64,000 bases of DNA from Lepidodermella squamata (taxonomy: Eukaryota; Animalia; Gastrotricha), in the NCBI GenBank assembly GCA_047495785.1, contig JBLDXI010000010.1, forward strand, positions 496,001 to 560,000. The letters run 5' to 3'. Positions within the stretch are counted from its first letter, which is position 1, and each line of letters opens with the position of its first letter. Shown here piece by piece: positions 1 through 64,000 of this stretch. The notes beneath the pieces are model-generated. The model ran no database searches and was not told the DNA's origin. It was given only the letters and a program-made list of their open reading frames with translations. The position numbers and the translations under genes are program-made.

Positions 1-781
1 GCTTCACGGTGTTGTTCACAAGATGCGTTTTTGCGTCGAGAAACAGTCGTCACAAGTCAGCAAAGAAAACATAAACACACGTACCACAAAACGTAGCTCG
101 AAGCTTGCCTTATGCCTTATGCCTTTGCTTGAAACTAAGCCCCACCTCTTACATGCACGGTCAAAATCTCGTCGGCGGGCTTAGAAATGGAAAAAAGTGG
201 CATCGCGATTTTTTTACTACAATTTGCTTTTCAAATATAATAAATGCTTTTTTGTATCAATCAAACAATTTATAAAACATAAATGGGTTCCTAGACCGCT
301 ATATTTAATTTCTTTAAATATGTTTTGCGATTTACAGAGGGCATCATTGCGAGTTGAGTCAGCGTTTAAGGGGCTCCGAACCAGAATCGATGCACGAATC
401 CTTCAGTCACTTCGTTTTAACTTCACAACTCACCGCACTGAAAAGTGTTGGAGAAGACACTCGTAGCAGCTGGTAGCTAGATAGACTTTTAGGACTTACA
501 ACTGTTGTTAGCAACAAGCAGAATCGCCCTGAAACAATATAGGAATTAACTGCATCAAACATTGCAGCATGATTTGCTCCGATTGTGAAACGTAGAACTT
601 GAAACCTTGGCGTTTTTATGCAATTAGTTAACTTTCAATGCAATATAGATAAGCCTAAAGCCTAATGCCATTATTGTTTGAATTTTGCTCTAGGGAAGTC
701 TATAATAGATAATAGGACTAGATTTGGACTAGTTCTATTGCTGCTTAATTTTTAAAGTAATTTGTAGTCTGATTCATCATA

Positions 782-2020
782 ATGGCATCTCTGGAGAACA
801 TGGTGAGCCGGTATAGCCGACAATTGTTACTCCCTGAAATCGACATTAATGGTCAGAAATCTATGGCCAGCTCTCGAGTGTTGATTGTCGGTTGCGGAGG
901 GCTCGGCTGTCCTTCTGCACTCTACCTATCTGGTGCTGGGATCGGTCATATCGGACTGTTAGACGGAGACGTTGTAGCTGTCGACAACTTGCATAGACAG
1001 ATTGCTTACAGAGAGGACAATGTGGGCAAGCAAAAGGCAGAAAGCTTGAAAGATGCTATCACACATTTGAATGCAACTGGCGGCCTCACTGTCACTACAC
1101 ACTTGACATTTTTAACGCCCCAAAATGCGGTAGATATTGTGAAAGACTACGACATTGTTCTTGACTGCACGGATAACGTAGCCACTCGTTACCTAATTAA
1201 CGACGCTTGTGTACTTGCGAACAAACCTCTTATTTCTGCAAGTGCTCTGCGTTGGGAGGGCCAATTGACCATATATGACTCGAGGCGCCGCAATGATGTT
1301 AGATCTGGACCCTGCTATCGTTGCTTGTTTCCGGAACCACCACCCGCTGCCGCTGTTGGATCTTGCTCAGCTAATGGCGTTGTAGGGCCGGTCGTTGGGA
1401 CCATGGGTACTTTACAAGCCCTAGAGACCATCAAGTTGATATCTGGCTTGCCGGAAGTTCTGATTGGCCGAATGCTGCTATTCGACGGTCTAACAATGAC
1501 TTTCCGCAATGTTAAACTACGTCAACCTAATCCAGAATGTGCTTTATGTGGTTTAAATCCAAGGATTAATTCTCTAACGGAGCTAAACGCCATTACTGCT
1601 GTTTATTTAAACCCTCCTGCGGCATGCGTTGTCCCTTTGAAACTTATCGACCCTTCTGATCGTTTGTCACCATCAGCTTTTGACGCTTTACGTAAATCGG
1701 CAGAACCATATCTGCTGATTGATGTGCGGCCACGTAATCACTTTGAAATTTTCCACATCGATGGCGCTGTAAGCATTCCACTCAGCGAGATGAATAATCG
1801 GTTCGAAGAGGTACTTGACTTGTGCAAGAAAACTTATACTGACTCATCCAAGGTGCGCGTCATCACTGTATGTCGGCGAGGAAATGATTCTCAACGTGCT
1901 GTGGTAGCGTTGAGGGAAGGTTTGGCCAAGCATGGAGCAAAGGACGTCGTATTGAATGATATTGTGGGAGGTTGCACTGCCTGGAAAGAGCAAATCGACC
2001 CCAGCTTTGTTTTGCTCTAA
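782..2020 (+). CDS. MOCS3: Adenylyltransferase/sulfurtransferase MOCS3 (Uba4/MoeB-rhodanese fusion), intronless
   Basis: RYSRQLLL, GCGGLG nucleotide-binding motif, NLHRQ, DCTDN, CYRC and CALC Zn pairs, and a C-terminal rhodanese domain with the CRRGNDSQ active-site loop. Confidence 0.96.
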   Translation: MASLENMVSRYSRQLLLPEIDINGQKSMASSRVLIVGCGGLGCPSALYLSGAGIGHIGLLDGDVVAVDNLHRQIAYREDNVGKQKAESLKDAITHLNATGGLTVTTHLTFLTPQNAVDIVKDYDIVLDCTDNVATRYLINDACVLANKPLISASALRWEGQLTIYDSRRRNDVRSGPCYRCLFPEPPPAAAVGSCSANGVVGPVVGTMGTLQALETIKLISGLPEVLIGRMLLFDGLTMTFRNVKLRQPNPECALCGLNPRINSLTELNAITAVYLNPPAACVVPLKLIDPSDRLSPSAFDALRKSAEPYLLIDVRPRNHFEIFHIDGAVSIPLSEMNNRFEEVLDLCKKTYTDSSKVRVITVCRRGNDSQRAVVALREGLAKHGAKDVVLNDIVGGCTAWKEQIDPSFVLL

Positions 2021-2087
2021 TAGCTTTGTTGTCTAGTCAATTAAATTTTATGCCTGTTATTTGTTTCACGATTAGATTTTTAAAATA

Positions 2088-3279
2088 ATGGACGAAACTG
2101 ATATTTTTGACGTTATATTCTTCGAAACTCAAGATGGGCAATTATGCGCTCAGCACTGTTTGAACAACATGATCCAATCCCAAATGTTTTCGGCACTGGA
2201 CCTTGCCGAAATCGCTCGCGGTCTCGATGAGAGTGAGCAAGGTTTAATGAATCCAGGTGCTGCAGCTCGCGAATCAGCAAATTACGATGATAGTGGGTAA
2301 GTTTTGGATAATAAGGCCTAAATCTCCGTATAAAATCGAATTTTCTAGGTTCTTTTCCGTTCAAGTCATCTCGAAAGCGCTTGAATGTTTGGCCCTATCA
2401 ATGACTGCGTGGGGCAGTCAGCAGCGTGAAGCTGTTGAAGCAAGGACGAATCCGACAACTGGAGCCCGGGCTTATATCTGCAATCTTCGCCAACATTGGT
2501 TCACAATTCGCCGATTCGGCCCGCATTGGTTCGATTTAAATTCGCTCTACCCTCGCCCGGTTTTCATTACCAACACATATTTATCGATTTTACTCGCTCA
2601 ACTTCAATCTGACGGTTATTCAATCTTCGTCATCATCGGCGATCTTCCACCCTCGCCTGCCGATGAATATTTTACGGCGAATGCGTTTGATGTCGATGTC
2701 TTGCAAAATATATTCCCCCGGCCTAATCCAAACGCGTCGAAAAACGCGACTTCAAGTCAAGGCCAACAGGAAGTGATAGATTTAGACGACGATCAGGAAT
2801 TAAAACGCGCCATTGAAATGAGCCGGCAGGTTGACGAGGAGGACGACCCATCTCTGCGCCAAATTCTTGAATTGAGCCGGCAACAAGAGGAAGAAGACGA
2901 GTTGCGTCGAGCCCTGGAGCTCAGTAAACAATCCACCGGCCCATCGCTGGTTAAAACCGCGTCTGTAGACGATGATTCTCAGTTGAGAAAAGCCATGGAA
3001 ATGAGTAGGCAACAAGCGCTGATGGACATGCCGTCGACCAGCGCAGGGCCTCGTCTTCCGTCGAGCGGGAAAGGTGCTGTCCCAACTAGTCTCTCCGCAG
3101 CGTTTTCCGCTTCATCTCCGCAAAATGTCTCGTCTTCGAGTAATAATAACAACAATAACAGCGAAATTGTAACCGGGACGTGCAAAGTCGAGGCGCTAGC
3201 TACAGGTGCTGCTTCGAACGATTTAGACGCGGCGACTTTACGCATGAAACGCCTCGAGTTTCTTAACAAAAAAGCTTGA
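2088..3279 (+). CDS. ATXN3: Ataxin-3 deubiquitinase (Josephin domain, UIMs, VCP-binding motif). Exons 2088-2296 and 2349-3279
   Basis: LCAQHCLN (catalytic Cys), HWFTIRR (His) and WFDLNS (Asn). Removing the GT-AG intron 2297-2348 restores DDSG|FFSVQVI. Four L-x-x-A/I-x-E-x-S UIM-like repeats and a terminal LRMKRLEFL motif follow. Confidence 0.95.
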
Positions 3280-3618
3280 AAAATCACTACAAACTTTCTA
3301 ATCAGCCACACGTACATCATACATTCTAGCTATAGCCACTTTGGTTCATCTCAATAATAACATGGGTTTTGTTTTGATAGCCTCGTTGCGAGAACGAGAT
3401 GAAATATATTGGTTTTCACTCGATAATTTTGCGGCCAACATTTTGCTTCTTTTATTTGCTTTTTTTCTATTCGCGACGTGTCACAATTCAACAATTGTTA
3501 AAATTATTCTTGATCTTGTGCGATGTATTCAAGACGATGATGAAGTAAAAAAAAATATGATGAACAATTTACGTTTTTTTTTCGCCTGTTTTTTAGTTGG
3601 TATTTTTTGCTGAAAAAA

Positions 3619-4464
3619 ATGCTTCGAAGTTTGGTTGGTTCTTTGCAGAGACCTGGGTGGTTTGCTTCGCGGCTTCTATCTAGCCAATCTGCTGTTACCC
3701 CGTCTTCATCATCTACCCCGGTTTTCAATTCTTCAGTTGGGAAATTGTATGAGGAAGCCAGCGAACCGGACTCGCTGATTCGCCGGCTTGAGGTCGAAGT
3801 TCGCGGTCACGATACGGCAGTTTTGAATAGCTACGAGAAGTTTCTTCGAATTGTTTGCGAAGAACTGGGCTTGAACCTTGTTAATGTGTAAGTAGCACAC
3901 TGAGACCATAAAATATTGAGGAATTAATTGGAGATGTTATGCTAACAATTTTTTTGAATTTTGGAAATTTATTACTAATTTTATATTTTTTTAGAAATAA
4001 GGATCAGGAGGGAAAACGCTGAAATTTTAGAATTTCAATATTTAAATTTTTTCGAAATATTTTCAATACTAAAATTAAGGTTCTAGCTCTAGATTTATCT
4101 AAATTTTGCGAGTAAAATTTTTTGAAATTTGAATTTTTTATTTAGCTTGTCTCCTCCAACTGCTCATGAGCGACGAACGGTGCTGAAATCGATTCACGTG
4201 CACAAAATTCACCGAGTTCAGTACGAAATGCGGACGCACTTTCGCGTGTTCCAGCTGAAGCATTTGACCGGCTCGACGGCCGATACGTTTCTCGAGTACA
4301 TTCAACGCAATCTGCCCGAGGGCATGGCTATGAAAGTTACGAAATCACGCGTCGAAAGCCTGCCCGGCCACATTAAACCACCGGCTAATGCCGTGAAGAC
4401 GAAAGAGCCAGACTACGAAGCCGACCAAAACGAACACTACCCACCAGCTGATGTGCCAAAATAA
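3619..4464 (+). CDS. MRPS10: Mitochondrial ribosomal protein S10. Exons 3619-3887 and 4146-4464
   Basis: Presequence-like N-terminus, [33 protein letters not shown] and [19 protein letters not shown]. The 258-nt intron 3888-4145 keeps the frame. Confidence 0.95.
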
Positions 4465-4510
4465 ATTCTAGTGAACATTAATTTTTCGAAAATTTTCTAG
4501 AATTTAATGA

Positions 4511-4968
<458 letters not shown>

Positions 4969-5009
4969 AAAAATCCACCTTAATTTTTATAGTTTTTTTT
5001 TAATTTAAA

Positions 5010-5993
5010 ATGGCTGATTCTGATTTGCTGTCCGGCTACTCGCGTTCAGTCGCGCTGGACGATTTCGACGATGCGAGTGATGAATCAGAGGCGGAATTGG
5101 GCGTGGAATCTGAATCGAAAGACCGGCAATTACAACCGCCTGTTCTGCCGGCTTACATTTCATGGCATCCTATGATCGCCGAGCATTTGCTAAAAAGCAA
5201 CGGCGCCCGGTTAGACATGCGTTTTCTCATCATTGCAGTCGGCCAAAAAGCGTCCGATGTCCTCGAGGCGGTAATTGACGTCGACAAATTGGACATTAAT
5301 GGCTCGTTGTTCATGCCGAACAGCAGTCACGCGACGCGGGCTGATCAAGTTTCGATGAAAATCGCCCGAGAAACGCCGCAATGGGCCACCCTACAACCGC
5401 CGCATTCGTCGAATGAGACAAATTTCATTTATACAACAGTTGACATGGTAGCGGCGTGTGGTTTGTTCCACACGGCTGGGCAGGATAGCAAGCGCCGCGG
5501 TGCGGCTGTTGATTCGTACCCGATTGGCTCGGCCGTTGCTAAGCAACTTATCGACGGGTCGTTTAACACGAATCGCCTGCAACAGGTGGTTGTTTTCGAG
5601 GTCCTACCCGCTGATCGTTATATTGGCGACCGGCCGGCCTCGGACCTCCTATCCGCCCCAGTTGTCCGCTGCCTGAGGACGTCGGCCTACGACGGCCCGG
5701 ATATGACGCCGATTCGTGATTTGGAGCCGCCGAATTTGGTCTCTGGCCTATCGGCGGATTTGTTGTGCCGTTGCGAGTTGGTTCGCCAGTCCGCCCTGAT
5801 GTTGACGTGTTACTCGGACGCGAATGTCAACGAGGTGTTGCATGCGGTTTATGAACCGTTGTTCCGCGCCCTATCGAAGACGATTCACTTTTCGCTACGC
5901 TTCAAGGACGAATCGGTGGCGCATTTGAAGCGAGTCAGCGAGCGATCGCGCCGAAATCGCGATTTGGACGACCTGGCTGGGTTGTACATTTGA
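5010..5993 (+). CDS. PSMG1: Proteasome assembly chaperone 1 (PAC1), intronless
   Basis: Acidic N-terminus after SR, LEPPNLVSGLSADLLCRCE...MLTCYSD resembling the PAC1 C-terminal region, and a terminal HbYX motif (LYI). Confidence 0.8.
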   Translation: MADSDLLSGYSRSVALDDFDDASDESEAELGVESESKDRQLQPPVLPAYISWHPMIAEHLLKSNGARLDMRFLIIAVGQKASDVLEAVIDVDKLDINGSLFMPNSSHATRADQVSMKIARETPQWATLQPPHSSNETNFIYTTVDMVAACGLFHTAGQDSKRRGAAVDSYPIGSAVAKQLIDGSFNTNRLQQVVVFEVLPADRYIGDRPASDLLSAPVVRCLRTSAYDGPDMTPIRDLEPPNLVSGLSADLLCRCELVRQSALMLTCYSDANVNEVLHAVYEPLFRALSKTIHFSLRFKDESVAHLKRVSERSRRNRDLDDLAGLYI

Positions 5994-8900
5994 AACAGAA
6001 ATTGGAATGCGGAATTCATGTCTGAAATTAGGCTGGAAAGCTCAAAATTTAACTTCGAAAAAAACCTTAGCCTTGTGACTTGTGATGCTTGTGATGTTGG
6101 AATGTGGGAGAAACAAGATTCTTGGAAAAGCTACATTTTTTTAATTTTCAAGTTCAAAATGAAATGAAAATAAAATATGCAAAATAATTGAAATTCGAAT
6201 AATAAAATATAGATTTCTCGAATATTTTCTAATATGCATGTAATAAAATGCTCAAAATGTGGGTTTTTTATTATGGATTTGAAAAAAAATTTGAAATTTT
6301 CAATTTTTTTAAGGTGGCCATTTTTGAGAGTTCGCGGATTTTAGCGAATTAAATTCCAAATTTATACCGAAATGTTGGCTGCGATCGGTTGCATTTCTAT
6401 CAGCCACTCGATTTTCCAATTGAAAGATTGGTATTAGGATTACCTGGAAAAAAGTTTGCAAAATTATTCCATGTGAATTTTATGATATAAATCTATATTC
6501 TTGAAAAATTATTCCATTCCATGTGGAATATTTTCCCAATGGATTTTTCCCATTTTTGCCTTCGTGCCAATTTAAATAGAAATGAATAATTTCAAAAATT
6601 TCTTCAGTTCTATTTTTAGCTATTTTCCGTGGTCTTGTTTCTCCTTCATCACCCGACAAAATATTATATATTTGCGTTTCGAGTGGAAAAATAAAGCAAA
6701 CAAAACATGTCATTTTTACGGCGACATTTTCGTTACATTTCTTCACGATGTGTTTTTTTTATTCACCGTCTCGACAGTGATGAGTTGCTGCGACAAAGAG
6801 CGGAATAGAGTGGAAGTAGGTCTCTTTTTCAGCCTCGGCACGCGCCTTGTTGAGGCGTGTATTTTGCGTGCCGCTGTGTCATCGAGCTATTACTTGGCCG
6901 CGTGGGGCTCTCTAACAAACGAGCATGCTGACAACAACAACAATATCATCATACCTTCATCGTACACGCATAGCAGCAGTAGGTTAGGGTATTTTATGGC
7001 GCAGCGAACACATTAAGGCGGACGCGCGTTATGATACAAGGAGGTGGTGGTATAATAATAATTGTATCACGTGCGAATTCGCCGTAATAATAATAATCAA
7101 GCTGGTAGCCGACAGTACACAAGATGAAGATGACGATGATGATGGTGACTCAGCCGCCCGAATGAATGGCCGGTATAGCTGCACTCCACCCTCTTCAGAA
7201 CTTTTTAGTCGAGAATATCGCCTTCATTAGCTTGGCGTTCGTTTAGCTTGAAGAGATATTTAGCGCCACGAGTGAGCGCGCAGGTTGTAGATGCGCGCCA
7301 CCGCCGGTGCGCGCGCGCGCGACATCTTGGCGCGCAAAATAATGGGCACATTAAATAGACATGACGCGAGGTATTTCGGCGGAAAATATGCGCGTGCGCG
7401 CGACATTATATCGCAATGAAAATATTATTATTATACCGCTTAATATGGCTAACAATAATAATTTTTATACCTGCGGTAAAGCGGGTTAACATGAAACACG
7501 TGCCGTCGCCCGCCACATCGCTTTTGACTTGGCATAAGCTACTGGGCCTAATATAGGTACTTAGCTAACTATTAAAGCCCTGTCGTCTCGTTCGAGTTCA
7601 CGCTTCGCCAGTAATAGACGTGGTTAAGCGGGAGAAGAAAACGTCGTCGGCTGGAATAATCTTGTGAATGAATAACGCGCTTTATAATATGAGCTCATTA
7701 CTCTAATCCTACGCTAAACAACAATAATTACTTATCTCTGAAAATTCCACATCTTTAGAATTAAGTGGCTGATTTTGCACGTTTTTTTTCGGTTCAATTC
7801 TTTTTAGGGTATTTTTCTGATATTTTTTTCGGAGGGCTTTTATTGCCACTCAATTACGCCAGAAAATTTCTATTATTTATTATCTCAACTTTCATCGCAG
7901 ATTTTACTGTCGAAATAACAAACAACACGGCGGAAAAACACGGCCAATTTCATTTTATCCGAGGTTCGATAAGATTTTGTAATCAAACCCACGCTATTTA
8001 TAGTGCGTGTTTCGAATCTCCCTACCGAACAATAATACCGCGATATAAAATAGCCACCCTGCTGTTGCACTGTTCAGCCCGGCCCATCAGGGTGCGTTTC
8101 GCTTTGTTGTGTTTTATCTATCTGACCGGAATTTTTCGCGGTATATAAAAACGCGTGTATAAATTGCGCCGAGATCTATAATCCTGTGGAACCCAGCGTG
8201 TGTGCGGTTGCATTTAGTGTTTTCTGTTTTAGCGTTATTTTATTGGCCATCATCATCATTATCAGTGTGTGTATATATGTAAGCATATATGAAAGCTTCG
8301 TCCTGATATCGCGTGCAAGCCTGCTGCGATTGATCAATCAACTCAGGTGAGCGCATTCCTATATATCCACCTCAGCATTGTTCGCGATTATAAATGATTA
8401 AGGTTAGGGCGACCCTCCTTCACGGACCATGGAAAATTACCTGATGGGGCCTTAATAAATAATGGGTTAATAATTTACATTACCCGGTATAAGGTTTTAT
8501 CTTTATTAGCCACAATAACAATTTCATTGTTGCGATCACGCGCGCTCTCTCACAAATTAAAACATTATCGCGCTCGCCCGCCCACTCATTCGTTTTCACG
8601 CTGGTACCAATTATTGCGTATGTTACGCCCGCGATGAAAAATAACCGGAGATTTTCAGCAGTAAATAAAAACGTCTTATCGTTTTGTTTATTTTTCCATA
8701 CGGGTATAGCCGGCGGTAAGTATATAATAAACTAGCGGCGATGACTTTACTCGGCTTTCCTCTCTCTCAGGCTACTCAAACATCGACGACGCGCGATATA
8801 TACTGAGACAAAGGCGCCGCCTTAGTATCTTTTGTGCCCGCACACCTTCATATGGTATAAAACCACATAGCCAGCGTCTGGAAACATGTGTACACCTGAG

Positions 8901-9685
8901 TGCCGATCGTGTTTGCGCGCGCGGACACGCATGCGGACTATGTGTCTGTTTTTAAGGTGGCGACGACGTAGCGATGCGCGCTATGATACAGGGCAATTAT
9001 ATGCACCGTTGAGGTATTTCATCATCCATCTTTCAGCTTTCAGCCGGATCACAAGCACGCCCGTGAAAACGTGCGGCGTTTCCGCTGTTCGTCTTTTCGA
9101 CGGCAAACACACACAGCGTTTCACGCCGCAGATGAGGTATGCCGTTTATAGATGTTTACTGGGGGTCTGGTGCCCGCGACTGCTCAACGTGCGAGACTTT
9201 GCTGCGTCTATATTTGGCGACGTATATACTGCGAATTTACTCACTACAGGCGATGCGTGCATTAATTATTGTCAAGTTTTAGCCGACCTCGGGCAGGGTG
9301 CAACGCACTTTCGGCTTAAGAGCTGCGCACACATCTCGCGCCCGCTGTCCACACCTTATATTCTAAATATATGCGCCAGCAATCTCATCCCGTTCATTGA
9401 GATGATACGGCGATGATACTCATCGCGATATCACAAGAGACCTACTCCGCGGCCTTCTCAAAGGTCGCGATTACTAACCGTGCGGAGAACACTTAAGCCC
9501 GCATGAATGCTAAGGAATTATGTGCCTATCAACTGCATCCTTATCCTATAACCATTTTCAGCCTAGAAAACATTTACTCTGCCTTGAAAGGCACGGTGAA
9601 AAGCTTACGGACTTGGAGGACATCTAGACCATTATTTTTCTCTAGATATCTTATATCACTAGAAATGACAATTTATTAGTCCGAG

Positions 9686-12142
9686 ATGCCCTCAGTGAAG
9701 ACGCCATCCTCAAGCTTACCGGCGTCGCCTCGCATCGCCTATAAACCTCTCGATCTCGACAAAGTATTTAACAATTTATCCAATCATCAGCAGCCGCAAC
9801 TCTCGCCAGGAAGTAGCATCGTTATCAATGGTTACTCGAACGGAAATGGGAAGTCGTCGAAAGATCTCAGCGGGGAGCTGGCTCAACTGCACAATCTCGG
9901 CGCGGAATTACGAGCCGGATTGATTAAGGCGGTCGAGGCACTTCGCATGGTTCAGAGCAACGATGAAACCATGCGCAGCCACATCGAATCCGCCAACGCT
10001 CAAACTCAACGAAGCATCTCTGAGCTAAGCAAGGTCATCACCGCAGTCCAGGACGATTCGAAACAGTTAAGGAGCAAGTACGAATCGCTGGAAAATTCCA
10101 ACAAGGAGATGCGTCAGAAAATTGCGGATCTAGAAAAACTTTGCCTATCAGTCAGTAGCTCTGGGGTCAGCCAGACCTCAGATCGATCTGGGACTAGTCC
10201 TGAAACTGTTTCTAACTCGCCACCGATACCTCAAAGTCAAGAACAGAACTGCGACAATGGAACGAAGCAACCTTTCTACCACACTTCTGCCATCAAATTC
10301 CGCCAGAACTTTCTCACATTTTTGACGGCGGAAGTCCATTTCTGCCGAACAATTGGTAAATTATGCCAGCAACAGCAGCAAGCGATGGCCGTCGTTCAAG
10401 CTAGGAGGAATATGACCATAGGCGCTGGTCCTTTATCGCCATCTCCCTCAGAAGCAGCCGCCTCCATTTTGCCGACTTCGTTATGGCAGGTTTACCGAGT
10501 CCATGCTGAGTTCTTAGCGCAGTTAGAGAGCCGCATGGCAAAATGGGGCCATTGGGGCTGCATTGGCGATGTTTTCCTCCGCCTTCTCGACAATAAGAAC
10601 TCGCATTTCGGCGACATCTACAAACTCTACGCCAATGAGTTGTTGTCAATCTTCGGACCTGGTGGATCGCCAGTTTGTGCTCCGTTACTGCTGCCTTTCC
10701 GTCGTTTAGCTGATTACGTCGGGTTTTTGGAATCAACCAGACAGGGTCTAGATGCAGACCATCCTGATCTTTACAACATTCTGAAATCCATCGAAAAACT
10801 GCGAGCTTTAATCACTCGATTGAACGAGCAGCAATTAAGGTTCCTCCTTGTTGCTGATAACGTCACTCCAGTCGGCAATGGGACTAATAACATGACCAGC
10901 AGTTGCATGCCGAAGGTTAACCCGAGCAGTACCATGCAAAGCAAACCTAGCCTCAAAGTCGCGAATGGCTGCGCAACAATCGCTCGAACTCGTTACACTC
11001 AAAACGGGAAGAATGTTCCGTTAAGTGCGGCTGATTTGAAGAAGGGGAAGAATGCGCCGATGAACAATCACATGCTAAAATCACGAAGTCACGGCGATTT
11101 GTACCTTGCAGCCCAGCAAATTACGGAGGAGCAAGTCTGTTACCCGCACAATGGTAATGACACGCGATTTCCTGGTACTTTGATCGCGTCTGATCCTGCG
11201 TCGGATGACGATGACGAATGTGAGGATACTTCCGATCTCCTATCGCCAGTCAACAACTACACAGATCTATTCGATGGGGATATTCAATTAACAACTCGCA
11301 GTCTGCCTAGGTTTCGCATCAATCAACAGCAAATGTTGATGAAACGTAACGCTGGTAGCCATCATCAAAACTTGAGTAGTGACGATGGTGAAGTTGTGCT
11401 GGATAACTGGACTTCACGGCCTCCTAACACTGGGACAACTTTCGCTACGACAACTACAACAGCAGCATCGAGGCCTTGCTCTGTTAGTACAACCTCAGCT
11501 GCGGCCGAAATGATGGCAGAACTGCAGGCTTTACCTCCAATGCCGCATAGATCTTGCGAAACTTCGAATCCTTCGAGACATATGCTTCCAAACCGCGAAA
11601 AAGTTTCTGTATTTGTCAACAGCAGCAGCGGAACTGCTTCTAGCGGATCCAGTGGATCAGGCGGATCTACGTCAGGGAAGGCACCTTATCAGCCACTTGA
11701 ATCCGTGAAGCAATCCCTTCTCAACCTATTCCAAGGCTATAAGAAAAAGTAGGCCCACGAAAGAATTGCTTGGAATTTTCTATTGTTTTATTTTAATTTC
11801 AGGAAACGTGGTGCCATGCGGGGAAATGGGTTGATGGCTCCTCTGGGTACGGCGAATACCCCTCAGATTAGAATAATCTCCCCGCCAAGTTTGGTGGATA
11901 AGCAAGGCAATCCTTATTCAGTTCTGACCAACAGCAACTTTCACGTGGAAATCAGAAGCCATGACACTTCAGGCCAACGTCGTGCCAACATTTCTATGGC
12001 GAACGCCTCAATTAACTGCAGCAACACCGGAACTAATGGAAGCACTAGCAGTGGAGCGAGCTCGGAAGCCTCCAACCATATGCCATCACCACCGTCTAGC
12101 CCATTGAATAGCACTGGGAAGTCACCTATTCTAGCTGCATAA
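9686..12142 (+). CDS. ARHGEF33: ARHGEF33-like RhoGEF (N-terminal coiled coil, divergent DH domain, low-complexity tail). Exons 9686-11748 and 11803-12142
   Basis: ELAQLHNLGAELRAGL...KEMRQKIADLEK matches the ARHGEF33 N-terminal coil as recalled. DH motifs include FLTAEVHF, VHAEFLAQLESR, IGDVFL, LLLPFRRLADY and HPD. Intron 11749-11802 is in frame. No PH domain is evident. Confidence 0.7.
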
Positions 12143-12982
12143 ATCCGATGTGTGCAAATTTAAAACGATAATCATTTGTATTGCATTCTTTTTCATCAAT
12201 TCATTTTTTGTTACGCCCTTTGATGAAAGCGCCGAGAGATTCTATTGCTGCCGCAAAATTTATATTCTATCCGAAAATCGGAGCTATTTGGAATTTTTAG
12301 AGCTCACTTCTTACTGTACCACTCGTGGAAAACAAAGAAAGTATACGCACAATTTTGTATTTATATGCTGAATAAATTAAGCGTTATATCATTGAAGTTG
12401 CCCAAAAAATCAGAAGCCGTAACAAGACTTGATAAAGTTTTTTACTTGGTACATATTCGCAGTAGAGCTTTGCCAAAAAGAGAACGCTGGACAACGTCTA
12501 GAGTAAACTGGCTCTTGAGGATTGAGGATGGCGTAGGCGAAAAAGGTTCGCATGTGAACTCTATGGTTTTAATTTCCATTGTGTTGCTGGCCGCTGGTGT
12601 AGTGCGCCTTTGTAAGGCACGGGTAGCCCACTCAGAGCACACGACATTTTACGTTAATCGCAAGCTGAGTTAAGGCTTCATCATGTTATGATACTTGATG
12701 TTTATAATAATAACAATGTTCACGAAGCAATTTTACATACGAAAACCGTCGTGAGCTTGTGTTAAGGGAAAAATTCTCCACACTATTGTTATCACGCGAG
12801 AAGTTTGAAATCTAACGACCAAAAACATCTCAGTGTTAGAGCCATTATTAACAATTAACAACTAATAGCTGGCACAGTTCGTTGGCTATATACTATTTAC
12901 GGAAAAACATTAGATAACTATTTCCAGTGTAGATCTCGTGAAGCGACTTTATTTCTAATGGTATGATTCAGCAATAGTCAAC

Positions 12983-15738
12983 ATGGCATCGAAAGTCTCA
13001 AACCGGCAATATGCTTTCAAGCTTTGTCCCGTGCTTTGGGTCCTCATCTCAATCAATTTCTTACTCATGGCTCGAGTTGAAAGCAATTTGAGCGATATCT
13101 TTGTGAAAAACTGCGATGGACCTGATATTTGCTGCGAAATCAGTCAAACTCAGCCTCTTTTCTTCCTTCTGACCCCACAACTACCAATGGACTTTCTTGC
13201 GAAGTTCATAAATGGAACCCAAGCTTTGTCCTTCAGTCCAGGATCAAAAGTCTACTCATTCGCAAGCGGCGGAGCCAACTTCAATTTTCAACTTCTTTTC
13301 GGTCGGAACATCGACTCGAAGCTAGCTGACGTTACCTTCGAAATTGCAGTTAAAAATTCAGCCTCCAGCAAACGTGCGAAAAGCTCATGCAGATTGTCTT
13401 GCCACCCTTCGATAAATCGAGTTATATGCGACGTACCGGATATCCGCGGCATTTGGCCAAAAGAGCTTACGGTGGATAAGACTACGGAACATCTCCTCGC
13501 AGTTCCATTCGATAGCCAAGGAAACTGTGGCGTCGGGTATGGCGACATTCCTGTATCTCTATGCTACGAGATAAGAATCAACGAAGATCGAGTGATTTTC
13601 CTGGCTACCGAGGCTCAACGAACTGACCTGCCCAAACTTCTGCGAGGCGTCGTTCCTCAGGAGATTATGGATAGGATTCTCAACTCTTTAAAGCCTATTA
13701 ATATCGACCAAGCGATTGTGTTTTTGCCCGACCCGATTGTTACAAGCGCGGCTAGAGTTGGCCAGAATTTGACTGTCATCAAAGGTTTGGGTCTCAGCAG
13801 CGACTCATCATTGGACACACGCTTCAACGTTCAGCTATCGGTGAGTGGGATCTCGGGGTATGTTAACTGCGACCCCTTAGATCCTCTAGACCCGGTCTAC
13901 CTTAAATACTACGAAAATCGGAACGACGCCTTTGAGGATAAGGAAATCCTCTGCATGTTCTGGGAAAAAGAGTTCAACAGCATGGCTGAACGCGGTAGAT
14001 CACTTGCATTCAACAACACTATTATCCGAATAAACGTCACTGTAACTGCTGGATTCTGGAAGGGTAATGCCACATTCCTCCACAAACTCGCCCCCTTGCC
14101 ACCCACGACTCCTTTGTCGCAAATCATTGTTCCCGCAGTTTTAGTGCCGGTTGGAACAATCGTTATCGCAATTATCATATTGACAGTTTGCCTCTGCATT
14201 CTTGCGAAGGGAACTTCGCCCGGTGTTAAAGACTTTGCGTCCAAGGTTAGGACAAAGTGCCCAATATCAAGCATGTAAGTCGAAACTACCATAATCGTTC
14301 TTTTTTAATTTTGATCTTTGTAACCTATCAGATGCCTTGGTCTTTCAAAGCCAGCCAGTGATATGCAAATGTCGCCAGTTTTTTCTCTCGACATTTTCCC
14401 GCCACATGTCGTAGCCACAATTCAAAGTCGCCGGATAAATTCTTCGGCGTTGCGAATTACTGGTGATATAGGCACTGGCCACTTCGGAAGTGTGAAGCGT
14501 GGAATTCTAACAGATCAAAGCAGTAGCCGCCGTTCGGAAAAGCCTGTCGCCGTTAAATTCATTCAAAGTAGGTTAGAAATAATTTTAGAGCTGTATGTGA
14601 CCGAGTTTTATTCCAGATTGCACTGATCAGAATCAGATGAAAGAGTTTTTCCAAGAGGCGATTCACATGTTTTCATTCGAGCACGTCAATGTTTTAGGGG
14701 CTTATGGCATTGTTTACGGTAACAACGAAGCCCCAGCTCTCGTTTTGCCCCTTATGGATGTTGGAGACCTTCGAAGATTCGTTCAAATCGCCCCGAATCA
14801 AGTCACGGATATGCTTATAGTGGATTTTGCGAAGCAAATTGCTGAAGGAATGGCGTACCTCGTAGCAAAAGGATTCGTTCATCGCGACCTAGCAGCGAGA
14901 AATTGCTTGTGAGTTATACCCATTTTATGTGGAATTAAACAAGAGTATGTAAAATCGTTCTCTGATAGGATCAACAAGCATCGAATGGTGAAAATCGCAG
15001 ATTTTGGCTTATCTCGACTGGCAACAAGCACAGACTACGACTACGTTCCAACGTATCCTGTTCAAATGCTACGTCGTCCAATGCCTATTAGGTGGATGGC
15101 ACCTGAGTGTATAGAAAACGGAATTTTTAGCGAGAAAACTGATGTCGTAAGTTTGACTCAATAAACTGCTGGACACATATCATTATATTCATCTTTCAGT
15201 GGTCTTTCGGAGTGCTGCTTTGGGAAATGGCATCAAAAGGATTGCGACCCTATACAAATCTCGAAACTCCCGTTGAAATAATTCGCCACGTTTGCGTCAC
15301 TAAACAGCTGCTACCCCAACTTCCGATGATTTCTGAAACGATGTATTCTTTGATGATCCGCTGCTGGAATCAGCAGGCCTCTTTGAGGCCAAAATTCACC
15401 GATATCGTAACAATCACCAAATTTCTTCTCAATGAACCTGACAGTCCTTTGTTCAACATTTCGGATGTACCGCGATCGGTGAGCTCAACAAACCGTGTTG
15501 CTATTATTTTATCTTATACTCTCGTTCTTTTCAGTCCGTAACAAGCGCGGAAGTGGAGGTATTCAACAACTTCCGCGATGCTCTAACTGTTGTGGCGGAG
15601 AGGGCCAACGAAACGGGCGATTCTAGCGGCAGCGCGCCGCAGCATGCGCCGATACCTAGTAGGCGAACAAGTGACGCCTCTCAGCAGGGTGTCGAGCGGT
15701 ACAGTGTAACTTCCACTGTTCAGCAACCGCCAGCATAA
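12983..15738 (+). CDS. MET/RON-like receptor tyrosine kinase 1 (2 IPT domains, TM, kinase). Exons 12983-14274, 14332-14567, 14617-14908, 14969-15146, 15200-15478, 15535-15738
   Basis: Signal peptide, SFASGG and FLPDPIV IPT motifs, TM, GTGHFG, VAVK, HRDLAARN, DFG, PIRWMAPE and DV|WSFG. All five introns are GT-AG, 49-60 nt and frame-preserving. Confidence 0.9.
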
Positions 15739-16469
15739 TTTGTGATCTAATTGATTTAGCTTTTACTTATTTTCATTGCTAAAGAAAGATAAAAGAAATA
15801 TGGCGAATTGGTCTTACTGTCTTACTAGCATGGCTAACAAAAAGAAGCAGTATTAAACGAATGCATTTGATTGATTCGGCAGGCGTCAGTGAATCCAGTG
15901 AATCATCAAATGAGCCGGTGTACACCTATGTGTAACTGTTTTGAACAATGAAAATCCTGGCACAAATTCAGAGGTTAATTAGGAAATGCTCCTTTTTCGG
16001 ATCTATTGCCTATTATAAGCTTGAAGTGTCTGCGTTCGTTGGGGGCATCGTTCTACTAAATTGCTCATTTGCTTATCATCAGGAAACTGCCGTGTCTCTT
16101 TCCTTAGCATGTAGTAAGTATACGGCAATATCAACTGTTAGAAAAATATACGTCATGAACGTCTGAGGTCGCATGCTTTCATACAGGATCAGCGTGCTGC
16201 CGCCTTACAATGTGGCAGCTTGAACGTTCTGCCACACACACCTGCGCAGAAAAAAGCATGCAATTACTATAGCTCAATGTGAAAAACTAACGAAAACAAA
16301 GGTAAAGCATCTTGGTTTAACATTCCCACTTATTATTATTGTCAAAAGGCTCAGTATTATACAGTGAAAGCAAACAAATTTCGTCTCTGACATCTCTATA
16401 TGGTGGCGTTACAACAATTTATAGGCAACAGTTAGCTCTGGCTTTGTATATCAAATCCGGGGTATTAAC

Positions 16470-19467
16470 ATGGCAATAACCACCGGATTGCCACTAATTA
16501 CCTTCATCTGCTTATCGAACTTAAATGTGATACTAACGGCCGCAAATGATCGACCGACGACGCCGAACGTCGAGTCTTTGCGCAAAAACTGGGCGTATAG
16601 GAGCGGTGGTACTGAGCTTGTAGCTGTCTTCACCCGACGCAGCGCTTTTCATCTCATCAACAATACGATGCCCGAGGTGAAGTTAGTCCTGCACTACGTG
16701 AGCGGCTCAAGTAGCTCGAACCTATTGGAAAATGCTGAAACTGGCGGCGATGGCATAGTAAACGGTACAGATGTGGATGAGTCTCTTGATGACAGTGTAG
16801 CTACGCCTCAACCTGAAACTTCCATTTCTCCTAGCACGAAAACTGAAACTGTTGAAGCACCCTGTCGGCAGCTTACCGGATTAAACCGTTTACCGGAATA
16901 CGCATGCGTTGTGCCAAATATTTCCGAATTTTTCCCGAATTTTACTGCTGCAGATAGGAACAACATCGGGAAGGTGCTACTTGCGCTGCCACTTCAGATT
17001 GATAGTTGTGATAACCCGCAAACCGCAGGACTTTGCTTCGGAATTTATGTGAACGGGCAATTAGCGGGATTACGAAAAGTTCAGCGAAAGCTCCCTAGCT
17101 CTCACGAAGCAACTATGCGGCGAAGAATGTTTTCAATAATCTACAACCCTGATCCTGTGGTTACATCCATCAGCCTCCTTCATCCCAACAATTTACTTAC
17201 AGTCTACGGATCGGGATTCGATTGGGAAAGCGATCCCATTATCTTTCAACCGGAGTTCCAGTTCTTTGCAAACATCCCGTCTCGAAATGAGTCGTTTCAG
17301 ATCTTGTGCAATGTAACCTACAAAAACTCGAACGACAACGGTGTCACATGTGTCCATGATAAGATGACCTTATTCCCGTACACTATGAGGGGAGAAAACA
17401 TTCAAATAACGGTACGAAGTTACAACTGAAATTATTTTTCGAAATTATTACTCTTCATTTCAACGGGTTACACAGATCAAAATGGGCGACTGGTCATCGA
17501 CACAGCTATTGGATGTCGAAATGAAAAAACCGCCGATGCCCCCACCCATGCCCCCACCGCCATTCATTGTTCCACCCTTCAGAGGAGAGTGGGATAGAAA
17601 TTGGGGTGACAGACCTGGCCCCGATCGCAGGGGTCCGCCAAGAGATATGGGACCTGGCCCCGATCCAAGAGGTCCGCCGAGAGACTTTGATGAAGGAAAG
17701 AGGAAGGTATGTATTTCCGGTGTAAGATGTGCTCTTTTCCTATCAATTCCTATCAATCTTCCCATAGGAATTCGAGCGAATATTCATGAACGAATCAAGA
17801 TTGTTCAAACCACCAGATATGGACCGAAATATAACATATCCACCAGAGCGGTTCGGAAAAGGACCCTCCCCCGAATACCTGGTCAAAATCATCGTCCCAA
17901 TAAGTACCGTGCTGCTGGCTGTTTTGGCGGGCATCGCACTCTTATTTTGCTTGAAGCGGACTCCGCTACGAAAGACCAAGTTTTTCCGAACAATTTTCCC
18001 ACCAAAAGCGGTTACGCACAAGTAATATTTCCGTGACACAAAGCTTCATGCATAATTTCTCGTTTTCTCCTACTACTAGATTGGATCACATCATTGAGAA
18101 AGAGATGCATAAATTTTCGCTGGAGCTTCTACCACCTGACATGCTAGAAACTCTTAAACAACACCAAATCGATAAAACAAGGTTAATGGTCAGTGGGAAC
18201 GATCTTGGCGAGGGCTTCTTTGGCATCGTCAAATCTGCAATCATGTACCCGCCGCGATCAGCTAAAGCTCCCCTTTCGGCCACGCTATCCAACCCGGAAC
18301 GTAAGGTTCCCCATCGTCGCTCTAACGAGGACAACCTACCCCAAAAAGTGGCGATTAAATCAATCCAAAGTAAGAAACTTACTAAATCCTTGTTTGTTAG
18401 CAACTCATTCGAAATGCTTTTCAGGATATGAGAACCTTGAAAGGATGAAGGAGTTCTTTGAAGAGGCTATCATAATGTTCTCGTTCAATCATATCAACGT
18501 TCTCTCTGCTATTGGATTCGTTGATGACGTCGATGGTTTCCCCGGCATAGTTTTACCTTATATGGACGGAGGAAATCTACATCAGTTCGTCAAGACAAGC
18601 GATCGTTTCGATGACGCTATGCTGTACGACTTTGCCCACCAAATCGCCAAGGGAATGACGTATCTATCTAATCTGAAACTTGTACACAGAGATTTAGCCG
18701 CTCGCAACTGCCTGTAAGTTAACATTGGTTCATTAACCTTTATATGCTGTCATCTTGTTCGCTAAAGGCTTAACAAGAAACTTATCGTAAAAGTTTCCGA
18801 TTTCGGTCTAACCCGGCACTCTCAGACCGTGAACTACGACTACGGCCTACCCCAGTACGAAGTTGTCAGCCAGCACCGCCCACTGCCCATAAGATGGCTA
18901 GCACCTGAGTGTTTGGAAACGGGGCGATTCAGTGAGAAATCTGACGTCTGGTCGTTTGGAGTCCTGCTTTGGGAATTAGCCACAAAGGGCGCCAGACCTT
19001 ACGGCGATTTCGACTCTGCTCGAGTCGTCTCGTTCGTCCGCTTCGACAACGGCCGGCTATCTAAAACTGCCGATATGTCAAGCGATCTTTACGACGTAAT
19101 GCAGCAATGCTGGCGAACTCATTCATCAGAGCGACCTTCCTTCACCGACCTTGTCGAAACCTTCCGTTTCATGTTAGAGGAAGTAGGCCACGTGGAAGAC
19201 TATTGCGATCCTGCTCTTAGCTACATCTCCGATAACGGGCGTATGGCTCTGGAGAAAACAAGCTCTTTGGACAGCCAAGTTGCCTCCCTTCGAAGTATGA
19301 GTACCAATGTCACCATGATCCCTATAATGGATACAGCTGATAGTGGGTACCTTGAGGTCATCCGGAGCGACAGTATGAGCTCGGGCAGTAATTCGTCATC
19401 TTTCAAATTGAAGCCGATACCGGTGGAATCAGGCAATAATCCAATGTTTTCTCATGAAGAGGCATAA
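16470..19467 (+). CDS. MET/RON-like receptor tyrosine kinase 2. Exons 16470-17411, 17476-17706, 17768-18021, 18080-18369, 18425-18713, 18768-19467
   Basis: Signal peptide, AYRSGG and YNPDPVV motifs, Pro-rich stalk, TM, GEGFFG, VAIK, HRDLAARN, DFG and PIRWLAPE. Introns of 54-64 nt keep the frame. Confidence 0.9.
17612..17689 (+). repeat. Two-copy 39-bp coding tandem repeat (PGPDxRGPPRD) in the RTK2 stalk
   Basis: gacctggccccgatc occurs at 17612 and 17651. Confidence 0.85.
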
Positions 19468-20339
19468 AAATTAATATCTCGTTTTTTATATATTACGGCT
19501 CTTTCGTAGTTAACTTATAGATTTTTATTTTACCGGTGAAATTGTCATTAAAATGGATGTTGAAATTTGTTGGTTTTTTTCAGAATATCTTTTCGCGGAA
19601 CTTAATTTACCTGATGCGGAGCCAAATTCGACTGTAGCGTAACCAAATTTTAGATTAGCAGAAGGTCGATTTCCGAACATTTCTATGATTTTAGAGCAAT
19701 GTAGGAATTCTATAGTGAAGAATGCGTCCATACACAGAATTTTACGCTGAATCTAGCCATGATATATTTTAAATTACACTGATCAATCATGACATTCTTG
19801 AAATTTTCGAAAAGTGGTTTTAGGCCCATTGAAAATTCCTAAATTTGGTTCCGCTGCAAAGACCCGTTTTTTTCTTGAAAAATGAACTGCCAAAAAACGA
19901 CATGGTATACCGTGACGTATAAAAATGCTGCTGTCTCCCGCGTTACGAGGTTAATTCTGTAATAAAAAAAGGAATATTCCAGGCGAAAAAACATCCACAC
20001 ATGCGCTTTATTTCATTATATTTATAACGGTTATTACACATTAAAAAGCAGTTAGGCATCGTAATAAGGCGGCTACTAGAGTAATTATAATTATTCGATA
20101 TAAATAAAATGCAGAGATAATATAAGCAAAAAAATCGAATAGTGAAGATGACGCTAAAAGAACCGGAATTTTCCTTAAGCAAAATTTGGAAATCAAACCG
20201 AAAGTCCGATTTTATCGCAAAAGCTTTGAAATTTGTGAAATTGGATTTTTTTTGTAAAAATCGAACAAAAAAGCACACGCGGGTTATAATTACTATCAAA
20301 AAATTTGCAAAAGAAGAGCGATACAAAAAAGCGAGTTTT

Positions 20340-23300
20340 TCACGACTGGTCAGAATCCGACCCAGACGAGCCGATGGCCAGGGTTGAATTCGACACACCC
20401 GAGCCTGGGGTTGTCGAATTTTTACCGATCAGACCCCACAAACTGATAGCAGACAGCGCTCGGTTGATGGCCGACTGCCACTCGTAAAAGTCCTGCTTCG
20501 TATCGGCGGCGAACCACAGGCTGGGGTTGTGCGTTGCCTGGTCGTAACTCGACGTGACCGAGCTAGAGGAGGACGCGCCCGACCCAGCCGCTGCGTTCGC
20601 GTTGAGGAGCAGTTCCAGGGTCCACGGCCTCGCGCAGTTGTAGGGCGACACCTGTTTCGCCTCGGAGCAGGTCGGCGCGACGTTGTGCAGGTCGAAGCAG
20701 GGCAGCGGCGGGCTGGGGTTCGCCGGGTCCGCGTCCGGTTCCGAGTAGAAGAAAATTTCAGTAGTCCTGAGGTGCGCCCAGCGGCGGTGCCAGGCCGGCA
20801 GGGAGGCGCCGGTTGAATTTGTGAATAGGGTCAGGAAACCGCTGTGTTCAATCGGGGCGGAGAGGGCGCAACGGGCGCGGAACTTGACCGACGGCATGAG
20901 CGGCCATTTCATGGGCATGCGGGGCAGCGAGACGGAGGCGAGGCCGCGCGGGCTGGTCGCGGCCTGGCGGATGATTTCGCGCGTGATTGCGGCCGTGTCG
21001 ACGCAGTAGAAGGCGGAGCCGAGGCAGGGCGCGGCCTGGGTGCTGCTCGGGATGGCGTGGTGCGGCGGCGACGTCGGGTGGTGTGAGCCTAGAATATGGG
21101 TTAAGGCATCGCCCAAAATAGGTACCTTTAGGGATTTAATGGCGGCTAAGCAACTGAGATCCGCACCTGTTTTCTTGTGCTTCGACAACGTGTCGTAAGC
21201 GGCTGGCACGTCGCGCGGCAGCGTCTGAAAAAATTACATAAAAATAAATTAAAATAAATGTCTTCAACAGCAATCGAGCGTTCATTCACAAGCAACAAGA
21301 AAGAAAAATTAGTAATATCTAAATGTTAGATGTTAGATTTCTACAATTATTCAAGCCCGTTAGTCGATTTTCACGCGATGTTAATTTCAAGCAGAAGATA
21401 GAGCGTAGCATTATAAAATTATAATTGTTTTCAACGTCGCTGAGTTCAGCGGACCATTTCTGGCGGACCACACTAATCACCCCTAATATCCTAACCACGG
21501 ATACCATCGAAGTGTGCCACTTGAGTGCCAATTGTAGCAAGGTGTGGCGCATCTATTGAGACTAATAATGACCGAAAATTGCATTCCATCTTAACAAGGG
21601 GCTGATTTAAATTTAAATTTCAAGAATTTGTCGAAAATTTTAACAGAAAAAATGCATGAGCATAATTAATAAATTATTCGGAGAATCGGTATAGAATGCA
21701 AATTCTCGTAAATTTCCAAAGATATTATGTCAAGTCTTCATCATTTCAAAGCTCATTCTCTGAATTTTTCAAGGCGGCTGATGCTGTGTGATTAAATTCC
21801 ATCTTTGAAAGAAAAGGGATCTGAGACAAAAGAAACACTTCCCTTAATCTAGAACCATAATATCTCCCTATTTCGAACCCTGATAACCTTTTCAATTCAG
21901 CTACCCTAACACGTCATTTTCAGAGAGGAAAATAAATTTAGGGGTCTAGCTCTAAATTTGAAGCTACAGCACTAGATTTTCCCCAAAATACGGATTTTCG
22001 AGTTTTACAACAACTTGGAATTTCTTATTATCAAGCCGAACGATAGACCTATTACACACATTTAGCGCTAGTCGGTCATATTACGAGTTATAATTCAGCC
22101 TGAAGTGCCGATATCAATTCTTATCCAAAACGGTTGATTGATTTGAAAAATCAATCAACCGTTTTGGATAAGAAAATCTACCCGAAATTGAATTTTTCAA
22201 CTAGACTATTTCAAAAGCTCGTCTGCCTGATCTGCCTGATTTTTCAATTACTGTGAATTTGACTCATATTTTGATCCTGTTCGCCGCAAAATCACGAAAA
22301 TGTTAGTAGGATGCATATTGATCTTACCAATCCGTAAATTGAGATCTTCATGTTGAGCTCATTGTCGCGATTTTCTCCCTCACCGCCGCCCATCGCCCGC
22401 ACATCGGAGAATTGCAGCATATTAGGGAATTGGATGCAGCCATCGCGCGCCTCGTCCGTTCCGATGCACACCGTATGCAAAACAGTCGGCCCGTGGCGCA
22501 GCAAAATTATGAAGTAGTAAATCTCTCCAGAATCGCCTAAAGATTATTTTCAAAAAAATTAATTAAAAATTTTGAAGTGATCAGGATTTTCGCGTAAATT
22601 ACCAGCGTTGATTTGCCGCATTCTGAATTCGTGTTTCAGCTGCAACTGAATGTCGGAGATGGTAACAGTTACCGGCGGGATGGCATTTTCCGATTTCTCA
22701 ACAATTGTGGCACGACGAGTTCCAACTCGCTTGATTTCGGAATGAATCGCCTGAAAAAAGGAAAACAAATTAGGAGATAATTTACAATTTTCGTAAATTA
22801 AATGAAATCATGAGATCTCGACGCAAAGAAAAATCAGAGAAATTCGGATTCATTTAACATTTTAAAAACAGAGTGTCCACAAGTCTCGCGACCATTTTAC
22901 AATTTTGATACGTTCAGCATGAAATTTATCAATTTTTCCATCATTTTTCTATCAGGAGCATCTCCAATCCTTTGCCCGCTATTTCAAAATTCGCAGAAAT
23001 TACAAATTTACCCGTGAATACCCGATGGTAACTGATTTGGTAATTTTCGGTATTTTAACCGGATTGACCAAATTTCTCCGAACTTATCAGTTTCCAGTCA
23101 GAAAAAAAATTGCAATGCATTATTTTCCCAGATTAATTGAAAGGAAACTGGATTTCTATCAAATTATTCCTCCAGAATTTAAAGAATCAACGGGGCTAAA
23201 ATCCCTTTAGATTGTTTCTAAGAGGTAAATTTCGATATTTCTAAATTTTGTAGATAATATAAAACAAATGGAGACCTTCCGACGCTCGTTTGCAACAAGT

Positions 23301-25092
23301 AGAACGCGATAAAATTCAGCCTCGGCGAGTGATCCAACCGTAGAACTGGTCGAGCTGCTACTCGAATGCGGCTCCACTTTCGTAGCCCCACCGAAAAAGT
23401 GGCCAATACCAAGTTTCGACTTCTTCTTCGCCGACGCTAAATGCTCCTGGCGCCTGGCCTGGCACTCTAACAGCGCCTTCATCGTTTGCTGGATAACATT
23501 GTCCTGAACAACAAGCTGCCGTTTCAACTCCCGTTCACGCTCCTCCTGCCACGACTCCTTTTTCGCACTGCTTTTCCTCGACGTCAAATTAGGCTGTTGA
23601 TCAGTTTGAGTTTGCTCACTGATCGTCTCCTCAGATTCGTCCTCTTCATCCTCAGAGCTAGCGAAAGACAGCGAATCAATCGCATCGCCTTCATCCGCCT
23701 CGCTATTATCACCATTCCGGCGTGAATTGTTGCGATTAACCGCAGCGTGGATGTCTTCCATCGAATTCCAGGCCGAAGTTGAGTCGGTACTAACCGCGTC
23801 CGAGTAATAATTCGTCGCCCCAAACGACCGGCCTCGAGGAGGCGGCGGCGGGGCGGCGTTAATAGGCGCAACTTCATCCTCCTCCTCGTCATCTTCCTCA
23901 CTGATTTCCTGATCCTCCTGCTGGATAATCGCCTCAACTTGTTGCCTAGCTTTCGAGACCAGCTCGTTAATATCATCCTCATCCTCGTCACTCCCCGCCT
24001 CTGAGCTAGATGAATCGTAATTTTTGCTCGGCGAGGGTCGGGTTATTCCAGATCGGCTGATTCCACTAGGTGGTAATCGGTTCGTATCAGGAATTAAGGC
24101 GGCTCGAGAAACGCCCAAGGCCGGTTCAGCTCGGACAGTTAACGGGCTGAGTTGAACAGCAGCAACGCCGCTGCTTTCCATCTGAAATCCCAAGGCCTCG
24201 AGCTTGCCTTCGAAACTCAACCGCATGTCTTTGATATTCGACCCTGAGCGATTGTGACCGTAGTTTTGCTGATGGTGGAGGATGACGGTAGGTGCGGCGT
24301 GGAGAGGCGGCGGAACAGGCGGTGGGATTTCGCTTTCTGAAGTCGAAGGAGCTGTTTGATAATCCCCCGTGCTAGACGAGCTGTCGTCATTTGACGCCGG
24401 CGAGTAAGACCTGATATTAGCCGCTCTTTTCGCGATTTGAGTTGTAAGAGGAGAGCCCTAAACGTCAGAACTGTCATTACATGAATTCAAAGATATCAAG
24501 AGTACTTACGCTCCTACTTCTCCTTTTATTTGAAGATGGAGTGGACCGAGCTTGAGCTGCTTCTTCTCGACATCGCTGCTCCCACAAGGCTGCGACTTTA
24601 GATACGGGGCGACTGGCTATCGCTGCAGCAGCGCATTCATCTGGCAGTGGTTGGTTATTTGCGTGAGGCATAGCCGGTGTGTTGGCAGGTGCTCTAGGGA
24701 AGTTAGAAGCTGGCGTACCTGATCAAAAAAAGATAAAATCTGCGAAATCTTGAACAATTTAGTCTTACGATTGACTGAAGATAACACTGATTTTGATGGC
24801 ATCTGATTATTGGACTGGGGTGTTTTGGAGGGTATTCTTGGCAAAGCGCTCGCTGATTTGGGCGGCGATTGCTTCTGGCTGTTGATCATATTGGCTGCAT
24901 TTGATACAGAAATTCCGCTAGATGACTTTGACGCGGATGAGCTTGTGTCCTCTACTTCCACCTGCTGGTAGTGCTTGGCAAGTTCGGCTAACCTCTGCTT
25001 CAAGCCACTGCCATTTTCTAAAGAAAACGGATGTTTTAGTATAAACTCAGCGATCTTAAAAGCCACAAACCTTTTGTAGAAATATTATCCAT
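20340..25092 (-). CDS. ANLN: Anillin. Exons approx. 25092-25071, 25017-24769, 24718-24510, 24457-23276, 22750-22603, 22536-22328, 21224-20340
   Basis: Low-complexity N-terminus, RBD (QDNVIQQTMKAL...EAEFYRVLLVANERRK|AIHSEIKR), C2/anillin-homology segment (VTISDIQLQLK, YFIILLRHG, ISIYGL) and a C-terminal PH domain (HSGFLT, WHRRW, CARPWTLEL, FAADTK...W). Confidence 0.88.
22118..22174. repeat. Perfect 27-bp inverted repeat with a 3-nt loop, inside an anillin intron
   Basis: ttcttatccaaaacggttgattgattt-gaa-aaatcaatcaaccgttttggataagaa. Confidence 0.95.
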
Positions 25093-27099
25093 AATTTAAA
25101 TATAAAAATCTATACGAACAAATTGAACATAATTACATAAAGATAACACTGTAACACGCCCTGAGTCTAAGCTTCAGGTTGGAGGTCTTTAGGCTGATTG
25201 ATCAGATAAAACATAAGTACACGTGATATTGGACAAGGTATGGGGTATGGGAATTGAGACTTGAGAACTCAGAAAACCTGATTTCTCGATGGCTATTAGC
25301 TACTCATCGAATAATTAACAGAGTGCTGGTGTACCGAACATACGAAGGACCGGAGCTCCAAAAACCCGGTAATATAGTAATTAAATTACGAGACAGATTA
25401 AGAGGGTCAGCTGATAGGTTAACAAGATTTGACGAGTTTCCTGTGACTTGTCTCGCTAATATCTCGTATTTCGATTGCTGGAGCGGCTAGAGCTATTTAG
25501 ATACTACTTTTTTTTAGGAAAATTCTTTGTGTCCATTCTAATTGCCTGTAATCTATGTGAGTAAGGAGACAAAATGACAGCGATGTCATGTTTTAGTAAT
25601 AGAAGACAAGAGACATTTTCTAAAATCGTTTGACCGGTTACGAGACAGAAAACCACTTTTTGGAGTACTGCGAAGGACGTACGATACATACGACAAGCAC
25701 GAAGCTTGTACCTGCTCAACGCATGGCGTAGGAAGCGTGAGTAATGAGTAACATTGGTTGGTGTTTCGAGAAAATAAAGAAAGCATTAGCTAATTTCATC
25801 GTTCTTCGATGGTAAAGATGAATTAGTACGAGCATAGTCTTTCAAACATAAAAGTGATAGACACGTTTTCCCTTAGGTACTCCTTCACTAGGAGCAAGCA
25901 GTGTGCAGTGTACTTCGTTCTCAGAAACGATGGCCGGTGACGCTGTAACGAAGAGGAGATAATTTGGCTTTAGGATAAAAACGGTAATCAGTGACCACAG
26001 ACCAATATTCGAAACACGCGGGAAACGGGAACGGAAGAAGACCATTACGACTGCGACGGACAAGGATCAGCCCAGATAACACATCGACAAGACCGCCTGT
26101 TATCACCGGCTCCAAACTTTTAAATTTAAGCGCTTACCATTATTGACACAAAACTTCATTTTGAGCATGAACATAACTAAAAAAATATATTTTAAATAAA
26201 TCAACCAAGAACAAATATTTTGTTTGTCGCATGCTTTCCAAAATTATGAAGCCAAAGAGTTGAGCGTTGGCTCTCGTCCAAGGCTCTGACGTTAGGCTTC
26301 AAATTTTGCTGCATATTCTACATGGAATACTTGAGCATTAGCCCGAAGCAATTTTCAATCAAAAGTACATGTTGAAAGTGCACGAGGCGATGATCAACTT
26401 CGTCGTCCTGCCAGCCCTCTTATCTTGTGGGGGATCCCCATGGAAACTCTAACTTCGATTTCGAGAAGCATATCCTAACACCGTATTGAATTGCGCTAAA
26501 CATCATGAATGTGAATCCACTGAGATCTATCACGTTTCCGGAAATCTCATTTTGGCCCTTGCGTCTATTGCGACCAGGTTCTGGTATTTCCATTCGAGAT
26601 GTCTACGGTCACATTTTTGGCGATAATTTCCGCGGGATTAGTTTGAGTTTTATCCCGTTTGGCAAATGGCAGACACGGAAAACTCACATCCATTGAGGAG
26701 GTTTACCCTAGTTTCCGCTAAATGGCGCTAACAGAGTGCGCAACATGAGTGCGATCGGATCGCCGGCGCAGATAGAAGAGCGCCTGGACGCCATAAGGCC
26801 GCCCAATTTTCTACTTTTTGGTCATGTTCTTGGGCATGCTAACTAAGTCCATTATCGTTGTTTTTCATTATTATCGTGATTATATTGGAACTATAAAGGT
26901 GCAGCAAAGTTATTAGATTTGACGAAATTTGTTTGAAAATGCTCATGTCTGCGCCCACGGGAAATGATTAGTGGCGAAAATCAGAATATTATATCCAGAA
27001 AGTTAAGTTTTAGAAGACCTAGAGATTCATTTTTGTTCAAGTTCCTAATTGTTATAGTCTCGATTCTTCGATTCTACGAAGAATGCCTTGGAAAAATGT

Positions 27100-27230
27100 A
27101 GCGCTAATGGGATTAGCGGAAACTTCCTCAGCGGAAATGCCTCAGGGCGGAAAATAATTTGGCGGAAAAATCACTTTGCGGAAAATGATGCTGGCGTAAA
27201 AGTTTTAGCGGAAATGCAAAAGCGGAAAGC
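27100..27230 (+). repeat. Degenerate 14-16 bp periodic array of gcggaaa cores
   Basis: Cores at 27116, 27131, 27147, 27162, 27178, 27194 (gcgtaaa), 27208 and 27222. Confidence 0.75.
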
Positions 27231-27888
27231 AGAGGTCACGTCGAGGAGCGTAAAATTAATAAGCGATAGCTATGGACACCCGAAAACCGCATTTGTAATC
27301 ATTATTCCCTCATTTTGACTTACGAAAACTATTTTCTAGCCGAATTATTCTGTTCGGATGTAGAATGTAGAACTGAAGAAACTTATCTTAAAAGAAAAAA
27401 GCTTTCACTACATAGTACTACATATTCATTTGCACAGCTCGAACAGCTTGAACAGTTGAGCTAATCCATTGCCTTTTCAACAGCTGAGCTTTCCAATTTA
27501 TGTCGAATCTGATGAATGAATAAATGGAATGGCAGTACAAACTATTAGGAACTCCGATTTACCATCTTATAAACAGCTTACGACTCCAATTAACGTTCAC
27601 AATCACATTCCAAGTATGGAAATATCTTGAATTGAACGACGATGAAATGTGGAAACATAAGGTAAAAAACCTCATTTCCTGACATTGAACAACTCATTAA
27701 ATTGATTCCGTGAAATATTCAATTTGAAACCGAAAAATCCTCCAGGCTAAAGAAACACGGCCATAATCAATTATTCCCGTCGCTCAAAAAGACAGAAGAA
27801 GTAGAAAGCCACCGATTGATTCAATTTTATTACTGAGTTGTGTGTATACAAACGAAAAAACGAAGTATCAAGAAAAACGCGTAGTCTC

Positions 27889-30210
27889 TCAGTCCCACAG
27901 CTTGATAAGGCCGTCCCAGCCACAGGTCAACAACTTGGAGGTCTCGTGCGGGTGCCACAACACGCCCATGCACACATTTTCATGCGCCTTCCACTTGCCA
28001 AAACACCGGGTCGTCTTCCAGTCCCAGATGAAGACCTTCCCGTCAGCATCAGCCGACGCTAAATAGCTCATATCGGGCGAGAAGTCGATCATACACGCGT
28101 AACCAGCCACACTGTGACCGCGGAAGGTTTTCTTCCGCATCTGGCGGAAATTCGCCAGCACGTTATAAACTGTCACGGTGTTATCCATCGACTGGCAAGC
28201 CATGAATTTGCCACCGGGCGAGACACACGTCGTCGGAATCGCGTGCATCGAAGGATCGGCGAGATATTTGAAGTCGACGGGAATGTCCCACTCCCAGACG
28301 CGAATTGTTTTATCGTCCGAGGTCGTGACAAATCGACGATTTTTATCGATAAAAGTAACGGTATTCACCGGGCCGAGATGCCGGTCGTATTCCTGGCAGA
28401 CTTGATTACTTCTCGTGTCCCAACACACCACCTTCTTATTTTGCTGGCCCGATAGGAAAAAGTGTTGCTTATTCGGGTCAGGGTTGAATCTGACGCAGTA
28501 TGGCACGGATTTGGTCGAGAAGCGGTGAATGCATTGGCCGGTTTCAGTGTCCCACAATTTCGCCCAGCGGTCGTAACTCGCAGAAATAAAACGACTGCCG
28601 TCGTTATTGAAGCAAACATCTCGAACGCCCAACGCGTGGCCCATATAAGTTCGAACACATCGTCGCTCGTTATACATTTCCCAGAGCTAAAAAATAAATT
28701 GAATGAAATTAAAACATAATTCTAAGCTCAGAAATATCAACCACGAGTCCTCAAAAGCTCTTCTTAACCACTATTATTTTCTCCACACAATCAGTTAAGA
28801 ATTGTTGCGAATACAAATATTCAAATCATCTCAGCTAGAGCTGGGACCAACCAACGGTAAAAGCCATAAATCAAAATTCTGAGATTTTTGTGATTATTGA
28901 CCGAGAAATCTCATAATTTACCTAAATGTTTTGAGAAAAATTGCGAAAATTTAGATCGACTTGGAAATTTCCTTGGGGTTTTTGCTTCTCAGGCTATTCC
29001 AAGGTCTGAAACTTGGCATTCATTACAGGATGCTTCATGGATGATTGCGATGATCGGCAAACTTCAGCTCGTTAGTTACTCCCTTTTGAATTTCAATTCA
29101 TCATTACTCAATTTTCAAGGCTCATTTGGCTTGCAAATGTTCAAACAAACCTTGATTTTCGAATCCATGCCACCAGTGAGGAATAAATGGCCGAATTTCG
29201 GAAACCAACGCATCACCTGGACGCCCTTTGTGTGACCCTGCCAAGTATGAATATGCTTCTTCGGCAGAAAGCATCGCTCAGGAGGATATTCGGAGCGCAA
29301 ATTAACGCCGACATCTTGTGGCGGGTGTAGAAAACTTCGACCTTGGTAATCAATCGGGTTCGCAAGGTGAAGCACTGATTTCTCGTCGACGGTTTTCATC
29401 TCTTCCTCCTGTTTATTTGGCTCATTGCTCTTCTTGACCTTGGTCCGCTGAGCATGATACTCATCCAGCCACTTTTGGTCTTCCTGTAAAAAGATGAAGG
29501 AAATGTTTGAAACAATAAGGACGACAAATGACGACTCACCTCATCAGGAACAGCAATGGCCTTCTCGTTCTCATATTTAGCCCATGGGCCTGCGTAATTA
29601 CTCACGTCACCAGGGTCGTCATTTTTGATACGCTTCCTCTTCTGGGTTTTGGGAGCTTTCGTTTCGAAAATACCTTGACCTTTCGTCTCCGAGTAAGCTT
29701 CCAAATCGCCGACGATTTCATTGCCCCCAGCGTCTTCTGACGGATCGACAGCGTAACCGAGGGTGTGGAAAGTTTTTCGCTGGTTATCGAAGTGAAACTC
29801 GCTAACATGAACCGGTTCCACGTAGCCGGTTGCAGTGTTCTTAGCAGTTTTCTGTCCAGATGTTTTATAAGGATGCTCAGGCCCCACCTGAAAGCATGGA
29901 AAGGCTCAGAAATGGGAAACCTTGTATAGCACGGATTTTACCTCAGGTGCGTAGAGCTCTTCGAATTTAGGATTGTAAATGACCTCTTTTCCTTTGTTCT
30001 TGGAATTTTCAACAACAACAGCGACTTGCTTCATCACATCTTGCTGAAATTAAACGAATGTTCGAGAATGAGTAGGTTTGCAGCTTTCTTTGATCTTACC
30101 TTGACAGCGACAACTGGAGCTATATCCACTTGCTTAAGGCGAGGAATTGCTGTCGATGTACTCGGCTCGTCATCTGATCCACCCTCCGAATCGGAATAAT
30201 TAACAATCAT
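27889..30210 (-). CDS. CDC40: Pre-mRNA processing factor 17 (WD40). Exons 30210-30100, 30043-29942, 29887-29540, 29483-29151, 28686-27889
   Basis: YNPKFEELYAP, DYQGRSFLHPP, CFLPKKHIHTWQGH, QEYDRHLGPVN, RVWEWDIPVD and terminal CGWDGLIKLWD. All introns are GT-AG. Confidence 0.96.
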
Positions 30211-31488
30211 CTATGCAGAAACGATTACTTTTAAATAGTGCTTTGAATATTATTAGAAATTGTAAATCTTTATGCATTTCAATGATGAATGAGCTACTGT
30301 CCGAGGATAAGAATTGGTCAGCAGGGTGTTATTCTCATTCAGGAAAGATTTTTCGCGAATTGAAAAAGAGATTGAGCGATGCTGAGAAGGTCTCAAATTA
30401 CAAAACTTTGATAGAATGCTTTCACAAACGCTACAGACGACGAAAACTTCGGAAAACTCGAGTGAAACGTCGGAATAGAATGACACGTCTTTGTTGAGCC
30501 TTACTTACATTTGCACCAGGAAAGCGAGCAAATGACTCATGCCGTCAACCCCATAAAGAATTATTAGATCAATAGATTTTGAGAGCTGCTGTTTTCGGAA
30601 CAAGTGGATAATGAAGTGAAATCAAGCCATGCGAGCTCAGTAATAACTACGGTATAGAGGCTAGTATAAGCTAGTCTTAAGATCTAACAGCAGGCAATGA
30701 TAGCTCGAATTTAAATTGTCTGCAGCAATAGCATGAAGGAAAACAAGGGATTCTAGATCGACCATTTTCATTTATACATTAACGCGCAAGTTTATCATCA
30801 TAGCCCAATACAATATAAAATATAAGTTAGGCTTTAGGCAAACATGCTCGGAAGATATTCATCCGATAAAGTTTATTATCTTGTAAACTTGCTGTTAGTT
30901 TCGTGTTTCGTAATCTGGCAAAGCGTTGGAGGCCTTCGCTCCCAGTGGCAACAGCCACGAGTCGCACTTGCTAAAAAGGGAATAAGTAGATGCAATTTCA
31001 GGGAATTCCGCTTATTTCGAGCAGAAAGCTCCTTAACAACTTTGCGCTTTGCGCCTTTCGGTTAAACATTTCACATAGTTTCATTCTTAACTTATTGGAA
31101 TAAGTAAGTAACAGCAAAAAGCAGCTACGGTCTAAGGTTAAGTCTTCATTTTTCACAAAATGCACATTGGGCAAAAGCTGAGGACAAAAAAAACCAGGAT
31201 GGGATGAACTTCAGGATTCAAAAAAGTTTCTGCTAGTCTGCGCAAGAGAGAGTAGAGTGAAGACTGGGGCTGCGTTGCACGTTGCAACCACTTACCTATG
31301 AGCCACCGAATCGTCGGCGATCTCTTACTTGGACAAGATTTAGGGGTGACCGAAGCTCAGAAGCATTCCCGCCTTCTTCAAAAAGCCCAGAAAAAACATT
31401 TTATGCAGCATTTTTTACAAAAAACAAAAAACATAACAATATATATTTTTGTATCTAAAATAAGTTTATTTATCTTCCAATAAATTGT

Positions 31489-31938
31489 TTATTTGCCGCA
31501 GTTTAAAATCTGACTGAATTTTTTTCTGAGCTCGGAGGGGGCTTCTTTTTGCTTCTCCGAGGAGCGTTCTTGGCATGTAAAAAGCAATGCCCAAAGCGAT
31601 GCAATCAATTCACTTATGCTGATATGGAATGCCTTTTCTTCCATTTCACTCTTCCTTGAATCTCGATATGGCTGGCAGAAGAAAATGAGACTTTTCACCA
31701 TCTTCTGTGTGCGGCAAATCTGCTTGGCGAAGCTCCTTGCCTCTTTATCATTGATTTCAAATAATGCTGAGAGAAAAGAGAAAGGGCCGCAGAAATCAAA
31801 TTAGAATCTGATTGTTGATGAAAACTACACAATAGAACGTGTCCTCACCGCGGCACGAAATCGTTGAACACCGTTTTGACTTCATTTGGCAAATAACTTG
31901 AAGCTGCCTCCATTTTCGAAAAAGTACCATATCACCCA
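31489..31938 (-). other. Possible small spliced orphan gene or lncRNA
   Basis: A gtgagg donor near 31848 and a pyrimidine-rich ...ctctcag acceptor near 31767 join an upstream frame to the 70-aa ORF. AATAAA overlaps the stop. No recognisable homology. Confidence 0.2.
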
Positions 31939-33187
31939 TATCGATTCCATATCAGCTTTGTGACTCTGTATGAGATCATGGCATCATACTGCTGGGTAAC
32001 GCTTGTATGCGTGTGTATTCTTACTCCTGAAAGAATAGGCAGCCTTCGTCGAATTATTGACGGAAAGAGAAGCGGAAATGAGATTATCACACTCAGGCAT
32101 CTGGCGGCATCCGGCATACTACCAAAAATAGGAATCTTGTGTTTACGTTCTGGATCAAGCTTGAAAACTTGAGAATTCATATGCGATCAATCGCTTCATT
32201 TTCCGAGCGTAAAAAGTACCTATCTTACAAATCTAAATCAATTTACCTGGGAATAAAATCGCTTAGTCTCAGGCGATCGTAGCTATACACGCAGAAAACG
32301 CTCTTTGATCATAATCGTCATCGATCGAATAACTATTTACACACACTTCCAGGACAGAATACACGCACACACCGGTAAAAGGTTGGAACGAATACGCATT
32401 GCCTGAAAAGTCAATAAAATTCGATTATACATCCTTCTTCAGCGCGCAATATTTCATGCGAATTTATCAGTTTGTACATGGTAATCAGAGTACTCCTTCC
32501 TCATCTCATTTCTTTAGCTTGGCGCGCACCAGTAGGAAAGCTGCATGCATTTTTTAACGTTATTATCACATGGAGACCGACGTATAGATCCAGCGATCGA
32601 AATTTATACAAACTCACGTGTGCATATTCGATAAAAATAAAATGCTGGCTACGCCAGCACATCATGCATGTAGGCGCGCGAGATCGCTCTTAGCGATTCG
32701 CCCATTCTTCTTTCCTGTGTCTATGCCACTATAAGCGACAGTCTTTCTATACATTTCCGATTATCAATCGTATATAGCTGCGCCGTAGTGTAGTGTTCTC
32801 CCTAGTCGATCGTTCATGTGTGTCGGTGGCGCTCAGCAATTTTTGATTACATGTGCACAAGCACACATCTATGCAGACAAAATATTATTACACTGGCTGC
32901 AAGCAATTATTACATACGCGCTTCGAGAGCAGTAATAATAAAATACAATAACTGCGTATAGCAATCGCTCGTATTGTTTGTAAATGCGTGATGGGCTTTG
33001 ATGATCACAGCGACAATTTCCCTTTCAAATGATAAGTCATGCTTTCAGCATGGCGTATCGCGACAGCCTCTCTCTATATAATATTCACTGTCGCTTCAGC
33101 CCAACTTTTCCCTCAGACCGGAAATAATTCCACCGTTGATCCGTATAAATTTTTAGGGATTTATATAGTCAGAATTAAGCTACAAAA

Positions 33188-34225
33188 ATGGCATTAGGCG
33201 TACTCCCAACAATGAATTCAGAAAAAATAGGAATGGCCGCGATGACGGTGCTCATCATCCTGGCCTTTCTCTTTCAAGCTGTATGCTTCGCTTTCAACAA
33301 TTGGTACCGCATGGACATCGGTCCTTTCATGATCCGCACTGGTTTGTGGGAGATGAAAATCTACGACGATCAGAACATCACTGGTCTTGACCGGCGTCAT
33401 CATGAAAAAGCCGAATTCCGTTTCTACGACGACATTTGGAAATCGGCGATGGACAAGATGGAGAAAATGGCAAAAACCGGGCCACCGAAAAAGTCGAAGA
33501 AGGGCAAGAACAAGAAAGTACTTGATGACGACGATGATGATTCCGATGGAAGCGAAATCGAACACTTCAAAGCTGGAGAAAACTGGTTCACCCTACCTCC
33601 TCCACTGCCTGGGACGATTTGGGAGGACAGTCAGTCAAATCTCAGCTCAGCCGAGGCTATGTACTCTATGTCGTGGATGGCAACTTTCATTTTGATGTGT
33701 CTTTTCGCTTTCCATCAATTCCTGCCAAATTTTAAGGTGACTATACCTATAATGAGAATATTCTGCGCTTCGCTTTTTATAGCGGGCTTCTTCACGATAA
33801 TAGCCGTAGCTTGTTATGGAAATGCGATGCCTTCCATTTGCAAGGAACTCACTGCCGCTTATGAAAATTCGCCGAACCCGAAATTTGCCGAGGCTGCACG
33901 CATATCATCTGACTGCTCATTCAGCGGCGGATATTCGATGTCAATATTCTCAGGTATTTTCCTCATGGCAACCGGCGTCATGGCTGCTATTCGCATTCGT
34001 CAGGTTCAGCTGGGCGAGAGCTTTGACATTACTACTGCCGCTGGTACTGCCGTCAACTTTGGCAAATCATTACTAGGCGGCGCAGCTGGCCGTAGCGCCC
34101 CTCCAGCCGGAGCCCAAGGTAACTTTGATTGGAATCAACCACCCCCAGGTGCTGCTTTCTCAGCTGGCTACGACCAGGGCAACTACCAAGCCACCGGAAA
34201 CCAAAGCTGGGAACGTCTTGAGTAG
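33188..34225 (+). CDS. Claudin/PMP22-superfamily-like tetraspan membrane protein, intronless
   Basis: Four hydrophobic segments, a W...GLW motif after TM1, GYS at the start of TM4 and a Gly/Pro/Gln-rich tail. A TATA-like tatataa lies near 33075. Confidence 0.7.
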   Translation: MALGVLPTMNSEKIGMAAMTVLIILAFLFQAVCFAFNNWYRMDIGPFMIRTGLWEMKIYDDQNITGLDRRHHEKAEFRFYDDIWKSAMDKMEKMAKTGPPKKSKKGKNKKVLDDDDDDSDGSEIEHFKAGENWFTLPPPLPGTIWEDSQSNLSSAEAMYSMSWMATFILMCLFAFHQFLPNFKVTIPIMRIFCASLFIAGFFTIIAVACYGNAMPSICKELTAAYENSPNPKFAEAARISSDCSFSGGYSMSIFSGIFLMATGVMAAIRIRQVQLGESFDITTAAGTAVNFGKSLLGGAAGRSAPPAGAQGNFDWNQPPPGAAFSAGYDQGNYQATGNQSWERLE

Positions 34226-34431
34226 TAACCTCAAAAATAGGGCTCTGTTCTTCAACTTCTTCAGCCCCGATTCACATTCTTTTCTGTTGACGTCCGTACC
34301 CGGAATGATCTATAATTAGCTTGTCGATCTCTGGTTATTTCTTCGATTCTAGCGTCTCATGTTGCACAGATTCTCATTTTTTGCTTTGTTAATTTTTGTG
34401 ATGTAGTAGCCAATATTAAATGGAATAAATA

Positions 34432-35422
34432 TCAAATTCTAAGTCTTGTGTTCTCACAAAGCGCGTGAACACCCGAGGCAATAATTGTCATTAGACGGAG
34501 AGATAGCATGCGTTCGCCAGCATTTCGCAGCAACTCAAGGACAACCACGTTAGGCACCTTGAATGGGAGCACCTGCATCCAGTTCCCGTTGCGAATGAAT
34601 ATTTCAGTTTGCGTTAAATCTTTGAAAGACCCATCGCTCCTATTAAACCGGCAGTACAAAGAGTCATCAACTATTTCTGTTGTTGAGTTGTATGCATCGA
34701 CAATCAAATGGCAAGGCGAATCATTGCCGATTGTTACGTTGTAGCTTTGAACCATAGGATTTCCTCCGAAAGTAAGCCCTCGGCCCTAGAGAGTAGATTT
34801 TAGCTTGATATCTTTAGCGCTCATTATTAAGTCTTACATTGATTTGAAGGATATCTGACCCAATCGATTGAACTCCAGTTACACTAGGATCCGGAAAGTA
34901 GATCATGGACAGTGACCGCACCAAAGCCAAGCGGGATTCAGACGACAAATTGACATGCCTCGCATGAGCAAATTCGATCGGTTGATCTTCGTAGTAAAGT
35001 AAGTAGCAGAATCTTGATTGCAAAGGCACAAATTCACAGCCACCAAATTTTCCTAGCGGTTCAACGAAAATAGAGCTATTCGAAACATCTTCACCAAATC
35101 TTGGCCGTATTTCAGAAATATTTAGCGACTTGCAGTTTATTGATGATGGCTCAGTGTCGCAGGGTTGTGTCACCTTCTTATCAGAACCAGCGGGCGAGGT
35201 GTTAAAGTTGAAAGCATCGAAGTAGAATAGGTGGAAAACTGCTGGTTTGACCGGACCTTCCAACGGTTCCAATAACAGGAACTTGAAATCGTTACCCCCA
35301 CTTTTTAGGGACCATCTGTATGACGCACTAATTATACTCGGTCTAAGTGCTGTTCCAGAGCATAAAAAATGTAGCAAAATAGAAGCTACGCGGAAGATTG
35401 ACGGGCCTGAGAAAAGATGCAT
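34432..35422 (-). CDS. Kinase-less MET-like IPT3-IPT4 ectodomain protein, copy A (intact). Exons 35422-34838 and 34785-34432
   Basis: Signal peptide, WSLKSGG, VEPLGKFGGC, YFPDPSV and ILQIN|GRGL across the 52-nt phase-0 intron. Ends in a weakly hydrophobic tail with no kinase. Confidence 0.8.
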
Positions 35423-36345
35423 TTCTACCTTGGACCGAATACATGGCTAGGAAAGCGGTTACTTTGTTTATCAGCGTAACACAGAAAGCAAACAACGGTT
35501 GCCTACGCACTTACTGGCATTAAAAACGAAGGTGGGTTATCTAAATATAGCGGAATTTTCGGGCTGTGCATTGAAATCTGAGCTAGAAACTACACGAGTG
35601 CTATCAAACCTTGAGTTCGACACCTAATAACAACACGCAGCAGATTAAGTATGAAGATCCTGATAGAATTATGCCGCAGCATCAATTTTATTACTCATTT
35701 ATAATATTAGATGAATTTGTTGTGCTTAATTTCGGACTTTGAGCTTTGAGCTTCAGTAACTGGTAACTTGCGTGTTTTCATGTTCTCTCGCTCCTGAGGC
35801 CATGATGTATGACGTCATAAAGAATGATGCTGGTTCCTCTTTGCCGTCAGCTTGAGTGTTTTTTTCTGTGTGAGTCATTCTCAAACTACAGCACGAGACG
35901 ATAATTTTTTAAACGTGCTCAACAAACAGGCTTCTTAGGTGTAACAACACCTTACCTTGCGACGACTACGGCGGTAGAACCAACATCGACATCATCAAAC
36001 CGAGAGCCACTCGGCCACGACTTTATTCTTTTTCCACAAAATCACACAGTTTAACCGTGACGATTGATACAAAACAACGAAAATTTAAATACTGCCACGA
36101 TTGAACAAGCACATCAACACCTTTTTTTCTGTCAAACAGTTTTCATCTTTTTCTAAGAAAAATTAATGAATTTGGCGGTAAATATTCGCGTCATGCTTTG
36201 CTCATGATGTGATTATGAACACGAAAACAACGTAAATAGTATTTAAAACACGGGAAAGAGATGCACTGACACAGTTTAAAAAATATGACAGCATAATATG
36301 CGAGCATTTTTCACAGGCGACAAAACAAGTCCCCGTAAATCGGGC

Positions 36346-36591
36346 TCACCTGTCGATCGATTGATTATTGTTGTTAGAATCTCGCTGGGCGTGAATATTT
36401 ATAACTTGATAGCCGTTACTTTTGCTATCACTAAATGGGCTAGGGGAGGCTAATGATATATCATCATCTGTTGTCCTTATTGGAGTTAATGTGTGCGATT
36501 GATAGTTGAGATGGCCTTTAGTCGGTTTGAACCGCCTAATGCTGCCAGCAAGAGCACTGAAGTCGCTGTAGTTGGAAGAGATTGAGGACGT
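36346..36591 (-). pseudogene. Duplicated 3' fragment of the RTK3 last exon (possible new terminal exon of copy B)
   Basis: Exact copy of 38389-38634. Confidence 0.75.
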
Positions 36592-36615
36592 CCAGCGATC
36601 GAAATTTATACAAAC

Positions 36616-37465
36616 TCACGTGTGCATATTCCATAAAAATAAAATGCTGGCTACGCCAGCACACATGAAAGACCCATCGCTCCTATTAAACCGGCAGTAC
36701 AAAGAGTCATCAACTATTTCTGTTGTTGAGTTGTATGCATCGACAATCAAATGGCAAGGCGAATCATTGCCGATTGTTACGTTGTAGCTTTGAACCATAG
36801 GATTTCCTCCGAAAGTAAGCCCTCGGCCCTAGAGAGTAGATTTTAGCTTGATATCTTTAGCGCTCATTATTAAGTCTTACATTGATTTGAAGGATATCTG
36901 ACCCAATCGATTGAACTCCAGTTACACTAGGATCCGGAAAGTAGATCATGGACAGTGACCGCACCAAAGCCAAGCGGGATTCAGACGACAAATTGACATG
37001 CCTCGCATGAGCAAATTCGATCGGTTGATCTTCGTAGTAAAGTAAGTAGCAGAATCTTGATTGCAAAGGCACAAATTCACAGCCACCAAATTTTCCTAGC
37101 GGTTCAACGAAAATAGAGCTATTCGAAACATCTTCACCAAATCTTGGCCGTATTTCAGAAATATTTAGCGACTTGCAGTTTATTGATGATGGCTCAGTGT
37201 CGCAGGGTTGTGTCACCTTCTTATCAGAACCAGCGGGCGAGGTGTTAAAGTTGAAAGCATCGAAGTAGAATAGGTGGAAAACTGCTGGTTTGACCGGACC
37301 TTCCAACGGTTCCAATAACAGGAACTTGAAATCGTTACCCCCACTTTTTAGGGACCATCTGTATGACGCACTAATTATACTCGGTCTAAGTGCTGTTCCA
37401 GAGCATAAAAAATGTAGCAAAATAGAAGCTACGCGGAAGATTGACGGGCCTGAGAAAAGATGCAT
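36616..37465 (-). CDS. Kinase-less IPT ectodomain protein, copy B (new C-terminus). Exons 37465-36881 and 36828-36616; possible splice 36619-36566 extends it to 36346
   Basis: Identical to copy A up to DGSF, then reads into the insert (MCAGVASILFLWNMHT*). Confidence 0.6.
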
Positions 37466-38388
37466 TTCTACCTTGGACCGAATACATGGCTAGGAAAGCG
37501 GTTACTTTGTTTATCAGCGTAACACAGAAAGCAAACAACGGTTGCCTACGCACTTACTGGCATTAAAAACGAAGGTGGGTTATCTAAATATAGCGGAATT
37601 TTCGGGCTGTGCATTGAAATCTGAGCTAGAAACTACACGAGTGCTATCAAACCTTGAGTTCGACACCTAATAACAACACGCAGCAGATTAAGTATGAAGA
37701 TCCTGATAGAATTATGCCGCAGCATCAATTTTATTACTCATTTATAATATTAGATGAATTTGTTGTGCTTAATTTCGGACTTTGAGCTTTGAGCTTCAGT
37801 AACTGGTAACTTGCGTGTTTTCATGTTCTCTCGCTCCTGAGGCCATGATGTATGACGTCATAAAGAATGATGCTGGTTCCTCTTTGCCGTCAGCTTGAGT
37901 GTTTTTTTCTGTGTGAGTCATTCTCAAACTACAGCACGAGACGATAATTTTTTAAACGTGCTCAACAAACAGGCTTCTTAGGTGTAACAACACCTTACCT
38001 TGCGACGACTACGGCGGTAGAACCAACATCGACATCATCAAACCGAGAGCCACTCGGCCACGACTTTATTCTTTTTCCACAAAATCACACAGTTTAACCG
38101 TGACGATTGATACAAAACAACGAAAATTTAAATACTGCCACGATTGAACAAGCACATCAACACCTTTTTTTCTGTCAAACAGTTTTCATCTTTTTCTAAG
38201 AAAAATTAATGAATTTGGCGGTAAATATTCGCGTCATGCTTTGCTCATGATGTGATTATGAACACGAAAACAACGTAAATAGTATTTAAAACACGGGAAA
38301 GAGATGCACTGACACAGTTTAAAAAATATGACAGCATAATATGCGAGCATTTTTCACAGGCGACAAAACAAGTCCCCGTAAATCGGGC

Positions 38389-41300
38389 TCACCTGTCGAT
38401 CGATTGATTATTGTTGTTAGAATCTCGCTGGGCGTGAATATTTATAACTTGATAGCCGTTACTTTTGCTATCACTAAATGGGCTAGGGGAGGCTAATGAT
38501 ATATCATCATCTGTTGTCCTTATTGGAGTTAATGTGTGCGATTGATAGTTGAGATGGCCTTTAGTCGGTTTGAACCGCCTAATGCTGCCAGCAAGAGCAC
38601 TGAAGTCGCTGTAGTTGGAAGAGATTGAGGACGTAGCCGAGTCAACCGACGGGCTCGACTTTACCGGGTTGGGGGTGCTGCCATTGTTGAAACTGTGGGA
38701 GAACCAGGAGTTTCTGGAGTAAGAAAATCCGGGCGTTGAACCCATTCCACTGATTGCTGAGTCGGGTGGGGTGGGCGTACCAGGTCGAGACGTAGCAATG
38801 AAAACGCTGTCAATATCTCCCGATCCATGGCCTTTTTCACTGGAAGTCAAGCGGTTATATTTCCTGAAAAATGAATCGGCTGAAACTGAGATGAAATTCA
38901 ATCATCAGAAAACTTACGATAAAACAGGGGATTTCGATATTGTGTCATAAGCTGTCTGGCTGCCGTTATTGGGGCTAGCAGTAGCCGATGCTACCCCTGA
39001 ATCCGTAGTAGCATAGCCGGCTGACGAAAATTGCGTGTTATTGGAAACAGGGGAGCTCGCCTCATTGGAATGATCGATGTCATAACCATCGACAGATGTG
39101 TTCTCGTCAGAATCTTCATCGCCGTCTTCTTTAGCTACGTTGATAGTCGTCTCGCCACTCAGAGCGAGTAGGGAGTCTTCGAAATTCAAATTCAACTGCT
39201 CGTCAAGAGGCTCGCGATATTCCCAACGATTCTATAAAACCGTAATGGTTAAGCTGAAATTTGTGACTTGAGTAAATTCCTACCTCAGGGCTGGTCCAAA
39301 GTGGGCTTTTTGGGTCATTCAGTAGATTTTCGGTCAACGTGACCAGTTCAGCAAAAGTTGATCTCGCTGATGAGTGCTCGTTCCAACAAGACATCATCAG
39401 TTCATAGAGACAATCGGAAATAATTGGCAACTTGGGCAAACGCTGCTTATCGTCACAGATGTGGCGTTTCAGGTAGGATGCCTCAATAGCAGGATACGGC
39501 CTCGCCCCTCGCGTTGTTAATTCCCACAGAACAACACCATAAGCCCACTAAAAAGTTCAATTGAAAAACTTGCGAAGAACAAATAGTTTATAGGAACATA
39601 CCACATCCGATTTTTCGGAGAAAGTGCCAAGGGCCAAACTTTCTGGGGCCATCCATCTAACTGGAAGTGGTCTGCCGTGGTTTTTAATCAAATAGCTCGG
39701 AATTTCGTAAATTGCGTCAGTCTCCTCGCAACGTCTGGACAGACCGAAATCAGCCACCTTGACGATGCGTTGTTTATTTAACCTAGAGCAATAATTTGGC
39801 CTAATTTTGAGAACAATTTTTCATCAGGGATAAACTTACAGGCAATTACGGGCGGCCAAGTCTCGATGGATAATCTTTTTGTCTGCCAAGTACTGCATGC
39901 CCTTAGCTATCTGCCGAGCGAAATCGACAAGAAGAGGATCGCTGATTTGATTCGAAGCCGTCTGCACGAACTTTCTCAAATCTCCAGCATCCATCATCGG
40001 CAATACAACACCAGGATAACCATCAATGCTCGTAACGCCATGAGCGCCAAGTACGTTCGGATGGTCGAAAGAGAACATCAGCACAGCTTCGCTGAAAAAT
40101 TCTCTCAGCTGATCGACGTCGGAATACTTCTGAATAAATTTGACAGCAATGTCTTCGCCAGGTGCCTTGAGAGAGTCAGCTGAATCACCGCTAGCAGTAC
40201 GCTTGAGTTCCTTAGCGTTGAGTAATTTTCCGCTACGAACAATACCGAAAAATCCATTGCCAAGCTCGTGGCCCTGACGAACCAAGGCGGAATCGATTTG
40301 ATGCTGTTTAACGACTTCTGCCAAATCCGGTGGAAGTAGCCGCATCAACTGGTCGAAATCATCAGGTTCCATTGTCTTAGCATCCTTGGCATGAAGCGAC
40401 TTCATCCATTTTCCAAATGGTCCAGGTATGGTATTGCCCAATTTTTCCGACGCCTTGATAGCAGCCGGCGAATAGCTGTATCGCAAACAGCAGACGGCTA
40501 TGCAACCAGCGGCGATTGCAATTGAAACAACGCAGACAGGGATTACTATCGCTACGATAATTCCAACCGGAGTTCCGTGATCCGCGGTAACAGGAGCTGG
40601 CGGCGGTCTTGGTGTTCCGTTGCCAAGCGGGTACATTTCTGAGGTGTTGTATACCCAGTTGCCATGGTGGATTGCTACGTCAACACTGATTTCGGGCAAA
40701 TATCTCAGATGTTCGACGCCGTAGATTTGTTCAAGGGTGTCAATCAATCGAGCATCGTCAAAGTCGCAAATCAGTTGCGTATTCGTAATTTGGGGCTCGG
40801 GTGCTTTAGCGGTCACATTTTCGTTAGTATTTTTGACAGTTGTAGTGGTCGCAGTAGACAGGGGTGTACATCTTGTTTGACCGCCAAGAAGGGATATATT
40901 GTACGACCTCATAATTACAACATAGTCTGGATTGAAGCCGTTACCCTAAAAATAAATGAAATAAGAAAGGTCCGATGGAAGATTTTAGTGACTCACGGTA
41001 ATTTTGACTCTTCTTCTAGATATGAAGGTCACATTTGAGACCACTGGGTCCGGGAAGTAAACGAATGACATCGTTTGCCGCAGCATACCAAGTGCCTCAT
41101 TCGGGAATTGGGATCCTCCAAACGCCCCAAAATAGCCGATCGTAGAGCCATCTCCGGTTAGTGTGAAGCACAGACGCTTTTTGCCGGCCGAATATTTGCA
41201 ACCTCCAAATTCTTGCAACGGCTCGACACTTAGGGTGCTATTTGTGTTATCGGCATTGAAATCAGGGTAAAGGCCAGAAATGTCCGGGAAAGGGCAAAAT

Positions 41301-41608
41301 ATGTGCATGCCATTAACTCGGCATGCTTCCGTCAAGTTGAGATCAGGGATTTTCCCAGAGTTATTTTCTCCAAAATAATGGATGATGAATCTCGTTGTGT
41401 TGTAGGGTAGTGACTGACCGCCTGGGTTAAGCAGTAAAACGTCCAACTCGGCACCGCCGCTTCTGAAGGAGTATTTGACCGGGAAATTGAGGATTCCGGG
41501 AGGGGCAGGTCGTGGGTTCAACAGGGCCGCGAATGGGTTGGCTGCAGGGGTAATAATTTGGGCCGCAAGGGACGAAAACAGCGAGCAGATGATCACAATA
41601 GATAGCAT
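38389..41608 (-). CDS. MET/RON-like receptor tyrosine kinase 3. Exons 41608-40997, 40945-39840, 39782-39602, 39547-39284, 39231-38918, 38863-38389
   Basis: Signal peptide, YSFRSGG, VEPLQEFGGC, YFPDPVV, TM, GNGFFG, IAVK, HRDLAARN, DFG, PVRWMAPE and a long Ser/Tyr-rich tail. Introns of 51-57 nt keep the frame. Confidence 0.9.
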
Positions 41609-42670
41609 TTTATAGACTTCAATTAATTCTTAATGTAATTATTTTACAATCCATATTAGCAATGGATCAAGTTCAAGAGTCTTCTAAAAGAAAAAATTGA
41701 ATACGTCACTAAATGAAGCGGATGTTTCCGTAAGTTTCCGTAAGGCAGACCAGTTTCATGATAAACGCAGCAACAAGGGAAAGGAACTGAAAAAAGTTGA
41801 ATAATTCACCTTTACGTGGGTTATAATGACAATGCTGGCAGTATAGACCTGTGCATGTGTGTATGTGTCTTTTCGCAAGCCTACGTAAATCTCATATAAT
41901 AATAATAACAGTTTCACTTTTCCCGCTATTACATAATAAGCCTGCGAAATTGGTCGTGAACGCAGCTTGGTTTAATATTAATAAACGCGCAACAAAGCTC
42001 TTTTTCTACGACAAATGCCTACACGTTTGACACAGAACAAACTGCATCATACGCCTGCTTGGTTCGCTTGTTTTTTTCTCTCTTGTTTGTGCTCACGTCG
42101 ACGAGCTACAGGCAGGTATTTACCGTGTGCGCAAGTGCCGTAGCGCGGGCAAAAAATGTATAAGAAAACATCTATAGACGTAAAAAACGCACCGTGCCAT
42201 GCAGTTTCTCTAATATTACGTGTTACGAAGCTTGGCATTGTCTTCTGGCAAGCTTACGAACGCCTCAGCCATGAAAACGTGAACGGAATCTCAAGATACA
42301 GAAGGGCCCTGGAACAAATCCGCTTGCGGAGGCGTTCAACGCTATTTGTCGGTAAACAACGTTGCGTAGTTTCCGGTGTAATTAAGATCCGGTAATTACC
42401 CGATTAAAGCGCTCAATTTTCGGCCCAGTACCAGACGCACATTTTCAGATGCAACCTTATGATTCATAACTTCGATATCAAAAAAATAGGATGTAATATT
42501 ATTCAAATTTTTTCATTCTTTTGAATTGTTTTAGTTTGACGACTTCGCGTCATAGATTAGAGTATGGCGAAAATGAGCCGCCTTTAAAGCCAGCAAAGGA
42601 CATACATAAAATACCACCGGAGAACGTTGATTTTGGCAACAATCAATAACATTTCGATACGTAAAAGCCT

Positions 42671-43748
42671 CTAATAAATTGTTCTGAATAATGAATGCTT
42701 CAAGCTGCCTTCTCTTCTGCCAGCCGACGATTGAGCACCAGGAGGAACTGCATCGTTGAGCTGAGCCTTCACCGCTGCCGCAGGGGCTGCAGTTAGTTCT
42801 GTTGACGCCATTACAACTGGAACAGTAGTGGCGAAATTGCCAACAGTAATTTTTGCGGATAAACCACTGCTTGTCGCACTGAGATTGACGGAAGACGGAA
42901 AATCACTGGGTTGAAGAGCGCACGACAGCATATCGGGCTTTATGTCATCGAATATGACCTTGCACGGCGCTTCGACATTATTGGGGAACACCAATGTGAC
43001 TAAGAAGAGTCGAGACATTTTCACAGGATTTTCGCCTGTAATTTGAGCACCCTATTAGCATCAATTGAATGGTTCAACATTTCTAGGAGGGAATATTAGC
43101 ACTTACGGAAATATTAAGGAGACTTTTTTGAATGTTAAGCTGAGCGCCTGTGAAGCTAGGATCTGGTGAGTATCTAATTGATTGTGCTTTGCGGACAAAC
43201 GGCTCGGCCATTGCACTGGTCGATGGCGGAAAATTGACTGAAAGTTGGCCCGGCTGAACTGCGAAGGAATAGCATAGTCGCGGAACATTAATCCTTCGAC
43301 TTGCTGGTGGCAGAGGTTGACAGCCATTGAGTTGTCCCCTCGGCTCGACCATCATCGTTGTGAAATTTGGTGATGAGAAAATTGTTGACATTGGAATGTT
43401 TTCATCCGCCAAAATTTTAGCCACGTTCGGCGCTTTACAATCCACGCGGATTTCGTTGCTCAAAGGCGACGGCCGACATGGCTGCGTGATAGTTTTTGTA
43501 GGCTCTGTCGACGATCCGCTGCTGTAGTAGTAGAGATTAAACTCCACGGTCACGTTTCGACAAGACGCAGGAATAGTAGGTGCCATGAGGAAAAGCACTT
43601 GAAAATCTGTTCCGCCACTCAGAAATGCCCAGTGGTCAGGCAGGTTCATGATAGTAGGAAATCCAGCACATGGCGACGCAGCCGGTAAAGGATCTGACAG
43701 GACTAGTCTGGCAATGAATAGCACGAGTCCAATTTTTTGTAATGTCAT
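42671..43748 (-). CDS. Kinase-less, apparently secreted MET-like IPT3-IPT4 protein (paralog C). Exons 43748-43107 and 43051-42671
   Basis: Signal peptide, WAFLSGG, VEPRGQLNGC, LCYSF, YSPDPSF and LLNIS|GAQI across the shared phase-0 intron. No TM or kinase. Confidence 0.8.
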
Positions 43749-44445
43749 CTTTCTAGTTTACAGAATGATAGAGTATTGCGATAATGAGGCTATTATTGTG
43801 TTGTTATTTACCCTGAGAAGTAGCGCATTAAGACACGGTACTTGTTAATCCTCCCTCGACGCCTTTTTGCGTGCTCTCAACGAGGTGTGCTACGTGAACC
43901 TTGTCGTTCGTAGTATCGTTACACATGCACGTATTATTTATCTGTGGGTTTAATCGCCACTATGTTTAGTCTTCTTTTATGCAGAGATTTACATCATCAA
44001 CCCATCTCGAGCGCCAAACATTATACAAAAGAGCGTGGGTGGCTAATACAACAGTAATGTTCTTTGCTCGCCTTTTATCTTGGCCGCGCTGCTTACAGCC
44101 AAAGCACGTCGTTAGATCAACATTCCTGTAATGTAAATGACGTATACACACCGCAATAATAATAAAAAACGCGCAGCGCATGAGTAATCGAGCCAAAATT
44201 CGAATGAATGGATCTGCTTCATTTGTTTCTCACCGCTCACTCATAGTTTTTCCAGAGCTATTTATCCGGAATATCCGAGTCTTGCACCTAATCTTTTCTT
44301 GTAACTATAGAACCGATAAGACCCTTATCTTGTGTACTTACCGTGTGAAACCTGGGGTGCACGCCTATCAGATCGGGCAAAGCTCACCATGTTCTTACTG
44401 CGAACAGTGTTATCTAATTTCTAACCTCTTTTGCATAGACCTCGA

Positions 44446-45462
44446 ATGATGGGGGACTTTTTAAAAAGGTGGTTACATGTTAGTGAAAGTTCGAAAACGC
44501 CTAGATGGAGCGCGAACTTAGCATCAGCTATTCGATTTTCAAGCAAAGCGAGACGCTTGTCCCATTTCTTCAGAAAAATGGACTTGCAATGTAGACCACC
44601 AACAAATGTCGACGAATTCAAGGAACAAATGGTAAGTTTCTTTACCTAAAAGGAAATGTTCCTAATAATTGTTCAACAGGCGAAATTATACGGACCTCTT
44701 TTGCATCGGTCTGCTTTGATTGGTGATTTATCGAAAATTAAATCAGCAATTCGCGATGTGGTTAATATTGCTGAGAGTACTGTCGCCTTGCCAAGTCTTC
44801 GAAATGAAATCGATCTCGTTATTCGCGTGTTAATCGAACACCGCGATCGCCACGATTTCAACCGAACAGTATTGCTACAGTCTGCAATGAATGGCCACCT
44901 GCACGTGGCCAAATATCTGGTCGAAGAGCTGAAAGCTGACGTATTCGTCCGCGACGCTCTCAACGGCTCAACCGCAATTCATCTAGCTTGCCAAAATGGA
45001 CACTTACCCGTAGTCAGGTATTTGCTCGAGTGGAACCCTCACTTACTCGAAATTGAAGACCTCAGTCAAAACACTTCGCTTAACGCCGCTGCCCTAGCTG
45101 GTCATTTGCCTGTTGTGAAGTATTTGGCTAGTGAAAAGCATGCCAATGTCGAGAATATTAGCGAACCTAACGGAGCTACCCCTCTACTACAAGCTGCTCG
45201 AAAGGGGCATTTGGAAGTTGTGCGGTTTCTCATCGACAATGGGGCGAATTTCTTCGCTCGAGAAACTACAGCAGAAATGGGAGATATGGCTATCCATCTG
45301 GCCGCGGCTTTCGGTCACGTGGAAGTTGTGAAGTACCTATTACAAGAATGCCCAGATTTGCTGGAAGCCGAAAATGCGATGGGCCTCAATCCTTACGGCT
45401 ACGCTATGCTAGCCAACCAATGGCCAGTCGCTCGGCTAATCGAAAATGAATTCCGCTTTTAA
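44446..45462 (+). CDS. Ankyrin-repeat protein 1. Exons 44446-44631 and 44680-45462
   Basis: Repeated TA/PxHxAAxxGHxxVVxxL motifs. Intron 44632-44679 is in frame. Confidence 0.85.
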
Positions 45463-46083
45463 AAGTACACAGACTTCAACGCCACTGTTTCCGCAGTATT
45501 TTATTTTTTCTTTCGATGAATTTCATGAATAAACATCGGTGAATTTTTAGCATTGGTGAATCACCTGTAATATTGTTGTGGGTGAGGGATTATCCCTGGC
45601 TACACGTCAAATTGTGGTGGGCGTATGATGATAACGACGGTAGCCAACTGTCTCGCTTAATTTCTCTAAAAAATGTAGAGATTTTCCGGATAATTTCGAA
45701 ATAAAGCCGGAGGCGGTATCGTTTTCTCTGTCTCTCGCCCTAAATGTAGTTCACAATAAGAGGTACATCGTGTATCGGATATACGCATCCACTCAGGGGT
45801 TAATGGAAAAGTGCAAAATATATTGCCTTTGATTCATACAACAGACGCGGTACGGACCTATGTAAATTGCTGAGTAAACACGGTGTTGCAAAGGTATATA
45901 CATGCTACTCTTAGAGAATGCGTGGATGAGCCGTTTTTTGATCTTAGGAAGTAACACCCAATTGTACAGCTCAATAGTCGTTATCACCTCATTACCCCGT
46001 GTTACAAGTGGAAAACAGCGATATTATTCTGCTCCTTCCGGTGTTAATTGGAAAACCTCGCTCCTATCCGCAATCGCCAAGTT

Positions 46084-46557
46084 ATGAATGCCTTTAAAAT
46101 GATCTATTTATCGGGAATGATGTTTTACCTGACTATCGCTATCGTCTTTTTGACCTGGGCAACAAATGGGCAAGATATGGAAGTTGCTCCTCTTCGTCGA
46201 CCCGCCAATGAAGATCTGACCCGGATCAAACGAGCTGATGACGATGGCAGTGGTAGTGGAAGTGGCAGTGGCAGCGGCAGTGGAGACACTGAGGAGGAGG
46301 AAACTACAACACAAGTTACAACCACCGAGGAACCGGATGAAACAACTGTAAAAGGTTCGACCGTCATTCAAATGACGACAATAACTCAAAAACCGGGGGC
46401 TAACACCACCGCTGCAAATCAAAACGCGACTACAACAGTGAAATACAATCGAGTTAGATGGTTTAACAATGCTGGAAGTCGATTGGATAATTATGACCGA
46501 ATCCTTTGTTATTTTACTGCTATAAGTCTAGCTTACAGGCGTTCAGTTCACCTTTAA
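46084..46557 (+). CDS. Small secreted or cell-surface Ser-Gly/Thr-rich proteoglycan-like protein
   Basis: Signal peptide, RIKR cleavage motif, DDD(GS)6GD-TEEEE, a Thr-rich stalk with NxT sequons and a hydrophobic end. Confidence 0.7.
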   Translation: MNAFKMIYLSGMMFYLTIAIVFLTWATNGQDMEVAPLRRPANEDLTRIKRADDDGSGSGSGSGSGSGDTEEEETTTQVTTTEEPDETTVKGSTVIQMTTITQKPGANTTAANQNATTTVKYNRVRWFNNAGSRLDNYDRILCYFTAISLAYRRSVHL

Positions 46558-46868
46558 ATGTACTCTCTCCATGCTTTTCTGACATCCTTCCTCCTGGTGA
46601 GTAATAGTATGTAGTCATTTTCCTCGTTAACTTCATTAAAAAATTGTCAAGCAAGTCACGCCACTGCTTTGTTGAGACGTCACAGCTATGAAAAATAATA
46701 AAAAAACCGGTGAAGACGAGTGCCAATTCATGCGTCGTATTTCTCGGACCCCTGTAGCGTGAGTGATGAGTAATTTGGCGTGCTTTGAACATGAGTTGTT
46801 CCCGGTTTATATAAGGCAGGATTTCAGAGTTCATCAAAAATATGTTGCAATTAGCGATCATACAGAAA

Positions 46869-48087
46869 ATGGGATCATCACCGACGGCCTTAAATAATAA
46901 CGATAAGAAGGTAATTCATTCTGATGGAAATAATCTCTCTTTGATGAAGACGCTTGAAATTGTAGATTTTCGAGGAGCTTGCAGCATGGTGCCATCGATT
47001 TGCTAAATCCGGAGACGAACAAGAGCTCACCGACTTGTTCACTCAAATCGATAAAATCAATCGGAAACTAGCTCGGAAACTGATTCGCCATCAAGATGCA
47101 GAAGATTCCGAGAGGAGCCCACTTCTGCAGGCCGTGAATTCGAAAAATTTGGCGCTGGTTCACCTGTTAATCGAGAAGTATCGAGCTGAAACTTCGGACT
47201 TCGACAAAAACGGTCACACAGCCTTGCATCTTGCGGCGCTGAATGACGATTACGAAGTAGCCAAGTACCTAATGACGCAAGATTCTAAACTGGTCGAATC
47301 GATTGATTTTGCGCAGAATTCAGTCATCAACATTGCTGCTAGTCGAGGGAACTTGAAGTTACTCGAGCTCTTTGCGGAGAGCAAACGATGGAAAAATCAA
47401 AGAATGCTGGAGAACCATGGGAACAACGGTCGGACTCCATTACTAGAAGCTGCAGCCGAAGGTCATCTACCTGTGATCGAGTTTCTCATCAAAAAAGGTG
47501 CCGAAATCTCCGCAATTGAGGATTCAGATTTCGACGCGTTCACTCTGGCTGCGATGCATGGTCATCTTGACATTTGTTTGTTTCTTTTCGAGAAGGGACT
47601 CGTGGCAAATATGAACGTCCGCCGAGGTGAAAAAGGCGTGACAGCACTTCATCTCGCGGCACAGAATGGCCATGCTTCCGTTGTAGCCTTTCTCATCAGA
47701 ATCGCTGCGAATGTATGGACAAGGTCTAAAGACCGACGAGCTGCATCTGCCATTCACCTGGCTGCTGAGATGGGGCATCTTGAAATCGTGAAACTCTTAC
47801 TCGCAACAGATGGAGATTTGCTCGAAGTTCCTGACGGTTATGGCAATACGATACTAAATCTGGCTGCTACGAATGGGCACAGCAAAATTGTCGATTACTT
47901 AATTTCTCACAATGCTAACATCGAAAATCAAGGATTTTTGTATGGTTTGGGAATGATGAACTCGGTACTTCAGGCGAAGTTGGGTGGGCACGCGGAGATA
48001 ACACAGCTTTTGATGCGCAAGAAGGAATATGAAAGTGGAAAAGCATCGCCACCGACCAGCAGAAGTAAAGTAGAATTCAAGCTTTGA
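46869..48087 (+). CDS. Ankyrin-repeat protein 2. Exons 46869-46910 and 46966-48087
   Basis: About 9 ankyrin repeats. First exon MGSSPT...KK joins in frame through intron 46911-46965. Confidence 0.88.
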
Positions 48088-48598
48088 AAAACAGCTATTT
48101 CTGTTTGTTTGCCAAAATAAATATTCTAAGAAAAGCATTGACGCTTGTTTTTTTTCTCACGTGACAACATGAGACAATGCCCCGTGCTAACTGTATTAAA
48201 ACTCATTAACTCGACTTTGGTTAACACGAGTTTTCGGTGTTTTCCTACCACCTATACCCATGCTTTTTCATAAGATAAGGAAACAATTAAAGTTTCTTCA
48301 TTTAAAGTTTTCATTAAGTCTCCAATATGATATAGCATAGGCTTAAGCCTTTGTATATTTGTAACATCTAAATTGTGCGAAACCGTGAGGGTCCCTATGT
48401 ATCTTTACGTATCAATCGATTTCTATAATCTATAGTGCTGTCGATTGGGGCTCAGGTCGCGCGGCGCATTTGTTTTGGCCAAAAATGCGATGCGGAATGC
48501 GATCTGACATCAATCGGTAGCCCTAGATACAGCAATCGATTAATACATATTGATACATAGGAACCTTCACGGTTTTGACAACATTTCGCTGAAATATA

Positions 48599-49722
48599 AT
48601 GCCTAAATCCCCTATAGGACTTGTATTACTGGAATCTGAGCTACATACTTTCATCTCAATGCTGCTGTTCTTGTTTTCGACTGATTTAAGACCCGAAACT
48701 GAGCTATCCGAAGTGGAGGTAAGCAACATTGCTCTTCGAAAGATCTCCAATATGCTTTTCCTAAATAGGTTCCCGAAGACTTAGCTCACCTTTATCATGA
48801 ATTGGCCAAATCCGGAGCAACAGAGGAATTGGCTCATCTTCTAACAAAAATCTACGAAGCAAGTAAAAAACTCTGTCGGAAACTACTTCGCCACAAAGAC
48901 GGCTCGGATAATAACAGGACTGCTATTTTACAAGCTGCGTCTTCTGGAAATTTGTTAATGGTACAGCTGCTGGTAGAAAGGTACCATGCCAGGTTATCAG
49001 ATCAAGACAATCGAGGGTACACAGCCCTGCACCTCGCTACACTTCACGGCCACTTCGGGGTTGCAAAATACGTTCTACGGCACAGGCCGAAGATACTTTG
49101 TGTTTTGGACTGCATTCACGAATCAGCTATAAATATTGCTGCCAGTCGTGGGAAAGTGAAATTTCTTGAGCTGTTCCTGGAATCTCTTCCACGACGTTCT
49201 GGAATCTGCTTAGAAAATCGTGGGAAAAAAGGAAGAACTCCTCTACTTGCAGCAGCAGCGAATGGTCATTTATCAGCTGTTAAACTACTTGTGGACAATA
49301 ATGCCGATGTTTCAGCTGTTGACAGCTTGAAATACTGCTGCTTTGCACTTGCGTCCTGGCACGGCCATTTTGACATTTGTCAATATTTGCTAGGGAAAGG
49401 ATTGGTCTATAATGTGAATAAGCAGCACGGTGAGCAGGGAATGACGGCCTTGCATCTCGCAGCGCAAAATGGACACCTGCATGTCGTGTCAATGCTTCTC
49501 AGCTTCGGAGCAAATCTTTGCCTGAAAACGAAAGATAAACGAGCTTCACTTCCAATACATTTAGCAGCTGAGGCTGGTCATTTCCAAGTCGTCGAATTCC
49601 TGCTTGAAGTACGTAAAGACTTCTGTGAAGTTCCAAACGGAGAAGGAGATACCATTTTGAGATTAGCTGCTAAAAATGGGCATCCCGAAATCGTCGAGCT
49701 TGTGGTAGGAGGAAGCGATTAA
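48599..49722 (+). CDS. Ankyrin-repeat protein 3 (close paralog of protein 2). Exons 48599-48718 and 48769-49722; start uncertain
   Basis: Collinear with ankyrin protein 2 (AKSG..EL, RKLL/IRH.D, LEN.G..GRTPLL.AAA.GHL, G.TALHLAAQNGH). Confidence 0.85.
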
Positions 49723-49875
49723 TCAGGAATAAAGCTGGCTATTTGATCAAACTTTCAATTTATTGCAGCGCAATGAAAAACTGGGCTGGCTAACTCTATT
49801 AGTTTTAGTCGCATGTCATCACTTATTACGAGAATAAAACGCGGGCAGGGTTGATGAAACCAGGTATGAAATCAA

Positions 49876-50930
49876 TCAGCAAACATTCACAAACGGCGAG
49901 CCGAAGCCGAAGAAGAAGTCGAGGTTGATCTGCGGATCTTTAATCGAACCGTCCGGGCAGCAGACTTTGGTGACTGAGTTGAAAGTAGTAGCGCCGCAGC
50001 AACCGGTCGCAACGCCATCCGGTCGGGACATTATCTTGTTCTGACAGCAAATTTGATCACGGGCGACAAACGCCTTTTCCCCGCAGCAACTCATTATTTG
50101 AGTGCCATTCCGAGGCTGATCTTTGTTGTTACAGCAAATGCTTTCGGTCGCGTTGATGATGTCCCCACCACAGCAAACCGTTTCTAGACCATACTCGCGT
50201 TCGAAGAGATTTCCATCGCAGCAGATGTGTTTCGCTTGTTCGTAAGTCTCCCCGCCACAGCAAGCGGTATAGGCAGTTGTTCTGTTGACAATATTCCCAT
50301 CACAGCACATCTTCGTCTCGAAGTCGAACGCCTTTTTCTTGCAGCAACTCCAGATTTTGCGAGTATCAGTGACTGGGGAGACAAGACCATCGCAGCAAAT
50401 CTCCTGCGACATATCGTACGGCTGGGTTTCGCAGCAACCGGTTATGAAGCCGAAGGTCGTTAAATTGCCAACTTGACCACCGCAACAGACCTGCCGTTGG
50501 GCGTCGAAAGCCCTAGACCCGCAGCAGGCCGGGCGCTGGGCTTCGCGCATAGCATCGACGATTTTGTTATCACAGCAGGTCTTGGTGGTGGCGTCGTAGG
50601 TTTTCGACCCGCAGCAGGCGGTGTTGAAGCCAAAATCCAAACCGCTCAATGTGTTGTTGCAACAGATCTGAGTGAGGGGGTCGAATTCATAGTACCCGCA
50701 GTAGGCAGAATATGGGCCTAGAATTGAAGTCCTTTCATACTTCAATACATTAAAAGTTTAAAAATGTTACTTTGAGCTCGCCTGATTTCACTATGTGGCA
50801 CGATGATGTATTGCCCTGTTACATAACTTGGAATTACTTGCGATAAATATAAATTTATGAATTTACCGTGTATGGTGTTCAATGTAACAAATAAGGCGAT
50901 AGACAACAGTGCAAGTTTCGCGGAAACCAT
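49876..50930 (-). CDS. Galaxin-like secreted Cys-rich repeat protein. Exons 50930-50867, 50815-50771, 50717-49876
   Basis: Signal peptide, short propeptide with RR, then about 8-9 repeats of ~29-30 aa with paired CC (CCGxxxY/FDxxxxxCC). Confidence 0.85.
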
Positions 50931-51582
50931 TTTCACTATATTGAAAGACCTAGGCAGAAATCTGAAATTATGCCAGTTAATATTCTGTTGTGTTGGATGC
51001 CGGCATTCAAGTAATCTGTGGTTAAGGCTAAAGGCGGGCCGAGTTCATTGTCAGAGGCTACAAACAAAAAGAGAAAGGCGCACGTCAATACGCCTATTAA
51101 CGATCTGTCGAGACGGCGCCGCAGAACAACTTAACATCATGAATAATAGCTACTTGATCCAGGCACATACAAAAACGGGTGTAGAAAATTCAGGCGATAA
51201 AAGCTGCTGTAATATAGCTGCAAACATGATTCACGCGCAATTACATGGATTTCGTGACATATCATGTTGTATCGTACTACGACGGCGTTGTTTTGCCGTG
51301 CTGTGAGTAGTTTTTTTCATATGTCAACCATTTTTTGTGTGCATATGCGTAGTAGTCAGCGATGAGTGCTTGGCTAGTTTTGCCACGCTCTGAGGCCTTT
51401 TTGCGAACAGCCGACAAAAGCAATACCGGTTCTAGGAAAAAACTTGACTTTCTCAAATTCTCAAGTTTACTGAAAATTCTCGCCAAAAAACATTCAAATA
51501 TTTACAGAGCATTTAATCCATGAGGTAAATAGAGCAACATTTTTGATGTATAATAATTGAAAAACTAAACATTACAACATCG

Positions 51583-52794
51583 TCACACACGAACGAATCG
51601 AGGACCTATTACACTATAAGAGCTATCTGTTGAGTATCTTTCTACTTCTTCATAGTCCCGAAGAATTTCAGTGGAAGTGTCGCTCGGAGAGTCGCAAGAT
51701 ATCGAGAAATGCCACCCAGACCCCGCACTTATTCCAAGGCAATTCGGCTCAACATCGACCCGTAGCTCTTTTGAGAAGCCGCTGTAGACCATTGTCGGCA
51801 GGCGACTTCTTTCCCCGACGCAGCCGCTGTCAAAAATCGCCATGCCGTCATACCAAACTGTTATTCTGTCTCGAATTTTGTATGTGTCGTAGTTGAGTTT
51901 GAACGAGCCGGAGTTACTCGCAAGGCTGTACCGTCTTGTCACCGGGTTATTCGATCCAGACATTTGAAGGCCGTCGCAAGGCCGGCATGCAGTTTGAGAG
52001 CAAATTGTTCCATTCAGTGATCTCACGTGGCATTGCTGGCCGCAACTTAGATGTAACTTATTCGGTTTAGCATGACTCACCCCAGTCCGACCGTCGCTTA
52101 ATAACGAGTAAGCCTTCCAATGAAGAGGTCGGCATGGGTCGTTTGAGTCTCCGAAGTAGGAGCACAAGTCTTTCGGTAGACCTAGTCTGACTTGGTAAAT
52201 TCTAGCGCCGTCATCCAAGGCGCGTACCAATGATACCCCGGAAACAGGCTCCGGTGATCCTTCAATAGGGATAACTCGTAATTTTGACGCATCTCCGAAT
52301 CTAATGCCGATAGCCGTCACTCGTAAAATAGACCGCTTATTCCTTTTAGGCTTTGGAAAATTGGATGCTCTTGACATTGAGCTCGGCGGGATTTGGACGT
52401 AGAGATAGACTTGCCGCCCTTCTTCCGCTACGAAGCTTGATGTATCTAGATTGATGCCAGCTTCGTTGAGTGCTATTTGATCGACCTCACGAGGTTCAAA
52501 CTCTTTTGAGCCAGATTTAAGGATTTTCACTGGTATCGAATAAGTTCCAGTTGGGTATTTCGTTTGATCAGCAAGGAGCTCGTCCGAACCTCGGTGTGCC
52601 GTTTTCAACGGCTCTGTTGTTGATTGGAAATTTGATTCTGTCAGAAATTCAGCATCGGAAGATCTAGATATCATGGCATTAGCTCGGCCAGAGCCGTAGT
52701 TTTTGTTGTACATATAAAGCAGCATGACAACGCCGATGACGATCAAAAGAGCAGCAACAACCATGGCCACTCCAATGACCACGGCGCGCTTCAT
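51583..52794 (-). CDS. Uncharacterised type II membrane (signal-anchor) protein, intronless
   Basis: 403-aa ORF with an N-terminal TM, an RNKR site, a Cys-rich linker and a C-terminal beta-rich domain (YDTYKIRDRITVWYDG..FDSGCVG). TATA-like tatata lies ~35 nt upstream. Confidence 0.8.
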   Translation of the reverse strand: MKRAVVIGVAMVVAALLIVIGVVMLLYMYNKNYGSGRANAMISRSSDAEFLTESNFQSTTEPLKTAHRGSDELLADQTKYPTGTYSIPVKILKSGSKEFEPREVDQIALNEAGINLDTSSFVAEEGRQVYLYVQIPPSSMSRASNFPKPKRNKRSILRVTAIGIRFGDASKLRVIPIEGSPEPVSGVSLVRALDDGARIYQVRLGLPKDLCSYFGDSNDPCRPLHWKAYSLLSDGRTGVSHAKPNKLHLSCGQQCHVRSLNGTICSQTACRPCDGLQMSGSNNPVTRRYSLASNSGSFKLNYDTYKIRDRITVWYDGMAIFDSGCVGERSRLPTMVYSGFSKELRVDVEPNCLGISAGSGWHFSISCDSPSDTSTEILRDYEEVERYSTDSSYSVIGPRFVRV

Positions 52795-53850
52795 TTGCAG
52801 CGATCAATTTCAAGTTGCGTAAATTGTCCTATATAAAAAAGGATAGTGACGATTTTAACGCGCGAAGTGTCATTACTGCCAAGTATCAGTCATAATTAAT
52901 TCACGTGAAAACAAGTGCCCTAGGATGAATAAACACACCAAAGGCGTAAAAACCGCGGCTAAATGCTACCGGGCTACTATTAGAGTAATAAAATTTCTTA
53001 AATAGGGCGCGGCCTCGATGCGTTTTGCGCACGCGCACAAAAAAGCTGATCGATTGTGAAAACATATTATGAATAGCGGCTACGCGCCGTTTCGCGCCGC
53101 TTTTTGAGTATACAACAACCGCGAGCGCCGTTTCGCAGTTTTTTATATACCATATAAGTGGTTATTCGAGCAATATTTGGTTTTTGTAGCTTGTCTTCCT
53201 ATAAATCTTGAGTAACCTACTTGAAAATTGTTCAAATATGACTTTTCAAACAATTTTACATATTTGGAGACATGCACATATTGATTTTAGCTACATTCTT
53301 GTGTTAAGTACGTTAGAAAAAAACTAATTCAATGATGCCTCTTTCTTGCGTTGCTGGAATCTCGTATAGCAGTTATATACTTACTTTAAGCTAATAGTAC
53401 ATGATTTTCAGTTGTTTGGTTTTTTTCTCATCCACATGTTGAGTCAGTCGATCAATTGATTTGATATTCAATCATGCTTGTTTTACATAATATAACTGGT
53501 GATTTTTGGGTAGCGTAGTAGTAGTATCGAAAATGCGCGGCGCGTGTATGTAACATAGCAGTAAGCCAACGCAGAAGTCCGCAAAACTCTCGACTGGCCG
53601 GCCGGGTGTATTAAATCAATCAACTTGTGGCTAGTAAAATGTAAATGAGACCGCCTTATCGCCGTTGTTGCGAAAAGCGCGCATATATACAGAAAAAACA
53701 CGAGAAAACCATAAAAGAGCAGTTTGTATTTTAGAACAGTATCCTTAAAGAGTAGTAACATTACTTCCTACTACGTGTTACAGATGAAATAAAAATTCGA
53801 ACCATTGAAAAATTAATGCAAAACTTGATGTTAATGGAATTTCAAGGTCA

Positions 53851-56244
53851 TTATGGCCTTCGTCTTGGAGTTGTCGTTGATTGAGGAGAATTTGCCGTAG
53901 GTCTGACGCAAGTCGAGCTCCGCGTTTGTGAATTGATGGGCGCAGGTCTCGGGTTCACCAAGGTAACGCGAACAGAAGGCAATAACGTCGATCGGCTGAG
54001 ATAGGGCAAGGTCTTAAATGCCATATTTCTATCGCGATATCGTGGCAACTGCCCAGCCGAGCCCTCAGGCCCGTTTCCGCTGATTTCTATCGAATGCTCG
54101 CCCGTGAAGTTAAGCTGGACTATTGCCGTATAGATTCCGTCACAGGGTCCAACATCACCGGCCAATCCGTCGTCAAATAATTGAAATTTCGTTGTTACGC
54201 TTCCTGAAATCGACTCAACTGTCGCCCAGGCTTTGGCATCCAAAATTGGTCGATCGATCGCAGCAAGTTTAGCTTCGATCTTGATACGGCTTGTATCGTT
54301 TTTAACTGGTAGAGAAACTGTTCCTGTCAACTCCACTGGTAGATTTGGATTGGTGGCAGCGGAAATTGATGTTTGAATAGCTACATCCCTGGTCGATGTC
54401 GACCTAACCGTTATATTCCACCTTCCGACCTGAATATCAAAGCTATGAGAATGAAAACCTCACAAGATGAGAGTTTGAACTCACCGAGCCAGGAATGAAG
54501 GAGCAAGTAAGAATCTGTTGAGCTTTGTTGTTGGTACAGTTACCGCGAATACTCGTCTGCGGATCGTAGGACACCGTTGTTCCTGACTCATCATCTTCAT
54601 CTTCGGCCTGTCTTCGCCGTCTCGTTCGTCCGTTACTAACCTTTTCGTAGGTTCCAGAAACATCGCCAGCGGAGCTATCGTATTCTACTGAAGCCGTGAC
54701 TCGAGCATCAACATCCATACCTTCGTCCACAGAAACGGGTATTGTGGCTGGCTTCCCAGCTGGGATGGTAGCCTTGGATCCTCCTTTAGGCCTAGCTTTC
54801 GACGCATAGGCACACTCCAGCCTGCTAGAAATCGTATTGAAGATGGTAGTCATAGAACCGCCACTTAGGGAGAAGGCTAAACCACCGGTTTCGTCGGCAA
54901 AAGTCCTGAGGGCAGGGTCTGCACTCACCCCCAAAGCGATAGTGACCACTGTAACCTTTGCAGCCTTAACTTGGGGCAAGCAGCGGCCAATCCAAGGCGG
55001 TGTGCTATCCTCCCCATCAGTTAGCAACACCATCACATCTTGATCGCAATTCCCAGTCGTGCCAGTCGATAGAACTTGCAAGCCACTGAGAACCCCGGAG
55101 CAAATATTTGTACCTCCGTCTGCTGCTAGGCTCTGTATTGCTGATGTCAAAACATTTTTTTCAGGGCTATCTCTAACGAATTTATCAGCGCTGTTTAGAA
55201 TGGTGGTTCTTGACTTCAACACACTTGCTACTGAGTTGAAGGTAACAATTCCGACCTCAGCGCCTCTGTTCAAGTTAGCAATGAATTCGCTGGCTGCAGA
55301 TTTCATGTTACCGAGCTTCCCAGCCTCGCGCATACTCCCAGACGTGTCCAAAACCAAAACATACCGTCTTGAGCTGCAAAATGGCCCTTCTGTACTGAAT
55401 TTACTTCCGCTGAATGGCGTAAAGCATGGCGGGTCGACAATTCCAAGAGCTGTTAGAGTTTTCTGGTAAACACGGTATCTTTCATCAGCTTCCTCCCTCG
55501 GCTGTTGGCTATTGATTGCATGAGATACTCTACCCAAATCATCGCCACACAGTTCAGGCTGAACTCTTGATTTCCAGTAATAATGAGACGATCTCGCAGC
55601 AGCTGTAGCGTCTGTCGACAGCAGTTCTAGATTGTCCAAAAGTGTCGTGTCTCCATACAATTTCGTCGACACTTCTTCATAGTTCTCTTGCCACGTAATT
55701 TGCAAAAATCCACGCCCTATGTATGGCCAATAGCAGTCGCAGTTGTTACACACAGGTAGCTTTGAAGGGAAGTCATTTTGGCATTGCTGTATCTTGGCTG
55801 GGTTGCCTTTGTATTGCTTCACGCAGAGGTCTCCACATCCTTCGGACATTTTGCGTTTCGCTGGATTCTGCCCAGCTACTACACCAGGGCATTTGGTTCT
55901 GTAATTGCAGCCCTCTTTCAGGTCGTTGAAGCCTCGAGTTTCGTGGATGGCTTCAGCTAGAAACATTGCCAATTCCTTTCGCCGAGTGATTCCTGATTCG
56001 GAAATGTGGGCCATGATGGCTGAGAAGTATTCATCTATTTGCTGCGGCGGGGTGAAGCCACTCGAGGTTATTGCAGCTTTCAGCTGATCAATCGTAACTT
56101 GTGACGCTGAAAAGCAAACATTTGTTTTGATGCATTTGAAAACACCACTGACAATTTACCCAGTTCGCAGTCAGCTCCGATCGCATACTGGCTGTAGTTA
56201 ATCAAAACAAATGGGAAAATTAGCGTTAAGGTGGGCAAGATCAT
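53851..56244 (-). CDS. Secreted GH19 chitinase/lysozyme-like + VWA + CLCA-type C-terminal domain fusion. Exons 56244-56160, 56106-54485, 54429-53851
   Basis: GH19 motifs ELAMFLA...HETRGF..LKE and YIGRGFLQITWQENY. VWA MIDAS LVLDTSGSM, GGTN and LLTDGE. CLCA-like PILDAKAWATV and LFDDGLAGD...DGIYT. Confidence 0.85.
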
Positions 56245-56771
56245 ATTCAATTGCCAAGTTATGCCCGCTGAAACGTCAAAACCCTCTTATATTTCAAAAA
56301 TATCGTGTGTTTGACTAATTCAAGTGAAAATCGTGACGACCTTAGACAACATTGAACATTTATACAGTGAGCATCACGTAAAAAGGTGAAAAACGTAATA
56401 AGATTATTCTTTTTTCCAGTAATACCAGTTTAAGATTAGGTAAAATCCAAAAATTGCTTCCTCTTTCAAAGAAAAGCTTAGGAAGTGACGTAGGAAATAA
56501 AGGATGAGTGAAACAATTAAAGGGGATGAAGGATGAAGGGATGCAGGAGGCAGTCGAGGCAGTCGACGAGGATAGCCAGCTTGGTATGTTGGCAGAATAT
56601 ATTCTGCGTGTAAGCCAGCCCAGATGGTTCAATCGGATCGACCTCTCGATTCATCAAATAAGTCGCCTGTGGTATAGTTATAATATTTCTTATTTATTCA
56701 TCACATCTCATCTCAAAATAGCTCCTGTGAAAGAACAGACGAAAAGTATTACAACAGTTTTTAATCCACAA

Positions 56772-58454
56772 TCAATCAGTTTTCGATTTCGATTTTCGAA
56801 GTCTGCGAATTACTGCAATAATAGTGGCTAGACCCGTTAACACAGCGGCGTACAAGTCCAGATCGTGCAGCCTGTAAAACGGGGCTTCATGTTCAAACAT
56901 TCGCAGGTGCTCTGACCCGATTGTCATTTCCATTTCAATGATGTCTACAGCTGATTCTAATCGTTGAGCATTGAAATATAAAGATGCGCCGATTTTCAAC
57001 ATGTTTCGCATCAGCTCTGGTTCCTTCTGCAGGTACCGCGAAAGCAAAGAACGAGATTTACTGCAAGCCTCTTCTTTGGCGTCCGCTGATTCCTTGCTTA
57101 TTGATAGACCAACTCCGAGCTCGATCACCCGCTCGGCATACAATGGCTGATCAATAGCGATTGGGTTAACTAGAATCGGTTTGTTGGCTAGGAAGGCTTC
57201 GAACAAACTTTCCGTGCCACCATGACTGACAAACAAATGAACAGCCGGGTGATTCAGAACCTTGATCTGAGCGACACGTTTCTCCATTCGAAAATTAGGA
57301 TGAAGTTCTGGGTTCTTTAGCATCGCCTCAGGAACTGTTGCGGTGAGATTCGCGCCACCGTAAGACCACAAAATGTTGACGCGAGTACCTTCAGACGTAA
57401 GGCAATTAAGGCCTTCAAGTAGAGCTGTAATTCTCGAGTCAGGTGGGAGGAGGCCAGAACCGAACGCGATGTAAATCACACTTTCTTGCCTGGCATGAGC
57501 TCGATCAAGCCACTTCTGCAGTTCAGGGTTCATTTCAAAGATATCAGGCTCGACGACAGTGCCCAGCACATGCACGAATGGTGAAAGTGGTCGAGAGTAT
57601 TCCCAGCCAAAGAAATTGTGGACGAAGTAGTGAGTATTCCGCTGCGGTTGTAGAACATGGTAGACTTGATCAAGACCTAGCTTTTCCTTGAGCTGCTTAA
57701 TCTCAATGAAATAAGGGATAAAGCTGTAGATTATTTTAGGCATCGTGATGAATTTGGCGCGGAGTCTTCCGAAAAAACTCAGTTCGTCAAGCTTCGAAGG
57801 CGCGAAGGGTGTTGGTAAGTAGCCAACAGCGTCCGGACAATTTGGTACTTGTATGCTAGCCGCGATGACAACTTTAGGTATCCCCAATTTTTCCGCGAGA
57901 TTAGGGCACGAGAAGCTCATCCAGTCGCAAATGAGTATGTCAGGCCGGTCTTCATCGACAGTATCCTTCAGGCTGTGATAAGCACCTTCGAAAAACAGCT
58001 GGGAGAACTTCATGAATATCTTGCTCAGGCCAACATGAGGCTCCATCAGTGAGGTTTCTCTTCCGATTTCAACAACGAATTCGCTGGATTTCGCCTGGGG
58101 AATGGTACCGTTTGAAAGATATTCGATTGTGCCATTCAATTGGTAGAATTTGCCGAATTGGCCAGGTTTATACCATTTTCCAGCTTGTAACTCGAGGAGA
58201 CTAGCAATTGCAGTGCGATGGCCACGCTTCATAAGAGCTTCAGAGAGTAATATCATAGGTTTCAAATGCGACCTTGTACCCATATCCATCACAAATAAGG
58301 CGTAGCTTGGCCGTGAAATCAACTTGACAAGGTCGGGGGACATGTTAGCCCTAATTTTATCCAGTTTCTTCGATTTGTAGCCTTCGACAGAGCCATCGAT
58401 CTGCTCAATGAACAGCAATAGAAAGATGCTTGAAAACTCGAAATAAATTCTCAT
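56772..58454 (-). CDS. UDP-glycosyltransferase (GT1), ER-anchored, intronless
   Basis: Signal peptide, catalytic SH, DWMS, UGT signature VAQIKVLNHP..LFVSHGG.ES..EA...KP....P...DQ, C-terminal TM and a basic KSKTD retrieval-type tail. Confidence 0.93.
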   Translation of the reverse strand: MRIYFEFSSIFLLLFIEQIDGSVEGYKSKKLDKIRANMSPDLVKLISRPSYALFVMDMGTRSHLKPMILLSEALMKRGHRTAIASLLELQAGKWYKPGQFGKFYQLNGTIEYLSNGTIPQAKSSEFVVEIGRETSLMEPHVGLSKIFMKFSQLFFEGAYHSLKDTVDEDRPDILICDWMSFSCPNLAEKLGIPKVVIAASIQVPNCPDAVGYLPTPFAPSKLDELSFFGRLRAKFITMPKIIYSFIPYFIEIKQLKEKLGLDQVYHVLQPQRNTHYFVHNFFGWEYSRPLSPFVHVLGTVVEPDIFEMNPELQKWLDRAHARQESVIYIAFGSGLLPPDSRITALLEGLNCLTSEGTRVNILWSYGGANLTATVPEAMLKNPELHPNFRMEKRVAQIKVLNHPAVHLFVSHGGTESLFEAFLANKPILVNPIAIDQPLYAERVIELGVGLSISKESADAKEEACSKSRSLLSRYLQKEPELMRNMLKIGASLYFNAQRLESAVDIIEMEMTIGSEHLRMFEHEAPFYRLHDLDLYAAVLTGLATIIAVIRRLRKSKSKTD

Positions 58455-59239
58455 TTTAACCTAGAAAAACGTTGTTGATAGAGATAATGGCGGTGTGATC
58501 AAAGCTAGCTGCTAGATAACTATTAGGAGTTAACTATCAACTTTTGTATCCGAGAGATAGCCTAACTACTAGTTAGCTAACAGTTAGCTTCGGTTTATCT
58601 TTCGATCACACCCACAAATGAATAAGTGAATAATGCAGCTTGCTTCGCAACATATGAATTTTTGACATTCTAGCAAGACGTTATTAGGCCTTTCTTCGTA
58701 AACAAAACGTTTGTGGTTGGACGCGTGCTCAAACCACAAGAATATTGCTACTGTACGCATTATAATATTACGCCAGCAGCAAACCATTCAAAACGACTTT
58801 TTTCTGAAGCTTAGCAAAGCCTCGTACTACGGCATTGAAAAACTGTATTCTACCGTATTGTTTGGGAAAATGAACAGTACCTCATGCCTCATTGAATACC
58901 CCAGATACTGGATAATTTAATACTGAGACCTTGAAAATGGTTCTGAGGTCGGCACTAAATTATTGATCGATTTTTACACAATAAACCGCGGTCTCTCAGC
59001 AATACTTATCTCGGTTTGGTTCTCAATATTCTCAATCACCATTCATGAAAATCATTCTAGCATATTTTCAAACCTTACCTAGAAACTTCAGGCTCCAAAT
59101 ACTGAATTTTAAATTCAATAAAATCGTATATGTAAATTTCAGTTACTCTATATGAAATTTTTCATTTTTACGCCGTCATAGTGCCATCTTTTAATAGTCA
59201 CCGGAAAATCCTTCAAGTTCTTACAGTTAAATTTTCATG

Positions 59240-61826
59240 TCATTCAGCTCGCAGTTTCTCGCCCTTGAGCACAACTAGGATCGTGTTTCCTGCAGATAGC
59301 AGCAAGCAAAGTATTGACATAGTGATGAGCCTATCTACAGATGAATCTTGTGCGATAACAAGCAAAGCGCCGCCCACGAATAGTGTTGAAACATACAAGG
59401 AGGATAAGCCACATACAGTTAGATTTTCGGCATAAGGTAATCTGTTCACAGACCACGATTCAAATGATGAGTTGTCAGGGCCTATCGAACTGCATTTTCG
59501 TAAGCTGTAAGCGAGGAAAACGTTGACGGAGAGCAAAATCACATGTATGCAAGCGAGAATGATGACGAAAACTTCATCTTTCACAGAGTAGCAGGCATAC
59601 AAATAGAACTCGGTGAAAGTATCTGCTGCCTTTTGATAATGCGGTGATCGAGCTTGAGATAGGATATATCTAGGCTCTTCCGCGATAAACCAAGCAGCTA
59701 GCAGGATTCCAGTAATTGACATTAGGATCAGGGCAGAAATTTTGAAGATCTTGCGCAAATCCTCCTCTTTCGACTGAACAAGGGCAACTCGTGCTATGAG
59801 AGCATTCCGATATTCTTGAGATCCATTCGAACTTCGAAAAGAAGCTCTTGCAATCTGCCCACCTCCGGGAGAGCTCCTCCGTTGCACTGGGTTGACAAAA
59901 GTGGGTTTTTTAATCAAAGAGGCCGCTCCACCTGGAGTGATGGAATGGAAACGGCCTAAATGCGTTTGAAGATTGGGATTAAATCCTCCGATAACTTTTT
60001 GCCTCCTGTTGTAATTTACGTAACAAAATATCAAGTGTGAGATATAGCCCGATTGAGCTATACTGAAGGCGGTAGCCAGGAAGATTCGCTGCAAGTAGCA
60101 AGATATACTGCTAAATCCAAATGCTTCATTCACTGGGAACGAAAACGCAATGGAGCTAGCGCTGAATAGAATCGAACTCATGAGAGAGTTCAAAGGACCA
60201 ATCAACACTGATAAATAGAAACGAGCATGTTTTCGCAATCTGATTAACAATGATAAATAAGCTAATTGCGTGACAGTTAGCAGTAGAGAAAGGGCTATAA
60301 CCGTATTGAAGAACTCTTCAGAGACTGATGAGAGAAACACAAGGGATATCATTCGGTCTCGAGGAGGCATCCCATTGCTGACCCATGAAGGATTTGAAAT
60401 ATTTTTCGTTAAGTAACTCGAGTAGTTGTACGGTAACTGATCAGCTTTGAGCTCAAATGACGTCAAGACCACCCTACCAAATTCCGGAGTCCACTGAACC
60501 GCACTGAAATTGTCATACTCGAGTTCGGCCCTTGTTTTTGAGTAGCGGAATCTTCCTATTCGCAACCCCTCGAAATCGGCTGATGCAATTGAAGCATTCA
60601 CAATCCTCATTATTTGGTCAGGTTTCGAGAGATAGTCTGACAGGGATAGATTTTCAAGCTTCAGCCTTTCCTCCGATCTATGAAGGGCGAGTACTGCTGA
60701 TAGAGTAGCATCGTAGCATAGAACTCTTTTGTCGTAATCAGCCGGCCTAGTGTTGTTCACAAGGTCGCCGAAAATGGCCTCGAATCTTTTCAAATTATGA
60801 CCAATAGATGAAGTGAGGATAGAACTCTCTGTAACTGAAGACCAAGCTATCCAAAAAGTAGATCTGAGCTGCTCAAATATTTCTTCTCTTTTGCAGCCAG
60901 CAACATTTGCCGCCATAGCTGGTGGTTCAAAATAGGAACCGTAGAACAGGATGAAAGCATACTTTCCACCCGTCATTCCAAACTTGTAACTTTGGCATAG
61001 AAATTTAAGGATGAGAGGGGGTATGGTGAAATCGATGACGACGATCCTAGTATCAGAGTCTTTCAGCGATCGCATTGTTGTGTCGTCAATATCAGGGACA
61101 CAGTCAAAAAACGACACCTCGAATCCGTTACTCTCGGCCTCTTTCAGTAGGAATGTGGCTAATGTATAATCAAAAACGTTGCCGGCATTAGTTAGTATCC
61201 CGAATCGGTTCCACTTGCCGATATTCCGAATGAAATGAAGCTTGGGGTAAGCAACTAGTTCACCTGTGATCCTGGATCTGTACAAGTTAGGATAGAGCCG
61301 CCGATTAGCCGGTGGGAACGGAGAGCTGCAGCCTTCACTCAGCGTTACCATGTTGACATGATGTATGTAGCTAGCGACCGCCCTGCAGCCTCCTGAAAAG
61401 AAAGGCCCCATCATCAGAGGGGATGGAAAGATGTTGGAGTTGCCATTTAGAGTTTCCGTGAACTGGAGATATTCAGTGAGTCGTCGAGTGGCTTGGAAGC
61501 TACCGCTACCTTCATCCTTATATATTGGTTCGATTTTGTAATTGGACAAGATGTCAGTCCTAGCATTAACTTCGTTAAACACGATATCAGAAGCAGCACG
61601 GCATGCATCACCTAAAATCTCTATGTTCATCATGGGTTTTTGAAAAGAACAAATGATTACCTTTCCTTGGTTCATCTCCTGTTATTGGCAAAAGAACTAG
61701 CATGGAGAGCGTTTTGCTTTTCAAAGCTTGACATGAAATTGCTGTGAGCAGCAAGCTTGGTAAGCAATATTTTATTCGTAGAAAATTCATGACTTTCATG
61801 TGAAGTAACGCAGAAGCGACGACCAT
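59240..61826 (-). CDS. GABA-B-like class C GPCR (Venus flytrap + 7TM). Exons ~61826-61661 and 61611-59240; start Met uncertain
   Basis: The 49-nt intron 61612-61660 gives LPITG...G|DACRAA...EVNARTDILSNY, similar to the GABA-B VFT start. Also YPNLYR, TRIVV, YDA, W..G.PP.D and seven hydrophobic segments. No Cys-rich domain. Confidence 0.82.
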
Positions 61827-63244
61827 TCCTTAATTAGCTAGCTTGTGTGCCCAAGTTTCTGCCAGCATTTTTAACACTAACACAACAGATTAAATGTTAT
61901 ATCGCTCAATCATCAGTGTCTATTTCAATCAACCCAATTAACTGAATTCAGACGAGGTAATTATTCATCAGAAAAAGTGCACCTGTGTTCCAAGTTTGAT
62001 CACGAGGATCCGTTTGGGACAAAACAGAAGAGAATGAGAGGAGGCTGGTTGAAAATACTCGAAGACAAATTCTGACCGATTTGCTTGAGTTTCTTTTGCT
62101 AAGCGCGCATTTTTCGTGGAATGAATCTGATCTCAACAGAGTGAAAACCACGTTAGCGAACATCAGATGCAAAAATATACGACAGGAAATCGTATGACCA
62201 AATGACATAAAAATTTCCGCAATCCTTGAAGTTGATATGCTTTATGTGCTACATCAGATACTACGCCATACTGGTTCAACCCGAACCATAGCGTTCAGTA
62301 ACCGCTGCTCCATCAGCTTTTCAACCTAGAAATTTCGAGCCTTCGATGTTGATGATGATCTCCCGCCTCTTGGCGTAGTCAGGGATGGTGCTTTCGCACC
62401 TATAACGCCCTTCGCCTGCTTCCCAGCCTAGCAGAAGTAATATTCATACCTGACTTAGTATCAATTTATTATATCAAAAGTAGTACCCATGGGCCAGGGC
62501 AATTAGACCCGCTAAAAATGTCACCCCAACCAACTGAAATAAGATTACAGGCATGCTGGTTCATCATAAAGCATCAGAAAAAGGTTAAACATGAATGAAG
62601 TATTTTTTTACTACTGTTAAATAAAATCAGTCACCATCTGGCATGCGGGCACGAGCGCTTCCTGCTATAACCGAGTTCTTTTTAAGAATAACCGTATTTA
62701 AGACACGCTATTCCACTCACTTTTTCATAAATTATTATTTTTTTTCAATTTTCAGCCGTGTTTATTCGCGATATCCTCAGCAATCCAGCCTGAACAAATG
62801 TTCTCATGATTTAACCTCGTATTTCTTGCGTAGCAGCATTTTAATATGGGAATCTCGGGAAATTTCTTTACGAGTCTTGAATATCCGGTAATCCGCTAAC
62901 TACAGCTGGTTGCCGATCTCTCACCAAGCCGATTTTTGCAAAATTCTCATTAACCAGCCGCATGGGAATCTAAACTAATCACTAATGAAACGAATGAAAT
63001 TTATGGCATGATAGTAATTACTTTTATTGTATTTAAATTTTATTATGGCTCAATATTTTAAATTTTCTGATTTTTTTCCATCTCATTTTGCTTTGCAGGG
63101 GGCTTTTTATTTCACTCATGAGGGACTAACAGGATTTCGCAGGGGCTTTACTCCAGGCAAATTTTTCAGGGGATTTGTACTTTTGCTTGTTTTACCAATA
63201 TTTATATTTAGATCAGTACTATTTATTATTTATTGTAATTTGAA

Positions 63245-64000
63245 ATGTTCGGTGGTTCACTTTCAATACAAACAATCTTGTCGATTGTTGTTGTTGGAAC
63301 GGTGAGTTAATCAAGTTCACCAAGTACTTCAATCAAGTTTTAACTTTTTATGGTTTTAGCTAGCAGCTGGCGAGTTTGAAGAGGTCCGGCAACAGCTTCA
63401 TTGGTTGGACTCCGAGTCGAGAAAAGATCGTGGCCTTATCCCAGTAATTTTCTTTACATTGGTATTCATGTTAAAGGTATGACGAATATCGCCTTGTTTC
63501 AGGTGCCGCTGGAGAAATTTGTTGTTAAACCCAACCGCATCTGGGTTGCCCAGGCGCCTCATCGTTACAACAGACGCATGATGGAAAAAGATCCCGACAT
63601 GACTCCTCTAGTCTCTGCGCTGGTGCTTGGAGATTTCGGCGGCCTGCCGTCTGTGCTGGTGGCCATCAAATTTGGCGAGGGCACAAGTAATTCTACTGAA
63701 CAAGAATAAGTAAGGCTTATAGACAGATTTTTTTATTCAGGTGAAGCTTTCAAGAACCGCTACATATCTGTATTCGAAAACTATAAACAAGAAACCTGCC
63801 TTGATTTCGTTATACTGGAAGCCAATAGCACCGTCACGCCAACTGCTGTTATTAACGAAATTGGCCTCGAGTATTTTGACATATTTCTGAAATGCGCCTG
63901 AATTCTTGAGTTTGCATTTGACACAGTGAACAATCTGATTCCGTGGTGGAGGGAACAACCTACATATATAGCGTAAACATAGAGGTATTGTTTACATTTT
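63245..64000 (+). CDS. 5' part of a secreted protein, possibly astacin-like; continues beyond the window
   Basis: Exons 63245-63301 (signal peptide), 63360-63443, 63503-63686 and 63741 onward are joined by 54-59 nt introns. FENYKQETCLDFV recalls the astacin TCIxF motif, but no HExxH is present in the window. Confidence 0.5.

What the first reader, a model, noticed from the sequence alone, without database searches (positions are those of the whole stretch)
12983..43748. Diversified family of Sema-less MET/RON-like receptors with paired kinase-less decoys
Seen: six genes share one compact ectodomain, namely three full RTKs (12983+, 16470+, 41608-) and three kinase-less forms (35422-, 37465-, 43748-). 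Shared motifs are [YW][SA][FYL]xSGG, C..C..[PL][DN][IV], an inserted P-x(5-6)-C...[LF]C[YF] cysteine pair, [YF]xPDPx[VF], then xG.G and a second Cys pair, but otherwise the ectodomains are very divergent. Known (recalled): this pattern fits MET IPT3-IPT4 (KSFISGG...IYVHNPVF...LEIKG), and the kinases carry MET-type features (EFFxEAxxMFSFxHxNVL, VLPxMxxGxL). Canonical MET/RON also have Sema, PSI and IPT1-2 domains, which are absent here because the IPT region starts shortly after the signal peptide. Inference: a lineage-specific receptor/decoy system with fast-evolving ligand faces on conserved active kinases, a pattern typical of immune, allorecognition or environmental sensing.
Basis: partly seen in the sequence, partly recalled or inferred. 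Interest (0 to 1): 0.82.

Follow-up and report, generated by a model that had tools for sequence, protein, structure and literature searches.

The report
Short MET-like receptors with secreted twins

Summary
Six genes share one ectodomain, and pairwise phmmer links them (C-D 1e-19, D-F 1e-12, B-C 1e-9, A-C 3e-4).

- **Receptors:** A, B and C are full receptor tyrosine kinases (RTKs) with every catalytic motif.
- **Secreted forms:** F and D have a signal peptide and both ectodomain domains, but no membrane helix and no kinase.
- **The third "decoy":** E is a 100%-identical, truncated tandem copy of the 5' part of D, not a third form.
- **RNA evidence:** RNA contigs confirm all five introns of C and the one intron of F. 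F's mRNA starts with a spliced leader 5 nt before its ATG and ends about 90 nt after its stop. It is not spliced to C and has no upstream Sema exon.
- **Fold:** AlphaFold models of domain 1 (pLDDT 83 for C) match IPT/TIG domains almost exclusively (plexin A4 Z 8.7, MET IPT2 Z 7.1). No Pfam TIG hit.
- **MET link:** A profile comparison aligns the domain 1/2 boundary with MET IPT3/IPT4 (E 2.8e-4; control 0.026). The kinases hit MET best in the PDB, but the trees leave MET versus AXL-group placement unresolved.
- **Range:** Among 1.84 billion protein representatives there are four relatives, all from metagenomes. Two are secreted F-types, one with conserved synteny.
- **Selection:** Listed variants in C are 31 synonymous to 3 nonsynonymous, so immune-style diversification is not supported.

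The decoy role is inferred.

The parts
12983..15738 (+). Gene A, a receptor tyrosine kinase of about 826 aa. Exon 1 (12983-14274) encodes the signal peptide, a Cys-rich N-terminal extension, IPT-like domains 1 and 2 and the membrane helix. The predicted kinase exons are 14332-14567, 14617-14908, 14969-15146, 15200-15478 and 15535-15738.
   Evidence: ORFs. GT..AG introns of 49-60 nt keep the frame through to the stop. Kinase Pfam hit. MET is the best PDB hit. The AlphaFold model of the ectodomain has pLDDT 67.8. Orthologue P0001/L001. I had no RNA check for this gene.
16470..19467 (+). Gene B, a receptor tyrosine kinase of about 901 aa. Predicted exons are 16470-17411 (signal peptide, domain 1 with a long Ser/Asp-rich insert, domain 2), 17476-17706 (Pro-rich stalk), 17768-18021 (membrane helix), 18080-18369, 18425-18713 and 18768-19467.
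   Evidence: ORFs. Frame-keeping introns. Kinase Pfam hit. C-lobe PDB hits RON 85.5, ABL 85, MET 83 bits. No RNA check.
38038..41608 (-). Gene C, a receptor tyrosine kinase of 983 aa. Exons are 41608-40997, 40945-39840, 39782-39602, 39547-39284, 39231-38918 and 38863-38392 (stop at 38391-38389). The poly(A) site is near 38038. It has a signal peptide, domains 1 and 2, a membrane helix at about aa 335-358, a kinase and a 260-aa Ser-rich tail.
   Evidence: RNA contigs of runs X1 and X3 skip all five introns and end in poly(A). The intron ends are refined to GT..AG and the frame stays open to aa 983. MET is the best PDB hit at 91 bits. The domain 1 model has pLDDT 83.
42581..43754 (-). Gene F, a secreted kinase-less paralogue of 340 aa. 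Exons are 43748-43107 and 43051-42674 (stop at 42673-42671). It has a signal peptide and domains 1 and 2, but no membrane helix. A spliced leader is joined at the TAG acceptor 5 nt before the ATG.
   Evidence: RNA contigs span the 55-nt intron, and coverage stops at about 42581. No RNA covers 41800-42400, between F and C. Non-genomic 25-nt leader at 43754. Orthologue P0003 has the same two-exon, TM-less layout and the same divergent ankyrin neighbour.
34432..35422 (-). Gene D, a predicted secreted kinase-less paralogue of about 312 aa. Exons are 35422-34838 and 34785-34435. Its closest relative in the window is C's ectodomain.
   Evidence: ORFs. 52-nt GT..AG intron in frame. phmmer C-D 1e-19. 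No membrane helix. A convergent gene on the + strand ends at 34225, so there is no room for kinase exons. TAG acceptor 2 nt before the ATG. No RNA check.
36616..37465 (-). Gene E, a truncated exact duplicate of the 5' part of D. Exon 1 is 37465-36881. Exon 2 starts at 36828, leaves the duplicated block at 36666 inside domain 2, and stops at 36618-36616 after 16 unrelated residues.
   Evidence: Identical 202-aa ORF. Duplication limits.
34623..38634 (.). Tandem duplication. The 1,969-bp blocks 34623-36591 and 36666-38634 are 100% identical and are joined by a 74-nt filler (36592-36665). Each block holds the last 244 nt of C's coding sequence with its 3'UTR, the spacer, and the first two thirds of D.
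   Evidence: A DNA contig of run X2 reads from the block's end into the filler (loose end at 38634). However, its depth (111) is not double that of the flanks (95).

Best explanation
This is a lineage-restricted family of single-pass receptor tyrosine kinases. It is probably gastrotrich-specific, though I did not check the organism myself.

**Architecture (shown).** The whole ectodomain is two IPT/TIG-type beta-sandwich domains. Domain 1 is enlarged by two disulfide-bearing loops and a helix. A membrane helix, a MET-type juxtamembrane segment and a catalytically complete kinase of the MET/TAM neighbourhood follow.

**Origin (inferred, about 55%).** The family most likely descends from a MET-type receptor that lost Sema, PSI and IPT1-2 and kept the membrane-proximal IPT3-IPT4.

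**Secreted forms (shown).** Separate genes (F, D) encode the same two domains behind a signal peptide, without a membrane anchor or kinase.

**Mechanism (inferred, not tested).**
- A ligand, or homotypic IPT-IPT contact, brings two receptor ectodomains together and triggers trans-phosphorylation of the two to three activation-loop tyrosines.
- The soluble paralogues compete for the same ligand, or form dead-end heterodimers with receptor ectodomains. Either way they damp signalling, as gene-encoded decoy receptors do.

E is a very young, truncated by-product of a local duplication and is probably not functional.
For: - **Family and motifs:**
- **Gene structure and independence of transcripts:** RNA-confirmed introns of C and F; F's spliced-leader 5' end and its own 3' end.
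- **No TM or kinase in F and D:**
- **Conservation of the secreted type:** no kinase anywhere on the 9.8-kb and 10.1-kb loci that hold the secreted relatives P0002 and P0003. P0003 is F's orthologue (phmmer 1.6e-26, same exon layout, same divergent ankyrin neighbour).
- **IPT fold:** C domain 1 model at pLDDT 83; the top 17 VIA rows are all IPT/TIG (plexin A4 Z 8.7 with rmsd 2.6 over 98 aa; NFAT 8.3; CAMTA1 TIG 7.8; MET 656-740 Z 7.1 at 20% identity). Nearly all of the Foldseek top 50 are IPT/TIG. The independent model of A gives the same class, and its two domains align to plexin A1 IPT tandems.
- **Link to MET IPT3-4:** hhalign E 2.8e-4 over 68 columns, in register at the domain boundary and at both domain 2 cysteines, against 0.026 for the IPT1-2 control.
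- **Kinase:** MET is the best PDB hit for A and C, including the juxtamembrane segment. The best named database hits are "hepatocyte growth factor receptor-like". Placing the family with the MET-like clade is slightly better than the free tree (AU p 0.52).
- **Selection:** purifying in C, 31 synonymous to 3 nonsynonymous.
Against: - No Pfam TIG, Sema or PSI hit at E<=10.
- The domain 2 profile finds nothing in the PDB.
- hhalign probability is only 41%.
- The trees do not resolve MET against TAM (AU p 0.50 for TAM). The reference set holds only MET-like, TAM-like and Tec kinases.
- MET's YY activation-loop pair and its docking motif are absent.
- No ligand is known, and no binding or antagonism was tested.
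- The A ectodomain model is only middling (pLDDT 67.8).
Confidence: 0.6

Rival explanations
1. The secreted two-IPT proteins are not antagonists. They are the ligands or obligatory co-receptors of the membrane receptors: soluble F or D binds a receptor ectodomain through IPT-IPT contacts and promotes, rather than blocks, dimerisation.
For: The top structural matches include IPT/TIG domains that serve as dimerisation modules in solved structures (NF-kB/RelB dimerisation domains, BCAP DBB). The F type is old and conserved, as a dedicated ligand would be. No other candidate ligand gene is apparent in the cluster.
Against: Nothing distinguishes this from the decoy model in the sequence. The precedents I know for separate genes that encode ectodomain-only paralogues of receptors are inhibitors (general knowledge).
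Confidence: 0.25
2. The kinase-less copies are decaying fragments of duplicated receptor genes (pseudogenes) with no function of their own.
For: E is exactly that: a 100%-identical partial copy cut inside domain 2. D's closest relative is the neighbouring receptor C. D ends in a 40-aa tail with no counterpart in the other family members. D's expression was not checked.
Against: F is transcribed, spliced and trans-spliced. It keeps its signal peptide, all six cysteines and an open frame. It has an orthologue with the same layout and neighbour in a species so distant that the neighbouring ankyrin protein is only 34% identical, plus a second secreted relative, P0002. D has an intact frame, intron and TAG acceptor.
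Confidence: 0.1
3. The ectodomain is not a remnant of MET. A MET/TAM-type kinase cassette was shuffled onto an unrelated pair of Ig-like domains, as seems to have happened many times in this genome. On this reading the IPT resemblance is only a shared fold.
For: Earlier notes of this scan, which I did not check, report the same kind of kinase on Venus-flytrap, GH65, perforin-P2 and pseudoprotease ectodomains in this genome. Sequence evidence for MET IPT homology is weak: hhalign probability 41%, no Pfam hit. The kinase clade is not resolved as MET.
Against: IPT is the fold that sits next to the membrane in MET. The alignment is in register at the IPT3/IPT4 boundary and is 100-fold better than the IPT1-2 control. 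Among the structural matches, the highest sequence identities are to plexin A1 (24%), MET IPT2 (20-21%) and EBF3 TIG (20%). Other invertebrates have Sema-less MET-like kinases with TIG-only ectodomains.
Confidence: 0.3
4. One reading: a fast-diversifying receptor/decoy system for immune, allorecognition or environmental sensing, with positive selection on the ligand faces.
For: The paralogues' ectodomains are only 21-33% identical while their kinases are 55-59% identical. The genes are clustered, and one local duplication is very recent.
Against: Listed variants between the window and the other haplotype or strain are 14 synonymous to 3 conservative nonsynonymous in C's ectodomain. Orthologues of A and F persist in a distant species, so this is not rapid birth and death. 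The family is small here. Ectodomains evolving faster than kinases is, as far as I know, normal for receptors (not tested here).
Confidence: 0.1

Closest known systems
MET/RON receptor tyrosine kinases (Sema-PSI-IPT1-4-TM-kinase), including the spiralian MET and Met-LP receptors described in PMC6374515
   Same: Best-matching kinase N-lobe and juxtamembrane segment. IPT-fold domains lie directly outside the membrane. The domain boundary and the domain 2 cysteines align with MET IPT3/IPT4.
   Different: No Sema, no PSI, and only two IPTs. Domain 1 carries about 55 extra residues with two extra Cys pairs. There is no YY in the activation loop and no Y[VI]x[VI] docking site. The kinase forms a separate long-branched clade whose sister group is unresolved. 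No Pfam TIG hit.
Uncharacterised 'hepatocyte growth factor receptor-like' predictions with TIG-only ectodomains in other invertebrates (Amphiura P0017, Ptychodera P0066 and P0015, Watersipora P0027, Tropilaelaps P0008, Bulinus P0019)
   Same: A MET-like kinase behind an ectodomain that has IPT/TIG domains but no detectable Sema. Bulinus P0019, at 733 aa, is similarly short.
   Different: Their TIG domains are recognised by Pfam, and they usually have three or more plus PSI or LDLa. There is no detectable sequence similarity to this family's ectodomain. Some may be incomplete gene models. No secreted paralogues are known for them.
Gene-encoded secreted decoy receptors, for example Drosophila Secreted decoy of InR (Sdr), IL-22BP and osteoprotegerin (recalled from general knowledge, not checked here)
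   Same: A separate gene encodes only the ligand-binding ectodomain of a signalling receptor, with a signal peptide and no anchor. That is the layout of F and D.
   Different: For those, binding and antagonism are shown experimentally. Here they are inferred. The domains and receptors are unrelated.
Plexin IPT domains
   Same: Best structural match for domain 1 (plexin A4 Z 8.7, plexin A1 at 24% identity). Best tandem match for domains 1 and 2 (plexin A1 IPT3-6, 150 aa, Z 6.7). The only, marginal, PDB sequence hit of the family profile is plexin A1 at E 0.69.
   Different: Plexins have a Sema head and a GAP cytoplasmic domain, not a kinase.

Membership tests
MET/RON RTK family | N-terminal Sema beta-propeller | tested here: not met
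   No Pfam Sema hit on any ectodomain exon. The IPT-like domain starts 20-80 aa after the signal peptide. F's mRNA 5' end is fixed by a spliced leader 5 nt before the ATG, and no RNA lies upstream of C.
MET/RON RTK family | [quoted passage not shown] | tested here: not met
   Only two beta-sandwich domains lie between the signal peptide and the membrane helix. No PSI hit.
MET/RON RTK family | Kinase domain groups inside the MET/RON clade | tested here: inconclusive
   MET is the best PDB hit by 13-25 bits over the TAM kinase AXL. The segment trees give a separate clade (SH-aLRT 98-99) in a polytomy. AU tests reject neither MET-like (p 0.52) nor TAM (p 0.50) placement.
MET/RON RTK family | Twin activation-loop tyrosines (YY) and a C-terminal Y[VI]x[VI] multidocking site (features recalled from general knowledge) | tested here: not met
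   The activation loops read DYDYVPTY, NYDYGLPQY and DAIYEIPSY. There is no YY and no Y[VI]x[VI] in the kinase or tail exons.
IPT/TIG domain (E-set Ig-like fold) | Seven-strand IPT/TIG beta-sandwich fold | tested here: met
   Domain 1 of C (pLDDT 83): the top 17 VIA rows are all IPT/TIG, Z 6.2-8.7, rmsd 2.2-6.0 (15 of the 17 at 3.0 or below). Foldseek agrees. The model of A gives the same class, and its two domains align on plexin IPT tandems. Domain 2 rests on the A model only (pLDDT about 80-86 in that part).
IPT/TIG domain (E-set Ig-like fold) | Match to the Pfam TIG profile (PF01833) or relatives | tested here: not met
   No TIG-family hit at E<=10 for any of nine family members. The profile-profile match to MET IPT3-4 is weak but in register (E 2.8e-4, probability 41%).
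Active receptor tyrosine kinase | Signal peptide, one membrane helix, and intact GxGxxG, VAxK, HRDLAARN, DFG and APE motifs | tested here: met
   Read directly from the exon translations of A, B and C. Pfam PK_Tyr_Ser-Thr hits at 1e-24 to 1e-34.
Gene-encoded secreted decoy receptor | Separate transcript encoding only the receptor-type ectodomain, with a signal peptide and no anchor | tested here: met
   F: own spliced-leader 5' end, own 3' end, 340 aa without a hydrophobic stretch. D: predicted likewise. Relatives P0002 and P0003 sit on loci with no kinase.
Gene-encoded secreted decoy receptor | Binds the receptor's ligand, or the receptor, and lowers signalling | not testable with these tools
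   No ligand is known. This needs binding and signalling assays.

The most novel reading that the evidence does not exclude
Two-IPT kinases with conserved, gene-encoded soluble partners form a self-contained signalling module: the secreted IPT proteins are themselves the ligands or regulators of their receptor paralogues through homotypic IPT contacts. It would have arisen by truncation of MET and become private to one small phylum. That would make it a new receptor-ligand logic built from a single domain type.
Probability: 0.15. Interest if true: 0.75.

Novelty: new variant of a known kind. Interest (0 to 1): 0.5.

Why it matters
- **MET evolution.** It shows that a MET-type receptor can be stripped down to its two membrane-proximal IPT domains and still be kept, duplicated and expressed. 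The one survey of MET evolution that I read (PMC6374515) was seeded on the Sema domain, so it could not see such forms.
- **A testable question.** Human MET's IPT3-4 region has been proposed as a ligand-binding site (recalled, not checked here). A natural receptor that consists only of this region would make it possible to test whether IPT domains alone can sense a ligand and drive activation.
- **A second example of a rare design.** I can recall only a handful of conserved secreted paralogues that are gene-encoded soluble counterparts of a tyrosine-kinase receptor.
- **Limits.** The interest is restrained by three things: the family is small, ligands and phenotypes are unknown, and this genome seems to hold many other reshuffled receptor kinases.

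Tried and rejected
- **Pfam:** run on all ectodomain exons and on nine family members at E<=10. No TIG, Sema or PSI hit.
- **Word-index protein search:** A's exon 1 found nothing. The family alignment found only P0003.
- **ESM Atlas:** feature search on C's domain 1 gave only sub-threshold, unrelated rows. Atlas fold search on model A gave generic bacterial Ig-like rows with TM<0.4.
- **PDB profile searches:** the domain 1 profile gave plexin A1 at E 0.69 only. The domain 2 profile gave nothing.
- **hhalign:** the family against single TIG-bearing ectodomains of Amphiura and Bulinus was not significant. Domain 1 against domain 2 matched only the overlapping residues, so there is no evidence of an internal duplication.
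- **JGI metagenome scans:** C exon 1 and P0003 found no relatives.
- **Literature:** searching for the spliced-leader 3' end found no paper. No paper covered gastrotrich tyrosine kinases or Sema-less MET-like receptors.
- **Earlier findings by sequence:** blank.
- **Rejected reading: one long F-C transcript.** RNA coverage is zero for about 600 nt between them, and each gene has its own ends.
- **Rejected reading: membrane or GPI anchoring of F and D.** Neither has a hydrophobic C-terminal stretch.
- Searches, folds and trees used single exons by reference. Joining was done only inside local scripts, to check that the frames stay open.

Full report
**What is there.** The window is animal DNA with introns of 49-64 nt. 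Earlier agents of this scan take the genome for the gastrotrich Lepidodermella squamata; I did not test that.

An HMM built from them finds these six ORFs in the 64 kb and nothing else. Pairwise phmmer, with Z set to 20,000, links them in a chain: C-D 1e-19, D-F 1e-12, B-C 1e-9, A-C 3e-4. The family is therefore real and very divergent, at 21-33% identity.

**Gene models.** Two public runs (X1, X3) proved to be RNA. Their contigs skip introns and end in poly(A).

| Gene | Strand | Protein | Evidence |
|---|---|---|---|
| C | - | 983 aa; TM at about aa 335-358, kinase, Ser-rich tail | All five GT..AG introns confirmed; poly(A) near 38038 |
| F | - | 340 aa; no hydrophobic stretch | 55-nt intron confirmed; RNA coverage 42581-43754 |
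| A | + | about 826 aa | Predicted; frame-keeping GT..AG introns at positions shared with C |
| B | + | about 901 aa | Predicted, as for A |
| D | - | about 312 aa; ends without a membrane helix | Predicted; 207 nt from a convergent gene |

- For F, no RNA covers 41800-42400, the stretch between F and C.
- A 25-nt non-genomic leader is joined to F at the TAG acceptor 5 nt before the ATG.
- F is therefore an independent mRNA for a secreted protein. It is neither spliced to the kinase gene downstream nor preceded by further exons.
- A, D and E also have TAG acceptors 2-5 nt before their ATGs.
- I had one read-laying run, so A, B, D and E have no RNA check.
Everything was done exon by exon by reference, and joins were made only in local scripts to check frames.

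**The third "decoy".** A 1,969-bp block (34623-36591) is repeated with 100% identity at 36666-38634, with a 74-nt filler between the copies. The block holds the 3' end of C, the spacer, and the first two thirds of D.

E is therefore a copy of D cut inside domain 2, followed by 16 unrelated codons and a stop. A DNA contig of run X2 reads from the block into the filler, so the junction exists outside this assembly. Its depth (111 against 95) is not doubled, however. The duplication may be polymorphic, and I could not settle this.

**The fold.** Pfam finds nothing in the ectodomains, even at E<=10.

- *Model of A's whole ectodomain* (nine-sequence alignment): pLDDT 67.8, two beta-sandwiches.
- *Model of C's domain 1:* pLDDT 83, pTM 0.78.
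- *C's domain 1, exhaustive VIA search:* the top 17 rows are all IPT/TIG domains. Examples are plexin A4 (Z 8.7, rmsd 2.6, 98 aa), NFAT and NF-kB C-terminal Rel domains (7.6-8.3), CAMTA1 TIG (7.8), plexin A2 IPT2 (7.8), MET 656-740 (7.1, 20% identity), plexin A1 (6.8, 24% identity) and EBF1 TIG (6.5).
- *Foldseek:* gives the same class, at weak E-values of 4e-3 and above.
- *The A model:* gives the same families, and its two domains align together on plexin A1 IPT tandems and on MET 560-729.

Domain 1 is thus an IPT domain enlarged by about 55 residues (two Cys-pair loops and a helix). Domain 2 is an Ig-like or IPT-like sandwich supported by one model only.

At sequence level, the family profile against a profile of vertebrate MET/RON IPT3-IPT4 gives E 2.8e-4 over 68 columns. 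The alignment is in register at the IPT3/IPT4 boundary and at both IPT4 cysteines. The IPT1-IPT2 control gives 0.026 over 15 columns.

**The kinase.** A, B and C carry every catalytic motif.

| Query | MET | RON | AXL | Others |
|---|---|---|---|---|
| C, juxtamembrane plus N-lobe | 91 bits | 77 | 66 | Eph 64 |
| A, 91 aa | 71 | 58 | 57 | about 50 |
| B, C-lobe | 83 | 85.5 | – | ABL 85 |

B's C-lobe does not discriminate between families. In the large protein collection the best named hits are "hepatocyte growth factor receptor-like" proteins of invertebrates, followed by TAM receptors.

I built trees separately on the N-lobe and C-lobe exon segments. Both put the window kinases, together with a metagenomic relative (N-lobe tree only), in one clade (SH-aLRT 98-99) on a long stem. 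The clade sits in a polytomy with a MET-like clade and a TAM clade. AU tests reject neither partner (MET-like p 0.52, TAM p 0.50, vertebrate MET/RON alone p 0.37).

The reference set held only MET-like, TAM-like and Tec kinases, so the wider placement rests on the PDB ranking. MET's YY pair and its Y[VI]x[VI] docking motif are absent. The fair description is "MET/TAM-neighbourhood kinase, nearest to MET". Membership of the MET family is not shown.

**Distribution.** A profile search of 1.84 billion representatives gave four true relatives, all from three ENA metagenome assemblies.

- P0001 is A's orthologue (9e-76), with kinase exons on its contig.
- P0004 is a second A-like receptor.
- P0003 is F's orthologue (1.6e-26). 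It has the same two-exon, TM-less layout and the same divergently transcribed ankyrin gene next to it (34% identical, 3e-44).
- P0002 is a second F-like secreted form.
- Neither locus that holds P0002 or P0003 contains a kinase.

The receptor type and the secreted type are therefore both old within this lineage and were kept side by side.

**Selection.** Between A and its orthologue the ectodomain is 38% identical and the kinase exons 54-80%. Of the 34 coding variants listed between the window and the other haplotype or strain in C, 31 are synonymous. The three replacements (L92M, I103V, E307D) are conservative and lie in the ectodomain. None of the 17 variants beyond the ectodomain changes the protein.

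Only the best-supported variants were listed (64 were hidden), so this is a sample. It points to purifying selection and gives no hint of diversifying selection.

**Interpretation.** Shown:

- a private family of short receptor kinases with a two-IPT ectodomain;
- separately transcribed, conserved, secreted ectodomain-only paralogues.

Inferred:

- descent from a MET-type receptor by loss of Sema-PSI-IPT1-2 (about 55%), against a shuffled kinase cassette (about 30%);
- a regulatory role for the soluble forms, either as decoys (preferred) or as ligands or co-receptors.

The immune or allorecognition reading is not supported.

**Novelty.** I found no paper on Sema-less MET-like receptors or on gastrotrich kinases. 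The MET survey PMC6374515 was seeded on Sema.

The idea is not unique to this animal, though. Public annotations of a brittle star, an acorn worm, a bryozoan, a mite and a snail contain MET-like kinases with TIG-only ectodomains. They have no detectable sequence relation to this family.

Earlier notes of this scan report several other reshuffled receptor kinases in the same genome. None concerns this family.

Noticed in passing
window 43753-43779 (minus strand), 5' end of gene F: An RNA contig carries 25 non-genomic letters (mRNA sense CATCTGCGAATTTGATTTGTGTCTA) joined at a TAG acceptor 5 nt before the ATG. This is a spliced leader. It is absent from the window, and its 3' end appears in no paper searched. 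A, D and E have TAG acceptors 2-5 nt before their ATGs.
   Followed up: partly
window 34623-38634: A 1,969-bp, 100%-identical tandem duplication with a 74-nt filler (36592-36665). It also copies the last 244 coding nt and the 3'UTR of receptor gene C in behind the truncated gene E. The junction is seen in an independent DNA run, but the depth there is not doubled, so it may be polymorphic.
   Followed up: partly
proteins P0017, P0066, P0015, P0027, P0008, P0019 (public annotations): MET-like kinases with IPT/TIG-only ectodomains and no Sema occur in the annotations of a brittle star, an acorn worm, a bryozoan, a mite and a snail. This looks like an unstudied class that the Sema-seeded MET survey (PMC6374515) would have missed. 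Some may be partial gene models.
   Followed up: partly
window 44656-45462, 47035-48087, 48802-49722 (+): Three ankyrin-repeat genes lie in a row next to F. The first is conserved as F's divergent neighbour in a distant relative (L003 5968-6954, 34% identity).
   Followed up: partly
window 33188-34225 (+): A 345-aa multi-pass membrane protein with an acidic Asp-rich loop and no Pfam hit, convergent with gene D.
   Followed up: no
window 38001-38600: RNA word depth in run X1 is about twice that of the rest of gene C, and this stretch lies inside the duplicated block. The cause could be 3' bias, or transcripts from the second copy behind E.
   Followed up: no

Follow-up and report, generated by a model that had tools for sequence, protein, structure and literature searches.

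A perfect tandem duplication with a templated filler places a putative chimeric locus between a receptor tyrosine kinase gene and its decoy-like neighbour in an assembly of the gastrotrich Lepidodermella squamata

Can one tandem duplication give rise, at its junction, to a new intron and an in-frame chimeric receptor, as an earlier sequence-only reading proposed for a 64,000-nucleotide stretch of L. squamata DNA (the window hereafter; contig JBLDXI010000010.1, positions 496,001–560,000)? Comparing the window with itself by blastn, we found that positions 34623–36591 are identical to positions 36666–38634 over 1969 bp (100% identity, 0 gaps), and a separate repeat finding agreed with blastn on the spacing of this direct repeat, 2043 nt. 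The two arms (X1 and X2) are joined through a 74-nt filler (36592–36665). The duplicated unit starts within the last exon of a receptor tyrosine kinase gene (RTK3) and ends within exon 2 of the adjacent gene, a kinase-less paralogue of its ectodomain (the 'decoy' gene), thereby taking in 3′ sequence of the upstream gene and 5′ sequence of the downstream one. The repeat, the filler and the parent genes are laid out as follows.

34623..36591: tandem duplication copy X1, 100% match to 36666–38634; read on the minus strand, decoy copy A is represented by its 5′ part, the intergenic region is complete, and 246 bp of the RTK3 last exon are present together with the adjoining 3′ sequence
36592..36665: 74-nt filler, which encodes MCAGVASILFLWNMHT, a TGA stop and a GTGAGT donor
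36666..38634: tandem duplication copy X2, 100% match to 34623–36591; it comprises decoy copy B in its 5′ part, the intergenic stretch and the genuine 3′ end of RTK3
32589..32666: DNA from which the filler was copied, intergenic, about 520 bp upstream of a plus-strand ORF at 33188–34225
34432..35422, minus strand: decoy gene copy A, intact parent, two exons, 312 aa (exon 1, 35422–34838; intron, 34837–34786; exon 2, 34785–34432)
38389..41608, minus strand: RTK3, intact parent, delineated by its ORFs, Pfam kinase match and introns

With no substitution between its arms, the duplication would be extremely recent, and it may be heterozygous. It is the one perfect local repeat in the 277 kb sampled. 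Both parents are still open, copy A through its exons and RTK3 from 41608 to 38389 with its kinase motifs included, and the start codon of copy A is now preceded, at a distance of 923 bp, by the 246-bp RTK3 tail fragment.

The filler proved to be a copy of nearby DNA. Thus, positions 36591–36667 matched positions 32589–32666 in the same orientation at 97.4% identity, with one mismatch and one gap (blastn, window against itself), and, relative to this source, the filler has one substitution and one 1-nt deletion. The source is situated at distances of about 4 kb and 2 kb from the two breakpoints, and a search of the whole assembly (121.2 Mb, 151 contigs, GC about 43%) returned it as the sole other match of the filler. 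The hydrophobic stretch encoded here, which had been taken for a de novo creation, is therefore a templated copy of intergenic sequence. Microhomology at the junctions between the filler and the X arms is limited to T (1 nt) on the RTK3 side and TG (2 nt) on the decoy side. No Rfam family matched the whole window or the filler source, and the filler thus represents no known RNA gene, for example a spliced-leader RNA. The 1-nt deletion (36665–36667 compared with 32664–32666) is what places the GTGAGT donor in phase 2; with the source base restored in the filler, the proposed splice would fall out of frame.

The surroundings of the source were also inspected. The X end at 36591 (…GAGGACGT) shares GACGT with the sequence six bases upstream of the filler start in the source (32575–32588, …CCGACGTATAGAT, followed by CCAGCG); this match may be the trace of a first priming site with subsequent slippage, or it may be due to chance. 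The GTGAGT of the source, considered as a working minus-strand donor at its original place, was ruled out, as no convincing coding ORF lies downstream of it and the site is situated between divergent genes. The neighbouring plus-strand ORF (33188–34225) is a single-exon reading frame of 345 codons, convergent with decoy copy A, and contains several hydrophobic segments, an acidic/lysine-rich loop and a Gly/Gln/Asn-rich tail; its Pfam search gave nothing significant, DUF5336 appearing only at an E value of 0.031.

On the minus strand, the junction assembles a third locus. It opens with exon 1, intron 1 and 54 exon 2 codons of copy B, passes into the filler, and closes with the fragment of the RTK3 tail and the 3′ sequence next to it; the parts are as follows.

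36881..37465, minus strand: exon 1 of copy B, a paralogue of RTK3 exon 1, encoding a probable signal peptide ahead of an IPT/TIG-like domain
36829..36880, minus strand: intron 1 of copy B (phase 0, 52 nt), with the same sequence as the copy A intron at 34786–34837
36620..36828, minus strand: copy B exon 2 (exon 2B), cut after ...RSDGSF and followed by 16 filler-encoded residues
36566..36619, minus strand: proposed intron, 54 nt, made of 29 nt of filler and 25 nt of former RTK3 coding sequence
36346..36565, minus strand: RTK3 C-terminal tail fragment, 72 codons and a stop; identical to 38389–38608

The position of intron 1 is common to RTK3 and the other paralogues. Exon 2B reads ...RSDGSF and then MCAGVASILFLWNMHT, after which TGA at 36618–36616 ends the unspliced ORF. 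An AATAAA lies 319 nt beyond the stop of the tail fragment. Because the two decoy copies have 1169 identical bases upstream, the chimeric locus is probably transcribed like copy A, and a promoter in this region, if copy A has one there, would be that of copy B as well.

As regards the intron, our minus-strand reading agrees with the arrangement that had been put forward. The donor GTGAGT has its first base at 36619 and the acceptor ...ccaactacAG its last at 36566, which makes an interval of 54 nt, and the putative splice divides the codon ac/c in phase 2 on both sides. Removal of the interval takes out the TGA and brings the 72 tail codons into frame, the reading continuing as DFSALAGSIRRFKP...NYQSH...GYQVI...IDR to a stop at 36348–36346. 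An ORF running continuously over the junction is obtained only when the 54-nt interval is removed. The three AGs that follow, which would give intron lengths of 63, 78 and 84, keep the same frame as the acceptor at 36566.

The strength of these sites was estimated with a rough heuristic model based on 44 introns, obtained by ORF chaining from 264 kb of the genome, that is, a training set built from DNA alone. The junction donor stood at the 86th percentile of the training introns, the donors of which had been pre-selected by pattern, and ranked among the best 0.1% of all GT sites. The acceptor does end in AG at 36566 as had been described, but it is a cryptic AG within the Tyr-Ser codons of RTK3 and of middling strength only, at the 39th percentile of the training introns and among the best 9.5% of all AG sites. 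Judged against the 44 ORF-chained introns, the interval thus has GT-AG ends, consensus donor and acceptor, and a length near the mode (54 nt against a training median of 55 nt), which bears out the earlier statement that its length is typical. It is not AT-rich: its GC content is 43%, against a training median of 31% (10th–90th percentile, 19–37%) in a set filtered at 42% GC. Donor–acceptor pairs of equal strength occurred about 10 times per 528 kb of shuffled strand, so that the configuration at the junction is an uncommon coincidence. It can be no more than a coincidence, because the arms are undiverged and selection has had no time to shape it. On these grounds, splicing of the 54-nt interval is a plausible, unproven event. 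Introns have been proposed to arise by 'intronization' of exonic sequence and from repair-associated filler DNA, and the present interval resembles both proposals in combining a filler that carries a ready-made GTGAGT with former coding sequence ending in a cryptic AG; it differs in being predicted from DNA and in having a GC content above the range of the introns of this genome.

We then asked what kind of protein such a locus would encode, applying the tests exon by exon rather than to the joined protein. Left unspliced, the junction would yield a truncated secreted protein of 265 residues ending in ...LWNMHT, whereas removal of the 54-nt interval would append 72 residues of the RTK3 tail to give a predicted product of 337 residues. 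The hydrophobic run in exon 2B comprises 13 residues, and its best Kyte–Doolittle mean over 19 residues is 1.11, compared with 3.02 for the membrane helix of RTK3 and a usual cut-off of 1.6. By hydropathy, therefore, the run is no credible membrane span, as its shortness had already led the sequence-only reading to suspect. The kinase is absent from the chimera, which takes only the last 72 codons of RTK3. Moreover, the break deletes the ...I.NGNW... β-hairpin (GNW), the most conserved element of the second ectodomain domain in the family (alignment A3) and the best-predicted part of the exon 2 model; the last IPT-like domain is indeed truncated, as had been noticed. The appended tail is of low complexity, normally cytoplasmic, and not conserved in the paralogue at locus L025, and in a product lacking a membrane helix it would lie outside the cell. 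Accepting that the junction links the decoy 5′ part to the RTK3 tail through an in-frame GT-AG interval, we nevertheless cannot follow the designation of the product as a receptor, since it would have no kinase, no credible membrane anchor and a broken last IPT-like domain. Most likely, the locus would give a truncated protein that is secreted, whether or not it carries a disordered tail, and that is a by-product of neutral or mildly harmful effect.

The two parents belong to a wider family. In RTK3, a signal peptide and a two-domain ectodomain precede a strongly hydrophobic membrane helix, which is followed by a tyrosine kinase and a long tail; the kinase (Pfam PK_Tyr_Ser-Thr, 1.2e-31; motifs HRDLAARN, DFG and PVRWMAPE) is located at 40912–39203, outside the duplicated segment. 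Decoy copy A, with its 312 residues, has neither a membrane helix nor a kinase. Exon 1 of the decoy is about 30% identical to exon 1 of RTK3 and to four further genomic loci. One of these paralogues, L025, is a full receptor kinase, and ectodomain-only paralogues with two exons are found at 42671–43748 (minus strand) in the window, directly upstream of RTK3, and at L026:2635–3588 (minus strand) and L027:920–1829 (plus strand). Judging by these gene structures, kinase-less decoy members recur in the RTK3 ectodomain family. In our alignments, every invariant Cys and Gly and the phase-0 intron position are kept throughout this family of about 30% identity, and the parent decoy thus looks like a constrained gene. 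It resembles the soluble decoy paralogues of RTK ectodomains in consisting of an ectodomain only and in adjoining an RTK paralogue, although its identity to RTK3 is only about 30%; we infer that copy A may trap ligand.

The fold of this ectodomain was approached through predicted structures. The AlphaFold model of decoy exon 1 (pLDDT 69) matched plexin IPT2 domains best by VIA-align, with Z scores of 8.4 (plexin A4; rmsd 2.5 Å over 97 residues) and 8.2, and the structural matches listed below these were mostly IPT/TIG domains, including that of Met. Foldseek matches of the same model had E values of at least 0.02 and were not significant, the ESM Atlas gave no usable match for exon 1, and Pfam searches with exon 1 and exon 2 as separate pieces gave no match to TIG or any other family. 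The name 'IPT-like' is accordingly reasonable for the modelled exon 1 domain at the level of fold, while not proven. The decoy ectodomain apparently comprises two IPT-like domains, the second of which straddles the intron, explaining the poor model of exon 2 folded alone (pLDDT 57). In the predicted fold of its exon 1, copy A may thus be similar to the IPT ectodomains of the Met/plexin type; it differs from them in that neither exon has a Pfam TIG match and, in the chimera, in that the second domain is truncated.

What event could have produced this arrangement? In the explanation that we favour, to which we assign a probability of about 0.6, the duplication is real and the chimeric locus is non-functional or putative. 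A segment reaching from the RTK3 3′ tail across the intergenic region and over two-thirds of the downstream decoy paralogue, counted from its 5′ end, would have been duplicated in tandem, and the 74-nt patch copied from 4 kb away would have sealed the two copies, the parents being left intact. Such an event would belong to local template-switching or end-joining repair. The candidate routes would be tandem duplication through polymerase theta and failed SDSA, or FoSTeS/MMBIR, replication template switching of the latter type being compatible with the features of the junction as well. The substitution and the 1-nt deletion in the filler, together with arms that have no change in 1969 bp, fit an error-prone synthesis of the patch. 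That the duplication is real and that the chimeric locus is, in addition, transcribed and spliced at 36619/36566, so that a gene and an intron would have been born in one repair event, appears unlikely.

A duplication of this sort has close parallels in nematodes. In C. elegans helq-1 mutants, spontaneous tandem duplications of 0.1–10 kb (median, about 1 kb) have been described, with microhomology and occasional templated insertions at their junctions, and tandem duplications in this species have been attributed to failed SDSA intermediates that were rejoined by polymerase-theta end joining (PMC8654963). The present case is similar to these duplications in its size of 2 kb, which falls within 0.1–10 kb, in its microhomology of 1–2 nt, and in a same-orientation patch that was copied, with small errors, from nearby DNA; on the other hand, its template is 4 kb and 2 kb from the breakpoints, farther than the break-flanking templates of theta-mediated end joining. 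Young gene duplicates in worms and flies are commonly chimeric or partial (PMC3449122; PMC5460883). In the chimeras of Drosophila and C. elegans that derive from tandem duplications overlapping two adjacent genes (PMC5460883, PMC3449122), the duplication likewise runs from the 3′ portion of one gene into the 5′ portion of its neighbour, and the parents likewise remain intact while a third locus takes its promoter and 5′ exons from one gene and its 3′ end from the other. Unlike in those chimeras, the frames are joined here only through a hypothetical cryptic intron, and the duplication is known from the assembly alone. A chimeric locus at the junction of a tandem duplication is therefore an already known kind of event, of which the present locus is a new example.

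Other explanations have to be weighed against a real and recent duplication. The L. squamata assembly was described as derived from a single animal by MDA and HiFi sequencing (122 Mbp, 157 contigs, N50 3.9 Mbp, GC 43%; PMC11660948), and the contig studied here thus probably comes from MDA-amplified DNA of one animal. MDA produces local chimeras, so that a chimeric phi29 molecule might have been over-amplified and taken by the assembler as its primary path, in which case the animal would carry a single X and no chimeric locus. We regard such an artefact as possible, though less probable than a real duplication. MDA chimeras are mostly intramolecular and local (PMC1855051), the junction shares with them a local intramolecular template switch and short microhomology, and the chimera screen applied to the assembly covered chimeras between contigs only and not local ones (PMC11660948). 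More than 85% of MDA chimeras, however, are inverted with a deletion (PMC1855051), whereas all three pieces are direct here and two switches would be required. In the C. elegans control of the assembly study, moreover, the MDA assembly showed 206 rearrangements relative to the reference and the unamplified one 207 (PMC11660948). That X1/X2 is without a second example in the sampled sequence also speaks against an artefact of amplification. Phi29 is a high-fidelity enzyme, with which 2 changes in 78 copied bases are unexpected.

The contrast between the filler, with 2 changes in 78 nt relative to its source, and the arms, with 0 differences, could alternatively mean that the duplication is older, with gene conversion or unequal exchange homogenising its arms and with two changes accumulating by drift in the unpaired filler. 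This is very improbable: the conversion tracts would have to span all 1969 bp up to both breakpoints, and error-prone synthesis of the patch accounts for the contrast in one step. It is just as hard to believe in a working newborn chimeric gene, whose transcript would lose the junction intron and whose protein would be anchored or tethered by the hydrophobic stretch and signal through the Tyr-bearing tail. The in-frame splice arithmetic, the strong donor and the modal intron length are what such a gene would have, and the duplication brought along both the promoter and the 3′ flank of RTK3. The hydrophobic run of 13 residues with its mean of 1.11 argues against it, as do the missing kinase, the last domain without its conserved hairpin, and a tail that would be extracellular for want of a membrane helix; the zero divergence, again, leaves no time for selection. 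In addition, a word search of a 5.8-billion-protein collection with exon 1, exon 2B including its filler residues, and the RTK3 last exon gave no match, the search having no positive control for this locus.

If the duplication is real, it would provide a zero-divergence example of one local repair event that makes a chimeric locus and leaves the parents intact, in which a repair filler imported a ready splice donor and a 1-nt copying error set the reading phase. If, in addition, the interval is spliced, the new intron would have received its 5′ splice site ready-made in the templated patch and its 3′ part from former coding sequence, a snapshot of the process that shuffles receptor-kinase ectodomains and tails. 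The locus exposes no new kind of system, and its main value lies in illustrating a mechanism; it is usable, too, as a test case of whether local perfect duplications in a probably MDA-derived assembly are biological or not.

Several further features came to light in the window and nearby. A control self-comparison revealed two long arrays with a unit of about 99 bp and 73–82% identity, 6 kb apart, at L018:1291–2750 and 7739–9393 (C10:360001–370000). At 22118–22174, the window contains a near-perfect palindrome of 57 nt, 94.7% self-complementary. Finally, as read from the ORF list only, three consecutive plus-strand ORFs at 44656–45462, 47035–48087 and 48802–49722 look like ankyrin-repeat proteins and are apparent paralogues of one another.

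Follow-up and report, generated by a model that had tools for sequence, protein, structure and literature searches.

A gastrotrich gene predicted to encode a secreted chimera of a GH19 glycosidase domain and a CLCA-type VWA scaffold

The defining feature of CLCA proteins is a self-cleaving metalloprotease coupled to a VWA domain. Among the eukaryotic GH19 proteins of the "loopless" group, many members have signal peptides and accessory Cys-rich, LysM or hevein modules. The endolysin-type GH19 enzymes, represented here by SPN1S (4ok7), KTN6 gp46 (8p8e), PWe2 (9ms7) and PHROG 181, are restricted to phages and bacteria (PMC8547705). The roles of the proton-donor Glu, the second Glu and the water-coordinating Ser/Thr of GH19 are taken from the same work (PMC8547705).

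In the window, the whole stretch of 64,000 nucleotides of Lepidodermella squamata DNA that was analysed, the minus strand (56244..53851) carries a gene of three exons that encodes about 761 aa. The domain order is putative signal peptide, GH19, CLCA-type VWA, beta-sheet-rich and "inhibitory" domains and a Ser/Thr/Pro-rich tail that has no membrane anchor. We consider it likely that this gene of a small-intron animal is expressed, present in one copy and codes for a secreted chimera, in which a competent GH19 domain replaces the CLCA metallohydrolase, the VWA, BSR and inhibitory-type domains are kept, and the FnIII-like domain and the anchor are lost. The features are as follows.

56160..56244, minus strand: exon 1, with the start codon at 56244; it encodes MILPTLTLIFPFVLINYSQYAIG, signal-peptide-like when read by eye, then ADCEL, and ends in phase 1
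56107..56159, minus strand: intron 1, 53 nt, GT..AG (gtaaat...ttttcag)
54485..56106, minus strand: exon 2, one open frame with both GH19 and VWA
55436..56106, minus strand: GH19 catalytic domain, exon-2 residues about 1-222
55913..55945, minus strand: HETRGFNDLKE with the catalytic Glu pair, exon-2 residues 54-64 (E55 and E64, nine residues apart)
55724..55909, minus strand: loop-3 insert with eight Cys, exon-2 residues 66-127
55679..55723, minus strand: YIGRGFLQITWQENY, the GH19 core motif including the water-coordinating Thr, exon-2 residues 128-142
54818..55369, minus strand: CLCA-type VWA with complete MIDAS (PF00092, E 4e-15)
54611..54628, minus strand: RTRRRR, a furin-type dibasic site in the charged loop after the VWA, exon-2 residues 493-498
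54430..54484, minus strand: intron 2, 55 nt, GT..AG (gtgagt...attcag)
53851..54429, minus strand: exon 3, encoding the end of the beta-sheet-rich domain, an inhibitory-domain-like beta sandwich and a Ser/Thr/Pro-rich basic tail, with the stop codon TAA at 53851-53853
54127-54174, minus strand: calcium loop DDGLAGDVGPCDGIYT in the inhibitory-domain-like beta sandwich of exon 3

The sequence-only reading, made before any database search, had placed a GH19 domain with both Glu and the core motif directly in front of a VWA with intact MIDAS in the same exon, and both domains were recovered there. The first one matches PF00182 (Pfam) with 34.0 bits against a gathering cut-off of 25.5 (E 3.4e-8), and it is also matched by the endolysin family PHROG 181 (E 3e-29) and by the SPN1S endolysin structure 4ok7 in the PDB (E 5e-14). 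The AF2 model of this domain (pLDDT 82.5, pTM 0.81) shows the bilobal alpha-helical GH19 fold. When it was used as a Foldseek query, ranks 1-46 were all GH19, with a target-normalised TM of up to 0.81; the phage endolysins 9ms7, 4ok7 and 8p8e ranked first, and GH19 chitinases came next. In a 60-sequence GH19 alignment, four residues (E55, R131, G132 and Y142) are invariant and four more (E64, G130, Q135 and N141) are shared by 90% or more of the sequences. Our sequence has all of them, together with the water-coordinating T137 within GRGFLQIT; its E55 and E64 correspond to E49 and E58 in endolysin numbering (PMC8547705). Judged by these kept catalytic residues, the domain is predicted to be catalytically competent. 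The typical "RMGN" stretch of the endolysins reads KLPVCNN here. As a correction with regard to the relatives of this domain, the closest characterised ones are peptidoglycan-cutting endolysins and not plant chitinases.

Downstream of the GH19 domain, the protein follows the CLCA plan. The VWA is 40-43% identical to that of shark CLCA1 (E 4e-28), with 39% identity and E 2e-27 in the BLASTP alignment to residues 301-465, and its MIDAS motifs, DTSGS (exon-2 residues 253-257), the Thr within DGGTN (329-333) and the Asp within LTDGED (361-366), align with those of CLCA1. The match to the NCBIfam model TIGR00868 (hCaCC) is collinear: model positions 305-479 fall on the VWA and 562-679 on exon 3. 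Exon 3 also matches residues 563-684 of shark CLCA1 (BLASTP, E 1e-8) as well as NF041940; the CLCA-like beta-domain motifs that had been noticed by eye are thus borne out by TIGR00868 and CLCA1. Its DDGxxxDxxxxDG calcium loop matches the calcium site described for the inhibitory domain of CLCA1 (bioRxiv 10.1101/2025.10.18.683246). Like CLCA proteins, the gastrotrich protein has a MIDAS VWA, collinear BSR and inhibitory-type domains and a putative signal peptide for secretion. It differs from them in carrying GH19 in place of the metallohydrolase; no HExxH motif was found anywhere in the protein, and PF08434 gave no match even at E<=10. The autocleavage machinery is absent too, and in its stead there is the furin-type RTRRRR loop, at which cleavage is predicted. 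Other differences are the lack of an FnIII-like domain, for which neither Pfam nor NCBIfam gave a match past the last CLCA-aligned residue, and of a TM helix: the protein ends about 70 residues past that residue in the Ser/Thr/Pro-rich tail, in which no hydrophobic stretch was seen by eye. Both the RTRRRR site and the missing TM had been recorded from the letters in the same way. These data support the reading that GH19 occupies the CLCA metallohydrolase slot on a collinear VWA-BSR-ID scaffold, as the sequence comparisons suggest and as had been proposed at the outset. Elsewhere in this genome, canonical CLCA genes with PF08434 occupy three loci, one on C7 and two on C9; these paralogues are no closer to the VWA of our gene than vertebrate CLCAs are.

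The architecture had been put forward as one not recognised before, and our searches agree with this. In an exhaustive phmmer search with the GH19 domain, 1140 matches were obtained at E<=1e-3. Among the best 150 of these 1140, identity to our sequence was at most 39%, and a Pfam scan of the 48 long proteins detected PF00182 in all of them and a VWA domain in none. A word search with the whole exon gave 41 matches, which covered the VWA region only (vertebrate CLCAs and bacterial VWA proteins) and included no GH19+VWA protein; the Atlas feature search likewise had no GH19+VWA among its clusters (best score 0.78). A word search with GH19 only returned a single match, P0042, which lies on a eukaryotic-looking metagenome contig of 1.3 kb, and a JGI metagenome scan for orthologues only one distant GH19 with 24% identity. 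No second GH19 was found in the animal's own genome, where our sequence is the sole member. At the C7 locus, Cys-rich repeats lie upstream of the canonical CLCA N-domain; the GH19 profile gave probabilities of <1% against the two candidate exons there (hhalign). Our literature searches turned up neither a GH19-CLCA nor a GH19-VWA fusion. From these searches, the GH19+VWA fusion appears to be unique, and our verdict is a new domain architecture from known parts.

The GH19 domain shares features with both of its described relatives. With phage and bacterial endolysins it has in common the fold, the catalytic Glu pair nine residues apart, the GRGxxQxT core and an insert of about 50-60 residues with an NPxKI-like motif in the same loop. 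It differs from them in that structural alignments give only 22-26% identity, in having QITW where they have QxTG, in the loss of the RMGN stretch, in the eight Cys of its insert, and in belonging to an intron-bearing animal gene in which it is fused to extracellular-matrix-type domains. The highest sequence scores, in contrast, are reached by the eukaryotic loopless group (E 1e-19, 36-39% identity), whose members among our relatives come from zoopagomycete and kickxellomycete fungi, the microsporidian Nematocida, the sponge Ephydatia muelleri and the mosquito Wyeomyia smithii. These share with our sequence the N-terminal FxxAVxxxGF/Y, the Cys pair after the second Glu, QxTW and, in many members, a signal peptide, but they lack the roughly 50-residue insert, possess a C-terminal LEC...GCY cysteine pair that is absent here, and none of those scanned has a VWA.

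In the alignment, the insert occupies the loop that forms the helical lobe of phage endolysins, SPN1S among them, and it is present in the bacterial/phage type and absent from the eukaryotic-type relatives; loop 3 measures 62 residues in our sequence versus about 7-12 in members of the insert-less group. The AF2 model of the insert has low pLDDT and two short helices. The Cys-rich insert had been rightly seen and has eight Cys; it fills the loop of the endolysin lobe and is no foreign insertion at a new site.

As to function, the protein is predicted from its sequence features to be secreted and is probably a mucus- or matrix-anchored enzyme that is antimicrobial or cuts chitin. The GH19 domain would hydrolyse beta-1,4 GlcNAc-type glycans via the inverting two-Glu mechanism of the family. 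The metal ion of the VWA MIDAS would bind an acidic residue of a partner in mucus, matrix or on the cell surface, and binding of this kind would enrich the enzyme at a layer of epithelium or extracellular material. Furin-type processing may take place at the RTRRRR loop and would replace the lost autoproteolysis. Bacterial peptidoglycan is the most likely substrate in our prediction, which we hold with modest confidence; chitin ranks second, as a distinctly less probable one. The enzyme might be chiefly a chitinase and not a lysozyme, with an antifungal or digestive role or one in remodelling the animal's own chitin, an explanation that we hold only tentatively. It draws on the top-scoring relatives, which are insert-less eukaryotic GH19 proteins (zoopagomycete fungi, microsporidian, sponge, mosquito), and the characterised microsporidian GH19 is a chitinase (cited in PMC8547705). 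Moreover, QxTW and the Cys pair C66/C72 after the second Glu are common to our sequence and this group, and C66/C72 appears, by an inferred mapping, to be the loop-3 disulfide that is specific to chitinases in PMC8547705. However, the tree puts our sequence outside the eukaryotic group (98/94), the C-terminal LEC...GCY cysteines of that group are missing, the best matches among solved structures and PHROGs are endolysins, and no chitin-binding module was found by Pfam.

The origin of the GH19 domain leads to a further alternative, in which it came from bacteria or phages by horizontal transfer and was joined to a CLCA gene that the animal already had. Several observations speak for this: the insert lies in the loop of the bacterial/phage endolysins and resembles their inserts weakly (NPxKI; 6.2 bits against an HMM of bacterial inserts, a score reached by 3 of 2000 shuffles), the nearest structures are phage endolysins, the domain is the sole GH19 of the genome, and the endolysin type is confined to phages and bacteria (PMC8547705). 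Separate trees of the two halves had been proposed as a check for chimerism. Other observations speak against capture. In the IQ-TREE analysis of GH19 our sequence stands alone on the internode between the bacterial/phage endolysin-type sequences and the insert-less eukaryotic ones; 21 bacterial-type rows lie on one side of a branch that excludes it (98/93), and the insert-less eukaryotic group excludes it as well (98/94). On this placement, it falls into neither of the defined GH19 subfamilies. In addition, bacterial sequences reach about 30% identity at best, base composition is fully host-like (GC3 of the gene is 0.46, similar to neighbouring genes), and derived-looking motifs are common to our sequence and eukaryotic GH19. 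An old eukaryotic lineage that retained the ancestral loop accounts for the same data, and we regard horizontal capture as doubtful. The suggestion of a grafted glycosidase is supported with respect to the features for secretion and the CLCA scaffold, but not with respect to "acquired", with a domain nested in neither GH19 group, a host-like GC3 and relatives in fungi, a sponge and a mosquito. Integration into the host genome was rightly read from the spliced introns and agrees with the ordinary animal genes nearby (MOCS3, a Josephin-domain gene, a proteasome chaperone, a UDP-glycosyltransferase and a family-C receptor); a search for repeats around the gene as signs of mobile elements found none. 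The MOCS3 neighbour reaches 43-48% identity at best, with matches scattered across insects, echinoderms, cnidarians, sponges and a rotifer.

It is improbable that the GH19 domain is enzymatically dead and acts as a lectin-like glycan-binding module on an adhesive VWA protein. GH19 is known to include chitinase-like lectins, such as the CHIT 3 and CHIT 4 groups (PMC8547705), and the endolysin-specific Arg/Gly positions are altered in our sequence. Against this, the two catalytic Glu, the Thr that holds the water and the invariant residues of the core are all intact, and the variation within GH19 is mostly synonymous. Between the sequencing runs compared, we counted 28 synonymous versus 9 non-synonymous variant sites overall and 21 versus 8 within GH19; the gene is under selective constraint.

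Transcript-like contigs from public runs show that both halves of the gene are co-transcribed and spliced. Intron 2, with its 55 nt and GT..AG ends, is exactly absent from contigs of the runs X1 (867 nt, spanning 54083-55004) and X3 (258 nt). In X1, loose ends at 56160 and 56009 connect exon 1 directly with exon 2; the form seen there is allelic and carries 2 differences. X1 coverage has its limits at about 53749 and 56282, the latter reached by an X1 contig, as expected of a transcript. The RNA nature of X1 is a guess, and its contigs are fragmentary, none of them spanning the whole transcript; the DNA-like run X2 retains both introns. Separate transcription of the two halves had been named as a point to check, and a transcript-like X1 contig (55158-55486) was found to bridge the GH19/VWA boundary. 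That the fusion is an artefact of assembly or annotation, with two genes or a chimeric contig behind it, is hardly credible, as no supporting point was found, both domains lie in one uninterrupted 540-codon exon, and their junction is crossed by an X2 DNA contig (55042-55451) as well as by the X1 contig, which comes from a different study with a different organism label.

Overall, our data describe a gene of moderate importance, as it is one lineage-specific gene with known domains and a predicted function. If active, the protein would offer a natural template for a lysozyme or chitinase that is tethered to a surface and stabilised by disulfides. More speculatively, and with little confidence, the sequence might be read as an animal mucus- or matrix-anchored lysozyme, in which an endolysin-type GH19, so far a matter of phages and bacteria, has been put where a CLCA has its catalytic domain; its disulfide-rich loop would correspond to the phage peptidoglycan-binding module, hardened for the extracellular space, and the inhibitory domain and the VWA might gate or localise the glycosidase. 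If this endolysin-type reading is true, the gene would represent a surviving intermediate from endolysin-type to eukaryotic GH19 and would bear on how eukaryotes obtained the family. Standing alone between the endolysins and eukaryotic GH19, with an insert kept at the endolysin position, the domain is a useful data point on the origin of eukaryotic GH19. For the CLCA family, the gene would mean that the scaffold survives when an unrelated glycosidase takes the place of its catalytic head, and hence that the VWA-BSR-ID unit can serve as a general module for delivery and anchoring.

We found that the GH19-CLCA gene, whose product comprises about 761 residues, is organised on the minus strand as follows.

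56244, minus strand: start codon, opening exon 1
85 nt from 56244, minus strand: exon 1, coding for a signal-peptide-like N-terminus
56159-56107 (53 nt), minus strand: intron 1, GT..AG
56106-54485 (1622 nt), minus strand: exon 2, coding for the GH19 and VWA domains
54484-54430 (55 nt), minus strand: intron 2, GT..AG
54429-53851, minus strand: exon 3, closing with TAA

The protein was analysed one exon at a time. In exon 2, Pfam identified both a GH19 domain (PF00182, E 3e-8, exceeding the gathering cut-off) and a VWA domain (PF00092, E 4e-15). The MIDAS of the VWA is complete, with DTSGS, a Thr within DGGTN and an Asp within LTDGED. Of TIGR00868, the NCBIfam model for CLCA, positions 305-479 match the VWA and positions 562-679 match exon 3. 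By BLASTP, the VWA aligns with residues 301-465 of shark CLCA1 (P0001; 39% identity, E 2e-27) and exon 3, collinearly, with residues 563-684 (E 1e-8). The exon-3 motif DDGLAGDVGPCDGIYT is the counterpart of the calcium-binding loop in the CLCA1 domain that a cryo-EM preprint names the inhibitory domain (bioRxiv 10.1101/2025.10.18.683246). An RTRRRR site is located in a charged loop C-terminal of the VWA. HExxH is absent from the protein sequence, the Pfam scan gave no match to the CLCA N-terminal domain, and by inspection we saw neither an FnIII-like domain nor a hydrophobic C-terminus. Every observation of the sequence-only reading is thus confirmed: a GH19 domain with both putative catalytic Glu (E55 and E64, exon-2 numbering) in one exon with an intact VWA, CLCA-like beta-domain motifs and an RTRRRR site behind it, and no TM.

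Contigs of three public sequencing runs (X1, X2 and X3) were aligned over 53500-56500. Those of X2, which behaves like DNA, span the whole region including the introns, while X1 coverage is limited to about 53749-56282, as expected of a transcript. The 55 nt of intron 2 are skipped exactly in X1 and X3 contigs, and loose ends of X1 connect the 3' end of exon 1 directly with the 5' start of exon 2; the proposed introns are thus supported. The GH19/VWA boundary is crossed by an X2 contig (55042-55451) and by an X1 contig (55158-55486); the latter, being transcript-like, speaks against separate transcription of the two halves. Among the runs, where X1 differs from X2 and X3 in study and organism label, 28 of the 37 variant sites are synonymous and nine non-synonymous (21 versus 8 within GH19), and this synonymous excess indicates that both halves are under purifying selection. 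GH19-CLCA is a real, expressed, single gene. At 55490-55694, and in other parts of the gene, two X2 contigs differ (17 of 205 bases in that segment), nearly always at third codon positions, which suggests either very high heterozygosity or the presence of two strains.

The architecture was not met elsewhere. A whole-exon word search returned VWA proteins only, none with PF00182, and VWA occurs in none of the 48 proteins of at least 340 residues among the best 150 of 1140 GH19 relatives; the partner domains there are PG_binding, LysM, hevein, CBM19, ricin lectin, phage lysozyme, kinase and X-Tfes. An Atlas search gave no close cluster, a scan of metagenomes yielded a single distant GH19, and no description of such a fusion was found in the literature. 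Moreover, searches of the animal's own genome showed that this is its sole GH19. The domain replacement holds, and so does, judged by these searches, its apparent uniqueness.

The scaffold belongs to a family present in the same genome, where canonical CLCA N-domains occur at three loci. Two of them, C9:2991456-2991689 and C9:3003128-3003418 (L007, L006, L008), lie about 12 kb apart and indicate a small CLCA family besides the chimera. The third (L009, G000:C7:1036000-1045999, minus strand, about 3527-8512) corresponds to a canonical CLCA gene with CLCA N-domain, VWA and beta domains, whose upstream exons code for a signal peptide and for defensin-like repeats rich in Cys; hhalign gave probabilities below 1% for the GH19 profile against two candidate exons at this locus. 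The VWA half is about equally close to vertebrate CLCAs (97-103 bits) and to the C7 gene (about 84 bits over two exons), so that the parent CLCA gene cannot be named.

The neighbours are ordinary animal genes, namely MOCS3, a Josephin-domain gene, a proteasome assembly chaperone, a tyrosine kinase, an ankyrin-repeat gene, a UDP-glycosyltransferase and a family-C receptor. A repeat search detected no repeats or mobile-element signs flanking the gene, and GC3 of the GH19 part (0.46) is the same as in neighbouring genes. MOCS3/Uba4 is a single 412-codon ORF (782-2020, plus strand). Since its best identity to any database animal is 43-48%, close relatives of this animal seem to be absent from the databases. 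The next gene downstream (51583-52794, minus strand) lacks introns; its 403-aa ORF codes for an N-terminal membrane helix and a Cys-rich C-terminal half and has no Pfam match.

The GH19 domain itself combines features of two groups. Among relatives of solved structure, the best sequence match is the SPN1S endolysin of a Salmonella phage (4ok7, E 5e-14), whose alignment covers the whole domain including the insert, and the endolysin family PHROG 181 matches with E 3e-29. An AlphaFold2 model from a 60-sequence alignment reached a pLDDT of 82.5 (core above 90, residues 67-124 poorly defined), and all 46 best Foldseek matches are GH19, the top three being phage endolysins. In the same alignment E55, R131, G132 and Y142 are invariant and E64, G130, Q135 and N141 conserved in at least 90%; our domain keeps them all. 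An exhaustive phmmer search against 1.84 billion representatives gave 1140 matches at E<=1e-3, none below 1e-30, the best with 36-39% identity. Most top matches lack the segment equivalent to residues 77-126, and those named are all eukaryotic (Piptocephalis, Dimargaris, Smittium, Nematocida, the sponge Ephydatia muelleri, the mosquito Wyeomyia smithii). Our domain and this set have in common an N-terminal FxxAxxxxGF motif, a pair of Cys following the second Glu, and the QxTW motif. A smaller set, whose named members are bacterial (Enterovibrio and Ferruginibacter MAGs) and some of which carry X-Tfes effector domains, resembles our domain in carrying an insert of similar length at this loop and in lacking the LEC...GCY cysteines. 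The Cys-rich insert of the sequence-only reading is present; it occupies the endolysin-type loop and is more probably part of that loop than a new graft. Scored against an HMM of bacterial inserts it reaches 6.2 bits, as do 3 of 2000 shuffles, which weakly suggests homology to the endolysin lobe, a three-helix peptidoglycan-binding module at the position of chitinase loop 3 (PMC8547705). According to the same paper, endolysin-type GH19 has stayed confined to phages and bacteria (PMC8547705), which makes a eukaryotic protein with endolysin-like features unusual; our domain does not fit cleanly into that subfamily.

Other relatives from public assemblies, P0074, P0050 and P0054, show unusual eukaryotic-type architectures: a phage-lysozyme domain (PF00959) besides GH19 in one, probably P0074 by its N-terminal sequence, defensin-like Cys repeats N-terminal of GH19 in P0050, and two GH19 domains within 246 aa in P0054. 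The only word-search relative of the domain, P0042 (JGI metagenome contig Ga0393293_014082, L010), is preceded by an AT-rich, non-coding stretch of 630 bp that contains a TATA-like box, and probably comes from a eukaryote, despite its source annotation 'predicted chitinase'.

In an IQ-TREE analysis (LG+C20, insert columns left out) the domain lies on the internode, where it is excluded by the bacterial set (98/93) as well as by the eukaryotic one (98/94). A quick tree that includes all 149 rows is in line with placement at the base of the bacterial side. In the separate GH19 tree proposed earlier, the domain is thus nested in neither set. The data do not discriminate between an old transfer of an endolysin-like gene and vertical inheritance of a GH19 from early eukaryotes in which the loop was kept. 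From the host-like composition, the introns and the internode placement it follows only that the event is not recent. The earlier interpretation is partly borne out, in that GH19 stands in place of the CLCA protease domain, while its acquisition is unproven.

The protein is predicted to be secreted, and its GH19 head would cleave beta-1,4-linked GlcNAc-type glycans via the family's inverting two-Glu mechanism. We lean towards bacterial peptidoglycan as the likely substrate, because endolysins are the nearest characterised relatives and the domain retains the endolysin-position lobe. Chitin is a serious alternative, since the eukaryotic group, to which the highest-scoring relatives belong, includes a known chitinase. 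The ligand of the VWA MIDAS would be an acidic side chain on a partner. The CLCA1 VWA domain is described as engaging TMEM16A, and CLCA1 as a major mucus component (PMC11231702, PMC6851300); the fusion would thus keep the enzyme within a mucus, matrix or cell-surface layer. The lost self-cleavage may have a substitute in the furin-type loop. In CLCA1 the inhibitory domain contacts the metallohydrolase; the inhibitory-type domain retained here may touch the GH19 head in a similar way. Overall, GH19-CLCA is of moderate interest, with a function predicted from sequence, as a new domain architecture assembled from known parts.
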